Shown: piece after piece, positions 1 through 64,000 of the stretch
How the letters are laid out: every line of letters starts with the position of its first letter
How positions within the stretch are numbered: the first letter of the stretch is position 1
NCBI RefSeq assembly: GCF_028641065.1
Contig: NC_073401.1
Coordinates: 22,196,001 to 22,260,000, forward strand
DNA: 64,000 nt
Direction of reading: 5' to 3'
Origin: Leucoraja erinacea
Lineage: Eukaryota
Translations under genes and position numbers: made by a program
Notes under the pieces: generated by a model
Database searches by the model: none
What the model was told of the DNA's origin: nothing
Seen by the model: only the letters and a program-made list of their open reading frames with translations

Positions 1-116
1 TTTAACGTTCTAATCAAATCTTGACTATGCCAATTGTACTGGTAGAAATGTGTGATGTTTTATAGTAATTATTATATCCATCACAATGAATATAACATCC
101 AGTAGACGATCCTTAC

Positions 117-168
117 CTCACCAGTGGTTGGATGGGTTCCAAATTTCTTTATCCATGGAATGATGGAC
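117..168 (-). CDS. PPIL2: PPIL2 coding exon 5 (SIIPWIKKFGTHPTTGE)
   Basis: Acceptor tctgtag, donor gtaagg; 52 nt. Confidence 0.95.
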
Positions 169-3100
169 CTACAGAAAATAGCCATGAAATTTTACAGTGA
201 AATTCAAAGATTTTTTAAACGTAGACTGCCTATTGCATCAAATACTTCAAAAGTAGTCTCACTGATAACCTCCGACACTTTTATTTATTTTTTAATCCTG
301 AAAAATACAGTGCATCTCTGACTATGTGAACATAAAGGCAGGATCACCAACCAACGTTAACCCATTACTCCTTCTTTCAGAATTTGTTAAAATCCTTTAT
401 CTATCTAGCAATTACTGTTTCTGATATTTCCAGTTCTATGTTTATTAAATTATATGTAAAACAACTGACATGACCTCCTTTCTTAATCCCATTTGTTTAC
501 GCTTTGTTAATTGATCCATTACTAAGGGAACATCCATATTCTCAAATCGATTTTTCTGCAGAGGTGGGAAAAGAGGCAGTAGTGGGGCATCAACAAATCT
601 TCACAATGCCAAGAATCATCTTGGTTGGTCAACTTTGTCATCTTTCAACACCGATAATTTAGTAATTTAGGGTGATTAGAATTCCTTTGATTTGTACTCT
701 GTTGTCTACTAACACAATCTCTTTCTCAATCATTATGTATGTTTCATATATTCCGCCTGCTGGTTCTTTACTAAAATAACATTAGACAACTTCTATCTGA
801 AGAGTTTGCTTATTTTCATCTTCTATAGGCAAACTGGAAAAGTTCCACATGCATCTGAACTCAGCCTGAACTTGTGCCATTAACCAATATACCTTCCAAA
901 ATTAGATCCATTCTGCTGTTCATAACTAGTTCTTAATTGCCAATTAGGTTAAATTATCATTGAAAATAATTGTAGCTATCTTATTCATTGCATTTTCAAA
1001 GTAGACCAGAGTGTTAAAGATATGATCATACCTATTGAATATATGCTGTATTTTACTTAGTTAATGTCCCGCTGCATGTTCACAAAGGCACTGGGCTTGA
1101 AATATAGCAATCCAATTAAAGTTCAGTAGAGGGCACTGCAACAGAGCTTGTCTGTCGTTGCAATGGCTTAAAAAATATGAATTTATCCAGTCTGTTCAGT
1201 GTATTTATTGCATACACACATTAAGTCCATTGGATTGTCTGACCTTTCTTAGACACTGGAAGGTTTAAATAAGTGTAATTTTCCTGCTGCAGGGGCAAAC
1301 TCAGTCCTTCCCAATTCTAGGAACACTGCAATGTGTGGCCTTACTGGTGACAGCACATCAGTAAGTGAAGAAAGATTCATTGCCGCTAGAGTTCTGAGAC
1401 AGCAAAACCAAGCAGCCAGAAATTGTAAACAGCAAGAGTAACGAAGCTCAGCCAGCAATGGTTTACTGCTGGCAAGCTCGGATGATGCTTCACATAGGAA
1501 AAGTTCACCTCGCTATCTGTTCAGAACCAGACCAACCTGTTATACATTTCTAAGATTTTCTGATGTTCATTTAGATTTCCAGCACCGTTTCTTTATTGTT
1601 ACCTTCCATTTTAATGCTGAGTCAATTCTGCCTGTGATCCATGAGCCAAATATATCACACAACCTTTATGAAAGATTCCAATTAAAATTAAAAAAACACA
1701 ACCAGGCAATTTAACTCTCGTACTTTACAAATGCTTGGGACAAAAAGCTATTGGGATAGTTACATTTCTATCTTCATAATTCACGAGTGGCAAATATTAA
1801 GCAATTACTTTTAAACTAATTCTTCTGTGCATGGAATTATCTTTTCATGGCATTCTTGAGCTGAATTGAGAATAGTAGAAGGCAGGTAAATACAGTGCAA
1901 GATAGCAAACTGTTATCTTACTGTGACCCTGACCTTTAATTATTGTGGTTACTTAAAAATGTTAGAACCTGGTTTGATTTTTTGGGTTACTTCAATGAAG
2001 ACAGACAGAGATTTAAAAAAAATTTACTCCAAGAATCCCACTACAAAGCCGAGGAGCAGAAAGTTATACAGTTAAATGGTTTCGGCCCGAAATGTTGCCT
2101 ATTTCCTTCGCTCCGTAGATGCTGCCTCACCCGCTGAGTTTCTGCAGCATTTTGTCCACCTTCGATTTTCCAGCATCTGCAGTTCCTTCTTAAACAGTTA
2201 CATGCCCGCTGCCTTGAGGAGGTGGAAGTAGAGATGAGATCATGTTTCTACATTGAGCTGGACTGTGTAACTCATTGATCAAGCTCTGGACATTCTTCAA
2301 TTATTGTAATAGTTCCTGATTGTGTCCTGTAGCTCTATTTTACTTAGTGTTCTACATATTACGAGTTTATATCAGCCAGCTATTCAAATCAAATTTCAGC
2401 TCCTCCACCACCAACCTGGTCTGTCTTCACAGAGTTTGAACTAAGCTAAAGCCATAAAGATTTGCCCAAATTCACAAGCAAGTTTTATTGTCGCACACCA
2501 GTTACTGCATATTGCATCAATGCATTAAATATGAATTGTATTGGGAATCATCGTATAAAACTGCACATAATATGCTATAACACATTGAAAACACATTTTC
2601 AGTTGCCATTTCCTCTCATGGTCTGTGGGCATGTAAGCTGGGGCAGAGGGTAGGGAGCAAGCTGAATAATAATAAGCCTTCATACTCACAGGAGATCGAA
2701 CACCATTCCATCAGGTGTACACACTGGGTACTCAAAGGGTTGAAGGGACAAACTGCAAACGAAAGCAGCAATAATGCAAGCAAAATCAGACAAAGTGCTA
2801 TAAGGCTATTACTCTTCAAGTGGCACACCAAAAACAAACAGATCATTCAAAAGTGAGACTGCAAAGATGCTTTAAAAGTGTTCATTGTGAATCGTTTAAG
2901 CTGTGTACATACAGGCTTATTTAGAGAATAAATTCCAATGCTGACAATGATGGAAGGTAATAAGGCTTTCTGTGTGGAAACACTGTGTGGAACTGCATAA
3001 CAAAGCCTACTCGCTCGCTTATTAATTTTTTGCGTCACGATTAAAGTCTGGAATTAAATGACATGAACTGCAGTATCTAATTTGGCTAAATCTGTAGATG

Positions 3101-6100
3101 TATATTATTTCATTGTTTTAAACAAATATTTATTTAAAAATCAATAAACCAACGAAAAGCTAGGATTCTGAATGTATAGGTTATTATTAAAGAGGCCACC
3201 ACATTATTTTCAGCAATGGATTCAGGCTTGTATTTTTAACACTTTCTGTTAATCATATTGAGGATGAATGATTTACAATTTTGGTGAACGGTTCAATTTC
3301 CATCCGCAGTTTAAGAAATCCACTGGCAAAACTAAATGTAGAAGTGAAATAGGAACAGGTAAAAGGCTGAAAATATCCCACAAACACTCAGCTCCTAAAT
3401 TCACAATAGATTCAAAGATGAACAAGAAAATGCAACACATATCCTCCATACCGAAGTAATAAGCGATCATAACATCAGACACTAAAATACAGAAGGCCGC
3501 AGTTTCAATAAGTGAAGTGAAAATATTGGAAAATAAGATGGTGATATGAAATGTAATAAACATTTGTAGGACACAAAATCAGCGTGAAGAATGCACACAA
3601 TTTATTTGTGTGGTTTTAAATGTTCCCAAGGAATCTGCAATATATTTTGAGGGAGAAAGCACAATAAGTCTTTTAGAGAATGTCTAAGCCAAAAATAAAA
3701 GTGCTGGAAATAAAATACAATGACATCAAATACTTTTAACATAAACTGTGCAAAGCTTTCAACAGAATTATTCTAACTTGCATATTGCTAAGCCATCTGC
3801 AGTTTAATTTTACTGCGTTAATAATGTCATTAATTTTTAGGAACTGGGCCTGTACTCACTGGAGTTTAGAAAGATGAGGGGACACCTCATTGCAACTTAC
3901 AGAATAGTGAAAGGCTTGGATAGAGTTGATGTGGAAAGGATGTTTCTCATTAGTGAGAAAGTCTAGGACTAGAGGTCGTAGTCTCAAAATTAAATGATGT
4001 GGAATTTCTTTAGTCAGAGGGTGGTGAATGTAGAATTCTTTGCAACAGAAGGCTGTGGGAGCCGTCAATTTTTAAGGCAGAGATAGATAGATTCTTGATT
4101 TGTACGGGTGCCAAGATTTATGGAGGGGGAAGGCAGGAGAATAGGGTTCGGAGGGAGAGATAGATCAGCCATGATTGAATGGCACAGTGGACCTGATGGG
4201 CCAAATGGCTTAATTGTGCTCCTATCACTCACGACCTTATTATACAATATTTCATATAAACTTATGGTACAATATAGCAATAGGATACCCTTACCTGCAG
4301 TGATCAAAAGGTAAACGGCGGAAGTTGGCTTGTGGAATAACTGCAGGACAGAAGAAATTGTATTTTTGATGCAAATCAAACCTGTTCATATAAATCTAAA
4401 ATCTAATTATAATCTATATAGTGGAGGAGCAGAACATCTGCTGAGTAAGGCTTTTGCACTTGACTATAGCCTGTACTGAGCAGATAAATTGTGTGTCATC
4501 AACATCTGATCCCGTCACTTTGGCACCGCAAGGTAGCCCTAGATAGTTACCCAAGTCCATCACCACTGAAATCGGGTGAAGACAAACAGAATAACTATGC
4601 CGGATCATCAAAATGGTCAGTTTTCTTTAGGCACATGGGGATTTTTTTTCCTGAAACAAAATCTGATATAAATATTATATGGTCTCCAATATACTTGCGC
4701 TCAACATGACAACAGGCAAGTCCTGAATATCAGATCAGAATGCACTGAATGCACATATAATGCAGATGCTGAAACAAGAAGCAAATAATACACCGCTGGA
4801 AGAACACTGAGTCATGCAGCATCTGTGGAGGAAAATGGTTTAAGATGCATTAAGATGCATCTTCTCACAGGTTCTCAACCCGAAATATCAAACCTTCCTT
4901 TGCCAGCCCTGATGCAGGTCTCAACCGGAAATAATCATCCTTTTGTCCTCACGGATGCTACTTGATCAAATGAATTCCTTCAGCCACTGTTCTAGCAGCG
5001 CATTTGGAAAGCAGTGACAGGATCGGTCAAAGTCAGCATGGATTTATGAAGCGGCTTAAATGGAAATAATGCTTGACTAATCTTCTGGAATATTTTGAGG
5101 ATGGAACAAGTAGAATGAATAAGAGAGAGCCAGTGGATGTGGTGTATCTGGACTTTCAAAAAGCCTTTGACAAGGTCCAATACAAGAGATTAGTGTGCAA
5201 AATGAGGGCATATGGTATTGGTGGTAGGGTATGGACATTGATAGAGAACTGGTTGGTAGACAGGAAGCAAAGAGCAGGAATTAAAGGCTCCTTTACAGAA
5301 TGGCAGGCTGTAACTAGGGTGCCGCAAGGCTCAGTGCTAGGACCCAGTTATTTATATTATATACTGACGATTTAGACAAAGGAATCAAATGTAACATCTC
5401 CAAGTTTGCGGATGACACAAAGCTGGGTGGCAGTGCAAGGAGGATGCTATGAGGATGCAGGGTGATTTGGACAGGTTGGGTGAGTGGGCAGATGCACTCA
5501 CAATAATGTGGATTAATGTGAGGTTATCCACTTTGTACATCAGTCACTGAAAGTACGCATGCAGGTAAAGCGGGCGGTGAAGAAAGCAAATGGCATGTGA
5601 CAGGATTTGAGTACAGGAGCAACGAGGTCCTACTGCAGTTGTACAGGGCCCTGGTGAGACCACATCAGGTACATGAGATGCACCAGTGTGCAGTTTTGGT
5701 CTCCTAATTTGAGGAAGGACAGCCTCGCTATTGAGGGAGTGCAGTATAGGTTCACCAGGTTAATTCCCGGGATGGCGGGACTGACATATGATGCAAGAAT
5801 GGATCGGCTGGGCTTATATTTACTGGAATTCAGAAGGATGAGAGGATATCTGATAAAAACATAAAATTCTTAAGAAATTGGACAGGTTACATGCAGGAAA
5901 ATTGTTCCCGGTGTTGGGGGAGTCCAGAACCAGAGGTCACAGTTTAAGATTAAGGGGTAGGCCATTTAGGACTGGGATGAGGAAAAGCTTTTTCACCCAG
6001 AGTTGTGCATCTGTGGAATTCTCTGTCATGGAAGGCAGCGGAGGCCAATTCACTGTTTTCAAGAGAGAGTTAGATATAGCCAACAAGCTAACGGAATCAA

Positions 6101-9100
6101 AGGATATGGGGAGAAATCGGGAACGGGGTACTGATTTTGGATGATCAGCCATGATCGTATTGAATGACAGTGCTGGCTCGAAGGGTCGAATGGCCTATTC
6201 CTGCACCTACATTTTATGTTAATATGTTTCTATGTTTTTTAGACACTGAATGCATATTCCTTTCAAAGAAGGCTCCTAAACTGAAACATCCCCTATCCAT
6301 GTCTTCGAGGCGGTGCTGCCCCACCAGCTGAGTTAATCCAGAACCTTGTGTTATTTTTTGGAAACCAGTATCTGCAATTCTTTATTTCTCCAAAGAACAG
6401 ATAGGATGGACTTAATGGACTTATTCTATTCAACGAGCTGGTGACAATTTTCTTCCAACCTTACAAACAATGCAACATCTTGGTCTCTTTACAAGTTATC
6501 AACAAATATGTTTAGTATTTTGTTGCCTATCCTTTGCATGCAATGACTGCTTGAAGTCTGCGATTCATGGACATCACCAGTTGCTGGGTGTTTTCTCTGG
6601 TGATGTTCCGCCAGGCCTATATCGCAGCCATCTTGTAAAAAAAACAGCTGTAATTTCTACATGGTGAAACCAAAATGTGTAAAAATGTCCTTTAATAAAA
6701 TCTGACAATGTGCACTTTAACCACATGTGATTATCTTTTTTTCTATTACAAATCTCAAATTGTGGAGTACCGAGGCAAATAAATAAATGACGGGTCTTTG
6801 TCCCAAACATTATGGAGGGCACTGTGTATTAGAATTTTAACTTCAACACTTAGCTCGCCAAACTAATCCTATATGTGATGCCATGTATTGTAAATGGTGA
6901 TTATAACCACCTGTGTACAAAGTACTTATTTGGAACAAATTAGATTGCAGCAGCAGTAGAATATTCAGTAAATGGCAGAATAGTAAGCCCTTCAACATAC
7001 TTCATTAAAACATGTGCAAATCCTGTTCAATAATATTTTAGAACTTCACCAACAAATATTAACTGGAGTGAAAATATCTGTCATTGAGTACTCAGATATT
7101 CAAGCACCAGATCCAACGGCAATCTCAAAATCATAATAGCAACCTTAGGTTACCTTAGGTTACCTTAGTAAACAAAAAAATACATATCAAATAGATGAGA
7201 GAACCATCATTAAACTTGATTTTATCAGCAGGCACAACGTATCAGGAGGCAGCTCATCTGGATTCTTCCTCCTTAGTATATTACTATTTTTAAAATCACT
7301 GCAAGTGCCACTTCTGTGACACCTGCAGATGGTATTTCTCAAATTCAGGAAGGAAAGATGCTATCCAATTGCATGCAGCACCATCCTCTGTGCCATGGGC
7401 GGCACGGTGGTACAGTTGTTGCCTTACAGCGCCAGAGGCCCTGGTTCGATCCCGACTACAGGTGCTTCTCTGTATGGAGTTTGTACGCTCTCCCCAACGT
7501 GGGTTTTCTCCGAGATCTTCGGTTTCCTCCCACACTCTAAAGACGTACAGGTTTGTAAGTTAATTGGCTTGGTATGAATGTAAATTGTCCCTTGTGTGCG
7601 CAGGATAGAGTTAATGTGCGGGGATCACTGGGTGTCGGTGGACCGAAGGGCCTGTTTCGGCGCTGTATCTCTAAACTAAACTAATCTCACCAGAGCTGAT
7701 GCCACTTCCTGCTGAGCACATCAAGTTCAATGGTCAATAACTGATTTCAAGGAATTTCAAACCCGCATTGCTCAGTTCCATTCTTAATTTAAGTACACAT
7801 TTACTAAAAACTTAAACGACTGCCCCATAGCAAGGACTTTATAGTCCAAATATACTTAGGAAATTTATACAGATCTGTAAGCAGTACCCCTTCTGTGAAC
7901 ACGTTAACAAAAATCTCAAATCACATCTTTACTATCAATCAACCTTCCTACCTACCTGTTTTCTTGCCACCATAGAAGTTAGTATACTCTGTACAAGTGA
8001 TGTACCTGCAAAAGAAAAGTCAATCTCAGTACAAACACTGCAACTACATAAAGAGAAGCAGACTGAAATAAAGATATATGGCTGCCATTCACAGTCATAC
8101 TTATAAGCAACAAAAGCTAAAAAAATCTAAATTTCTGGTATACTAATTTGAATCCCGCACATGATGCAATGTGAACAAATCCATTGCCTTCAGGAAAAGA
8201 GGAAATGTTTTGCCTAGTTGGCATAACTATATCCAGCAACAAAGTACAATGTATTATTTCTTCAATCCTTCCTACCCACTTAATTTTGTCTTCAAAAGAG
8301 CATCCACGTTGTTTGCATGGTGATATATTCTAATTTTGGAATTGGACAAACTTAACTACCATGTGCAAGTTTCCACACAGATGGAAGACTCCTGGCCTGC
8401 ACCCATGATCAGATAGTGTCACTGTGATGCTATTTCACTGGCATACGTCTGGAGCAACACATTTTGGATGCATTAAACAATAATGTTAAAAAATTGGAGT
8501 AGGCAATTGGCCTTTCAAGTTTATTGAGATTATGTGGCCATACATTTAGATCATTATTGATCTTCTGCCTCATCACCATCTTCTTGTACTTTTGCTAAAT
8601 CACGCGATTCACCCAATATCTAATATGCCCTCAAAGTGATATACTCCACAACACTTGGATCCATTTGAATATTAACATTACACAATATCTGAGCATTAAA
8701 AACATGTTTTTGTTTTGTGCATCAGGAAGCAGTACTGTGCACTCTAATGCCTTAGAATTTCACTTTCCCTATGATCAGTCAATGAAAGTAAGCTTGCAGG
8801 TACAGAAGGCAGTGAAGAAAGTGAATGGCATGTTGGCCTTCATAACAAGAGTAGTTGAGTATAGGAGCAAAGTGGTCCTTCTGCAGTTGTACAGGGCCCT
8901 AGTGAGACCACACCTGGAGTATTATGTGCAGTTTTGGTCTCCAAATTTGAGGAAGGACATTCTTACTATTGAGGGAGTGCAGCATAGGTTCACAAGTTAA
9001 TTCCCGGGATGGCAGGACTGTCATATGCTGAGAGAATGGAGCGGCTGGGCTTGTATAATCTGACATTTAGAAGGATGCGAGGGGATCTTATTGAAACATA

Positions 9101-9697
9101 TAAGATTATTAAGGGTTTGGACACGGTAGAGGCAGGAAACATGTTCCCGATGTTGGGGGAGTCCAGGGGCAACAGTTTAAGCCATTTAGAACGGAGATGA
9201 GGAAACACTTTTTCACACAGAGAGTGGTGAGTCTGTGGAATTCTCTGCCTCTGGAGGCAGGTTCACTGGATACTTTCAAGAGAGAGCTAGACGGGGCTCA
9301 TGAAGATAGCGGAGTCAGGGGATATGGGGAAAAGGCAGGAGCGGGGTACTGATTGTGGCTGATCAGTCATGATCACATTGAATGGCGGTGCTGGCTCGAA
9401 GGGCCGAATGGCCTACTGTCTATTGATCTGCCAGGGTAGCACACAAAATAACCTTCTACGAGGGTTGAAAGAAGTGACTGAGTTGACTGTAAAGATGGAT
9501 TTGAGCAGGAGTAAGAGAATTTGAAAAGTAGGAACTGTGCATTTCCCGGTGTTTCTGGCCATTTCTTAGCGTTTCTGTCCTTTCGTGGCTCTGCGGCCCT
9601 TCAGCAGCGCCGTTTACTGGGGAACTGTCTGTTCCCGGAGCCCAGGCCCACCCCCACTCACTCACATCTTATCCTTCTGATGCTGCCTCTTCCCCAT
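117..9697 (-). CDS. PPIL2: PPIL2 (U-box/cyclophilin E3 ligase, Cyp60), first five coding exons; gene continues beyond the window start
   Basis: Exons 9666-9697, 7956-8005, 4295-4340, 2690-2752 and 117-168 have GT-AG introns. They splice in frame to MGKRQHQKDKMYITCTEYTNFYGGKKTVIPQANFRRLPFDHCSLSLQPFEYPVCTPDGMVFDLLSIIPWIKKFGTHPTTGE, the conserved PPIL2 N-terminus and U-box start. Confidence 0.96.
2690..2752 (-). CDS. PPIL2: PPIL2 coding exon 4 (LSLQPFEYPVCTPDGMVFDL)
   Basis: Acceptor tttgcag, donor gtgagt; 63 nt. Confidence 0.95.
3838..4240 (+). mobile_element. CR1 3' fragment
   Basis: LGLYSLEFRKMRG-type DNA and the CR1 3' end. Confidence 0.8.
4295..4340 (-). CDS. PPIL2: PPIL2 coding exon 3 (VIPQANFRRLPFDHCS)
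   Basis: Acceptor cctgcag, donor gtaagg; 46 nt. Confidence 0.95.
4995..6236 (+). mobile_element. CR1-clade LINE fragment
   Basis: [33 protein letters not shown] and a CR1 3' tail (gaagggtcgaatggcct...tttctatg). Confidence 0.92.
6515..6825. mobile_element. Tc1/mariner-like non-autonomous fragment
   Basis: Ends in tgtcccaaacattatggagggcactg, a CAGTG-type terminal inverted repeat; the opposite TIR is not seen. Confidence 0.6.
7397..7684 (+). mobile_element. tRNA-derived V-SINE-like element (HE1-like)
   Basis: A/B-box-like head (ggcacggtggtacag...ggttcgatcc), central ggagtttgtacg...ttcctcccaca domain, LINE-derived tail ending (CTAAA)n. Older copies at about 16895-17140 (+), 18590-18815 (-) and 63730-63915 (-). 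Confidence 0.85.
7956..8005 (-). CDS. PPIL2: PPIL2 coding exon 2 (YITCTEYTNFYGGKKT)
   Basis: Acceptor ttttgcag, donor gtaggt; 50 nt. Confidence 0.95.
8776..9426 (+). mobile_element. CR1 3' fragment
   Basis: LQLYRALVRPHLEY..QFWSP, RMRGDLIETYKI and tail. Confidence 0.9.
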
Positions 9698-9870
9698 GTT
9701 GCCTGGAATAAGCTGCCGCACGCCCAGCAAACACCGTAAACAAAACCAAGTACAACGCCGGAAACAAAAATAGCTAAACTTCCTGCTAAAGTCGTGCGCT
9801 CGGAATAAACCGCCGGCTGGACCGGGCGTCCGGGGATGTTTGGGCCTCGTTGTGCTGGTCGAGGGGAAGC
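9540..9870 (-). promoter_or_regulatory. CpG-rich PPIL2 promoter / first-exon region
   Basis: Local CpG and GC enrichment around the PPIL2 ATG, with ETS-like CCGGAA/GGAA motifs, against CpG-poor flanks. Confidence 0.65.
9666..9697 (-). CDS. PPIL2: PPIL2 coding exon 1 (MGKRQHQKDK-M)
   Basis: ATG at 9697-9695 followed by the donor gtgagt; 32 nt. Confidence 0.95.
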
Positions 9871-10414
9871 TTAAAAACGTAACAGTGTTTATGGATCAGA
9901 TGCAGAGTGATAACCCTGGAACTTTGACAACCTGCTGCACTCAGGCCAGTTTAATATAACTTTGCATATAGGATCCCTTGTCCTAAATTGTTTTAACATG
10001 GCAAGAGGGGAAAGGTTTTGGATGCTTCAAGAATATAATGTAACAAAACCAGAACAGGAGCAAGCACAATTGGCCTTCACTGCTTGCTTGTCATTTATTG
10101 AGATCATGGTTGATTTTCTTTCTCAACATCATTTTCTTGTACTTTTGCCCAATCTCTCAATTTACCAAAGTGCCTCATTCTCAACACTTGGATATCTTTG
10201 AATACTAACATTACACGATCTCTGAACATGAAAAATAAAATTCCGGTTTTGTTTTGTACCTCAGGAAGCAGTAGAATTTCACCTCCCCTATTATCACAAA
10301 ACAGTTTTTCACTGTACCTTGGGTCCTGTAACAATAATATACCCTGAACTCATCAACTACAAAGTATGCTTCCTCTGAGAAAATAGCTTGAATATTAAAC
10401 ATACAGGGCATGAC

Positions 10415-10976
10415 TAGCATGTTTGCTGATGATACAAAAGTGAGACCACATTTAGAATATTGTGTTGAGTTCTGGGCACCATGTTATAGGAAAGATATTG
10501 TCAAGCTTGAAAGGATTCAGAAAAGATTTACGAGGGTGTTGCCAGGATTATAAGGAGAGGTTGAGTAGGCTGGGTCTCCATTACATGGAGCGCAGAAGGA
10601 TGAGGGGAGATCTTATAGAGGTGTACAAAATCATGAGAGGAATAGATCAGGTAGCTGCACAGAGTCTCTTGCCCAGTGGTAGGAGAATCTAGGACCAGAG
10701 GACATAGGTTCAAGGTGAAGGGGTAAAGATCTAGTAGGAATCTTTATCACAGTGGGTGGTGGGTCTATGGAACAAGCTGCCAGAGGAGGTAGTTGAAGCT
10801 GGGACTATCCCAATGTTTAAGACGCAGTTGGACAGATACATGGATAGGACAGGTTTGGAGGGACATGGACCAGGCGCAGGCAGGTGGGACTAGTGTAGCT
10901 GGGACATGTTGGTCGGTGTGGGCAAGTTGGGCCAAAGGGCCTGTTTCCACACTGTATCAATCTGTGACTCTAAAAC
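10415..10976 (+). mobile_element. CR1 (HER1-like) 3' fragment
   Basis: FADDT, RPHLEYC, RRMRGDLIEVYKIMRG; tail gggcctgtttccacactgta is shared with the local SINE. Confidence 0.85.
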
Positions 10977-11316
10977 TATTCACTGGAACTCAACTATACC
11001 TTCTTGCCGCATATACCAATTGACCTTGTTGATCCTAATTGGCCCTACTCTTTCCTTGATTATTCTTTTATCCTTAGGATACATAAAGCACCTTCTGATT
11101 TACCTTAATTTTGTCTGCCAGTATTTATTGTGATGCCTCTTTTCCTTTCTAATTGCATTTTTATATAATATTTAAATTATTGATTTTAATATTACATTGA
11201 TATTGATATTGATGGGTGCTTCCAACCTTTGATTCTCTATAGCTGCGTTGAGGGGATGGGCCCACTTGGTCTAGTATTATAGACCCAACGCGTCCCATTT
11301 GGTCTAGAACTGCTGC

Positions 11317-13261
11317 AATAATTTCAGTACGTAAGAAACCTGGTGCAAATCCCAACAATCTAATACATTTCCGACTAATCCCCAATTTGCCGTTTATCTC
11401 TAAAATACTAGAAAAAACAGTTGCTGCACAGGTTCATAATCATCTCATCAGCAATGACCTCGATGAACAATTTCAATCTGGTTTTCGCCCTCTCTATAGC
11501 ACAGAAACAGCATTAGTTAAGGTCACCAATGACCTGCTGATGATGGCCGACTCTGATTTTCTCACCATCTCATCCTCCTTGATTTGATTGCTGCCTTCGA
11601 CACCATCTCTCACAACATCCTCCTCGACCGTCTAGCCTCCATTGGTATCATCAACTTACCTTGCCTTGGAGGACTTACACAGTTCCCGCTGCACCAAAAA
11701 ATCCCAGAGTATCATAAAGGACATTTCCCACCCCGGACACTCCCTGTTTGAACTGTCGCCGTCAGGCAGACGGTACAGATCTACAAGGACAAGGACGAAC
11801 AGACTAAAAAACAGTTTTTACCCCACTGCTATAAAAGCACTAAATGTAGCCGCCAAGGAACGCAGGGGCGAGACATACTAAGGGAATGTGGTACACTGTG
11901 AAATCGACAGAAGGATGGAGGGTTGGGTGTTTATGCGTGCTATTTTCGTGATATTTATTTTAGTTGTTTATCTTTTAATATTTTATCTTGTATGTATCGT
12001 TAGCTTTTAGAAATGTTTGAATGGTGCACTGACTGGCTGACATTTTTTAAATTTCGTTGTACATGGTTCATGTTACAATGACAATAAAGAAACTATTCTA
12101 TTCTAACACATCACTCACCTGGTTCACATCATACCTCTCCGGCCGCAGTCAGTACAACTTAAAAATGTTCAATCACAACCCTCCCCAGTCATCAGTGGTG
12201 TTCCCCAGGGCTCAGTCCTAGGGCCCCTCCTTTTTATAATTTATTTACTTCCCCTTGGTTTTATTTTCAGGAAATACAACATTCAATTTCACTGCTACGC
12301 GGATGACACCCAGCTCTACCTATCCACCACTTCCATGCCATTTCCTCCCTCTTCCCTGTCTGACTGCTTAGTGGAAATTAAAACCTGGTTTGCTCACAAC
12401 TTCCTCAAACTCAACAGTGACAAAACTGAAATTCTCCTTGTTGGCTCCAAATCCACCCTATCTAAATGTCCCAATTTCTCACTCACCATTGACAATTCCA
12501 TAGTCCCTCCTTCCCCTCAGGTCAAGAGTCTGGGTGTCATCCTTGATAGCACACTTTCTTTTGAAAACACATCAATAATCTCACTCGGTCTGCTTACTTC
12601 CACATACGCACTTTCCACCGTCTTCATCCATCACCCACACCTAACAGCACTGCTACTCTCATCCACGCCCTCTTCACCTCCCGTATTGATTATTGTAACT
12701 CTCTCCTCTCTGGTTTACCCCACAAGTCCATCCATAAACTCCAATTGGTCCAGAACTCAGCTACCCGCATTATCACCAGAACCTCATCCACAGAACACAT
12801 CACTCCCATCCTCAAACAACTGCACTGGTTCCTTGTCCAATACAGAATTGATTTTAAGATTCTCCTCCTCACTTTCCGACCCCTCCACAATCTCGCTCCT
12901 CCATACCTCTCTGAACTCCTCCAGCCTTACACTCCATCCCGAACTCCCCGATCCTCTTCTTCCTCCCTGCTCTCCACTCCTTCTGTCTGCCTGTCCACGA
13001 TGGGGTTCAGAGCATTCAGCCGTTCTGCCCCTCGCCTCTGGAACTCTCTCCCACTATCCATCCATACCATAGAGTCTCTCCGCACCTTTAAAACCTCCCT
13101 CAAAACTCACCTATTCAGACTGGCCTATCCCACGTAACTCCACTTTCTATCAAATTCATGGATATGGTGTTTTTGTTTCATTTTATTTATATATTTGTAA
13201 TTTGCTTGTTTTAACTGTAAGGTGTCCTTGAGTGTTCTGAAAGGCGCCCATAAATAAAATG

Positions 13262-13311
<50 letters not shown>
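11317..13311 (+). mobile_element. L2-clade LINE, 5'-truncated, with (TTA)n tail
   Basis: RT segments [79 protein letters not shown]; frameshifted. Confidence 0.9.
11650..12104 (+). mobile_element. Rex1/Babar-like LINE 3' fragment nested in the L2
   Basis: IIKDISHPGHSLFELSPSGRRYRS..TNRLKNSFYPTAI, then AATAAA and a (TATTC)n tail; the L2 resumes afterwards. Confidence 0.8.
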
Positions 13312-13312
<1 letters not shown>

Positions 13313-13359
13313 CAAGGGGGGGTAGTGTGTGTGGGGTGGTTAGTGTGTGTGTGTGTTGA

Positions 13360-14350
13360 ATCAGGCTGATGAATCAGAATATGAATGGTACACGATAGCG
13401 CTACAATTTTTGGACCACCTTACTCACAATTGTCTTGTGGTGTGTTTTTATCAAGTTTCGTTCAGATTGATGTTATATTTTATGTAGGGGGAAGAGGTCG
13501 GGGGGGAGGTGGTGGGGGGGGGAAGTGGTCGGGGGGGAGGAGGAGGTTGGGGTGTCGGTGTAGCGCGGTCAGTGAGCAGACCGTCCCCAACTCTACTGCA
13601 ACTGATGTTGCCCGGAGCCGCGGCCCCACTTCACCCGGCCCCGCTCCACCCGGCCTGGTGTGTGGGCGCTGCCGACCCACAGCCACCGATAGTGCGGCCC
13701 ACAGGGGGAGACGGGGCGGAGGGCGGCTGTGGCTGGAAAGCGCTGACCCGGGGGGGGGGAGAGAGTGGGGGCTGTCCTGAGGGATGCGCTCCTTCGGCCG
13801 CTTACACCTTGGTGCTTAGGTTCAGAATAAAAAATATTAGAGCATTTGGTTCAGAGCGCTTAGTGACCCCAAAAAAATAACCTCACAATATTGCAATCAA
13901 ATTGCTCTGAGTTTGTGTTTGCTTTATATAGAGAAGGCGTATCGAGATGGTGCTGTCTGGACACAAGCGACAATGAATGCGGCTAATAGTCGCGGGTTGT
14001 AAAAAACAACTACACCATGAGATACACCAGTTTAAACCTGACACCTTCCCGCTTTCAATGACAGCACCCACAATTATTTACAGTGCAAAAATTGACCATT
14101 TCGGCGGTTTTTAACAGGGAAGAAAGTAGTCGTTTCGTGTGTTAACAGTGTGTGTCGAGCGAGCCATGTCCTCCATATGGATTGGCTCCATAGATGCTGC
14201 TGCACCCGCTGAGTTTCTCCAGCATTTTTGTGTACCTCCCTCAACCTGATCATTGACGCCGTCACGTGATGCGTTGGCCCCAGCGGTCGAGCAGGGATGA
14301 CTGGTGGCGGGGTGGCGGGGGTGTGTCAACGCGTCACAGGCTGTTTCCTC
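13360..14350. repeat. GC-rich probable interspersed repeat of unresolved class
   Basis: Abrupt GC and G-run composition adjacent to Helitron-like and Penelope pieces; no coding signature. Confidence 0.35.
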
Positions 14351-14729
14351 AGCGAAAGCAGCAATTTCATGTCAAAGCTGCAACACAAACGCTCGCTCGC
14401 AATCTTTCCACTTCTCAGCGCGAATACCGGCGTGCACTTGTTCCAAGCGCCGACAAAACTTTCGCACAACTCTGTAAAATTGGATTTCAAGCCATTTCTT
14501 TTGAAATAGCGCGGTATGGAAATAATTGAATGTAAATGCTCTGTTAATAAAAAAAAGAACTACCCAGAACGTGGCGGAACTTGTCAGTTATTTATTTTTT
14601 GTTAATCTGTTCTCTGCTGGTTGGCGGCAGATACTGAAGACGTAACGGCGCAATGTTAAACTCCCTGCGTGTGCTCGGTGACACTGATGAGTTGCTCTTT
14701 CACAATCTCGTCCTTTTCATAACCTAACA

Positions 14730-14940
14730 CGAGCCCCGCTGGCCCCGGATTAATGGCTCGCACCAGCTTTCCAGATGGTCTGCGGAGACTCGGCCCCGGC
14801 AGTAAGTCAAATCATGCCTCGTTTGGAGAAAAACACGTTGGCCATTGACCTTCTGACAGCAATGATTGGCTGCCGAAGCGTGGGAAACGCCAAGAAACTC
14901 GCACTCACGCTTTGCCTTATGGATTTGGAGCTATATATGT
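14730..14940 (+). promoter_or_regulatory. HES5-type Notch promoter module (locus A)
   Basis: CAGATG at 14772, ATTGG, CGTGGGAA 14879-14886 + 15 nt + CACTCACG, TATATAT at 14932. Confidence 0.8.
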
Positions 14941-14990
14941 AGAGAGCGTTGGAAAGAACTGCAGGAGACGAGAGCTTTGAGTATTTCAAC

Positions 14991-15461
14991 GTGACTTCAA
15001 TCAATATCTACATCAGCAATGATCAACCCAACATCGCAGTGGAGGCAAGAATAAATATGTTTACATTTGTAAATGAATGGAATGGGCAATACTTGAATAA
15101 TATTGCATAATATTCATCAACCGATGTTTTCGCCCCGCATAAACACTAAGAAAAATTATATATTTTTTCCCGAAAACAAACTTTTCTGACATTATTCTAT
15201 TTTGATCATCTCTCAATCAACGATTCTTCGGCAGAATGGTCGTGAGCAGGCCCGCTTTGCAGTGACAGTTCGCTTTATGACGACAGTGTGGTCCAAGAAG
15301 AAAATCCCCAACTATTAGAGCACTGTTCAAACCCAGCAGAAGTCTTGGCATCGCACCCCCACTTGTCACCCTGCCAGACCGAGTCAAACATTGACAGTCC
15401 GGAACAGCAAATCCGCGCAGAGCGGGAACATAATGGCATGTCGCAGAACTGGGGGGACTGA
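14991..15461 (+). pseudogene. Degenerate HES5-derived locus A
   Basis: GTG ACT TCA ATC AAT resembles the ATG ACT CCT GCC AAT start of copy 1. ttgcagtgacagttcgctttatgacgac resembles the Orange-domain DNA ttgcaggaggctcttcgatttttctcgac. It ends TGG GGG GAC TGA where TGG AGA CCC TGG (WRPW) is expected. No bHLH exon is recognisable. Confidence 0.5.
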
Positions 15462-18117
15462 CACTTGGACAAAACAAAATCACTGGAGATGTACTTTGTG
15501 GTGAAACGGTATTCCGTTGGGATGAATATTAGTAACATCGTTAAAAAGAAGTGTGTGTGTGTGCAGCAGTAAGTGCTATGTGTGTGTGCTATGTAATTGA
15601 ATAGTTATTTTCATACCGTTTGACTAATAATTTATAATATTTGTAGAATTTTTGAACTGCTATGTATGTAAATTCATAGCGAAAACAGCAGAAATCTCCA
15701 TATCGAGGAATGTATAGTTTGTTCTCATTAAGTTTTTATAACCATATCTGGCGATGTGATAGTAAACATGATTCATGTAACAGAAGCTTGTCATTAGAAG
15801 ACCTTGAACATTCTATTCTGATTATCAGTTTCGTGAATATGAAATGGGAAAAGTCTATGAACTTCCACCTATGGTTTCCCCACGGCAACCCGAGTTAATG
15901 ACAAAAACACCTGCAGACGTTTGAAATCAGAAATAAACGCAAACATGCTGGTAAAACTCAGCAGGTCAGGCTGCATGTGTGGAAGGAGAAAAATTAATGT
16001 TTCAATTCAGACGAAAGGTTTTTTTTATGGTCTTTCTTTTCGATTTTGTATCTGTAATCCATGTATAATTGCGTTTGTGTCTTCTGTCTGAATATGTGCC
16101 TATGCTGCTGCTTCAAACAAGATTTTTCATTGTGAGGTACAGGTATATCACCATACTTGTGCACATGACAATAAACTGGACGATGAAAGTTTAGACCTGA
16201 AAATTTCACGTCTCGGGCTCTTTATCCATAGATGCTGCTTGACCAGCTATTTTTTTTTCATAATTTGTATGGTATTCTTAAAATTAGTTTGGGATGTTAA
16301 TTTGCTACGGTGTGCGAAAAATAACCCTTATTTCGAATAAGCAGAGCCACAAACCTTCTTTTGAAAGAGGTGGCTACAATCATTTAAAGAGATATTCTCA
16401 TTCTTATTTATGCATCGATTGATCTGTTGTGATAATGATATTGTTATCTGAAATTATGGTCTATGTTAGATATCAAATGTTATGGGTGTTTACAGCCTAA
16501 TGCACTGCTGCCATGTCTCATGAAATACATTTAAACTTGCTGCCTAAATGTAACTTGATATAAATTGTTATAATCACAAATTAAAAATATTTTCAAGATG
16601 TCTTCAAATGGAATGGATTGTACAAATACTGGATTACCTTATTTCACACATTTTATTTTCCTCTCACCACTGAGTTGTGATGGAGCCTTTCTCTCCACCC
16701 GAATCCTTAGTGGGAATTGTCTTGCTCACACATCCTTGTCATGTTTATATTCAGGATTTGAAGACAATTAATTATATATTGTGGCTTGAGCTCCCAACTA
16801 AGTATTTCATTTTGAGGTCTCTTGAGGTTGATCTAAACTCAAAAATGCTGCTTTTGTTTTCTTAAGTTAAATATTTTATTTGCTTAGAACTAAGAGGCAG
16901 CATCGTGACTCGGGTACAAGAGCCACGGCCCCACAGCACCAGTGACTCGAGATCAATCTTGACAAATAGTGCTATCTGTGTGAATTTTTAATGTGTTTCT
17001 TGTGACTACATGAGTTTCCTTTGGATGCTCCAGTTTACTATAACATTCCACAATGTTCCAGGGTGAGTTCCAAAAAAGTGAGATTCATGGTTAATGTGGG
17101 TTCTGTGTGATAAACGGTCTGTTTCTGTACCGAATTATTCTGATTCTATCAATCTTGCAAAAACAGAAATTACAATCCGCAATCAATATAGTTCTTGTTC
17201 TGTGTATTATACCCAAACTCACTAGCATACAACATGGACTAGAACCTCTAATGTGATCAGACAGCACTCTTACACCATGCCGTTCCTCAAAGACCCATTG
17301 CATCAGATGCATCCTGCTTATGAATGTCACAGTAAATACCCTGGAAACTTGGAGTGGGTTAGACTGTAACATTTGGTGACTGACAACTCCAGTTGGAAGT
17401 TGCAGGCAGATTACATGGCTGCTTTTATCCAGTCAGTGCAGATAGAATCTGTTTTTTCCCTCATGAGAGTTAGCATGTAAAAACTCAATGTCCTGTTTTA
17501 GTGGCTTACTTGAATAAAATAGAATGGTAATGCACTATTCTCACAGTGGAAAGAAACATTCATCAAGGGTTGTAACATGCTATCATTGAACCTTGGACAG
17601 CAAGCAGAAGCACTGAGGTTCCAGGCATATGGAAAATACTAAACCAGGGTATCCTTCGTTATTAGCATCCAGGCAACATTCTAGTGGCTGTTAATCAGTA
17701 CAAGTGAGAAAATATTTGGCAAATGGCATTGAACAACAAAGCAGAAAATAAACCTGAAATCTCCCCACTCTCCTGAACATGCAGAAACACATTTCAGTCA
17801 GTTTGTTCATTGCGTAAAGACTTTCTGAGCATAGATTGTTTTCCTTCAGGAGCATGGCACGTGGAAGTGATGTGACCTGCTTGGTCAAAATATACTGGCA
17901 AAGCTCAGGAGATAGGTAGAAACTCAGCATGTAATTTAACTTAGTATTTACATACCAGAATGGCAAAGACCTACTAAGGTTCACTCCACACTTTTCTGGA
18001 CAAAATGAAAGATGGTCAGTTATTGATGATAGCGGTCTAATGAAATACAGGTCATAGTCAGGGAGTAAACCCTAAATATTTGCAGCAGGAGTTTAATAAC
18101 CAACTTATTTTCAATTA

Positions 18118-18437
18118 NNNNNNNNNNNNNNNNNNNNNNNNNNNNNNNNNNNNNNNNNNNNNNNNNNNNNNNNNNNNNNNNNNNNNNNNNNNNNNNNNNN
18201 NNNNNNNNNNNNNNNNNNNNNNNNNNNNNNNNNNNNNNNNNNNNNNNNNNNNNNNNNNNNNNNNNNNNNNNNNNNNNNNNNNNNNNNNNNNNNNNNNNNN
18301 NNNNNNNNNNNNNNNNNNNNNNNNNNNNNNNNNNNNNNNNNNNNNNNNNNNNNNNNNNNNNNNNNNNNNNNNNNNNNNNNNNNNNNNNNNNNNNNNNNNN
18401 NNNNNNNNNNNNNNNNNNNNNNNNNNNNNNNNNNNNN
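18118..18437. other. Assembly gap
   Basis: N run. Confidence 1.
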
Positions 18438-21400
18438 CAGATTTTGTTTGGCAGTGATAGCTTGGTATTTCTATCTGCTGGTACAGATCTAGTCCCCACC
18501 CCCTGACTGCATGGTGAAGTATACAAAAGGGCTGGAAAAGGTTTTGGTCTTACTCCAACAACTCTAGTCTGGTACCCGAGGTGAACATATAGATGCTGCG
18601 ACCACCCACCGCTACAATGGGTAATGTACAGTAAACAATTAATGTACCAGAAGGTCTTTGGGATGTGGATGGAAACCAGGGCACCTGAAGAAAACTCACA
18701 CAGTCGTAGGGAGAGCATGCAAATTCCACACACATATAACTTGATGTCACGTTCAAACCCAGTTTGCCCAATCTATGAGACAGCAGCAGTAACACTGTCC
18801 TCCTGTACTGTCTGAATGCACTATTGGTTGAAGATTCCCATGAGCCAAATGCAAGTACGGGGAAACTTCTGCAGATTTTTCTTGTTAGTTTGTGGGAGGA
18901 GTTATAATTTGTGGTGATGAGCAAAATGCACCTCAAATATGGACTGAATTCAGTTTGGTAGCGGTAATGAGTCCCGGAGATGAAAAGGAACAGACCTGCA
19001 AACAGACCTGACCTTTCTGTGCATGCTCTCTAACTATCGTAAACAGTTTAAGATTAGTCTCAATAATGGAACCTGCCATTTGGAATTTAAACAGAGGAAA
19101 TGTGTTTGTCAATCATATCTCCACTCTTGTCTCTCTGGAAATGTTTCAGTTTGGTTCCACAATCACGATTCAGTTTGGATCATAGGGGTCTTATCAGAAA
19201 CATTCCTATGTTTTCCAAGCTCAGCAAGCTAAAGTAAGTAAATCACAAGCTTCACTATTTTATTTTACAAAATTGAAAAGATCTCGTTTTCTGGCGTTGC
19301 AATTCGCTGCCTTCCAAAAGGACACCTGGCTAAATGTCAATTGGCCACTTGAATATGCTCCCAAAAGGGAAAAAGGCAAGAATTTGCAGAACTGTGTGAA
19401 GTGGGAGTGAGAGGTAGAAGTGAGTAGCTGGATTTCTCTGCAGAGAGCCAGAACGTACTTGAGGGGTCGAATGGTTTTGAATCTGTCACCTTATTCTTTG
19501 TACCAAAGCGAATCATTTCAGATTTCCCCCATTACACCCCATCTGCCTTTTTTTTTGTTCAATTCGTAACCCTCTGCAAACTAATTGAGCCCTACCTTTG
19601 TAATATCGGCAATGAGTTTCGGCCTCAGGTTTTGTCTGCTGGCGGTGTTGCGAAATGCTCGGTTGTGCGATGTGATATAAAGCTGTTATATAAAGGGATT
19701 TTTATTGTTGCTGTAAATACATTGCTTGAAATTCGGCGGAGAGGAGAATTCCTTGTTACGAGTTTTTTTTAATAGCTGTACGCGTTTTTTTGACACTTGA
19801 GATTCCTTTCCCGCAGGCACGGGTTATTGAAGGCAGGCACGGGTTATTGATTGGGGCCGATCATCCATGATCACAATGAATGGCGGTGCTGTCTCGAAGG
19901 GCCGAATGGCCTCCTCCTGCATCTATTTTCTATGTTTCTATGTTTCTGACACGTGTAAGCCAATTCACAACACTAACAAACCAACATGTTATGAATGCTA
20001 AGCACACAAGTCAGTATGTAAAACAAAAACCTAAATGTTGAAAATCTGCAACTATAACTAAAGATACTGGAAATACTCAGCAGGTAATTATTTGTGGAGA
20101 AAAAAAAACAGTATTAATGTTTCAAGTCAAAAACACCTTCCGCCAAAACTGGGATAGAGAGATTAGAAAAGTTATTTTCACTCTTCCCGACACTTTCTCT
20201 GCAACTTAAATGCTTTTTAAAACTGTTCTCCAGTTCCGTGGAACGGTCACCGAATTGAAGATGCACTCTCTTTCCATATAGGTTGCCTGGCCTACTGAGT
20301 GTTTCCATCAGTTTTGATTTTTGTTTTCGAATTCCAGCGTCCAAATGTCTTTTTTTTAATTGTGGGTTTGGAGAACGGCACTTCTAACTTGGGTCTCTTA
20401 TCAAAACTGGGTATCTTAAGTATGTATAGGAAAGAACTGCAGATGCTGGTTTAAACCGAACATATGACACAAAAAGCTGGAGCAACTCAGCGGGTCAGAT
20501 GGCATCTCTGGATAGAAGGAATGGGTGACAGTCAGTCTGAACGTCACGTTTCGGGTCGAGGCCCTTCTCCATACTGACCGTCACCCATTCCTTTACTCCA
20601 GGGATGCCGTCTGACCCGCTAAGTTATCTTAGGTTTGTACACCACTGTGTACAAAGGACAGAAAAATACATATAACCACAGAAGAGTGAATTGTAAAGTG
20701 ATTACACGGGAAACAAGACAGGTGTATAATAGCTTGAGGCAACAGTGGTAGTCTCTGGAAAGGACTGGCAGAGAGAAAATGCAGAAACGATCGAAGCTCT
20801 TGTTTACTATCTTTAAGCCGTACGCCGTTCTCGTGTATGGTTCTTTTGGTGTGAGATTCTCCCCAGCTCCTTCGTTTTACTGTTTCCATCTTCACCAGTA
20901 ATGTTCTTTCTCCGTGTTGAAGATGCATCACGGGTTTAACTTTAATCTTTCTGGTTCCCTACAGTTGTAGACTGACTGGCCCGTCTTGTAACATGTGTTT
21001 CTTTTAACACCCTCGCCGTGGCAAGCTACAAAGAGTTAAACATTCAGCCCAGCCAGCGTTATCCATCATTATGTGTGAACCCAAGCCAATTAGAAACGGC
21101 AAATTCTCGTGCAGTCGAGAAACATAGATCTACTTAATTTGAATTCTCCGGACACGTGCCGCCCTGTGATCATCCCGAAAGGAAGGGGGGGGGGGGGGGG
21201 GGGGGGGGTGTTAGTTTTATGGAGTGGCAAGGGTTTGAGGTGTCGCTGGAAGGATTTGCGAAGTATCCCACCACAATAAATCTACTGACGCTGAACCTAT
21301 TTACGTGTGAATGAATCACAGTTCCGCTATTCCCGTAACCACGTCGTTTATGAATTCGAGTACATTTTCCCATTTTTATTTTAGCCATGCTACAAGTTTA

Positions 21401-22419
21401 ACTTTAAATCGCCAGAATGAAAAATGTTTTGGTCTGTCCCAGGAGAGTTGTGGATGGAGCGGGTGGTTATTTGCCGTGGTTCCTAACCCTTGGGGGCGCG
21501 CTGGCTTTTACGCCCAGCGCTTTCGCATGGTTATATTTTCCGGAGAATAGTTCAAATAGTAATCATTGGAAAATGAATTTCAGCAAAAAATGATTGTAGA
21601 ACTCAAATACGAAACAACACGGCGAGCAATTACAATGCAGAATTAATCCAACGTGTGTGACTGCGGTACGATTAGGAGGTGCTAGACGCATGTAAAATCA
21701 TTGATTTGTTTGGAGTTCAAATAAAAATATTCATGGCAGAATATTACAGGAAATACAAACCAGTACCTAGCTTTCTTCACATTCATATTGTCATCAAGTC
21801 ATAGATAAATTGATCTTCAATGAACCGCCAGGGTCTCTGATGTTGATACAGAGGCGCGCAGCTGTGACCAACCTATGACCCTCCCTGTGCTGAGATTTGC
21901 CTCAGTTTCCCACGTGCCGCGGACAAAGGAATCCGTTCACTTGCTGTGATTCACTGAGGCGCGAATGAGTTCATTCATCCGAGCGGGGGGCGGGGGAGAG
22001 CTCGGGGTGGGCAGTCTACAATAGACTGTAAATCCAAAAGATCACTCCCCTCCCTCAGCGCCAGCTCTTCAAAGACCCGTGTCAGAAGAGGAAACAGTCA
22101 GACAACTTCTCTTTTCTAGCCTTTTTGCCACATTTAAATTTCAACGCCCTAGAAAAATGTGATTGAATTAGATCGTTGTTTTTAAATATAACTTGGATCC
22201 GAAAACTGAAATGGAAATCATTGCAACCGACAGGAAGTTATATGTTTGCATGTTTCTTTATTAAGCCCTGAGACTGTAATTAAAGGGAACTCACAAGTAT
22301 ATATCAACAAATAATCCATTTAGCTCTGAATTGAGGAGACGCGGTCGGCAGAGCTGATTGTTTTGGTCCAGTGCGGCTTGCCACGTGTGAGACCAATCTC
22401 TCCGCCTGTTCTCAGGACC

Positions 22420-22625
22420 TTACACGAGCTCCGCTGGCGAAGGATTACTGACTCACGCCACGGCTCCAGATGGTCCCCTTGAGAGCCGGCTCCAATAAAA
22501 AAAAAGTCAAATACTCAGTGGACAATTTTTCATTCAGAAAGAGAAGCTTCTCATTGTCTCTCTGGCCCCGGCGATTGGATTCCGAGTGTGGGAATCGGCT
22601 GGAAACTCGCACCCACACTTCTGTT
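22420..22625 (+). promoter_or_regulatory. HES5-type promoter module without TATA (locus B)
   Basis: CAGATG at 22467, CATTGT, ATTGG, TGTGGGAA 22587-22594 + 15 nt + CACCCACA. Followed by a possible exon-1 remnant (ATG at about 22697, gtatgt at about 22750) and CR1 insertions. Confidence 0.75.
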
Positions 22626-22825
22626 TTGATCTGAAGGGTTGTTGTTTTTGTTTGTGCCAGAGGCTGTATCTCTCCCTTCTCCCAGATGACATAATAATGG
22701 AAGACATTTCAGGGAAGGGAATCTTAGCTAAAAGCAGGGCAAAAATGCGGTATGTTCAGCATTAATTTACACTATTATTGCCCATAATATATAACGGCCA
22801 AAAAATAGGCCGGAATACTGTACAC

Positions 22826-23843
22826 AGAAATATAGAAAATAGGTGCAGGAGTAGGCCATTCGGCCCTTCGAGCCTGCACCGCCATTCAATATGATCATGG
22901 CTGATCATCTAACTCAGTACCCTGTACCTGCCTTCTCTCCATACCCTCTGATACCTTTAGCCACAAGGACCACATCTAACTCCCTCTTAAATATAGCCGA
23001 TGAACTGGCCTCAACTACCTTCTGTGGCAGAGAATTCCAGAGATTCGCCGCTCTGTGTCAAAAATGTTTTTTTCATCTCGGTCCTAAAAGATTTCCCCTT
23101 TATCCTTAAACAGTGACCCCTTGTACAGGGTTGAGGAAGACCAGGCACGGCATCCGGAAAGAGATATTGAAACTCTATACATGTGTTTGCCGATATGAAC
23201 CTTATCTGTACTCCCTCTATGGCAAGAATGTCCTTCCTCAGATTACGAGACCAAAACTGTAGCAATACTCCAGGTGTGGTCTCACCAAGACCCTGTACAA
23301 CTGCAGTAGAACCTCCCTGCTCCTATACTCAAATCCTTGTGCTATGAATGCTAACATATCATTCGCTTTCTTTTCCGGAGTACAGAGAAGGTTCACCAGA
23401 CTGATTCCTGTGATGTCAGGACTTTAATATGAAGAAAGACTGGATAGATTCGATCTTATAGAAACTTACAAAATTCTTAAAGGGTTGGACAGGCTAGATG
23501 CAGGAAGATTGTTCTCGATGTTGGGGAAGTCCAGAACAGGGGGTCACAGTTTAAGGATAAGGGGGAAATACTTTAGGATCGAGATGAGAAAAACATTTTT
23601 CACACAGAGAGTGGTGAATCTCTGGAATTATCTGCCACAGAATGTAGTTGAGGCCAGTTTATTAGCTATATTTAAGAGGGAGTTAGATGTGGCCCTTGTG
23701 GCTAAAGGGATCAGAAGTATGGAGAGAAGGCAGGAACAGGATATTGAGTTGGATGATCAGCCATGATCACATTGAATGGCGGTGCAGGCTCGAAGGGCCG
23801 AATGAACCTACTCCTGCACCTATTTTCTATGTTTCGATGTTTC
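22826..23843. mobile_element. CR1 composite: 22826-23123 (-), 23196-23372 (-), 23377-23843 (+)
   Basis: Young CR1 subfamily (LDRLDAGRLF..RTEMRK..VVNLWN) in both orientations. Confidence 0.9.
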
Positions 23844-24029
23844 TATTCCCTCGAAAGGATCGAGTTCCCGACGGACTAACTGAGACGCAAACCCAAATCG
23901 AGCAGCTCGCTCCCAAGCTGTTTGACTTTTGAATTGCGCCTTTTGGACGACCCTCTAGTGTACTCCTGACAGAAGCACCAGATGTGGGCCTTGCCCATAT
24001 CCCACCATAGCCACACGGAGTGAGGTAAC

Positions 24030-24355
24030 CAGCTTATTTTAAATCAAAAAATGTATTCAATCATTAAAAATAATATTTACAGTCCAATAAAACAAAACAG
24101 AACCCAGCACCATAATACAAGACAAACAAATATACTAAATTAACTACTATACAACTACGATACAATCCTTGTCAAGGATGCATTCAACCTCCCGCGGTAC
24201 CCAGCAGTCCTGGAAACCGCCTGGACAGCTCGTAGTCCCTCTCTAACACCACCAGGGCATGGACGTAACTCCAGAAAATGGGAAGTAACCAGCTTGGAGG
24301 GGATGGTGGTGTTGAACGCCGAGCTGTAGTCTATAAACAATAGCCTGACAAGTGT
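24030..24355 (-). mobile_element. Rex1-like RT fragment with another nested LINE 3' end
   Basis: VRLLFIDYSSAFNTTIPSKLVT; gtaaccagctt is repeated at about 24026 and 24286, flanking the insert. Confidence 0.55.
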
Positions 24356-24504
24356 TTTTATTGTCCAAGTGGTCCAGTTCAGAGTGGACCCCTCTTCAAT
24401 GTCTCCTTTAAGTTGGCTTCGCTTTTCATCTACCTGTGCTTTCAATGAATAGGGCACAAGTTGCTGTTCACCGTGGATATGTCTGGCCCCTAGTTTTATA
24501 TGCG

Positions 24505-25217
24505 TATAAACATGATGCTGGTGGACACCAATTTACGACTTTTAAACATATTATTATAGAAACTGCATAGCAGCTATAGACTGGTTTTGACAACGTTACA
24601 CAGAATATTTGTTTTCCAGTCAGTCTCTTCCCAGCAATGTTAGTCTGATAACATAAGCAGTTGCTGTAGGTGGTGACATTATCTTCTGCCTATTATGCAT
24701 CCAATTGTCTTCATATGTTCAGTGTCTCACAAAAAAACGTTTTTTTTTTACCCTAAAACAGTTCTCCACAATGGCACCTTGCTGAACTTCCAATGAGAAG
24801 TATTCCTTCCCACAATGGAACAGGCTGCAAATATTTTAATCTTTCTCTCAAAGTCTTGATTATTGCTCCCAAGTTGTGAAGTTGCTATTGCTACTTTATA
24901 TCCCAGCTAATTGCCGTGATTGTACTGATCGCCATACGGTAACACAACACAGATACAGGCCCTTCAGCCCACTATGTCTATGCTCCTCTATCAATTACCC
25001 ACATATACTAAACACATATAAACTTGATGCTGGTGGATACCAATTTACGACTTTTAAACATATTATTATAGAAACTGCATAGCAGCTATAGCCTGGTTTT
25101 GACAAAGTTACACAGAATATTTTTTTTTCCAGTCAGTCTCTTCCCAGCAATATTAGTCTGTTAACATAAGCAGTTGCTGTAGATGGTGACATTATCTTCT
25201 GCCTATTATGCATCCAA
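24505..25217 (+). repeat. ~200-bp direct duplication (24505-24704 / 25017-25217)
   Basis: tgatgctggtgga...tattatgcatccaa occurs twice with few mismatches. Confidence 0.9.
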
Positions 25218-25337
25218 CAGTTTGCACATTTCATTGCATTTCTTTTATATATCATCTATCCAAATTGTGTGTAACCTCCCTCCTGGAATTATTCCCCTTC
25301 TGCTTGAACTTTGCATGACTTCACTATTGCGAAATAC

Positions 25338-25862
25338 TTTCTTGCCATAGAGGGAGTACAGAGAAGGTTCACCAGACTGATTCCTGGGATGGCAGGACTT
25401 TCACATGAAGAAAGACTGGGTAGACTCGGCTTGTACTCGCTAGAATTTAGAAGATTGAGGGGGGATCTTATAGAAACTTACAAAATTCTTAAGTGGTTGG
25501 ACAGGATAGATGCAGGAAGATTGTTCCTGATGTTGGGGTAGTCCAGAACAAGGGGTCACGGTTTATAAGGATAAGGGGGAAGTCTTTTAAGACCGAGATG
25601 AGAAAAAACATTTTTCACACAGAGTGTGGTGAATCTGTGGAATTCTCTGCCACAGAAGGTAGTTGAGGCAAGTTCATTGGCTATATTTAAGAGGGAGTTA
25701 GATGTGGCCCTTGTGACTAAAGGGATCAGGGGGTATGGAGAGAAGGCTGGTACAGGATACTGAGTTGGATGATCAGCCATGATCATATTGAATGGCGGTG
25801 CAGGCTCGAGGAGCCGAATGGCCTACTCCTGCATCTATTTTCTATGTTTCTATGTTTCTATT
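25338..25862 (+). mobile_element. CR1 3' fragment
   Basis: AIEGVQRRFTRLIPGM...RLRGDLIETYKIL with a (TTTCTATG)n tail. Confidence 0.92.
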
Positions 25863-26222
25863 CTAGTTCAATGTGTTCTGTTTAGCCATTGCACATATAG
25901 ATAATGTCCACTTGTTTGCACACATTTACAGCTTGCTTGAGCTGAGTTCTTCCCAAGGCAATTAGTCCGGCATTTCCTGCCATAACAGTTTTTCACACCT
26001 CTCCCTCTGATGTGCAAACCAGAAAACAGTTAGTCACACCGTGCAATCCTTAAATCCTTAAAAGCAGCCAGAGCAAAAACAATGTTGACAATCAATATTA
26101 AACATACTACCGAAATATTTGTCACATCTGTTCTCGCGCACTATTTCCATATTATATATTTGAAATACTTGCACATGATATGAACCTATGCCATACTGTA
26201 TCAACGAATACACGTGGGAATA

Positions 26223-28066
26223 TTCAGGTAAAGTAAAATATAAATTATCATAATACAGCATTAACCACAAAGGCGTTGAACCTATCTTGTGCATACAATG
26301 GTTGCACGGTTGTCAATGGTGTGATTAAAATATTTCGGGCCGCTCGACAGATTGCTTTTCAACATTCTACGGTCTTGAGGATTCTTATTGTTTGCACGTG
26401 CTGCACTTCTCCAAACTGCAGAATAAATTCAAGATAAGGAATTACCCGTACTCTGGGAAATACACCATATAGTAACATCAAGCAAAGGTATAAAAGCTGC
26501 CTCTATCCTTGATTTCAGTTTGTTATGTAAAAATTGGCAGTGGGAAAATTCTGCTTGTGTTATGCACACTTCGTTGTTACTTTTACCAACTTTCAGTAAT
26601 GACCTTTTGCTTATTACGAGCAACGACACCGGCGTTTGTAGTACAAGCTTAAATGCCCAATTCCGATGACAATGACAACTCGTTTAGCGGCTTGTACATG
26701 TAACTACCCGCGAAGTACGTCTGGGAATATTTCTCGTGTCAGAATGTCCCGCAACTTTGACAACAACGTGGTATTCATGGTCCCCGCCCAGTATTTCGCG
26801 TTTTTGAAAGTGTGTGTGAGGCAGTTTCTGTAGCCTCTTTCTCACGAGTTGACGATTAGCAGAGGTTGAGTCTAACAGCTGCATCTCAAACAATTTGCAT
26901 CCGACACCAGCAATTTCACAAAGTTCCCCCTGATTTGCATGGAAGCACTTGGATAAAATATTTTAAAAACAAACGGAATAAAAAAAACAACATTGCCGTC
27001 CTGTTTTCCGGGTGGCGATGAACCTTGTTTAATGTCTCTATAATGTCACAAAATATACCTAAAAAATGCATCACTTATACTACGATATTATATCTTCATA
27101 ACTATTTTGTGGCATGTCCCCCATTGTAAACTATATCTCAGTAAAATGTGTTTCCTTTAAAACAATATTTTCCTGGGATGTCAGGACTTTCATATGAAGA
27201 AAGACTGGATAGACTCAGCTTGTTCTCGCTAGAATTTAGAAGATTGAGGGGGGGTCTTATAGAAACTTACAAAATTCTTAACGGGTTGGACAGGCAATGT
27301 TGTTTATTATTCCGTTTGTTTTTAAAATATTTTACCCAAATGCTTCCATGCAAATCAAGGGGAACTTTGTGAAATTGCTGGTGTCGGATGCAAATTGTTT
27401 GAGATGCAGCTGTTAGACTCAACCTCTGCTCATCGTCAACTCGTGAGAAAGAGGCTAAAGAAACTGCCTCACGCACACTTTCAAAAATCACGAAATACTG
27501 GGCGGGGACCATGAATACCACGTTGTTGTCAAAGTCGCGGGACATTCTGACACGAGAAATATTCCCAGACGTACTTCGCGGGTAGTTAAAGGTACAAGCC
27601 GCTAAACGAGTTGTCATTGTCATCGGAATTGGGCATTTAAGTTTGTACTACAAACGCCGGTGTCGTTGCTCGTAATAAGCAAAAGGTCATTACTGAAAGT
27701 TGGAAAAAGTAACAACGAAGTGTGCATAACACAAGCAGAATTTTCCCACTGCCATTTTTTACATAACAAACTGAAATCAAGGATAGAGGCAACTTTTACA
27801 TCTTTGTTTGATGTTGCTATATGGTGCATTTCACAGAGTACGGGTAATTCCTTTCCTTGGATTTATTCTGTAGTTTGGAGAAGTGCAGCACGCGCAGATA
27901 ATAAGAATCCTCAAGGCCGTAGAATGTTGAAAAGCAATCTGTCGAGCGGCCCGAAATATTTTAATCTCACCATTGACAACCGTACAACCATTGTATGCAC
28001 AAGATAGGTCCAACGCCTTTGTGGTTAATGCTGTATTATCATAATTTATATTTTACTTTCCCTGAA
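26223..28066. repeat. Inverted duplication, arms 26223-26997 and 27293-28066
   Basis: Arms are reverse complements with scattered mismatches; mirrored ORFs 26429-26629 (-) and 27660-28007 (+). Confidence 0.95.
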
Positions 28067-28403
28067 GGAAGATTGTTCGATGTTGGGGAAGTCCAGGACA
28101 AGGGGTCACAGTTTAAGGATAAAGGGTAAATCCTTTGGGACCGAGATGAGAAAAAACATTTTTCACACTGAGAGTGGTGAATCTCTGGAACACTCTGCCA
28201 CAGAAGGTTGATGAGGCCAGTTCATTTGCTATATTTAAGAGGGAGTTAGATGTGGCCCTTGTGGCTAAAGGGATCAGGGGGTATGGAGAGAAGGCAGGTC
28301 CTGGATACTGAGTTGGATGATCAGCCATGATCATATTGAATGGCGGTGCAGGCTCGAAGGGCCGAATGGCCTACTCCTGCACCTATTTTCTATGTTTCTA
28401 TGT
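27172..28403 (+). mobile_element. CR1 3' fragment split by a 774-bp insert, flanked by an AATATTTT duplication
   Basis: CR1 at 27172-27294 and 28066-28403; AATATTTT at 27164-27171 and 28404-28411. Confidence 0.88.
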
Positions 28404-29944
28404 AATATTTTATTCCGTTTTTTAAATCTGTCGAGGGGATTGTAAAGCGTCGAATAGGTTTAGACATTGTGTGTTTTCAGCATCATTAACCCATATTCTG
28501 GTACAACGAATCTTAAAACACACTGACAATATAAAAACCCATTTACACTTTCGTTTAAAACCCTTTTTATTTTGCTTATTGAAAGCTCATTTGCGATTAA
28601 ACCAACTCCTAAGCGCATAAATGCGTACATACACAACTTTAAAATTCCGCAACCTGCAAATCAAAAGAAGTAGATTTAGATTGAGATGAAATACATCGAC
28701 GTGTTATTATTTAGATACTATCGTGGTAGCGCTTGGTAAACATCTACAAATATTCTATACTTTTAGACCTTTGTGCCGAGGGTCCTTTTACAACATGAGA
28801 GCAGTAATTTGCCAGTAATATTTTGGCATTGTTTCTCCCCTTTTGAAAGCGCTCAATTGTAAATTAAAAATAAAACCACAACCATTTAATTTAATCTATT
28901 TTAATAAATAAATGAATATTTTCGACTGAAAATCCCCACCATTTGAGGCCTTTGAACTTCTATTGAATGGAATACCACAGTTGGCGGTTTCCCACACGGC
29001 AGCGTGTTAGAAAATATTGATTAAAGTTAGTCACCTAGGCAACGCCATTAACAGTAGAATGTTAAATTGTGCAAGCGAGTATTATCTGGACATCTAAAAT
29101 TGATTATTTGAGATACTGCATCATTTATTACCTCAGTGTAGACTGTCTAATACACGTTAAATGAAACGCAAGAATGATCAGTATTTGCTAGATGTAAAAA
29201 TGTCTGAAAAAGAAGGCAGAGATGGAGTGTACTGAAGGATTCATTCATCCATCCACCCCCTCCCTTTCCAGGCGTCAGTCAATTGTTGCTGAAAGTTTCT
29301 CACGTGTCGTATTGAAGGTACAAAGTGTGACGGGTCAATGATCCACTGCAAAAATACAATACGCAGCTTTACTTAGAAACAGCTGTCCCTTCTTGTCCTT
29401 CTGCCACTTACCAAGCTTGTTTGACTCACTTTCCTCGCAAGAATGTTAACTGCTAAACATCTGGAAGACGAGTCATTGCAACAACGCATCTGTTACTATA
29501 GCAAACCTACTTGGGTCTCAAAGAGAAATTCCCGCGCTGTAATCATTACTAAGAGTATCCATTGAAGTAGTCTTATCATAAAACAAGGAAGCGGGAAAAC
29601 ATATCTGAAAAATATAGATGCGCCAGACAAATAACAACATTAAAAAAGCAGACTATTTGGCCATTATTATACGCCACGTTCAATATATCTCCACGAGTGC
29701 ACCTCTATTTTACAACTCACACACTTATTGTCAATCAAAGGAAAGCAAACATTTTCACACGTGTTCGCTAACAACCTGCTAGCGGATTTTACGATTGATG
29801 TAAGATAGTTTATGGAGGCTAACTGTCAACGTGCCGTTTTGCAGCGTAATATTATTCCGTGCCGGGAAACATAAAATCAACTTTCTCAGAGTCTCACAAC
29901 ACGAGGCGTGACTAATTGCCCCTGCGTTTGCTCTGTTACACGGA

Positions 29945-30127
29945 CTGTCCAGATGGCCCGCGAAGATTCCCACGCAAAGCAATGTCAAAGCCTATCATTA
30001 GTTTGGCATTTACAAGGCAGCGGTTGGCCCATTGTCCTTCTGAAAGCGCTCGTTGGCCAGAGAGTGTGGGAAACCTCATGAAACAAGGACTCCCGCTCTT
30101 TTTCATGTAAATTCCACGGTATAAATA
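29945..30127 (+). promoter_or_regulatory. HES5 copy 1 promoter (E-box, Sox-like CATTGT, RBPJ paired-type site, TATA)
   Basis: CAGATG at 29950, CATTGT at 30030, TGTGGGAA 30065-30072 + 15 nt + GACTCCCG, TATAAATA at 30120. Confidence 0.85.
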
Positions 30128-30204
30128 GAGCAAGGAGCTCACTGCAGCTTTCCATATAGTAAGTAGCAAGCCTAAGCCTTGTTCGCCTCTTTCAGCTGTC
30201 AAGC

Positions 30205-31148
30205 ATGACTCCTGCCAATGCTTCTGGTGTTATTACTGGGGAATACTCGGAAGAAAAGTTCATGGCCAAACAGAAAAGCAAAGTAAGCGCAAGAGACAGG
30301 CGGCAGAAAAATGGGTCAATAGTCTGGGCGAACCTTAACAAACTTTGTGAATTGTCACCTCGAACAAAACTAAAATCTTAATTCGTTTTACTTTTAGATC
30401 ATGAAGATAACAATCGAGAAAAGGCGCCGAGATCGGATAAACAGCAGCATCAACCAGCTAAAGACTCTACTGGGAAGAGAGTTTCAAACGGAAGAACCGA
30501 ACATGAAACTGGAGAAAGCCGACATTCTGAAAATGACAGTGAATTACCTGAAGTATCACAACCAACAGCTCAGAGGTAAACCGATTGATAAGCGGTGATT
30601 AGATTATAGGCCATTCTGCTCAATCTAAAACAGACGCAAAAAGCTGGAGTAACTCAGTGGGACAGGCAGCATCTCTGGAGAGAATTGGGTGACATTCCGG
30701 GTCGAGACTCTTCCTCAGAATCGACACGAAACGTCATCCATTCCTTCTCTCCAGAAATGCTTGAACCTGTCCCGCTGAGTTACTCCAGCTTTTTGTGCCT
30801 ATCGTTGGTTTAAACAAGCATCTGCAATTCACTTCCTACACATTTTGTCTGCTCAATCTAACTCTTATCTTCGTTTCTTTTGCAGCAAGCTGTACGACTG
30901 GTAACCCGGAGCGAGACTATAACGAAGGATACTCCCGGTGTTTGCAGGAGGCTCTTCGATTTTTCTCGACCCACGAAGGCAAAAGCGACATTCAGAAGAA
31001 GCTGGTGACACGCTTCCAAAGGATACAGCCACGGTGCCCGGCCAAAGGTCTACTTTACGGTGTATATCTTCCTTACACTGCTTCTTGTCAGACTGGCACT
31101 GAGCAAACACCCCAGTCCAACCCCGCGGCTCTCTGGAGACCCTGGTAA
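30205..31148 (+). CDS. HES5: HES5-like bHLH-Orange repressor (copy 1), 172 aa, 3 exons
   Basis: Exons 30205-30282, 30398-30575 and 30886-31148 (GT-AG; phases 0, 1). bHLH KITIEKRRRDRINSSINQLKTLL...EKADILKMTVNYLK, Orange DYNEGYSRCLQEALRF, C-terminal WRPW-stop. TATAAATA at 30120; ATTAAA at 31578. Confidence 0.93.
30627..30843. mobile_element. Short foldback element made of two inverted Penelope termini, in HES5 intron 2
   Basis: aaaaagctggagtaactcag...ctgagttactccagcttttt inverted arms. Similar or partial copies near 2075-2195, 4760-4990, 6260-6390, 15910-16250, 20035-20345, 20430-20630, 34830-34945, 45260-45355, 49460-49650, 50007-50130, 52770-52960, 62240-62310 and 63543-63660. Confidence 0.8.
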
Positions 31149-32559
31149 ATCTTGAACCAGGAGCCGCACACGTTTAAGACTCTTGTTTACTGGGCGATGG
31201 TGAACGCGTTGTAGGAGAATCGTTCTCCAGAGTCAGGTATAACTATTTCGTGATAAGACTTGATATGTTGTAAGCTTTTCTTCATATTGAAGACGGTGTA
31301 TTTCCTTGAACTAGGGAACTTGTCCTTTTGTAATCTCTGTCCTGTCGTTATGTTATTCGTGGGATTTCCAGATATTTTATTGCAATCGTTTTCGACAAAT
31401 TGATTATAATATGTAGCTGGCGTAGGAGGGATGTTTCTCCGCTTTATATCCGCAGATCCCAGACCGGGATAATCTTATTTATTCTTCATGGTGAAGAGAT
31501 GCTGCAAAGTTTGGGGTTAATTGTCTGTGGAGTAACGGGCGGCTCTGAACAGATGTTTGTTGTTTGATTGCTTATGAATTAAAATATCTGGATAGATTAT
31601 TCCTGAATTTCTTTTCTCTGTCACGCATTGCAAACCTTTCCATTCGTTCCTCTAGTCCACGGTGATGTTCTACCCCGAACATCTACTTTCTTTGCCTGAT
31701 CACCAGTACAAAGTCGTATCTCTTTTGGAGAAAACCGGGATCATTACACTGCTGATCTGACAATTTTGGCTTGATAATCTTCTGCAAATTTTCCATCTCC
31801 ACTGTCATTTCCCCAACGTAAGCTGCTATTAAACAGCACCTATTTGCTCTCCTCTCGCTATCACTGGTGTTTCATAATTGTCTATTTCTGAACCCTGTTA
31901 TTCGTTATTATCTTCAGTGACTTCTCCATTGATGAGGTTGGTTCCCACGTGGAGGCAATGCCGCCTGCTGTGGTTCTGCACTGCGAACATTCATACTGTT
32001 TGTATATTATCAGACCATATATCACTGCTGGGCTCTGAGTGAATACTAACTTTTAACAGAGTAACGATGACAACGCTGTAATCATCTACTGCAGATGTTA
32101 CCAGCACTGGGGTGTCTCTGGTACTTCACTGGGGACAGTCCAGGCCAGTCAACCATGTCAGCACCCTCGGCACACAGCTCGGTGTTCATCTCAGCTTTTA
32201 TTACTACCTTGTTCAATAAAACATCGTTTCCTTAAATCCTTGTATTCCGCTTTTCCTCTTCATTCTTCCCTTCGAACAATCATGTGTTGTTTGTTTGGGT
32301 GACTCGGTAAATGATTATGTAAATGTTTATTTTCCTTTATGTAAAGAGAGATAAATCTTATTTTTGTAATTTGTTCTACACATATTGTTGGCACTCCATT
32401 GAATTGTATATTGTCAAAATAAAAACCCGATTGAATGTACAGGAAGCCTGACTGCAGGTTATTTTTTGTGCGATGTGACTGCAAAGATCGTGCATAGCAA
32501 CAGGGTGTGTTTTTAAAACGGAATTAGTTTAATCTGAAAAAACGGAAAATAAATGAGGT

Positions 32560-34634
32560 GATACAAAAATGCTGGAGAAACTCAGCGGGTGCGGCAGCAT
32601 CTATGGAGCGAAGGAAATAGGCGACGTTTCGGGCCGAAACCCTTCTTCAGACTGATGGGGGGGGGGGGGGGGGGGGGGGGGGGAAGGAAGGAAAAAGGGA
32701 GGAGGAAGAGCCCGAGGGCGGGGGGATGGGAGGAGACAGCTCGAGGGTTAAAGAAGGGGAGGAGACAGCAAGGGCTAGCAAAACTGGGAGAATTCAACGT
32801 TCATGCCATCAGGACGCAAGCAACCCAGGCGGAATATGAGGTGCTGTTCCTCCAATTTCCGGCGTTGCTCACTCTGGCAATGGAGGAGACCCAGGACAGA
32901 GAGGTCGGATTGGGAATGGGAGGGGGAGTTGAAGTGCTGAGCCACCGGGAGTTCAGGTAGGTTATTGCAGACTGAGCGGAGGTGTTCGGCGAAACGATCG
33001 CCCAACCTCCGCTTAGTCTCCCCGATGTAAATCAGCTGACATCTAAAGCAGCGGATGCAGTAGATGAGGTTGGAGGAGATACAGGTGAACCTTTGTCGCA
33101 CCTGGAACGACAGCTTGAGTCCTTGAATGGAGTCGAGGGGGGAGGTGAAGGGACAGGTGTTGCATTTCTTGCGGTTGCAACTGAAAGTGCCCGGGGAGGG
33201 GGTGGTACGGGAGGGAAGGGAAGAATTGACAAGGGAGTTGTGGAGGGAGTGGTCTTTGCGGAAGGCAGACATAGGGGGAGATGGGAAGATGTGGCGAGTG
33301 GTGGGGTCACGTTGGAGGTGGCGGAAATGGTGGAGGATTATTTGTTGCATTTGCCGGCTGGTGGGGTGAAATGTGAGGACTAGGGGGACTCTGCCCTTGT
33401 TGTGGGTGCGGGGATGGGGAGAGAGAGCAGTGTTGCAGGGTATGGATGAGACCCTGGTGCGAGCATCATCTATGATGGCGGAGGGGAATCCCCGTTCCCT
33501 GAACAACGAGGACATTTCCGATGCCCTGGTGTGGAACGTCTCATCCTGGGAGCAGATGCGGGATAGGCGGAGGAATTGGGAGTAGGGGATGGAGTCTTTG
33601 CAGGGGGCAGGGTGGGAAGACGTGTAGTCCAGATAGCCATGTGAGTCAGTTGGTTTGTAGTGTATGTCGGTCAGAAGTCTGTCCCCTGCGATGGAGATGG
33701 TGAGGTCAAGGAATGGTAGGGAAGTGTCGGAAATGGTCCAGGTGTATTGGAGTGCCGGATGGAAGTCGGTGGTGAAGGGGATGAAGTCAGTCAGTTGTGT
33801 GTGGGTGCAGGAGGTGGCCCCAAAGCAGTCGTCAAATTAACGGAGGTAGAGGTACGTATTGAACAAGGATTGTTCAACGTACCCGACAAAGAGGCAGGCG
33901 TAACTGGGGCCCATGCGTGTGCCCATAGCTGCGCCTTGTGTTTGGAGGAAATGGGAGGAGTCAAATGTAAAGTTGTCGAGGGTGAGGTGGCACTTTCCGT
34001 TGCAACCGAAAGAAATGCAACACCTGCTCCTTCACCTCCCCTCTCAACTCCATTCAAGGACCCAAGCAGTCGTTCCAGGTATGACAAAGATTCACCTGTA
34101 TCTTCTCCAACCTCATCTACTGCATCCGCTGCTCTAGATTTCAGCTGATTTACATCGGGGAGACTAAGCGGAGGTTGGGCGATCGTTTCGCCGAACACCT
34201 CCGCTCAGTCCGCAATAACCTACCTGAACTCTCGGTGGCTCAGCACTTCAACTCCCCCTCCCATTCCCAATCCGACCTCTCTGTCCTGGGTCTCCTCCAT
34301 TGCCAGAGTGAGCAACACAGGAGATTGGAGAAACATAACCTCATATTCCGCCTGGGTTGCTTGCGTCCTGATGGCATGAACGTTGAATTCTCCCAGTTTT
34401 GCTAGCCCTTGCTGTCTCCTCCCCTTCCTTAACCCTCGAGCTGTCCCTTCCATCCCCCCGCCCTCGGGCTTCTCCTCCTCCCTTTTTCCTTCCTTCTCCC
34501 CCCCCATCAGTCTGAAGAAGGGTTTCGGCCCGAAACGTCGCTTTCGCTCCATAGATGCTGCTGCAGCCACTGAGTTTCTCCAGCATTTTTGTGTACCTTC
34601 GATCTTCCAGCATCTGCAGTTCCTTCTTGAACAC
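32560..34634. mobile_element. Penelope-like retroelement (Neptune-type), truncated, with inverted 3' duplication
   Basis: Minus strand: RT motifs AMGTRMGPSYACLFVGY and YLR*FDD, Cys-rich linker CNRKKCNTC, GIY-YIG (LIYCIRC..C..IYIGETKRRLGDRFAEH). 33989-34634 is an inverted copy of about 32560-33192. Confidence 0.92.
34508..34545 (+). ncRNA. Minimal type-I hammerhead-ribozyme-like motif in the Penelope terminus
   Basis: CTGAAGA-A-GGGT(TTCG)GCCC-GAAA-CGTC; mirrored on the minus strand at 32623-32650. Confidence 0.6.
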
Positions 34635-35944
34635 AAATTAATGGGGTGATATTAGGCAGCGTTAACATCCCAAAAGACGTGCAAACTGTGTAAAACTGAA
34701 AAGATCTGCTCAGGATCCAAGTGTAAGGAGTACATATTGATAAATAATTTAAAACTCTATTGCTGAATTTCATCGTATCAATTACTTGGCAGACCGCGTA
34801 GCGAGCTTGGAAAGGATTATAGATATAAATGCTGGAGAAACTCAGCGGGTGAGGCAGCATCTATGGAGCGAAGGAAATAGGCAACGTTTCGGGTCAAGAC
34901 CCTTCTTCAGACTGCTGTGAGGGTGGGGGGGGGGGCGGGAAGGAGAAAGCAAGATCAAAAATAAAGGATTATAATCAATAAACATGTGTAATGGTCAACA
35001 TGTAATAGTGATGATCCATCTCACAGTCAATTAGGTTAATTGAAATTCTATGATACTTGAAAGAGCTCCACCATGCCCCGGCGCACCGTAACACTGGAAT
35101 AGGAGGAACCTGGTTACGAATAATAAGGCTTTCTATACATCTGTTGTTATTCAGAAGCAGACTGTTGCACAACAATGGCACTCTGAATAAATGAAGCCAA
35201 TAAGATTTAAAAAAAGAGTAATTACAGAAAGCAATTAGAATTCCAAAGAATACACTTCTCTGATTCCACATGGAATGCTAAACACAGTGTGATGCTTGAC
35301 CTAATTTACACAATAATGTGAGTCTCCGTTGGATTTCTAGATGTTTGTTAAATGCATTTGGCTTGGCTTAAATATAGAGTGTGTTCCAATAGTCAATGCA
35401 GTTCAAATTTATGAACCAAGAGATGAAATTCAGGTAATCTTTAAACGCAGATATACAACTTCATAGATAATGGTGGGGCAGGTCGTAAACGGCTCCGGGT
35501 CAGGTAAATTTGACATCGCAGGTGCATTATATGCCAGCAATTGACAATAAAATTACTCTGGAATTCACAATAGATAAAGCAAGTGTGCACTTGCAGGCTT
35601 ACTTCTAATTGCTCAATGCTGAGAGAGGCCCTACAACATTAGACATATGTTGATCACTAAATGTATCAGGCCAGACCAGTTTGAAGCTGCCTTGGTGCAA
35701 ACATTCAGTTTTGAATTCCTATTATGTTCATCATTCTCTTAGGTAGTTACCCAGGATCGACTCAGCGGGTGAGGCAGTATCTATTTTTTGTTCACCTTCG
35801 ATTTTATCCTGCATCTGCAGTTCTTTCTCATACCCAGGATGGACTTGTATCCACGCTGGATTTTGTGACTATTGAGGTGATTCTGTGACCAATGAGGGAA
35901 TTGCAGATTTTTTTTCTCAATGGGGCATGAGGTGACCAATGCAA

Positions 35945-36630
35945 AAACATAATAAAATTAGAGCAGGAGCAAGCCATAGAGCCCTCTAGCTTGCGCTGGA
36001 TTTCAACATGATCATATGTCATAGGCCAGTCCTAGACCGCACCTCTTCTGTGTTAGTTCAACATAGCCCTCAATTCCTGAACTTTCTAAATTTTATCTAC
36101 CTTATCTTTAAATATCTTGAATGAATCTACCTCTGCGGTAGAGCTTTCAAGAAATTATCCATCCTCTTGAAGTTCTTGACCACCTCATTTTAAAATGACA
36201 GGTTGCTTTTCAATTATTTGTTTTTTTGTCTGAGGCTCTCACACTGGTGGAAGCATCTCAACAACTGTCCTGTCTTATCTCGCCCCCTTAAGATCCCAAA
36301 TCTTTCCATAAGATCATTCCTCATTCTTCCAAACTCCAATAAATCCAAATGCACCTTTATTTGCTAAATAGGATAGGACACTATTTCATCCAAGGATAAA
36401 GGATGAATTCACAGTGATGAATTAATCCGAGGAATTATTCCAGTGAATTTATTTTGAATTTCCTTTAATGCTGTTATGTCCTTTTATGATGTAAGGGGAC
36501 AAAACTGCACATAGTGTGCCAGGTATTGCCTTACCAATACGCTGATAAAATGTCCCTATCATTATTCCACCCCCCTTTTTGATAAAAGCCATTGTGCCAG
36601 TTGTCATCCTCAGTATTTGTTGCAACTGCC
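35945..36630 (-). mobile_element. Old degenerate CR1 fragment
   Basis: Diverged reverse-complement CR1 tail and ORF2 end. Confidence 0.6.
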
Positions 36631-37102
36631 TGCTAATCTTTTAGGATTCATGTTCATGAACCTCCAACACCAATCACTATGTACTTTACTAGTTTTCAAT
36701 TAACTTTCATTAGGTAATAGCTTGCCTTTTGATCACTATCCCTGATACGTATAAATCTCACAATTTCCTACACGAATCTCCAGTTGACAATTATTTTCCC
36801 ATTCGCCCAATCTGTCTATATTGCACGGACTCAATATCCTCAGTGAAACATGTCCTCCCACCCATCTTCGTCCCTTGGCAAACTTATACATTGCTCCCTC
36901 CTCCAGGTCACTTATATGAATAGTAAATAATTGAATTCCAAGAACTCTTCTTAAAGTACGCCACTTGTTACATCCTTCCGGACTGAAGGAAAATAGTTTA
37001 CCTCAGTTTTAGTTTAGTTTATTATTGGTAAATGTACTGAGGTACAGTGAAATATTTTTTTTTGCGTGCTATCCAGTCAAAGAAAGTGTGACCAAACATA
37101 CA

Positions 37103-38055
37103 CTGGGCGATCGTTTTGCTGAACACCTTCGCTCATTCCACCTGGACCTACCTGATCTCCCAGTTGCTAAACACTATAATTTTCCTCCCCCATTCCCACA
37201 CTGGTCATTCTGCCCAAGGCTTCCTCCATTGCCAAAGTGAGGCTAAATGCAAATTGAAGGAACAGCATCTCATATTTCGCATGGGCAGCTTAAACCCAGT
37301 GGTATGAATATTGATTTCTCTAACTTCAAGTAACCCCTGCATTCCTCCTCCATCCAAGTTGCATTAGCTTCTCGTTCTCACGCAACAACCATAGAAATAT
37401 AGAAAACAGGCTATTTGGCCCTTCGAGCCTGCACCGTCATTCAATATGATCATGGCTGATCATCCAACTCAGTATCCTGTACCTGCCTTCTCTCCATACC
37501 CCTTGATCCCTTTTGCCACAAGGGCCACATCTAACTCCCTCTTAAATATAGCCAATGAACTGGCCTCAACTACCTTCTGTGGCAGAGAGTTCCAGAGATT
37601 CACCACTCTCTGTGTGAAAAATGTTTTTCTCATCTCGGTCCTAAAGGATTTGCCCTTTATCCTTAAACTGTGACCCCTTGTCCTGGACTTCCCCAACATC
37701 GGGAACAATCTTCCTGCATCTAGCCTGTCCAACCCCTTAAGAATGTTGTAAGTTTCTATAAGATCCCCCTCAATCTTCTAAACTCTAGCGAGTACAAGCC
37801 GAACTGCTAACAATGGCCTGTTTTCTTTATCATCGTTACTTTTTTGCATGTCCTTCATTCAATGTTCTATAACTCTCTACACCATTGTGTATATCTCTAA
37901 TTTCCCCTTCCCATGACTTTCAGTCTGATAAAGGGTCTCAACCCCAAATATCACCCATTCCTTCTCTTCAGAGATGCTGCCTGTCCCTCTGAGTTACTCC
38001 AGCTTTTTGTGTCTTTCTTTGGTATGAACCAGCATCTGCAGTTCCTTCCGACACA
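37103..38055 (+). mobile_element. Penelope 3' fragment interrupted by a CR1 (37390-37803, -)
   Basis: LGDRFAEHLRS...LHCQSE..KLKEQHLIFR followed by the terminal repeat; nested CR1 in the opposite orientation. Confidence 0.85.
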
Positions 38056-38744
38056 AAGAAAAACTACATAAATACAATTAAGCCATCCGCAATGCACAGG
38101 TAAAGGATAAAGGGTACATTGTGTGCAAGGTATAACATTGTGGTCTGATAAGTACCCATTTATTCCGACTTTCTGCCATCAACATGAGAATCAGTTTTCA
38201 ATCCATGCTGACACACTCTCCCAAAAACTATAAGCTCTTATTTTGTGTGCTAGTTTTTTTAATCTGGCTTGCTTCTAATGCTCTCCAGCAATCCAAATAC
38301 ACAACATCTGCAGGCCCCTCTCTGTCAACCATGCCTGTTACATCCTTGAAGAACTCCAGCAAATTTGTCAATCATAATCCCCCTTTCAGAAATCATGCTC
38401 CCGTGGTTGATTACATTAAGCCTTTCCAAATGACAAGGCCTTTCTATAGACTGGTGCCTGCCAACTGCCAGTCGTTAAGCCAATCGGCCTATAGTAGCCA
38501 CCTTTTGTCTCACTGCTTTCTTATGCTTTTCAATATAACAGCACTTTAGGAACTGAGTTTTGAAAATGTTCCATGATCTCTACAGTCACTTCCTTTAAAA
38601 CCCCTTGATTTATTGGAAACGTGGCCTCCTCTATTCCCATTAATATTTCCATTCAGTTGTCTCCGTGGTTGAGGATTCTTACAGGTCCTTCCATGCTGTT
38701 TGGATCCAGCCTATCTGTTATCTTTGGACTATAGGAGTCAGTAG

Positions 38745-39570
38745 AGTCATTGGGTTATGCAGCATGGAAACGAGCCCTTCAGTTCAACTTGCCCATACCA
38801 ACCAGGGTTATATACCTGAGCTAATCCCACTTGTCTGTGTTCGGCCCATATTCCTTTAAACATTTACTATTCATCTATGTGTCTGAATGTATTTAAAACA
38901 TTACCATAGTAAAGATCTTAACAGCTTTCTCTGGCAGTTCGTTTCCTGTAATCACCATGCTTTTTGTGGAAATATTGGTCTCAGGTTCATTTTAAATCAT
39001 TCCCTTGTCATCTTAAATCTATGCCCTCTACTTTTAGACTTCTCAACCCTGGGAAGTAAACTGCAACCATTCACCTTATCTATTCCACTCATGATTTTAT
39101 TTACTTCTATAAGGTTGCCCTTTAAACTACACTCAATGGAACGAAGTCCCAGCCTATCCAGTCTACAACTCAAGCCATCCAGACTTGGTATACTTTGTGA
39201 ATCTTTTCGGCACTCTTTCCAGTTAAGTGACGGATGACAGAAGGTTTTTGGCTCACTTGTCTTTTTCCATCAGTGCACTGAGTGCAGGAGTTGGGACATT
39301 GTGTTACCATTGTGCAAGCTGTTGGTGAGACCTCACTTGGAGTCATAGAGTCATACTGTGTGGTAATAGGCCCTTCGACCCAACTTACCAAAACTGACCC
39401 ACATGTCCTAACTACACAAGTTCCACCTGCCTGCTTATGGTCTATATCCCTCTAAATATACCTGTCTTGATGTTTCTTAAACATTGCAATAGTACCTGCC
39501 TGAACTACTACATCTGGCAGCTTGTTCCAGACACTTACCACCCTTTAAAAACAAAGTTACTCCTCAGGTT
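38745..39570 (-). mobile_element. Old CR1/HER1-like fragments
   Basis: Two diverged reverse-complement 3' ends (ggcccttc...caactt). Confidence 0.6.
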
Positions 39571-40902
39571 CCCAGTTGAGTGAATCAGTATGGCAATGAC
39601 TCCAAGGCAAGTACATACTTCCAGTATCTCACCAAGCCTCTTTCGAACTCCTGCAAGGTTCTCTACCTTTTGCACTCCAAACTCCGTCAATGGCCAACAT
39701 ATATTATACCTTAATTGTATATTGTATAATTAATTTCTCTATCTCCTGGCCAGCAAGCAATGATTCATTGAAGCATCAATGTTTACCAGTTTCAGAATGT
39801 TTTAATACGTTTTTTTATTCTTTCTATCAAACCGAATAATCTCACATTTCCACAGTTATATTTCATCTTGCCCACTCACATTATGCATTCCCACAGCATC
39901 CTCCAGACAACTTCCCCACCTAGCTTTGTATTACCAACACAATGTGTGGATTATATTTTCTCTTTATCAATCAGGTCATTGATATAGATGGTGAAGGCTC
40001 AATGCTGATCTATTGTTGGCCATAATGATTTACTCCACTTCTGTGTCCTGCACTAATCTAATCTTCCATGCAGACTTACATAGTACCCCCAAACATAAAT
40101 TACGTGTTTAATACCTTTTGGGCATCCAAATAACCCTCCCCACCTTATCTAACTTATTGAACCTATTAAAAAAATCTATTGTATATGCCAATAATTATGT
40201 CCCTTCTGCTGCAACCAGGTTGACTCCGTCTATTCACGTAGTTTCCGATGTTTATACTCCGACCCCCCCCCCCCACCACTCCCTGAATAATGGAGGTACA
40301 TTTGCTTGTTTACGATTATCTGAGATTTTTTTTGGTGTGAAATCAAGGATTTACACTTTCAGAAAAAGGATACTGAAAGTCGATTGACATAATGCCAGCG
40401 TTGTTTGACAGCACCTTCATTTGGTTCAGTGCCTAACGCACCGTGGGTTCTCTTCCAATTGGGTGATGTGAAAGAGGCACGTGTTTTTAACTGAATAAGT
40501 GGCCTGAAGCGCATCTTGGGATCTTTATCACACCGAAGCCACTGACAGCCTGGTCTGATTTCAGATTGTAGCCAGACAGAGAGAGAGAGATAAAGGATCG
40601 CAGTCTGTGATGGGGCCCACAGAGGATGGCTTTAGGTTTCCAATTGGTGGAACTATCGTTTCATTCAGTTTCAGGAGTCAGGCAGGAGAATCTCAGGTGA
40701 TGATAGCCGATTGTTTAAGCGATGACATTTAAAACGGTGGCAACTGTGTTTGGTGCTATCATTTTTGAATATTTCGAATATAACCAGCACCTGGTTAGTG
40801 GATTTGATCGAAGTATTTCATTGCCAGTGAGTGATTTACCTAAAACGATAGTTCACGGCTTTTGAGACCGTTTCTCCTTGAAGAAGCAGGTACTTTGAAT
40901 GT

Positions 40903-41056
40903 NNNNNNNNNNNNNNNNNNNNNNNNNNNNNNNNNNNNNNNNNNNNNNNNNNNNNNNNNNNNNNNNNNNNNNNNNNNNNNNNNNNNNNNNNNNNNNNNNN
41001 NNNNNNNNNNNNNNNNNNNNNNNNNNNNNNNNNNNNNNNNNNNNNNNNNNNNNNNN
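40903..41056. other. Assembly gap
   Basis: N run. Confidence 1.
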
Positions 41057-42161
41057 GTGGGGGCATGTGCGTGCGTGTGTGGGAGTGCGGGGGGGTGGGG
41101 GCTTCACTATGAAGTTAAAGTCCATGGAAGACCCATCCCACCGTCGCAATCAATATTTGCTTAAGGAATGAGGAATGTGGACAATCGATCCACATTCTTG
41201 CACATTCTGAGCTTGCAAACTTTCCAGCATTTTTACAAAACTCTAATGATCACCTTCGCCACGAAGACGAAGTTTATCAATCGGTTATCCCCCATGAACT
41301 TTGGAATTACATAATTTTATATTAATTTCCCGAAAGTCAAAAGAAAATAGCCAATATTTACTGAATCATTGTTTATTAAACCTCTTACAGAAGTCTACAA
41401 GATGGACATCAAGATGTCAGATTACTCCACATCCCTCTTGTACAGGAATCTACATGGAGAAAAACGCCCGACATTGTTTGCCATCATTTCAGCTATATAA
41501 CACACATTCATTAAGAATATACAGATTAATTTGAGAAACTCAAAAAACATTATAGAACAAGTCAGATATTATGACATTACATATCCGCTAATATAACATC
41601 CCTTGAACTAACTGCCCCGCCTCTTCAATATGAAGAAACTTCATTAATCGTGAGGAGACGTGTTAACCCTTCCATTACCACAGCAACCCCATTACAGCTC
41701 TGTTAAAACTATAAACTTTTAGACCTTTCAAAAAATAAAAGGCGATGAGGATTGAAACATCAAATAATCAGTTTCTAAAACTGATCATGCGGATATTTCT
41801 TCTGGAAAAGCCTATTTGCTGAGTTAAAAAAAATCAGTCTGCTGGAGTATACAATGGTAAACATAGGCACTCTGGACCGAATAGTTCCCTCTGCTGTAAT
41901 TCTACACGGTATGGTTAGATATTGCATACCACTTTCTACCGAAAATACAAACTGCACTTATCAAGGCAAATCTTCCATCTCTGACGCAGTTGAACTGGTA
42001 GGAATTGGAATGAAGAATTTCATCTACATTTTTGTTCTGGCGTTATCTTAACTACTCGACATATTTACTATAAACACACAATTATTATGAAGCATCTACA
42101 AATATTGTAGAACATGAATCCATATGATATGACCATACAGGTAAAGACGGGAAATATCCCT

Positions 42162-42807
42162 TTACAAACTATTCAGATCCTTCATTGTGAAGGTTTTACT
42201 ATCACTTCTTCCATTCAGGAATACAGTATCACACCGGAGCAGGTTATTCCGGTCGCTTCCCTCGTTGCGTGGGTTCAATTTTGCCAGGTGCCCGAGAATG
42301 CGGTACCTCTCGCTCATTCTCTTGCATATTTCTGGATGCAGAATCGTGGAGATTATCTGCTGAAAATATAAAAGGAGCAACATTCGTAAATACCCAGATG
42401 GGAACGCGAAGCTGCATGTTTAAGCGCCGCAGTGTTTTTTAATAGGATGCATCCACTGATGTTCATGTTACCTGGAATACACGATGTAATGGCTTGAATG
42501 CGACTGTTTCTGCCATAGGCTCCAGACAGACTGCGGATGGCTGTTGCGGGATCAATTCATTCTCCGCACTTGACTTCGACCCTTTATTTACACCAACTGA
42601 AAAAATAAGAAACACACCAGTAAGTCAGAGGCATAAGTCACACGCTCTAATTCATACAAATATATACGGCAAGTTCCAACTCAGCATATCTTACACATAA
42701 ATTCACCCACCTTCTGCATTCTTGAAGGAAGGATTCTGTTTCTTCCATTGCCTGAGACTCGCACCTACGCTCTGGATCCGACCCAAACCCTCCTCCAAAA
42801 ACAACAT
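42162..42807 (-). CDS. Candidate novel 3-exon gene (139 aa, no recognised domain) at a HES5-derived locus; alternatively a spliced pseudogene or lncRNA
   Basis: Starts at the first ATG after the TATA box. Exons 42711-42807, 42472-42596 and 42162-42359 have donors AAG|gtgggt and CAG|gtaaca and polypyrimidine-cag acceptors. The spliced frame has no internal stop. Confidence 0.5.
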
Positions 42808-42860
42808 CCAGCAACAGGCTGGCAGCCTCAGTCTGTTGCAGTTTGTCCAAACGACGCCCC

Positions 42861-43102
42861 TATTTATAGCTCGGATTGAAAGCGGAGAAGCGTGAGTCCG
42901 GGTTTCTCGGCGTTTCCCACACCTCGGCAGCCAATCGTTGCAGTCAAGGGGACAATGGCTAATGTGTTTCTTTTGAATGAGATATTATCCACACTGTTTG
43001 ACGGGTTTGTGCAGTCAATTCATGGAACCATCTGGAGAACTGGTATGAGCCAATAATCCCTGCTCGCAGTTTATCAGAAACTAAGACAAATTCTCCCACG
43101 TG
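42861..43102 (-). promoter_or_regulatory. Intact HES5-type Notch promoter module (locus D)
   Basis: CAGATG 43034-43029, CATTGT, ATTGG, TGTGGGAA 42921-42914 + 15 nt + GACTCACG, TATAAATA 42868-42861. Confidence 0.85.
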
Positions 43103-43774
43103 CCACCCACCACAGGAATAAAAATAAGAACATCTGTCTCATCGCTGGCCTTCTGTTAAAATATACCCCGTAAACATAGTTAAAACATAGCAAATAAGTT
43201 CCATTCAAATTATTAACGGATACCACTAAATATGTGTGTATTTGGTTAAAATGGTTTGCATGTTAAAAGTTTTTATGAGGTAGAAACAGTTCGAAGTAGA
43301 TACTTTAAGATGCCTCCTGATAGACAGACGAATTCAAGTACAAGGTTTTTAACCATGTTTTATGTGGATCTCTCATTCCAACCCCAGCCTTTCCATTTTA
43401 CGTATTCTGCTTAGTTCCGTAGAAACAACCATACTTTTTAAATTAGAAGTAATGTGGTCGGTACAGATATTTTCAGTTTTCTCCACTTTTCATTCCAGAT
43501 GGTGATATCGAAGAAGAACACTAGATTGTCATCCGCGTGTGGAATGATGGTAGTCTTTCGGTATGGCTGACGAGTTAATACCGTTGGAGAACAAGCCCAT
43601 TAGATGTATTCTAACAATTAACATTCTAAGCCCCCCCATATGTTCTCTCGATGGGTGATATTTATTTCACACTCCCAGCTGCCAATATTAATGCATGTTC
43701 TTTCTCCAATTTATTTTACAGAAAAAAAAGTTGTTTCTACAAATTATCGAGACCCAGAATGTCATTCTGTACCG

Positions 43775-44104
43775 TCATATTTCGCTTGGGCATCTTACTG
43801 CCCAGCGGTATGAATATTGATTTATCTAATTTCATGTAAATCTTGCATTCCCTCTCTCTCCATCGCAGTCCTTCACCCCTCCTAACCACCACCGCCATCC
43901 TGGGCGTCCTGCTAGTTTTTCTGATCGTATTATCTCGTTATCACCTCTTCCACAGCCAACAATGGACCATTGTGGGCTCGTCCTTGCTTATCGGCGCCGG
44001 CTCTAATTTGTTCTGAATCTTTTCATATCTCTCGTTTCCCTCTCCCCTGACTCTCAGTCTGAAGAAGGGTCCCGACCCGAAAATTCACCTGTTCCTTTTC
44101 TCCA
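43775..44104 (+). mobile_element. Penelope 3' fragment
   Basis: IFRLG..LPSGMNIDLSNF followed by ctgaagaagggtcccgacccgaaa. Confidence 0.75.
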
Positions 44105-44546
44105 GGGAAAGATTGAAAAGACTAGGCTTGTATTCACTGGGGTTTAGAAGGATGAGGGGGTATCTTAGATAAACATATAAAATCATAAAAGGATTGGACA
44201 AGCTAGATGCAGGAAAAATGTTCATAATGTTGGGCGGGTCCAGAACCAGGGGCCACAGTCTTAGAATAAAGGGGAAGTCATTTAAGACTGAAATGAGAAA
44301 AAACATTTTCACCCAGAGAATTGTGAATTTGTGGAATTCTCTGCCACAAAGGGCAGTGGAGGCCAAATCACTGGATGGATTTAAGAGAGAGTTAGATAGA
44401 GCTCTAGGGGCTAGTGGAGTCAAGGGATATGGGGAGACACGGGTTATTGATAGGGGACGATCAGCCGTGATCACAATGAATGGCGGTGCTGGCTCGAAGG
44501 GTCGAATGGCCTCCTCCTGCACCCGTTTTCTATGTTCCTATGTTTC
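44105..44546 (+). mobile_element. CR1 3' fragment
   Basis: DKLDAGKMF..SRTRGHSLRIKG..IVNLWNSLPQ and tail. Confidence 0.9.
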
Positions 44547-45761
44547 AATCCCGCGGAGAGAGGGCATTCGCCCTGTGACAGAGCGAGCGCACCCACATGC
44601 CAATCATAATTAGGCCAAACTTTATCGTCCATTTGCAGGAAACATGTTTACTAAGCAGGTAAACCATTTCAGCCTCACATTCTCGCTTAAAATGCACATT
44701 TCCTTTAATCCTGTGCTAATATTTCGATGATTCAATTCCCTAAATTCAATGGAGAGAGACTAAAGTAAAGTATAAACAGGTCGGTGTTCTGCAAAAATGA
44801 TTCTACAGGGACATTACAGTCATAGCATATATTCATCACAGCAAACGAATACAGCAGTTGCTATATATAGCAGTTGCTGTTGCTACCTGGCGCCTCCGTT
44901 TTACAAGGCAGATTTGATGGTCGATGGCCAGTCCGCTAACATTCGAATGCACTATGCATTAAACAGAATGGAGCCAAAGTCGACTTCTCCCTTGGTCCGA
45001 ACAAATCGAAACAAGAACCGATCATTCAGTCCATTTTTTCCCCGCTCTGCAGTAAATGCACGGCTGATAGTTTGCCTCAGCACCTGCACTAAATCGCATA
45101 TTCATATAATCTTAAAATCCATAAAATCTACTAATTTATTTCTATAATATGCCCCGTAACTGTGCCCGAGCAGACCCCATGCATGGAGAATTAAAAATAT
45201 TCACTACGTTGTGGATGAAAACAAATCTAAATTCAAAACCGAATGATCATCAGACGGACGGTACACAAAAATGCTGGAGAAACTCAGCGGGTGCAGCAGC
45301 ATATATGGAGCGAAGGAGATAGGCAACGTTTCGGGCCTAAACCCTTCTTCAGACTGTGAGTGGTGGTTTAGAAACTCCAGTCAGGAGGAAAAATAATAAT
45401 CCCAGCATTTATTCTCTCAAGCACTGGACGAATTTTGTTTGTTTGAACGATTTTACGTCTCGTTCTTCGAAATCTCAGGAGTATTCAGTGTAATAATCTC
45501 TAACTGCGAGGACATTAGTGCGATTCCCCTCCATTAACACCTCTTAGGAATGAATTTTGATGACTGGTTGATCGCTTTCATTCGTATATCCTGTCTTTGA
45601 CAGGGAGATCATGCTGTACACAATATTTCAGACATGTGGTCTCACCAGATCTGTTTATTATTGCAATAAGATCTTATGTAACTCCCTTTGTAAAAAAACA
45701 TCAATTTACGATATACCTTCCGTATTCACTGTGTATATCTGCCAGGATAACATTAAATGAT

Positions 45762-46250
45762 TCATGGGATGTCAGGACTTTCATAGGAAGAAAGACTGGG
45801 TACACACGGGTTGTACTCGCTAGAATTAGAGAAGATTGGGGGGGGGGGGGGGGGGGGGGGGGATCTTATAGAAACTTACAAAATTCTTAAAGGGTTGGAC
45901 AGGCTAGATGCAGGAAGATTGTTCCCGATGTTGGGGAAGTCCAGAACGAGGGGTCACAGTTTAAGGATAAGGGGGAAATATTTTAGGACCGAGATGAGGA
46001 AAGCATTTTTCACACAGAGAGTGTTGAATCTCTAGAATTCTCTGCCACAGAAGGTAGTTGAGGCCAGTTCATTGGCTATATTTAAGAGGGAGTTAGATGT
46101 TGCCCTTGTGGCTAAAGGGATCAGGGGGTATGGAGAGAAGGCAGGTAAAGGATACTGAGTTGGATGATCAGCCATGATCATATTGAATGGCAGTGCAGGC
46201 TCGAAGGGCCGAATGGCCAACTCCTGCACCTATTTTCTATGTTTCTATGT
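45762..46250 (+). mobile_element. CR1 3' fragment
   Basis: GDLIETYKILKGLDRLDAGRLFP and tail. Confidence 0.9.
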
Positions 46251-47002
46251 ACAAGGAATACACGAGGGACTTCCACAATATCAGAAGTGTTTTAATCATG
46301 TATCACGAAGCATACTCAGTTCTTCTATGTTTAAATTCACAACATGCAAGCGTTTCATCATTGCAAAATCGCAGCAGTACATTCCCTCAGTGTCAGATGA
46401 GCAATTGTTAGCACATGGACGCACATCACTGCCTCGGTGCTGATCAGAATGCTGTGCAGATGGTACACCTAGAGCCAAATGAACAACTAATGCTTCAATC
46501 CTTTGCCATGTTTTTCTATTTTTGTACCTAAGTGACTAATCCCACATTTTCCTCACATTATACTCCAAACCTATTCACTAAACTCGTTTATATTTCCACG
46601 AAGCCTCCATGTATTATCATTATAATGCATATTTCCAGTCAGCTTTAACACATCTGGATATACTATACTTGGTTCCCTCGTCTGATTAGCATTAGATTTA
46701 TGCTTACGTTAATTCCCAATGGACGGTAATACATCTTCACCGAACTGAAGATTGCTAGTTTACAACGGAGTGACTTAAATTAACGCATGTTAGTTTCACC
46801 GTTATCATATCGTGGAAGGTGTGCAGTATTCACTGGAATTGTCTCATTTATTTTTAGTACAAGGACACTCCCTATTCTTTTAAGAGGGTTAAATACAGAA
46901 AGACTTTTGGTAAAATAATTATCTGCGTCATCCAACTCTACGCCATTGATAAAGAATTGATACTTAAAATAGTTCTCGATATATTATTCCTTCAAGTACA
47001 TT

Positions 47003-47440
47003 AGTTCAAGTTCAAGTTCAAGTGAGTTTATTGTCTTGTGTCCCTGATAGGACAATGGAATTCTTGCTTTGCTTCAGCACACAGAACATAGTAGGCATTA
47101 ACTACAAAAAAGATCAATTGTGTCCATATGCTATAATATAAATATATACACACATGAATAAATAAAATTATAAAGTGCAAATATGACAGATAATTGGTTA
47201 TTAATAATCAACGTTTTGTCCGAGCCAGGTTTAATAGCCTGAATGCTGTGGGGAAGTAGCTATTCCTGAACCTGGTTGTTGCATTCTTAAGGCTCCTGTA
47301 CCTTCTACCTGAAGGTAGCAGGGAGATGAATGTGTGACCAGGATGTTGTAGGTCTTTGATGATACTGCCAGCCTTTTTGAGGCAGGGACTGCGATAAATC
47401 CCCTCGATGGAAGAGCCGATGATGGACTGGGCAGTGTACT
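47003..47440 (-). mobile_element. Rex1/Babar-like LINE 3' fragment
   Basis: IIKDLQHPGH..LLPSGRRYRSL..TTRFRNSYFP with a (TTGAAC)n tail; a similar piece lies at about 52100-52280. Confidence 0.8.
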
Positions 47441-47935
47441 TTAAGTACATCTAGATAGAATATTTGTTTTGTGAGCAACGTACACACATTGGCTGTCTAT
47501 GCTCTGCATTACAGAAAACCCCAAATCTACATTTAAGAAGTATGTTGTGTGTTGGCTACGAAACAGTTGGATTGTGCTGAAAAGGAAACGAAAGGGTTTG
47601 TATGAAGGCAAATATTTAGGTTCATGTCCATTCGGGAATATTAATACCGACACGTTACTGCAGCTGGAATTCAGTTTCATTGATTTTAGCAGGATACAAA
47701 GGTGCAGAACTTGCTCTGCATTCGGTTGCATTTGTAAGAGCAGAACACGTGGTGAGATGCATGTTTGCGGGTGTGACTAAGGCAAAGCCGATATCACCAA
47801 ACAAATGTAATGGGGGTAAAGTTGATCCTTACCAGTGCAGTAACCAACAGTTATTGTTTTAAAAAACGAAGCCAAAAATCGTGGGCTACCATCAGTATGA
47901 GTGCGGCTCTCGATTCGGGGCATTCCTGAACTGCT

Positions 47936-48362
47936 GGTTTATACTCGCGAGAAATTAGAAGATTGAGGGGGGATCTTATAGAAACTTATACAATTCTTAA
48001 GGGGTTGGACAGGCTAGATGCAGGAAGATTGTTCCCGATGTTGGGGAAGTCCAGAACAAGGGGTCACAGTTTAAGGATAAGGGGGAAGTCCTTTAGGACC
48101 GAGATGAGAAAAACATTTTTCACACAGAGAGTGGTGAATCTGTGGATTTCTCTGCCACAGAAGGTAGTTGAGCCCAGTTCATTGGCTATATTTAAGAGGG
48201 AGTTAGATATGGCCCTTGTGGCTAAAGGGATCAGGGGTTATGGAGAGAAGGCAAGTACAGGATACTGAGTTGGATGATCAGCCATGATCATATTGAATGG
48301 CGGTGCAGGCTCGAAGAGCCGAATGGCCTACTCCTGCACCTATTTTCTATGTTTCTATGTTT
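47936..48362 (+). mobile_element. CR1 3' fragment
   Basis: ORF 47963-48268 is the CR1 ORF2 C-terminus; tail present. Smaller pieces at about 19845-19946, 51457-51581 and 54770-54912. Confidence 0.92.
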
Positions 48363-48809
48363 TTCCTCCTGGATTTGACCCTTTATGAATCAATGAGAGG
48401 CGAAACGCATTGGTCAGAGGGAAGAAATAATGCATGAGAGCTGAAGGTGCTTGACTACGAAATTACGTCTGTCTCGTTCATAGTCCACCAGAGTCAAATG
48501 GAAAATATTTAAATATCACAAACCAGCTGCCAACTTCACCTATTTCATCCCAACAAATCTGCATTAATTGTAGCTTTCATTCTGTTCCGCTGCAGGCCTT
48601 TGGTGTTTTTAGTGTCGTCCTCAAGGAATGTTATTAGCGGGTTCTCTAATAAGTCTAACTTTTGTTAGACTTATTAATCTTTCGCTACGGAATCTATTGG
48701 TAAAATGACCGATTGGAATGAGACAGATGTTCGCACCGTTGTCTTACATGGATGTGAGATGGGAAGAGTTCATTCGTTTCCCACCAACCCGGCAGGAGCC
48801 TGGCTGCTC

Positions 48810-49760
48810 TGGAATTACTGGCTCAGTCCGGCACTCCAGATGGTCCATTGAGACTCTGTGAGTCAAACGATGCGATGATTTACTCATTGAGAACACATTG
48901 ACTGTCGTGTCTCTGACAGGGGCAATCGGTTCCAGTGTGTGGGAAACGCTGAGAAACCCGGGCTCATGCTTCTACCACTTAAGTGTCCACTAAGAACTCT
49001 AAGTACATAAGACACTGGATAGTGCGGCAACATATCGAGCCCTGCTTGCAATTGTTTAAAGGCCAAGAGATGGCTGTAGGAACATCATTAGCACTGGAAA
49101 TCAATTCCTCCCGAGGTATTACAAATTGTGAGTGAAATGATATTTAAGATATAACGAATTGATTATTTCTGGGAAATATTAATAATTAATCTACCCGTCG
49201 GTGTTTTTGAGTAACACCAATATCTATATATGAGACTCTGTGAGTCAAACGATGCGATGATTTACTCATTGAGAACACATTGACTGTCGTGTCTCTGACA
49301 GGGGCAATCGGTTCCAGTGTGTGGGAAACGCTGAGAAACCCGGGCTCATGCTTCTACCACTTAAGTGTCCACTAAGAACTCTAAGTACATAAGACATTGG
49401 ATAGAGCGGTAACATATCGTGCCCTGCTTGCAATTGTTTAAAGGCCAAGAAACAAATAAAGACACAACGTGCTGGAATAACTCTGCATGTCAGGTGGCAT
49501 ATGTGGAGAACGTGGATATGCAACGTTTTGGGTTAGGACCCTTCTTCTGACCCAACCCGAAACGTTGGCTATCCATGCTCTCCAGAGATGGTGCCTGACC
49601 CGCTGAGTTATTATTTTTTTTGTATACCAATATCGGCAGCTCCATGTTTCTGCAAAATTAGAAGCAATGCAAGCGCCGAAAACTCCTGTCCGAAACAAAA
49701 CCCGAGAATTTTACTGAGCTCAACATGCAGTCAATGGTTTTTCAGCTCATGGCTGGGAGA
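48810..49760 (+). pseudogene. Degenerate HES5-derived locus E with duplicated promoter
   Basis: CAGATG at 48837; TGTGGGAA at 48938 + 15 nt + GGCTCATG. Exon-1-like MAVGTSLALEINSSRGITN at 49070-49127 then gtgagt (wrong phase). Exon-2-like vestige cgagaatttt-actgagctcaacatgcag (REF..TELNMQ versus REFQTEEPNMK) near 49703-49730. Confidence 0.55.
48849..49450 (+). repeat. 220-bp direct duplication (48849-49068 / 49231-49450)
   Basis: Direct comparison shows 4 mismatches, all in the last ~55 bp. Confidence 0.95.
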
Positions 49761-51207
49761 TACCGGCGAAGCTGTAACAATGGAGGGCATTTGCAAGTCC
49801 TGTAGAGTCGCTAGTTGGAATGTTTGAAGCACCAGGATTTCAGTCTGATGTCCAATATTATTTCAGAATTGAATCAGTGGCATTACATTTTCACATTGGG
49901 TTACATGTGTACCTTCATAAAAAAATATGGCTGTCTTCCACTATTTTTAGTTCCATAACGCTGCATTCACGTTATATCTAGTCAGAAGTTGGAATGTTGA
50001 GTCGCCGGAGAGAAGGAATGGGTGACGTTTCGGGTCTGAAGAAGGGCCTGGACCCGAAACGTCAACCATTCATTCTCGAGAGAGAGGCAGCTTGCACCGC
50101 TAAGATGCTCCAGCTTTTTGTGTCTATCTCCAATCAATACATTGCTGATCGCACACGATAATCCCCTATTTTCAAACGTAAAATATGAGTGGTGTTATCC
50201 AATTAAATTCTGAACAAAAATACATGTTCTGTGGTGATGTTGGTAGAGTGGGCGGTGGCAAGAAGAAGAGAGAGGTGATTTGGTTTCGGAGGAGTCTTTC
50301 AACGTGGTTTCTTAGTGTAGTTAACATCTCGTTGGCTATATGCAACAGGATATATCCCTGGAACCTGGTTTATGCCGCCTCGGTAACGCCCAGCAGATGG
50401 AAATCCGTTATTTACAGACAGAGCCCCCTCTGGTGCCGCCGTCCGTTGCCCCACCTGAACAAACTCCAACATCGCATATACTAAGTGGGTAAAAAAGACG
50501 AAGCATGGTAAATGTTATCAAGCAAAAATTAAAATATTGTAAATGCCGGAAATATGGAATTAAAAAAAAAGCTCTAATACTTAAAAGGCGTGGCAGGGTG
50601 CGCAGAGTGAGCAGATCCATTGTATAATTGTCATATGTACCGACATCGGAACAATGAAATTGTTACATGCAGCAGCATAACAAGCATGTGAATACAATAT
50701 TCATAGATACCATATAATAAGAAACGATTCAATACATTAATAACCCGAATACAAGTGCAAATGAATCGATAAATGTAACATTCTGTCAACTGCATGTTTT
50801 ATTGTTGTAGTTCTGCTATTTTACAACACTAAGCATTCACGAGAACATTTCTACTAAATTTCATCGCTTGACAGACAGTGTATTGGAAGAACGAGCAGCG
50901 TACACTGAGTTATTAATGAGCGAAACATTTCAGGTGGTCATAGCAATAATTCCGAGGAGATTTTTTGACACAGATCAACGCGGAAACGTCTATAACTATT
51001 GACGATAGAGCAACTATTCTTTGTAGACACTGGGGTATGCAGATCGATTGTCGAAGCAAGTCAGCAGTCACGTCAAGAGTGTTTTATTGTCATATCTCCC
51101 AGGTAGAACAATGACATACTTGCTTGCTGCAGCACAACAGAATATGTAAACATAGTACACTGTAAATAATATGATAAACGAGAGAAAAAAAGTTCAGTGT
51201 GTATATA

Positions 51208-51769
51208 NNNNNNNNNNNNNNNNNNNNNNNNNNNNNNNNNNNNNNNNNNNNNNNNNNNNNNNNNNNNNNNNNNNNNNNNNNNNNNNNNNNNNNNNNNNNN
51301 NNNNNNNNNNNNNNNNNNNNNNNNNNNNNNNNNNNNNNNNNNNNNNNNNNNNNNNNNNNNNNNNNNNNNNNNNNNNNNNNNNNNNNNNNNNNNNNNNNNN
51401 NNNNNNNNNNNNNNNNNNNNNNNNNNNNNNNNNNNNNNNNNNNNNNNNNNNNNNNNTGGCCCTTGTGGCTAAAGGGATCAGAGGGTATGGAGAGAAGGCA
51501 GGTACGGGATACTGAGTTGGATGATCAGCCATGATCATATTGAATGGCGGTGCAGGCTCGAAGGGCCGAATAGCCTACTCCNNNNNNNNNNNNNNNNNNN
51601 NNNNNNNNNNNNNNNNNNNNNNNNNNNNNNNNNNNNNNNNNNNNNNNNNNNNNNNNNNNNNNNNNNNNNNNNNNNNNNNNNNNNNNNNNNNNNNNNNNNN
51701 NNNNNNNNNNNNNNNNNNNNNNNNNNNNNNNNNNNNNNNNNNNNNNNNNNNNNNNNNNNNNNNNNNNNN
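51208..51769. other. Two assembly gaps (51208-51456, 51582-51769)
   Basis: N runs. Confidence 1.
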
Positions 51770-51794
51770 AGTGCAATAATTATAATAATAATAA

Positions 51795-52091
51795 CTAGAC
51801 TATGTGGGACCCGTTGGGTTGGTCCCCCAACGCAATATCCCACCTCTCCATCAATTCCAATATTGGTGGCCAATAGGGGGCGCTTTATGTAGCTCTAGTA
51901 TGGGTGTTGTGGGCTGAAAGCAAATAACTTTTATTTTTCATCGATGGGAAAAATCCTCTTGTCCTGCACAGCGGAGGGGGACTCTGTGGAAGATGGCCAA
52001 AAATCACAGCCTTAAGTGGCAGGTATTTTTTTCTAAAATCAATGTACAGAACAATAGGAAGTGGTCAAGATCAGACTTTTATTAATATAGA
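51795..52091 (-). mobile_element. Complete short non-autonomous Helitron-like element
   Basis: On the minus strand it begins TCTATATTAATAAAA and ends with a GGGACC..GGTCCC hairpin plus CTAG; inserted between A and T with no TSD. Confidence 0.75.
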
Positions 52092-53586
52092 TAATAATAA
52101 TCGTTTATTGTAGTTCAGGGCTTATGACGTTGTAGGGTTGAATAGCCTGATGGCTGTAGGGAAGAAACTGTTCCTGAACATGAACGTTACAGTTCTCAGG
52201 CTCATGTACCTTCTTCCCGATGGCAGTGGTGAGATGAGTGTGTGGCCAGGATATGATCTTTGGCCAGGATGGTGCGGGTCTCTGTCGTTGTAGCAAACGG
52301 GTCCTTTACGTTTTTTTTGGTTAGACATTTCCCACTTCAAATCGAGAGCGCGTGACCGTAATCATTAAGAATATAATGAAGTCAATCAGGTAAAAGTCCG
52401 GAAATATATTTTAAGAAAGGACGTGGCGATATCTAAGGCGGGAGTTGTGTTGTACACCAGGAGACATCATGTTTTATTTGATATCACCATCACTTTCTCA
52501 CGGCCCTGAATTGACGCCAACTCCACAAGTGCTTTTTCGGAGACAGTGTGAAAGTTTGAAGAATCTGTCAACTGCCGACAATGAGTTGAAGCAACGTGCT
52601 AAAGAACACAGAACGTGTCAGATTTCTCGCTTTAGAAAATGTTTGATCGGGGCCCGTGTTGTCTGGAGTTTTACAACTCATTTATTTCTCCCACCACGCG
52701 ACAGATATTTTATGGACCAGCGCGTTACTTCGGTTATAGAGAAAGGATACTCTTGTTATAGACGCTAGATGCTGAAGTAACTCAGCGGGTCAGGCAGCAT
52801 CTCAGGAGAAAATAATTAGGTGAAGTTTCAGGTCGAGACCCTTCAGACCAGTCTGAAGAAGGGTATTGGTACCTATCTTTTTCTCCAGAGATGCTGCCTG
52901 ACCCGCTGTTACTCCAGCATTTTGTGTTTACCTTCGCTGTAAACCAATCTTGCGGTTCCTTCCTGTTAGTAATGCTCTCCAATGCTCTAGAGATAATAAC
53001 AAATGATACCAAACATGCCGAAGTTGGAGATGATGGTTTCCTCAGCTTTGTGTATAATTCTGGACTGTTAACCGATTCTGAATGAATATCTTTAGCGTTA
53101 TGGTGACCCCGGCGGTCCCATCGCGCACATGTGGACTTCTACCGTTATAAACAATAAGAAAATGTGAATATTGAACGAAAAACAGCACGATCGTACACCG
53201 TATCAAAAATGTCCTTAATTACACGTTGTTACCAATAAACACTTCAATATTTTTTTGCTCCGGAACATTTTTGTAGTTTAATTGCATTAGCTTCATCATA
53301 ATGTGTCCTTGTCATAGTGCAGTAACTGTTTTGATGTGCTCGAGTCTTATGCTGTCGCTCAGCATACTCGCTGTATACATATAGCGAAATTCAGCTCTGG
53401 CTCTCAGCTCCAGTCTGAACATCGGGTCACCCCTTCCTGCGTAACGGCAGCAGCCAGTCTCTGGTCACGGTGAATCATTACCGCTGGGCTGCTGCCTGCA
53501 AGTCAAGTGAAGAGCATCGGGGCAGGGAAGGCGACTTTAAAATCACGTCAGATACAATATCTATTAGAGAATCTTGGAGTGTTATT

Positions 53587-53813
53587 ATGCCCCTGTCTCA
53601 CTTAGAAAACCTGAACGGAAACCTCTGGAGACTTTGGGCCCCACTCAAGGTTTCCGTGCGGTTCCCGGAGGTTGCAGGTGGTTGCCGGAGGTTGCAGGTA
53701 GTGGAAGCAGGTAGGGAGACTGACAAAAACCTCCGGGAACCGCACGAAACCTTGGGTGGGGCGCAAAGTCTCCAGAGGTTTCCGTTCAGGTTTCCTAAGT
53801 GGGACAGGGGCAT
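53587..53813. mobile_element. MITE with ~85-bp terminal inverted repeats (PIF/Harbinger-like ends)
   Basis: atgcccctgtctcacttag...cctaagtgggacaggggcat, near-perfect arms. Confidence 0.85.
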
Positions 53814-54119
53814 TCTTGGTTCTTGGTTCTTGGTTTCTTGGTCCTCCAAAATATTCCAAATTGAATTTAGACTGGAGGTGGCATTACCCGCATCGCAGCG
53901 ATAACTTTCTAAGCGTGAGGATTTTTTTCTCGCTGGGATTTTGTCAACCTCCGGGAGACTAGGGTGGGAGCGGGATGAGGGGCTGGGCTACAGGGAGGCA
54001 GGTGGGTCAAGTCGCTGATATAATGTTTGACTAAACTTTATGACGTATCTTAATTGTTAAATGGTTTCTAGCAGGGGCTATATTCTGAAATTAAGCACGT
54101 CGTTGAATTTCTAACGTAA

Positions 54120-54630
54120 AGCATAAAGTGCTGGAGGAATTTAACGGATCGTGTAGTCTGTGGTGGGAAATAGACGCGCTCGTTTCGGGTCGGGACCCTT
54201 CAAAGAGATGTGGAGGTGAGAACAATATATTAAGTGTTGGGCCGATACAGGGAGGGGGTAGGGTGATTTGCAGATGTGTGTAGATCTTTACAAAGGCTAG
54301 AGGTGAAAAAGGAGACACTAAGGTGTCAGATGAGGAAAGAGGAGGATGAATGAAATGTAGAGCTACAGGGAGGGATGTGAATGGAGGGAGGTGGGAGGTG
54401 GATCAAAGGTGGGATAAAAGGAAACATAGAACTAGGTGATGGAAGGAGCAGGGCGACTGGGATGGTGGGAAATGGTGGCAGAGATTAGTCCGCACCAGGG
54501 TGGGGGCCGCGTGGGTAAGATAGGGAGGGGGGGGGGGGGGGGGGAGATTAGAGAGTTCTAATCTTTAAGACTACCCAAGTATATGATGGATGATATAATA
54601 TAATATGAGATGCTGTTGTTCCAGTTTGTG
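54120..54630 (-). mobile_element. Degenerate Penelope 3' fragment
   Basis: KLEQQHLI remnant, purine-rich tract and terminal-repeat motifs. Confidence 0.65.
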
Positions 54631-57600
54631 TGAGTTATAATGCGTCGTTACATTTAAACAATCATACACTCTGTCGGTTTTTCTCCAAAAATAATTAATG
54701 ATTTTACTTGAAAGAGACAACTCGCTTACACGTTCGCATAGGAGAATATCTTCCTTGCCCAATTGATATTTTTACGGCAGAGATAGATAGATTCTTGATT
54801 AGCACGAGTGTCAGGGGTTATGGGGAGAAGGCAGGAGAATGGGGTTAGGAGGAAGAGATAGACCAGCCTAGATGGGCCGAATTGCCTAATTCTTCACCTA
54901 TCCCCTATGACCTCACCTATTTATTATTTTAATGACTGTACCCATTGATATGTTATTAGATGAATCAAATCACGTTTATTATGAAATATATTGACAATAT
55001 TACTTGTTCAAATATTCTCAATTACTGCATCTTAAATGTAGAACCATCAACTACAAGTAAATCAGACCAGTTTCTCAGCGACCCCAACTCATTCTAGTTA
55101 AAAGCATTCCAGCAATACGGTTTATTGTCCAAGTCAGGTCTCGGCCTCCGACCTGCATGTTTCAACGGCACGTGGACATTTCCAGTGCTTATCATTCATT
55201 TCTAAGGCATTAATTTTAACGAGACAACGATTGTCCTAATTCATAGACCCCCCCCCCCCCTCTTTCTCCCCTCCCGGTTCCCCAATGATGGACAAACTGA
55301 TGTCAACATTTGTGGCAGATATCTGGCGAATGCATTTTTGTATCAATTCTCGGATTTATAACTCTGAATATTAACGGAGAAAGAGCAGCGGGGATATACT
55401 TGGGAATATTTCTATAGTTTGTGACTTGAGCGATTATGTCCCAAGTATCGGTTATTAGCCCAAAGCACTTTTTTTGGGATTCGTTTTCTTTGCTCTGCAA
55501 ACCATTCTGAGGAGCACAGTGTTACTGGGCGGAGAGTTGCGTGGATTTAAATGTTGCCAACATAGGTGCATTGTTGTTGCACTGGACTCGATCTGAACTA
55601 TACCCTCGCCCATGATGCGAAGTGTGAGAAGAATCGGATCTAAGAGCCACGAAGCGCTGGAACTTGCAGCAAAGGGGTTAAAATGAAACCTGCCAGGACA
55701 GATGCGACAACGGGTTAATGAAGCATTTAGATATCATTAGGAAGGAACAATTTTTTTTCTCGAAAGTACTGCGCATCAGTTCCCACGATCTGCTTGTTAG
55801 ATCCTTTCAATTTCATTCCGACTGAATAGAGGCATTGAGGCGGCGCAGCTGTTAGAACCGACCTTCCCTAATCTTCGACGCGTGGGAAAGCAGACTCTAC
55901 CAAACCCCATCACACGCCAGAAGTGGGCTATAAATAGGGACACACTCGCAGATTACATCTGCAACAGGGCACAAGGCCAGATGCGTGCATCGTCAGTATA
56001 TCACGTAAAAAGTCAACAGTGGTCAATGACTTTCACTTATTCCCCGCTGCTGTTCGGTGCTCCCATTGCGTGGATCTCAGCAACGTTTCAAACATAAGGG
56101 ATAGACTTACGTCAGGGTCGACACTTCGAAAACCGTCCATCGATTATTGATTGATTATTATTAATAACATATATCGATAGCCAAACTTTTGAGGACGTGA
56201 TTGGACATTTAATTGTGCCCACGAGACAAATACTGGAATTAAACTTCTGGAAAACATGCTAAAACACGCAGATTCTGGAAACCTGAAATTAAATTTGAAA
56301 AGGCTTCTCCTTGATTAACTCAAAAACTCCATGTTGTTGATAATAATTTCTCTGACGATTGTTTCTAAGACCTCACCTATCACCAATGAAAATCTGACCA
56401 GCCTGTTGCCACTAGGCATGTCCATATATTCGTTTTGCCCATTCTAATCTTTAAGCACCTCCCACAAAAATATGGCAAATTGGCAAATTATTTCAAGCCC
56501 TTATTATATCTGTATACATCCCCTTTATTAACGAACCCCTGATGCAAGGATCGGCCACAAACACACTCTGAGCATTGCCATCTTTTGAGTCCATTCTACC
56601 TGTCACTTGTTACCCCATCCATCAGCTCTTCTGTTGGGAACTGATATTTTAACAGCTTCCGATTCCTTAGTAAACAACAAAACAAAGTGTTTATATGTTT
56701 TCTAGCTTTGCCTCTATGCGTGAGGTGTCTTTTATAATTTCTCACTATTTACATACTGGCAAAGGACTCTTATGCTCTCCTATCTTTAATCACATACGCT
56801 CTCTTTGGCAGATGTTTTCTGCTTCACCTCCCTGCTTCCCTCTGATATTCTATTTCTGTAGTAGGATATTTTTAAACTATGGAAAAATACAATCCATATT
56901 GTGTTTCGAATAAATACATCATAGATTTATCTCCCTTTAGTCCCACATAGGTGTCATTTTTAATAGTCCCCAGAGCGCACCTAATTTTGCTTAGAGAAAT
57001 CACTTCACATGTGTCATATGCCTTTTTCATTTTCATCATATCCTTCAAGGATCTCTGGCTTTGGTTGAAGCCTCACTTGTTGGAATCGACTTAACCTGCA
57101 CTGTAAAATCGTTCTCATTAAAGCTCACTTAATGGCCATTACAATTTTTCCCTGTTAATCATTGGATGCAGGGCCTTCACCTGATATGCCGACCAGCCAT
57201 TTGCCTCCACAGATTCTGCTTAACCAGCTGACTTCTTCCAGCTGTTTGCTTTTACTTCAGATTGCAGCATTTCCCACCACATTGAAATTAGCCCCACTTT
57301 AAATTTAAATTGTACCAAAGTACAAATTGTACTTAATAGCACAGTTTCTTCATTGTTCTACTGTTTCTCCATTAGCAACCCGTACCCGGTCATAATGTCC
57401 AAATGTGTTGTGATGTTCACAGATAGATCATACATAGAAAAGGAATTGTGGATACAATTGTTTATTTGAAAATAAAATAAAAATCATAATTTTAACATGG
57501 AATTAAATTGTGGTACACAATATTTTATTTACAAACAAAAATAATAATATGACAATATACTTAGATCAGCATTGTTACAATGCAGTTAAATATAGAACTG

Positions 57601-58216
57601 AGAATAAGGCCACCTTCCGGTTTCACATTGCTGCAATGCAGATATTCATACATGAGATAGGTAACAATAAGTTGCAATATTATCCAGGAAATATTGGAAA
57701 TGTATAACTCATTTCCACTTTGAAAATGAAATCCAGTAGTAGAATTCCCATCATTTCAAGAGTACTTAAAACATCCAATTAATTTATAGCGGAGTTTTGA
57801 AAAGCTCACTATATTGCAATTCACTGATACACTCGTGTATATCATGATATGTAAACATACATACAAACAACGAACATCCTTTAAAACGATGCAAATATTC
57901 CTCAACAAGAAGACTACCAGCAACACACCAGCGACATTCCTTTATAAAAGAACAACAGGCAGTTCTGCATATAACAATAGGCAGCACAACCACCGAGTCG
58001 ACTGTCAGCTCAGGTATGATTTTCACCATCTACAATTACAGCGGAATATTTACATAATTTAAAATTAAATAAATCATATATTAAAAAAATGTCCATCTCC
58101 TTCAACGAAGAGTGGTCGATGTTATTTCTTCCATTGTAGAATACTGCTTACACCAGAGTACATCCCTGGCGCTTGATAAAACATCCTTCTGGCAAACATC
58201 TGCTGAAGTTAGAATT

Positions 58217-59007
58217 CTACCAGGGTCTCCAGAGCGCCGTGACTTTGGATTTAACTTCCTTTTTGGTGCCCGGTGGACACACAGAAGGATGCACGAGAGA
58301 AGAAATTGGCCTCGAGCCATTGGGCAGATCATAAGCTTTGTGCAAATACTTGACCAGTTTATTCTGAACGTCGATCTTGCTTTCCGGGGCGAAGGTAAAA
58401 TGCTGTATCTCCTGCAGACAGCGTGTGTATCCTTCCTTAAAATTGTGAGTTAGACTCTTGTTGTAGGTCACTGTAGATGAGAAGAAATTGAACAATTTAG
58501 AGGGGCGTTTGCGAGAGAGAGAAAAAAAAACTGACAATGTGGCGCTATTTATCAAACAATAGGGTTTCTATTTAAAAACACAAATTTAATTTAAAGACGG
58601 AAAGTTTATCCATTTTATAGTATTCTTTCAACTATTAATTACAAAAAATACAAGTACCTGTAAACATGCGTTGACTATGAAGTTTCAGGTAATTCACAGT
58701 CATCTCCAAAATGTCAGCTTTTTCCATTTTCATGTTTGGCTCTCCGTTCTGAAACTCTTCCCCCAGCAAAGACTTGAGTTGCCCGATGCTGCTGTTTATA
58801 CGATCTCGGCGTTTCTTCTCCACAATTGGCTTCATTAACTGGGGAAGTACAGGAAACATGAGTTTACACAGAACTCGAAAATTGGCTAAGAATGTTTGCA
58901 CATTTATTTCATTTAAAGGCAAAGCGACTTACTTTGTATTTTTCCTTTCGTGTGGCTTTTTCCTCTGGATGTTGTTTTGGGATAGCGCCAGGCATTCTAG
59001 GAGCCAT
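58217..59007 (-). CDS. HES5: HES5-like bHLH-Orange repressor (copy 2), 169 aa, 3 exons
   Basis: Exons 58933-59007, 58658-58838 and 58217-58470 (GT-AG; phases 0, 1). bHLH MKPIVEKKRRDRINSSIGQLKSLL...EKADILEMTVNYLK, Orange NFKEGYTRCLQE, WRPW-stop. TATAAATA at 59091-59098; AATAAA at 57524-57529. Confidence 0.95.
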
Positions 59008-59090
59008 AGGTTTGGAGGTTGATACCGCGAACACGGTGTGACTCGCCTCGTTCGGAGCGATTGTGCTGGGAGAAGCGAGACCTGCCCCTC

Positions 59091-59270
59091 TATTTATACC
59101 GCTCTCTGCCCACAAGACAGCGTGTGCCTGTTTTTCGTGATGTTTCCCACACTCGCCAGCCAATCATTACTGTCAGGGTGACAACAGCAGAAGCTTTTCT
59201 TTCTAAATGCTGAATTAAGGGCCGTTTTTAAGCTTTTGTCTGTGATCGTCTCTGAGGACCATCTGGACGG
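59091..59270 (-). promoter_or_regulatory. HES5 copy 2 promoter
   Basis: On the minus strand: CAGATG 59265-59260, ATTGG, TGTGGGAA 59151-59144 + 15 nt + GGCACACG, TATAAATA. Confidence 0.85.
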
Positions 59271-62200
59271 CACGCATGACACAGTAAGTCAGAGGAAATT
59301 ACTTTTATCTGAGGTTACAAGACCCTGGGAAAGACTCCCCCGTCATTGTTGAACAGGGAGTTCTATGACAGAAAGTATGCATGTCACTACACCGCTGGTT
59401 CATTCTAAAATAATCTCTCCACTTTAACTTTGAAGAATAAGACCTATGTAATCACAGATGTTTATCTGTGGACGAGTGTCTACTTTCGACATACGGACTC
59501 ATAATGTGAAACGCTCATTTCGAATGATCGATCTGTGTAAGATTATATTTCTTCTCAACAAGTGACATTTCAGGTGTATTCAAACAAGTGCGTTTTCGAA
59601 TTAAATAAAAGCTTATTTCTACCCCCCCCCCCAACTGAGAGAAAAGACTTAAAATAGTGCTTCCCAAAGTGCATTCAATGACCAAGTTTGTCTTGCTATT
59701 AATTAATACGTCAATTAATAATTTATTATCAACGCATCTAATTATTTATCTTTCTTAACTGCAACCTGTTCAAAATGAACGACAGGGCTCGTTAACCTGG
59801 TTGTTAACTAACTGATCTTGCGGCTGCATTACTGGTCAGCGACCTGAGTTCCAATCCGAAGCAGCCAAGGGAATTATATTCAACTATTAAAGTAAATCTG
59901 GAACCTTAAAGGGAGGCTAGCATTAGTAACAGTGATGCTGCTGGATTGTCAATGACAACACATCGGATTCAAATTGGCCCTCGTTACCTATGGATTACAT
60001 GTGACTCCGGACCCATCAATGTGCTTCGAATGACTACTCTGTTCAGGGGCAAGCTGGGAAGGGCAGTGCATGGAGTTTGGAGGACCAAGACACCAAGAAC
60101 CTTGCCAGCGACATCCTCGTCAATCCATTAATAAATACACACTTCAGAAGGAAACACGTTTGCTTTCTAAAATAAATAAAACGGAACAAACATGGGTTCT
60201 GCGAGACTAGATCAATCCCAGCAATCCCCTTCAGGCATTTTATTTTTTGCTGTTGTGTTCACTATTTAGATGAAAATAAATGGATTGTTGTCGTACATTT
60301 GCGCTGCTTGATCTGAAGCATATCATTGTGTATGTTTCAGATACTAAATGTCAGGACGGGATCAGCTAAGTGTATTTACTTACGGGTTAAAACTTGACCA
60401 CTGCGACCCAAACTAAAGCTGAGGATAACGCCCTCATGCACCAGTAAGACAATTTTGTGTCTCGCTATAAATCCACCTGTCCGATGGCACATGCCCGCTG
60501 CAAATTGACTGGGGATTCGACAGATTCATAATAAGGAAATAATCAAAATAACAAGGCGGAAATTTGTTCGCGCTGACATCCAGCAAAGGGACAGCAATAA
60601 AGTATCCAGCATAACAACGCCCCAAACTTCGCACAGCCGATATTTCCGCATCATTATATCGAAGATGCAGTTTGCAGTTACATGTGCAACGTTGACATCA
60701 AAAAGACAAATACGCACATGCAAATTATCACCGTTAGAATATTTTTTTAATGTTTGCTTATTCAGTGGGAAACATTCAGTTGAAATTAATCTCCTCCTGT
60801 ATATTCTTTAATGAATGTGCGTATTTTTGTGAGTAAAAATGTGCTTGTGTGTTTATTTGGGTTCGTTCGTGTATGCATGTGGGTGAGAGAACGAGAGATC
60901 CCAATGATCTAAGCAAACGTGGGAAAGTTTTTTACTCTGCGGTATAGCATTTTGTCAATGTTCCGGATCCGTTTCACCAAATGTTCTGTATCTAGTGTTC
61001 GAATAAATTACCCGAGCCAAGTCTCCGCGAAAAACACCAGCTGCATGCGCTCCCTTTGTGTCTTCACACGTGGGAAAGATACAAAGCTAGCTATCTCAGC
61101 GCCGCCCATAATATCAGGGATCGGATCAATGCACCGAGCGCCAAACCTGCTCTTTCAGCTGCACGGCATTTGTTGTGTGCGGAAGTCAATAGCCAACATC
61201 ACCGTTTCACCTGTATTAAGGCTAGCGTTTATTTTAATATATTCACGCATCGACAACACAATTTCTCAATGCTATAGGTTACATTCTCACACCACGATCA
61301 CTACTTCAGTGCATGTATATTGGAGCTGTCTATTATTTCCGTATCACGTTTCCCCCTTAGGTTTGTGGGTTAAACAAATAGATGAGATTGTTGTGATAAT
61401 CCGGCGCAACTCGGAGTGGTGAGGAAATTGATACTCAGCGAGACAGCTGCTAAATACAGCAGGTGAAACACTCAAAACATTTTAGAAGGAGATTAAACAA
61501 AGATTAAGAGAAAGAGTAACAGATTTCTTTTTGGCAGAACCAGTTTTCCCGCTGGCACATAATGTTTACAGATAATAAAAACACAAAAATGGCCGGGAAA
61601 ATAATCCTGGTTTCACGTCTTGGATATATCGACAAAACTGTGTCTAGAAGCAGCGTGCACCGGCCCGAGGAATTCCAAATGTCAGGATTAGCAGAGTTTA
61701 CATTCTGCAGTGAATAAATAAGTGGAAAACTGGATAGACACGTCACTTTGTATAATTATATAATACTTGTAAAAGTGGCAGTGTGATAGATATATAGCGA
61801 CAGTTTTATGGTCACTACTAGAACATCTGTATCTAAACACAAACGGGCGTCAATAACACGTTTTGAGCATGATTTCCGAATAGATCAAAGGAATCGGGGT
61901 CGCATGCGCCGGTTGGTGCAGATTGATGTAGGTTATGTCGCGGATCAGACTGGTGACATCCACTAAACTGCATTTTCTTCTGGATACGTGGACAGCTTGA
62001 AATGAACCACCGTTGCACCACCAGCACATGCTTTCTGAGGTTATGCGTGATTCTCATCTCACATTGGGTAACACCACCGCTCTCTGTTTATTTACTGGTA
62101 CCCCACGTTGCGAGAAGTATCTAGTCTCACTTTCAGCGAGCTGCCTATGATATGAAATTGCTGTTCAACGGAAATAATCAACCACAAAACTAGTTCAGAT

Positions 62201-62474
62201 TATAAAGAATTAATAAAGGCTACAAAGGTCTGAATTGGGGTCCCGACCCGAAACGTCACCTATCAATTTTCTCCACAGAGTGACCCGCTGAGTTACTCCA
62301 GCAATTTGTGTTTAATTCAGATTATAAAGCCTTTTGTCAAGTGATGCCCATGCAGGTGGTATGTGGACTGCGATTAGGCAGAATTAATGAGTTCAGATTC
62401 AGATTCAGATTCAGATTCAACTTTAATTGTCATTGTCAGTGTACAGTACAGAGACAACGAAATGCATTAGACAA

Positions 62475-62760
62475 CTAGACCAAGGGGGACTCGTTGGGTC
62501 CCGTCCCCTCAACGCACGTTTGGGGGGGGGGGGGGGGGGGGGCGGCCTTCGGCGTCACACACACTAACCACTCTCCACACACATACACTACCACCCCCCC
62601 CCTGATATTATACTAATATTATTCATTCGCTCCTTTTACCCCAACCCCGTCCTATCCACTCACGCATAACCCTCAACTGCACAGGCGCGGCTAGAGAGTG
62701 GGGGGTGGTAATTGAGTGGTGGTGGGCAGAGATTGAAGGGTGGGCGGTGTCATGGGTCGA
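62475..62760 (-). mobile_element. Helitron-like 3' portion
   Basis: Hairpin plus CTAG terminus (actagaccaagggggactcgttgggtccc). Related termini at 11245-11307 (+); a related internal segment at 13313-13357. Confidence 0.6.
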
Positions 62761-62819
62761 TAGTTGGGTCGATCACCCATGCCCCCTGCTGCTAGTAGTG
62801 CAGAAATGTTGCCGACAAG

Positions 62820-63040
62820 GGGGGCTTATGATTGGCTCGAGGAGGGGGCAGTGGCGTGGTCTACTCTGATTAAAAAAAATGCCCTGAAGATTGGTGTTGG
62901 GCGCCCTTTCGTTGAGAGAACCTCAGCATTGGACCGTGTCGCGAACGGTGCCAGGTAATCTTGAACACAAACATCCTGCGGCGTGCTCTGCTGTGTACTC
63001 GGGATTTGCGCGTGTGCTCGGGGATAGTCGGGGATACGTG
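62820..63040 (+). promoter_or_regulatory. Possible CpG promoter / non-coding first exon of a downstream gene
   Basis: Two ATTGG boxes (about 62831 and 62890), CpG-rich, CAG|gtaatc donor-like site at about 62955. Confidence 0.3.
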
Positions 63041-64000
63041 AACCTTATTTAGTAGTGTCATAAATTACTGAGTGAATCAAAACTGTTATCCGACTCCAGT
63101 GATTTATCGAACACAACAGTCAGTTTACTAACATTCTACTTCTCCGTCTTGGTGTATTTATTTTTCTTTTTTTTAACTTGTTCATTGAAACTCTCAATCT
63201 TCCGGCCTACAATTAATATTTGTAATACTGGGCGCCTTTTCTTTCAAGTTGTTCTTAGCCTTAACGTTTGTTAGGCTCAGAGGGTTTAAGCTTCTCATAG
63301 AACCATTGTTCTTCATTGAAACATAACTTTGCTGACATTTATGAGCTAGGTCATTCAATGGCTCCAATTGCTGAGTTACCATTGTACCATTCAATTAATT
63401 TTTCCAGTCTACTTAACACATCTCTGCGCTCATGACTCTGAAGAGTCAATAGAGGCATAGAAAAGTTCAGAACATAAATAGTTTGTTTGGCCCAAAGAGT
63501 TCACATGGAACATTCATTTACACTTATCCTAGATTAATCCCATCTGAAGAAGAGTCGCGTGCCAAAACGTCATATTTCCATGTTGTTGCTGCCTGACCCG
63601 CTGAGTTACTCCAGACCTTTGTGTCTTTTTCTGTCAACCAACATCAGTAGTTCCTTGTTTATCCAATCATCGTTCTATTCTCCCCACATTCTCATCAACT
63701 CCCACCATTACTCAGTTACACATTAGTTACGCAATTTACAGTGGCCGATTAATCCAACAACACGCATGTCTTTAGAATGTGGGAGGAAGATGTGGCACAT
63801 TGGAGGAAATCTAGTCATTCTCAGGAACAGCATGCAAACTCTGCACAGACAGCACCTGAGATGAGGCATAAACTCTGACCTCTGGCAGGTAGTGGCTTGA
63901 CTCGCTGTGCCATGTGAATTTATTTAAATTAGGCCCATCAAATTATCAAATTAAAGAGACTTTTCAATGGAAATTCTGAGAAAATCATAGAATGTTCAAA

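Follow-up and report, generated by a model that had tools for sequence, protein, structure and literature searches.

Why should a locus with two HES5 genes carry seven copies of one Notch-type promoter core? The preliminary description of this skate window (the whole stretch of 64,000 nucleotides analysed here) had counted seven such cores against just two HES5 genes that are intact; both counts stand, the two genes being C and F. GTGGGAA starts at 14880, 22588, 30066, 48939 and 49321 on the forward strand and at 42920 and 59150 on the reverse strand (the earlier coordinates had counted the base before it), and CCAGATGG lies upstream of six of the seven cores, at 103-122 nt from start to start rather than the 101-120 first claimed. 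The combination CCAGATGG-N90..118-GTGGGAA occurs six times against 0.01 expected, a number that none of 100 shuffles reaches. A profile of the C and F promoters recovered exactly these seven copies from 194 kb; in that nhmmer search the orphan modules, A, B, D and E, had E values from 7e-19 to 4.5e-7 (2e-17 for D) and the next match 6.8. No Rfam families were found in the window. As independent modules, however, the seven reduce to six, because E2 (49231..49450, forward strand, RBPJ site 49321) is a 98%-identical, 220-nt tandem copy of 48849-49068 in E, offset by 382 bp, recent in origin and without an E-box.

Gene C (30205..31148, forward strand; exons 30205-30282, 30398-30574 and 30885-31148, with a SINE in intron 2) encodes 172 amino acids, and gene F (58217..59007, reverse strand; exons 59007-58933, 58838-58658 and 58470-58217) encodes 169. 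Module C, the promoter of the former, occupies 29949..30125 on the forward strand (E-box 29949, RBPJ site 30066, TATA 30120), and module F occupies 59086..59290 on the reverse strand (E-box 59266-59259, RBPJ site 59150-59144, TATA). Both genes have three exons, a C-terminal WRPW and a bHLH domain (PF00010; E = 2.5e-15 in C and 6e-14 in F). The Orange domain (PF07527) scores 26.4 bits in C, above the cut-off of 25.3, and 18.9 bits (E = 0.0018) in F, below it; a local profile gives 62 and 48 bits, respectively. The two proteins are 98% identical to named skate HES-5-like proteins and have orthologues across sharks and rays, that of C also in Callorhinchus. The database in which gene D, described below, has no homologue does contain the C and F proteins from several skates and rays. 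The C-F split precedes that between chimaeras and elasmobranchs, which dates to about 400 My ago. Gene C is represented by a spliced contig in RNA run X2 and gene F by sense-strand RNA in the stranded run X22; these runs and X1 come from a related organism that is ~1-2% different at D. A search of sequencing runs listed none annotated as RNA, and the expression results come from the run contigs and reads placed on the locus. A protein search yielded no third HES5 gene among the best candidates listed, and a HES gene at G000:C30:8.27 Mb was set aside as a four-exon, non-HES5 type. PPIL2 exons lie ~55-65 kb before the window; a PANK4-type linkage was rejected, as the pantothenate-kinase matches sit on other contigs and none on C25.

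The orphan modules were found at 14747..14937 on the forward strand (A: upstream motif, E-box 14771-14778, RBPJ site 14880-14886, cryptic partner 14902-14908, TATATA 14932-14937), 22442..22620 on the forward strand (B: E-box 22466, RBPJ site 22588, no TATA), 42863..43059 on the reverse strand (D: upstream motif, E-box 43035-43028, RBPJ site 42920-42914, cryptic partner, TATAAA 42868-42863) and 48812..49128 on the forward strand (E: E-box 48836, RBPJ site 48939, no TATA, a D-like exon-1/donor region). The paired RBPJ sites first described hold in so far as a strong site is accompanied by a reverse partner, but that partner differs from TTCYCAC at 2-3 positions in all seven cores and is cryptic rather than canonical. 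Two inverted YGTGRGAA sites, as in canonical SPS+A, occur in none of the seven, nor does an A box RCAGSTG lie nearby; the E-box is CCAGATGG in six of the seven modules. CAGATG is favoured by neurogenin/NeuroD/Atoh-type factors. The element ggatta.tg.ctc, first described as shared by the four orphans, matches exactly at A, B and D and with one mismatch at E; a degenerate form of it also precedes F.

Have these modules simply drifted? All four orphans keep 15 of 15 E-box and RBPJ bases, against 45-58% elsewhere, which speaks against evolution at the neutral rate. Their promoters match those of C and F at 49-61% and are thus about as diverged as the C-F pair itself (58%); given the age of the C-F split, the constraint is probably old. 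The promoter tree separates C and F from A, B, D and E at 99/97, a split that suggests a single old sister family and not four independent gene deaths; this grouping was missed when the orphans were described as separate dead HES5 genes. Branches are short for the transcribed A (0.23) and D (0.21) and long for the silent B (0.56) and E (0.46).

The promoters were also said to outlast the coding remnants at A, B, D and E. The promoter half of this claim is secure; HES5 coding remnants were detected at none of the four by blastn, tblastn, nhmmer or HES5 protein profiles, and position-anchored DNA tests gave weak ones, mainly at D and none at B. Exon 2, 72% identical between C and F, is ~50% identical in D and random in A. 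The 3' block shared by A and D and the exon-1/donor region shared by D and E, which is all that E shares with D, each score above all 250 random segments, and no null of 250 reaches the score of the D 3' block against the F 3' UTR. For the anchored D exon 2, 19 and 10 of 2,000 nulls do as well against F and C, and for its WRPW-to-UTR block 8 of 2,000, these nulls including self-hits. Because HES5 protein profiles match D in no frame, the HES5 origin of its body rests on these weak DNA signals. Translating D in an ancestral frame brought no higher score than the other frames did, and two Orange-like matches found by eye were rejected, lying in incompatible frames and failing HMM tests.

Module D itself does work as a promoter, and the RNA made from it is spliced. 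Gene D (41360..42837, reverse strand) gives a ~1.25-kb transcript with exons 42837-42711, 42596-42472 and 42359 to ~41360 and an AATAAA at 41377. In X22 its sense depth is 3.54/10.9/8.3, beside 4.9/7.94/7.19 for F, with antisense depth of 0-0.03; sense-strand D RNA is thus present at an F-like level in the related species. In X1 contigs the exons reach depths of 51-64 and adjoining unique bins 0. Both splice junctions are deduced from contig ends: one contig breaks off precisely at the GT donor (42711) and has 106 letters left over that fit 42596-42491, and a minor contig that retains intron 2 ends at 42333, so that the pairing of donor 42472 with acceptor 42359 is the only fit. Most D RNA is spliced (depth ~54 versus 9.6 for the intron-retaining form). 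No further copy of the D body was found elsewhere in the genome.

The transcript contains a 139-codon ORF (42162..42807, reverse strand) that begins at the first AUG and spans both introns. A frame open over 138 codons, in any frame, arises in 14 of 20,000 shuffles. GC by codon position is 0.49/0.39/0.54, beside 0.49/0.42/0.54 in C and 0.48/0.35/0.52 in F, a bias that 42 of 3,000 stop-free shuffles attain, as do 2 of 105 local stop-free frames. The three between-species differences listed all fall at third positions, two of them synonymous; comparison with X1 also leaves three unplaced gap letters in 41800-42265. What the frame would encode is not a HES protein: no bHLH match was found in any frame, Orange scores below 0 with two local profiles, and a WRPW end is absent, the decayed codons at that position (near 42300-42288) being overlapped by the ORF in another frame. 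No protein of 73-2000 aa has three 5-mers in common with exon 2, exon 3 has two weak, long, unrelated-looking matches among 1.84 billion, an atlas search gave no match, and the three exon pieces scanned separately against Pfam gave nothing significant (best E 0.24). Residues ~65-81 of the predicted protein would form a basic, amphipathic stretch, the highest raw hydrophobic moment over 11 residues being 0.85 near aa 66.

Calling D a dead gene, as was first done, does not fit a locus expressed like F with a coding-like frame of 139 codons. Our best explanation, to which we give about an even chance, is that D is a live HES5-derived gene, likely encoding a new small protein without bHLH, Orange or WRPW. 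A HES5 duplicate would have held on to its promoter, its three-exon layout and a block at the 3' end as remodelling gave its coding part a new frame; A, B, D and E would then all stem from copying of that remodelled duplicate. D would be driven by RBPJ/NICD at the strong site, perhaps with help from the cryptic partner, together with a bHLH activator bound to CAGATG, which would place its activity in Notch-receiving cells; it is predicted to be co-induced with HES5 by Notch and proneural factors. Its product should lack the DNA and Groucho/TLE binding of HES5 and would most likely be a feedback modulator of the same pathway, acting through protein contact.

A tentative alternative makes D, and to a weak degree A, an lncRNA of pseudogene origin that persists for its RNA or for the act of transcription, for example through 3'-UTR regulators held in common with HES5 or by adjusting the cluster in cis; the ORF would then be incidental or have recently lost its role. 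Another species (organism C) has 124 extra bases at 42306, within the ORF; as 124 is not a multiple of three, the last ~47 codons cannot be conserved there unless compensated. D lacks a protein homologue, its first AUG is in weak context whereas the strong second AUG opens only 16 codons, its best-kept HES5 remnant is the 3' UTR, and its 3' end forms a stable hairpin (z -4.5, best of 47 windows). The accessible text of PMC5577775 offers a precedent in lncRNAs derived from lost coding genes. Against this, the length of the first-AUG ORF across two introns, its codon-position GC bias and its third-position differences would be hard to obtain by chance.

Less probable still, and in our judgement unlikely, is that every orphan module, that of D among them, is retained purely as a DNA enhancer of C and F, with D RNA as a by-product. 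The silent, TATA-less B and E retain their full motif bases, YGTGGGAA is enriched across the cluster (19 in 48 kb versus 3.6 expected), PMC5577775, in its accessible part, ascribes most such retention to enhancers, and the fly complex, as far as the available text of PMC3261227 goes, contains stand-alone SPS+A modules. D, however, keeps a TATA box, four splice sites and a polyadenylation signal, its RNA is mostly spliced, and its whole body diverges from organism C as slowly as F does: 2.24% (61/2722) for D and 2.42% for F, against 4.10% for intergenic DNA (164/4000; p 2e-5), although three short intergenic pieces, selected at 95% likeness, diverge by just 1.8-2.3%, and low D divergence may reflect mutation rate.

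For B and E alone, an enhancer role is our best guess from sequence. No clear transcript was seen at B (bin 22225-22814: depth 0 in X1, 0 in X22 and 0.84 in X2), where LINE fragments begin at ~22820, and bin 48624-49250 at E has depth 0 in the three RNA runs and 46.5 in a DNA-sized run. Having lost TATA and transcript, they may persist as enhancer-like motif pairs or be recently silenced copies. Locus A (body 14965..15620, forward strand) would be a fading copy. It shows low sense transcription (X22 depths 0.23 and 1.59 sense, 0 antisense), with reads at 15036 and 15211-15359 and none at 15096-15202, and a probable intron at ~15069-15204. Its 3' block is homologous to that of D; it has no long AUG-started ORF and no counterpart of the D ORF, and A and D show no protein similarity in the D frame. 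A 71-codon frame in A was considered and rejected: it has no Pfam match, and one of the eight differences listed is a synonymous codon change, so it gives no coding signal.

That whole-gene duplicates are decaying neutrally, or serve as an RBPJ/NICD sink, is very improbable, for all that B and E are silent with long promoter branches and the A body diverges at the intergenic rate (3.5%): decay predicts that exon 2 should be more recognisable than the promoter, and the reverse is seen, the orphans keeping every motif base while profile searches pick up no HES5 coding similarity; the sink proposed earlier is unsupported and implausible, since four added sites are negligible beside ~2 GTGGGAA per 10 kb of flanking DNA (by extrapolation, roughly 4e5 genome-wide); and D already contradicts both.

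Gene D has likely gone unrecognised until now: a literature search of listings and abstract starts found no published description of it or of the orphan modules. Vertebrate HES5 clusters are described as bHLH repressor arrays. Set among such genes, an equally expressed one that has kept the Notch promoter and lost every HES domain would be a new kind of Notch output for jawed vertebrates; it would also show plainly how a regulatory module can outlive its gene and be reused. The six copies stand in graded states at one locus (live coding, live recoded, fading and silent), which makes promoter-to-enhancer and gene-to-new-gene transitions directly testable at a single site.

Parts of this arrangement have relatives elsewhere. 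In the accessible text of PMC8320183, cartilaginous fishes and the coelacanth have one hes5 named beside ppil2, and promoters are not mentioned; the skate locus shares the PPIL2 linkage and HES5-like C and F, but contains two HES5 genes, four additional promoter modules and a transcribed gene that is not of HES type. The Hes5 cryptic paired site, which in the available part of PMC7685452 was not dimer-dependent when isolated, likewise combines one strong RBPJ site with an abnormal reverse partner 15 nt away. Fly SPS+A modules (PMC3261227, accessible text) share the RBPJ pair geometry with an E-box nearby and differ in having a canonical partner and RCAGSTG instead of CAGATG. Like XIST and JPX, as presented in the accessible text of PMC5577775, D would have inherited promoter and splicing and seen its coding sequence erode, and its paralogues remain alive nearby; unlike them, it carries an extended, coding-like ORF whose frame is new, and its orphan family seems to have been amplified. 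The Bearded class of arthropod E(spl) complexes (PMC4575448 and PMC12678834, both in part) resembles D in its small non-bHLH product (predicted for D), Notch-type promoter, interspersion with bHLH-Orange genes and amphipathic helix (again predicted). D has one copy of NxxN, the Neuralized-binding motif, at aa 103, but a single NxxN is common by chance at that size. D differs in its apparent HES5 origin and vertebrate host, has no sequence-family match, and carries none of the three Brd, GY and K boxes in its 802-nt UTR. It is a long shot that a HES5 duplicate, its Notch promoter retained, was frameshift-recoded into a small Bearded-like protein with an amphipathic helix and NxxN, induced alongside HES5 and dampening Neuralized-dependent Delta/Jagged signalling, which would mean that the two-class layout of arthropod E(spl) was rebuilt independently in a cartilaginous fish.

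Two intact HES5-like genes lie in the window (G000:C25:22,196,001-22,260,000), as the preliminary description stated: C (+ strand, 172 aa) and F (− strand, 169 aa), each encoding bHLH, Orange and WRPW motifs. Their proteins share 98% identity with named skate proteins, which marks the host as a skate-like cartilaginous fish, and 51% with each other. They fall into separate clades, with a Callorhinchus protein in the C clade; because each clade holds shark and ray orthologues, these sequences place the C/F split before the shark–ray split. With PPIL2 exons upstream of the window (E 7e-15 to PPIL2), the cluster corresponds to the hes5 locus beside ppil2 that excerpts of PMC8320183 report in elephant shark and coelacanth. 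A C-type lectin exon lies directly downstream. Elsewhere in the genome, a four-exon HES gene (L007, G000:C30:8,271,200-8,273,130), which we take to be of HES2/HES3 type, and a pantothenate-kinase gene are ~28 kb apart; the 70 kb inspected around them showed no HES5, whereas many vertebrates have a hes5 linked to pank4.

All seven reported RBPJ cores were recovered, and a C + F promoter profile matches just these across 194 kb; the E-box-to-RBPJ pattern occurs six times against 0.01 expected. The seventh core, E2, is a recent tandem copy of E, 98% identical but without the E-box. The description of these sites as paired held only in part: every core has an inverted partner, but each partner carries 2–3 mismatches, so pairing is not canonical. 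A TATA box is kept at A, C, D and F and absent at B, E and E2. Across the cluster (14001-62000), YGTGGGAA is about five times denser than in flanking DNA (19 versus 3.6 expected), pointing to further, predicted RBPJ enhancers, and CGTGGGAA occurs nine times versus none in the contig flanks. Three GTGGGAA sites, one overlapping CACGTG, fall within 310 bp (60765-61076, +), 1.6–1.9 kb upstream of F, a likely distal enhancer candidate. Upstream of B, a CpG-rich stretch (21850-22110) has a GC box and an RBPJ site overlapping CACGTG, and the surrounding 2.3 kb differ from another species, organism C, by only 2.2%. Two repeats also lie in the window: an element with 517-nt inverted arms, a 353-aa frame and a weak GIY-YIG match (32675-34505), presumably Penelope-like, and a MITE or DNA-transposon-like inverted repeat with 583-nt arms at 95% identity (26223-28066).

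Promoters are indeed better preserved than coding sequence at the orphan loci A, B, D and E. Their cores are 49–61% identical to those of C and F, which share 58–62% in the core and 72% in exon 2. All 15 of 15 E-box and RBPJ bases are kept, versus 45–58% elsewhere; these motifs partly defined the modules, yet the C + F profile scan yielded no motif-broken copy. No search found coding similarity to HES5 at any of the four. Position-anchored comparison left weak traces at D, in exon 2 (~50% identity; 19/2,000 and 10/2,000 nulls as good) and the WRPW-to-UTR block (8/2,000), with 0/250 for its UTR block; at A, the WRPW-to-UTR block gave 68/2,000 and exon 2 was at random level. Among 26 local tests, three beat 250/250 nulls (F–D 3', D–A 3' and D–E exon 1), two were marginal (4/250 and 7/250) and the remainder showed no signal. 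Had whole genes decayed neutrally, coding sequence would be better retained than promoters, the reverse of what is seen, so this reading was rejected.

An unrooted tree of the six cores, short at 227 columns, separates C + F from A, B, D and E (support 99/97) and rejects D + F (p-AU 0.025) and A + C (0.013). This split, with the blocks common to A and D and to D and E, suggests that the orphans may be copies of one ancestral non-HES5 gene rather than four separate deaths.

We examined read coverage over 14555-32254 and 41100-59900 in five of 24 listed runs, the RNA runs being from organism A, whose D sequence departs from that of the window by ~1–2%. Sense depth over D in stranded run X22 is 3.5–10.9, against 0–0.03 antisense, and compares with 4.9–7.9 at F, 3–9.4 at C and 0.2–1.6 at A; unstranded, shallow X18 gave similarly low depth for D and F. 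Cluster members are not always co-expressed, since X1 has D and F transcripts and no depth in unique bins of C, while X22 holds all three. X1 contigs cover the D exons at depth 51–64. One begins 31 nt downstream of the TATA box and breaks off exactly at GT 42710 with 106 letters left, and a minor one (depth 9.6) runs through intron 2 as far as 42333; these boundaries led us to deduce − strand exons at 42837-42711, 42596-42472 and 42359 onward. The D 3' region (41740-41800, −) forms a stable hairpin (z −4.5, 0/200 shuffles, best of 47 windows) with no Rfam match. At the acceptor position of A (15200-15205, +) the window has TG instead of AG; organism A reads start just after this apparent acceptor and organism C differs at 15202, so the site may have been lost in the window's lineage only.

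The clean bin of B had depth 0 in X1 and X22 and 0.84 in X2, and that of E had 0 in 3/3 RNA runs examined there, which in so few samples does not prove constant silence. Because B and E keep intact motifs but have neither TATA box nor RNA, enhancer-like retention, as proposed for many gene fossils in excerpts of PMC5577775, or recent silencing would fit them best. A role of the orphan modules as RBPJ/NICD sinks, proposed in the preliminary description, is implausible, flanking DNA already carrying ~2 GTGGGAA per 10 kb.

We give even chances to D being protein-coding. Its first AUG opens 139 codons through both introns (42162-42807), and any such frame arose in 14/20,000 shuffles of that region; codon-position GC matches C and F, reached by 42/3,000 stop-free shuffles and 2/105 local frames, and among the listed differences, a minority of the total, the three within the frame are all third-position, two of them synonymous. 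These features count against a functional RNA, the less likely reading. Speaking against a coding role are the 124 extra bases inside the frame in organism C, the weak first-AUG context (a stronger AUG opens 16 codons), the lack of a matching frame at A and the absence of any homologue in separate searches with exon 2 and exon 3. On all eight X14 pieces shown, divergence from organism C is 2.2% at D and 2.4% at F versus 4.1% for four intergenic pieces, though three short intergenic pieces under stricter alignment (86-nt piece left out) diverge by only 1.8–2.3%. That D, with its spliced sense transcript, is an enhancer only is improbable.

HES5 clusters and cryptic paired sites have been described before, as have promoters that outlive their genes. 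For a sister gene like D, expressed and probably recoded inside the HES5 cluster of a vertebrate, searches of the open-access literature gave no description. In the proposed mechanism, D would be activated together with HES5 when RBPJ/NICD occupies the strong site and a bHLH activator occupies CAGATG. Profile tests, which for the complete spliced protein used local profiles, show the product to lack bHLH, Orange and WRPW alike; with no DNA-binding or co-repressor motif, it would act through protein contact.

A basic amphipathic stretch and a single NxxN motif occur in the predicted D protein. Such features are described for Bearded proteins, which act through Neuralized and whose genes, in the E(spl) complex of arthropods, are interspersed with those of the bHLH-Orange type, according to excerpts of PMC4575448 and PMC12678834. 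Unlike that class, D has no family match and no Brd, GY or K box. The genome encodes a Neuralized-like NHR domain. Since a single NxxN is common by chance, and given those differences, D is not assigned to Bearded, and a Bearded-like, Neuralized-linked protein is a very improbable reading, kept as a lead. The promoter modules, as far as the excerpted sources describe these systems, differ from canonical fly SPS+A (PMC3261227) in their inverted partner, with its 2–3 mismatches, and resemble the cryptic Hes5 site (PMC7685452), whose partner is likewise abnormal.

Follow-up and report, generated by a model that had tools for sequence, protein, structure and literature searches.

The candidate locus lies on the minus strand of the window (the whole stretch of 64 000 nucleotides of Leucoraja erinacea DNA that was analysed) and is a HES5 duplicate that has lost the HES5 reading frame and is still transcribed and spliced. 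It is probably a transcribed unprocessed pseudogene that has kept its promoter, and would then be ordinary in kind: a real, expressed pseudogene. Introns and homology are present at the locus of the parent gene, the parental frame is disabled (start codon lost, stops, deletion), and transcription is documented by 104 stranded RNA reads and by both splice junctions. An earlier note on this DNA had proposed that a HES5 duplicate lost its protein and kept its promoter and splicing; RNA junctions, promoter match and the ordered relics in exon 3 all agree with this proposal. Its further suggestion, a new gene for a 139-residue protein, has been weakened: the tail of that protein is old 3' UTR, a close relative (organism C) carries about 124 extra bases, and no annotated homologue of the exon-3 peptide was found. 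The features discussed are collated in Table 1.

Table 1. Features of the candidate locus and of the HES5 cluster (positions in the window).
Feature	Position	Strand	Remarks
Candidate, spliced 139-codon open frame	42162..42807	-	first ATG, weak context
Candidate exon 1	42711..42837	-	5' end taken from RNA contig
Candidate intron 1, 114 nt, GT-AG	42597..42710	-	18 X23 junction reads and one X1 contig
Candidate exon 2, 125 nt	42472..42596	-	occupies the place of the bHLH exon (intact copies: 178-181 nt)
Candidate intron 2, 112 nt, GT-AG	42360..42471	-	9 X23 junction reads
Candidate exon 3 and 3' UTR	41437..42359	-	X1 contigs end at 41437; few X23 reads to ~41200
16-codon frame, second ATG (42748)	42584..42748	-	strong context; stop 112 nt before last junction
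HES5-type promoter module	42848..43061	-	core identity to other copies
Extra-base site in organism C	42306..42306	-	record positions 1291 and 1415 both map there; after codon 92
3' UTR-homologous block	42067..42258	-	to copy 2 3' UTR 58174-58001; 63% identity; holds residues 108-139
Orange-domain start relic	42319..42354	-	frame of second ATG; 139-codon frame reads the relic at +1
Putative WRPW-stop relic	42272..42310	-	WRPW codons plus stop at 42295-42281; residues 96-101 read them out of frame
Intact HES5 copy 1, 172 aa	30205..31148	+	
Intact HES5 copy 2, 169 aa	58217..59007	-	
Dead sister copy	14739..15729	+	promoter core 81-84% identical to that of candidate; same 3' UTR block
Dead copy	22434..22760	+	promoter module without TATA; short exon-1 remnant, then repeat
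Dead copy	48803..49976	+	220-nt internal promoter duplication; weaker 3' UTR block (5/500 shuffles)

Transcription, splicing and open frames

Four of the 24 sequencing runs listed were aligned; the run search itself named none with the locus that is recorded as RNA, and the evidence for RNA comes from these alignments. X23 is an RNA run with raw reads, about 6% of which was read, and X1 consists of contigs whose RNA status was guessed. The 104 X23 reads at the candidate locus were found among 8.7 million records, and in all of them the first mate lies on the plus strand, which in most stranded libraries denotes minus-strand RNA. The RNA is thus well spliced and not rare, a point against the pseudogene reading. 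The two junctions predicted earlier (42711/42596 and 42472/42359) are both supported by RNA: 18 reads are spliced across intron 1 and 9 across intron 2. The first junction of X1 is identical to that of X23, the 5' end in X1 being 42837, and RNA coverage ends upstream of the TATA box. The acceptor of intron 2 is followed 3 nt later by a second one in tandem (NAGNAG), and the ends of the X1 contigs are compatible with both acceptors. An AATAAA poly(A) signal is present in the 3' end region at 41372-41377. At window position 42707, within intron 1, three X23 reads diverge from the reference with other letters, which suggests an allele or another splice form.

Splicing of the minus-strand coding exons 42807-42711 (97 nt, counted from the first ATG), 42596-42472 (125 nt) and 42359-42162 (198 nt), followed by translation, gave 139 residues. 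This reproduces the three exons, the two GT-AG introns (114 and 112 nt) and the 139-residue frame described earlier. Two reservations attached to that description were also well founded: another AATAAA lies inside exon 2, at 42588, and the second ATG opens the frame of 16 codons only. The first ATG, in weak context, is 30 nt from the 5' end. The long frame ends in the last exon and would therefore escape nonsense-mediated decay.

The distance from TATA box to exon-1 donor is 157 nt in the candidate versus 162 and 165 nt in the intact copies. ATGs occur in the candidate 97, 38 and 9 nt before this donor, and there is none at the ancestral start site, 75-78 nt before it; on these distances the second ATG was ruled out as the ancestral start. 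The 18-mer 42794-42811, which spans the first ATG, is the reverse complement of copy 2 exon 1 (58965-58982) at 17 of 18 positions (2/2000), too similar for the age of the duplication. An exon-1 inversion was considered as the origin of the first ATG, but the match to reversed copy 2 exon 1 does not extend further (1481/2000).

Promoter module

The complete HES5-type promoter that had been reported from the sequence was found in all its parts. These comprise an E-box (43034-43029), an inverted CCAAT (42935-42931), a CSL site (42920-42914), a weak second half-site (42891-42897; gap of 16 nt from the CSL site) and a TATA box (42868-42863). The candidate promoter thus contains a CSL site and a weak partner 16 nt away; for mammalian Hes5, excerpts of PMC7685452 describe a CSL site with a cryptic partner at a 16-nt gap.

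The core of the candidate promoter is 66-81% identical to those of the five other copies (the figure for the sister copy being 81-84%), and the intact copies are 62% identical to each other. By contrast, exon 2 of the candidate shows 58% identity (random pairs: 53 +/- 6%). Since the promoter core is retained at this level while the former coding exons are at background, we read the promoter as kept by selection, although gene conversion could yield the same identities. A promoter profile built from six of these copies found seven places in the 264 kb searched, none of them outside the window. Besides the two intact genes and the candidate, they comprise the dead copies at about 14.8, 22.5 and 48.9 kb and a partial second module in the 48.9-kb copy. 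At window positions 55881-55940 (plus strand) a CSL site is followed by a TATA box, with no match to the HES5 promoter profile and with several other CSL sites nearby.

HES5 cluster and neighbourhood

Six HES5 copies are present in the window, two intact and four dead, the candidate included. An annotated skate HES-5-like protein shares 96% identity with the exon-3 peptide of copy 2, and a search of the 2.19-Gb genome with the HES5 bHLH exon (15 candidates scored) matched the two intact copies only. The three other dead copies all retain the promoter module, and two of them also the 3' UTR block. Within one HES5 cluster, four dead copies retain the Notch promoter module while their exons decay. 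If the candidate is a pseudogene, this is a clear case of promoters that outlive their genes, and it suggests that the dead copies may act as regulatory elements for the intact ones.

The direct duplication of the promoter module in the 49-kb copy (98% identity) comprises 48849-49068 and 49231-49450 (plus strand), and its first copy is followed by a short exon-1-like frame. Intron 2 of copy 1 (310 nt, compared with 187 nt in copy 2) is lengthened by a repeat fragment at 30632-30845 that is frequent in the window.

Exons encoding a cyclophilin domain lie 70-100 kb to the left of the window (G000:C25:22126045 and 22099527), and an immunoglobulin V-set segment lies 96 kb to the right (L024:6393-6806, minus strand). 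According to excerpts of PMC8320183, the hes5 locus adjoins ppil2 in elephant shark and coelacanth. We infer that the flanking cyclophilin-domain gene is ppil2; together with the V-set segment it would fit such a hes5-ppil2 locus. An Rtf2-family search did not confirm the identity as ppil2. The table in the Discussion of the same article gives elephant shark hes5 on scaffold 221 as 8 exons and 475 aa. At about three times the size of a normal copy, this entry may represent several tandem copies fused into one gene model.

Relics of HES5 in the exons

Whole-exon DNA comparisons of the candidate with the intact copies were tested against shuffles, the UTRs being excluded. Similarity was not clearly above that of the shuffles (smallest p 0.023 among 18 tests); the intact copies, as positive control, matched each other far above shuffles. 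Exon 2, for which a trace of the bHLH stretch DRINSSI had been claimed, scored at chance with the bHLH profile (182/300 shuffles reached its score), in line with its identity of 58% against 53 +/- 6% for random pairs. Its relic frame contains two stops, and none of the exon peptides has a Pfam bHLH match.

Exon 3 holds relics in the HES5 order. Its first 54 nt match the start of the Orange domain (2/300 shuffles, best of three frames), as the earlier note had proposed; only the first 12 codons of the domain remain, outside the long frame. For the next 50 nt, the best local DNA match is, in each of the two intact copies, the WRPW-stop region (46 and 92 of 2000 shuffles), so that the pairing of APGKIE with APESKID of copy 2, put forward earlier as part of the Orange start, was misplaced. 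The score of this putative WRPW-stop relic is modest and its order is as expected; at protein level it is not above chance (157/300), the assignment being drawn from the DNA alignment, and the codons are changed. The 139-codon frame has neither bHLH nor WRPW, as had been stated.

Block 42258-42067 was aligned with the 3' UTR of copy 2 with a score of 141 (shuffle mean 69), reached by none of 500 shuffles. Residues 108-139 of the long frame are therefore former HES5 3' UTR. The block also matches the 14.9-kb copy (0/500 shuffles, 73% over 41 nt) and, more weakly, the 49-kb copy (5/500); intact copy 1 gave no match (261/500).

Retention of this block bears on an unlikely alternative, in which the product is a working RNA: a Notch-induced non-coding RNA with HES5 3' UTR elements that would compete for factors destabilising HES5 mRNA. 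The block (63% to copy 2, and the 41-nt match to the 14.9-kb copy) has been preserved better than the former coding exons; the RNA is efficiently spliced and has a poly(A) signal. The UTR was scanned for Pumilio elements, ATTTA repeats and the miR-9 seed. All three are absent from the candidate UTR, and the UTR of copy 2 contains two Pumilio elements and six ATTTA. Moreover, 14 of the 25 substitutions found in organism B lie in the 3' part of the candidate, as do all 13 gap letters in the first piece of organism C, which also speaks against this alternative.

Probable deletion at 42306 and close relatives

In the candidate, 23 nt separate the Orange relic from the WRPW relic, compared with 177 and 183 nt in the intact copies, a shortfall of 154-160 nt. 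Organism C is represented by a DNA run about 2% diverged from the reference (51 other letters in 2299); at 42306, within the 23-nt gap, it carries some 124 additional bases (one contig of one run; length only). The sum of 23 and 124 nt is 147 nt or 49 codons, by which the ancestral register is regained, an outcome expected by chance in 1 of 3 cases. The piece of about 124 bases is absent from organism B and from both RNA runs. On the simplest reading of these sequences, a deletion occurred in the lineage of the candidate after its split from organism C.

About 124 bases are not a multiple of three and lie after codon 92, where they would change the register; the 139-codon frame in its present form, with its last 47 codons, is therefore not common to organism C. 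These 47 codons likely arose through a recent deletion. The long frame stands in a shifted parental register, which is +1 for residues 75-92 and is shifted again after 42306.

The 25 substitutions of organism B were all listed. Three fall in the 420 coding nucleotides, none of them in codons 1-110, which amounts to no deficit (P = 0.30); many are common to the RNA runs and may therefore be shared polymorphism. Of the coding variants among those listed, two are synonymous and two change a residue. For organism C the list covers 24 of its 51 other letters and 16 of its 17 gap letters, and no gap among these falls in the coding exons; one of the 17 gap letters of organism C and three of six in organism B are without placement. 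A codon-usage test gave 336/2000 for the candidate, and the intact HES5 copies, used as positive controls, failed it as well (447 and 137 of 2000).

Length of the open frame and protein searches

Shuffling of the transcript produced a frame of at least 139 codons from an ATG in 4 of 3000 trials, and shuffling of the 5' 500 nt only in 5 of 3000. In simulated neutral decay of intact transcripts, 10-34 of 2000 reached 139 codons over six settings (0.5-1.7% per copy), which adds up to a few percent when all four dead copies are counted, before allowing for the choice of striking cases. The chance of about 0.1% estimated earlier therefore holds for shuffled sequence and is too low for a decayed HES5 copy. 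Frame length counts for a protein reading as a real point, not a strong one. In intact copy 2, the +1 frame is itself stop-free for 115 codons (58470-58100, minus strand; exon 3 into 3' UTR), so the raw material for a shifted frame existed.

Annotated proteins contained no homologue of the exon-3 peptide (6 and 1 candidates scored). With phmmer, this peptide gave two matches among 1.84 billion representatives (E 1e-5 and 5e-4); both were dropped as homologues, being tandem-repeat proteins scored over 6-7 stretches, and were taken as chance. As a control, six annotated shark and ray HES5 proteins were found in the same collection, plus three skate members of one cluster. Because skate HES5 proteins are present there, an annotated copy of the candidate frame would likely have surfaced; the queries consisted of exon 3 alone, and an orthologue with only residues 1-92 in common could escape them. 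Pfam gave for the three exon peptides only TYW2_N_2 (E 0.24, below the cut-off). The ESM Atlas returned no usable match for the exon 2 and exon 3 peptides, which is evidence neither way.

That the locus is a young protein gene, in which HES5 exons are read in +1, residues 1-92 are the working part and the tail is free to change, is decidedly unlikely. The frame is open from the first ATG to the last exon, which is rare under both null models; the stop-free +1 frame of copy 2 fits such an origin, and no indel was listed within codons 1-92 in any of the four runs. Against this stand the 47-codon tail, which organism C does not share, the weak context of the first ATG next to a strong second one, the lack of a Pfam family and of a homologue of the exon-3 peptide, the four gap letters without placement and the change of a residue by two of the four listed coding variants. 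A gene in birth, i.e. a Notch-driven HES5 duplicate in the +1 frame with its first 92 residues conserved in skates and its tail swapped for old 3' UTR, is improbable to the same extent.

Very improbable is the capture of a HES5 promoter by an unrelated gene, or a diverged Orange-only protein: exons 1 and 2 align to HES5 no better than chance and residues 92-109 slightly resemble the end of the Orange domain (2.5 bits with a local Orange profile on the long frame), but Pfam Hairy_orange misses the exon peptides, the Orange-like stretch appears to be the WRPW-stop relic in another frame, the matching TATA-to-donor distance points to HES5, and the collinear relics of exon 3 (Orange start, WRPW-stop, 3' UTR) largely refute both.

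Proposed origin

As a transcribed pseudogene, the candidate would have arisen by a tandem duplication in which the whole HES5 gene was copied. Its original start codon and bHLH would have been lost next, exon 3 retaining the Orange start, the WRPW-stop and the 3' UTR as relics. Later, once this lineage and that of organism C had separated, the loss of about 124 nt would have placed the old WRPW-stop and 3' UTR in one frame with the +1 reading of the HES5 exons; the resulting 139-codon frame is likely a recent by-product. Selection has likely preserved the promoter as an element by which the cluster is controlled in response to Notch. Transcription would then reflect the activity of the retained promoter and no need for what the RNA encodes. 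Ribosomes may mostly begin at the strong second ATG and make the 16-residue peptide, with some leaking into the long frame; the 16-codon frame would invite nonsense-mediated decay, which translation from the first ATG or from codon 60 would avoid.

Comparison with known systems

No paper on this skate locus was found in the literature listings searched, which came largely from open-access journals. The HES5/hes5 clusters of jawed vertebrates, as described in excerpts of Kuretani et al. 2021 (PMC8320183), are alike in their tandem three-exon copies and in a promoter with a CSL site. The candidate differs from them in having no protein with bHLH, Orange domain or WRPW, and four of the six skate copies are dead; skates and transcribed dead copies do not figure in those excerpts.

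In Hezroni et al. 2017 (PMC5577775), promoter, splice sites and short regulatory blocks are described as outlasting the coding sequence in lncRNAs from formerly coding genes, and selection on enhancer sequences is proposed as the main cause of their retention. The candidate resembles these lncRNAs and transcribed unprocessed pseudogenes in its control elements, which were inherited from a coding ancestor. The cases in that study concern mammals and ancestral genes that were lost, whereas the parent of the skate locus survives next door, a route that the Discussion calls hard to quantify.

Frameshift-derived genes after duplication are alike in a long frame that reads the exons of the parent at +1. 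The candidate differs in that its tail comes from the 3' UTR and does not recur in a close relative; it is known from sequence and RNA. Comparison with close relatives can date the deletion that probably created the frame, and the locus offers a test of the origin of open frames from duplicates. If codons 1-92 were conserved and translated, it would be a rare new vertebrate protein, in which a developmental regulator is re-read under inherited signalling control.

Members of the Bearded family are non-bHLH Notch targets, conserved proteins that are not derived from bHLH genes; for the candidate, by comparison, no protein conservation was seen. The Bearded family of the Drosophila E(spl) complex would be alike, if the candidate protein is real, in a non-HES product under a HES-type promoter within a HES cluster, and the reading as a gene in birth, if true, would provide a vertebrate non-bHLH product inside such a cluster.
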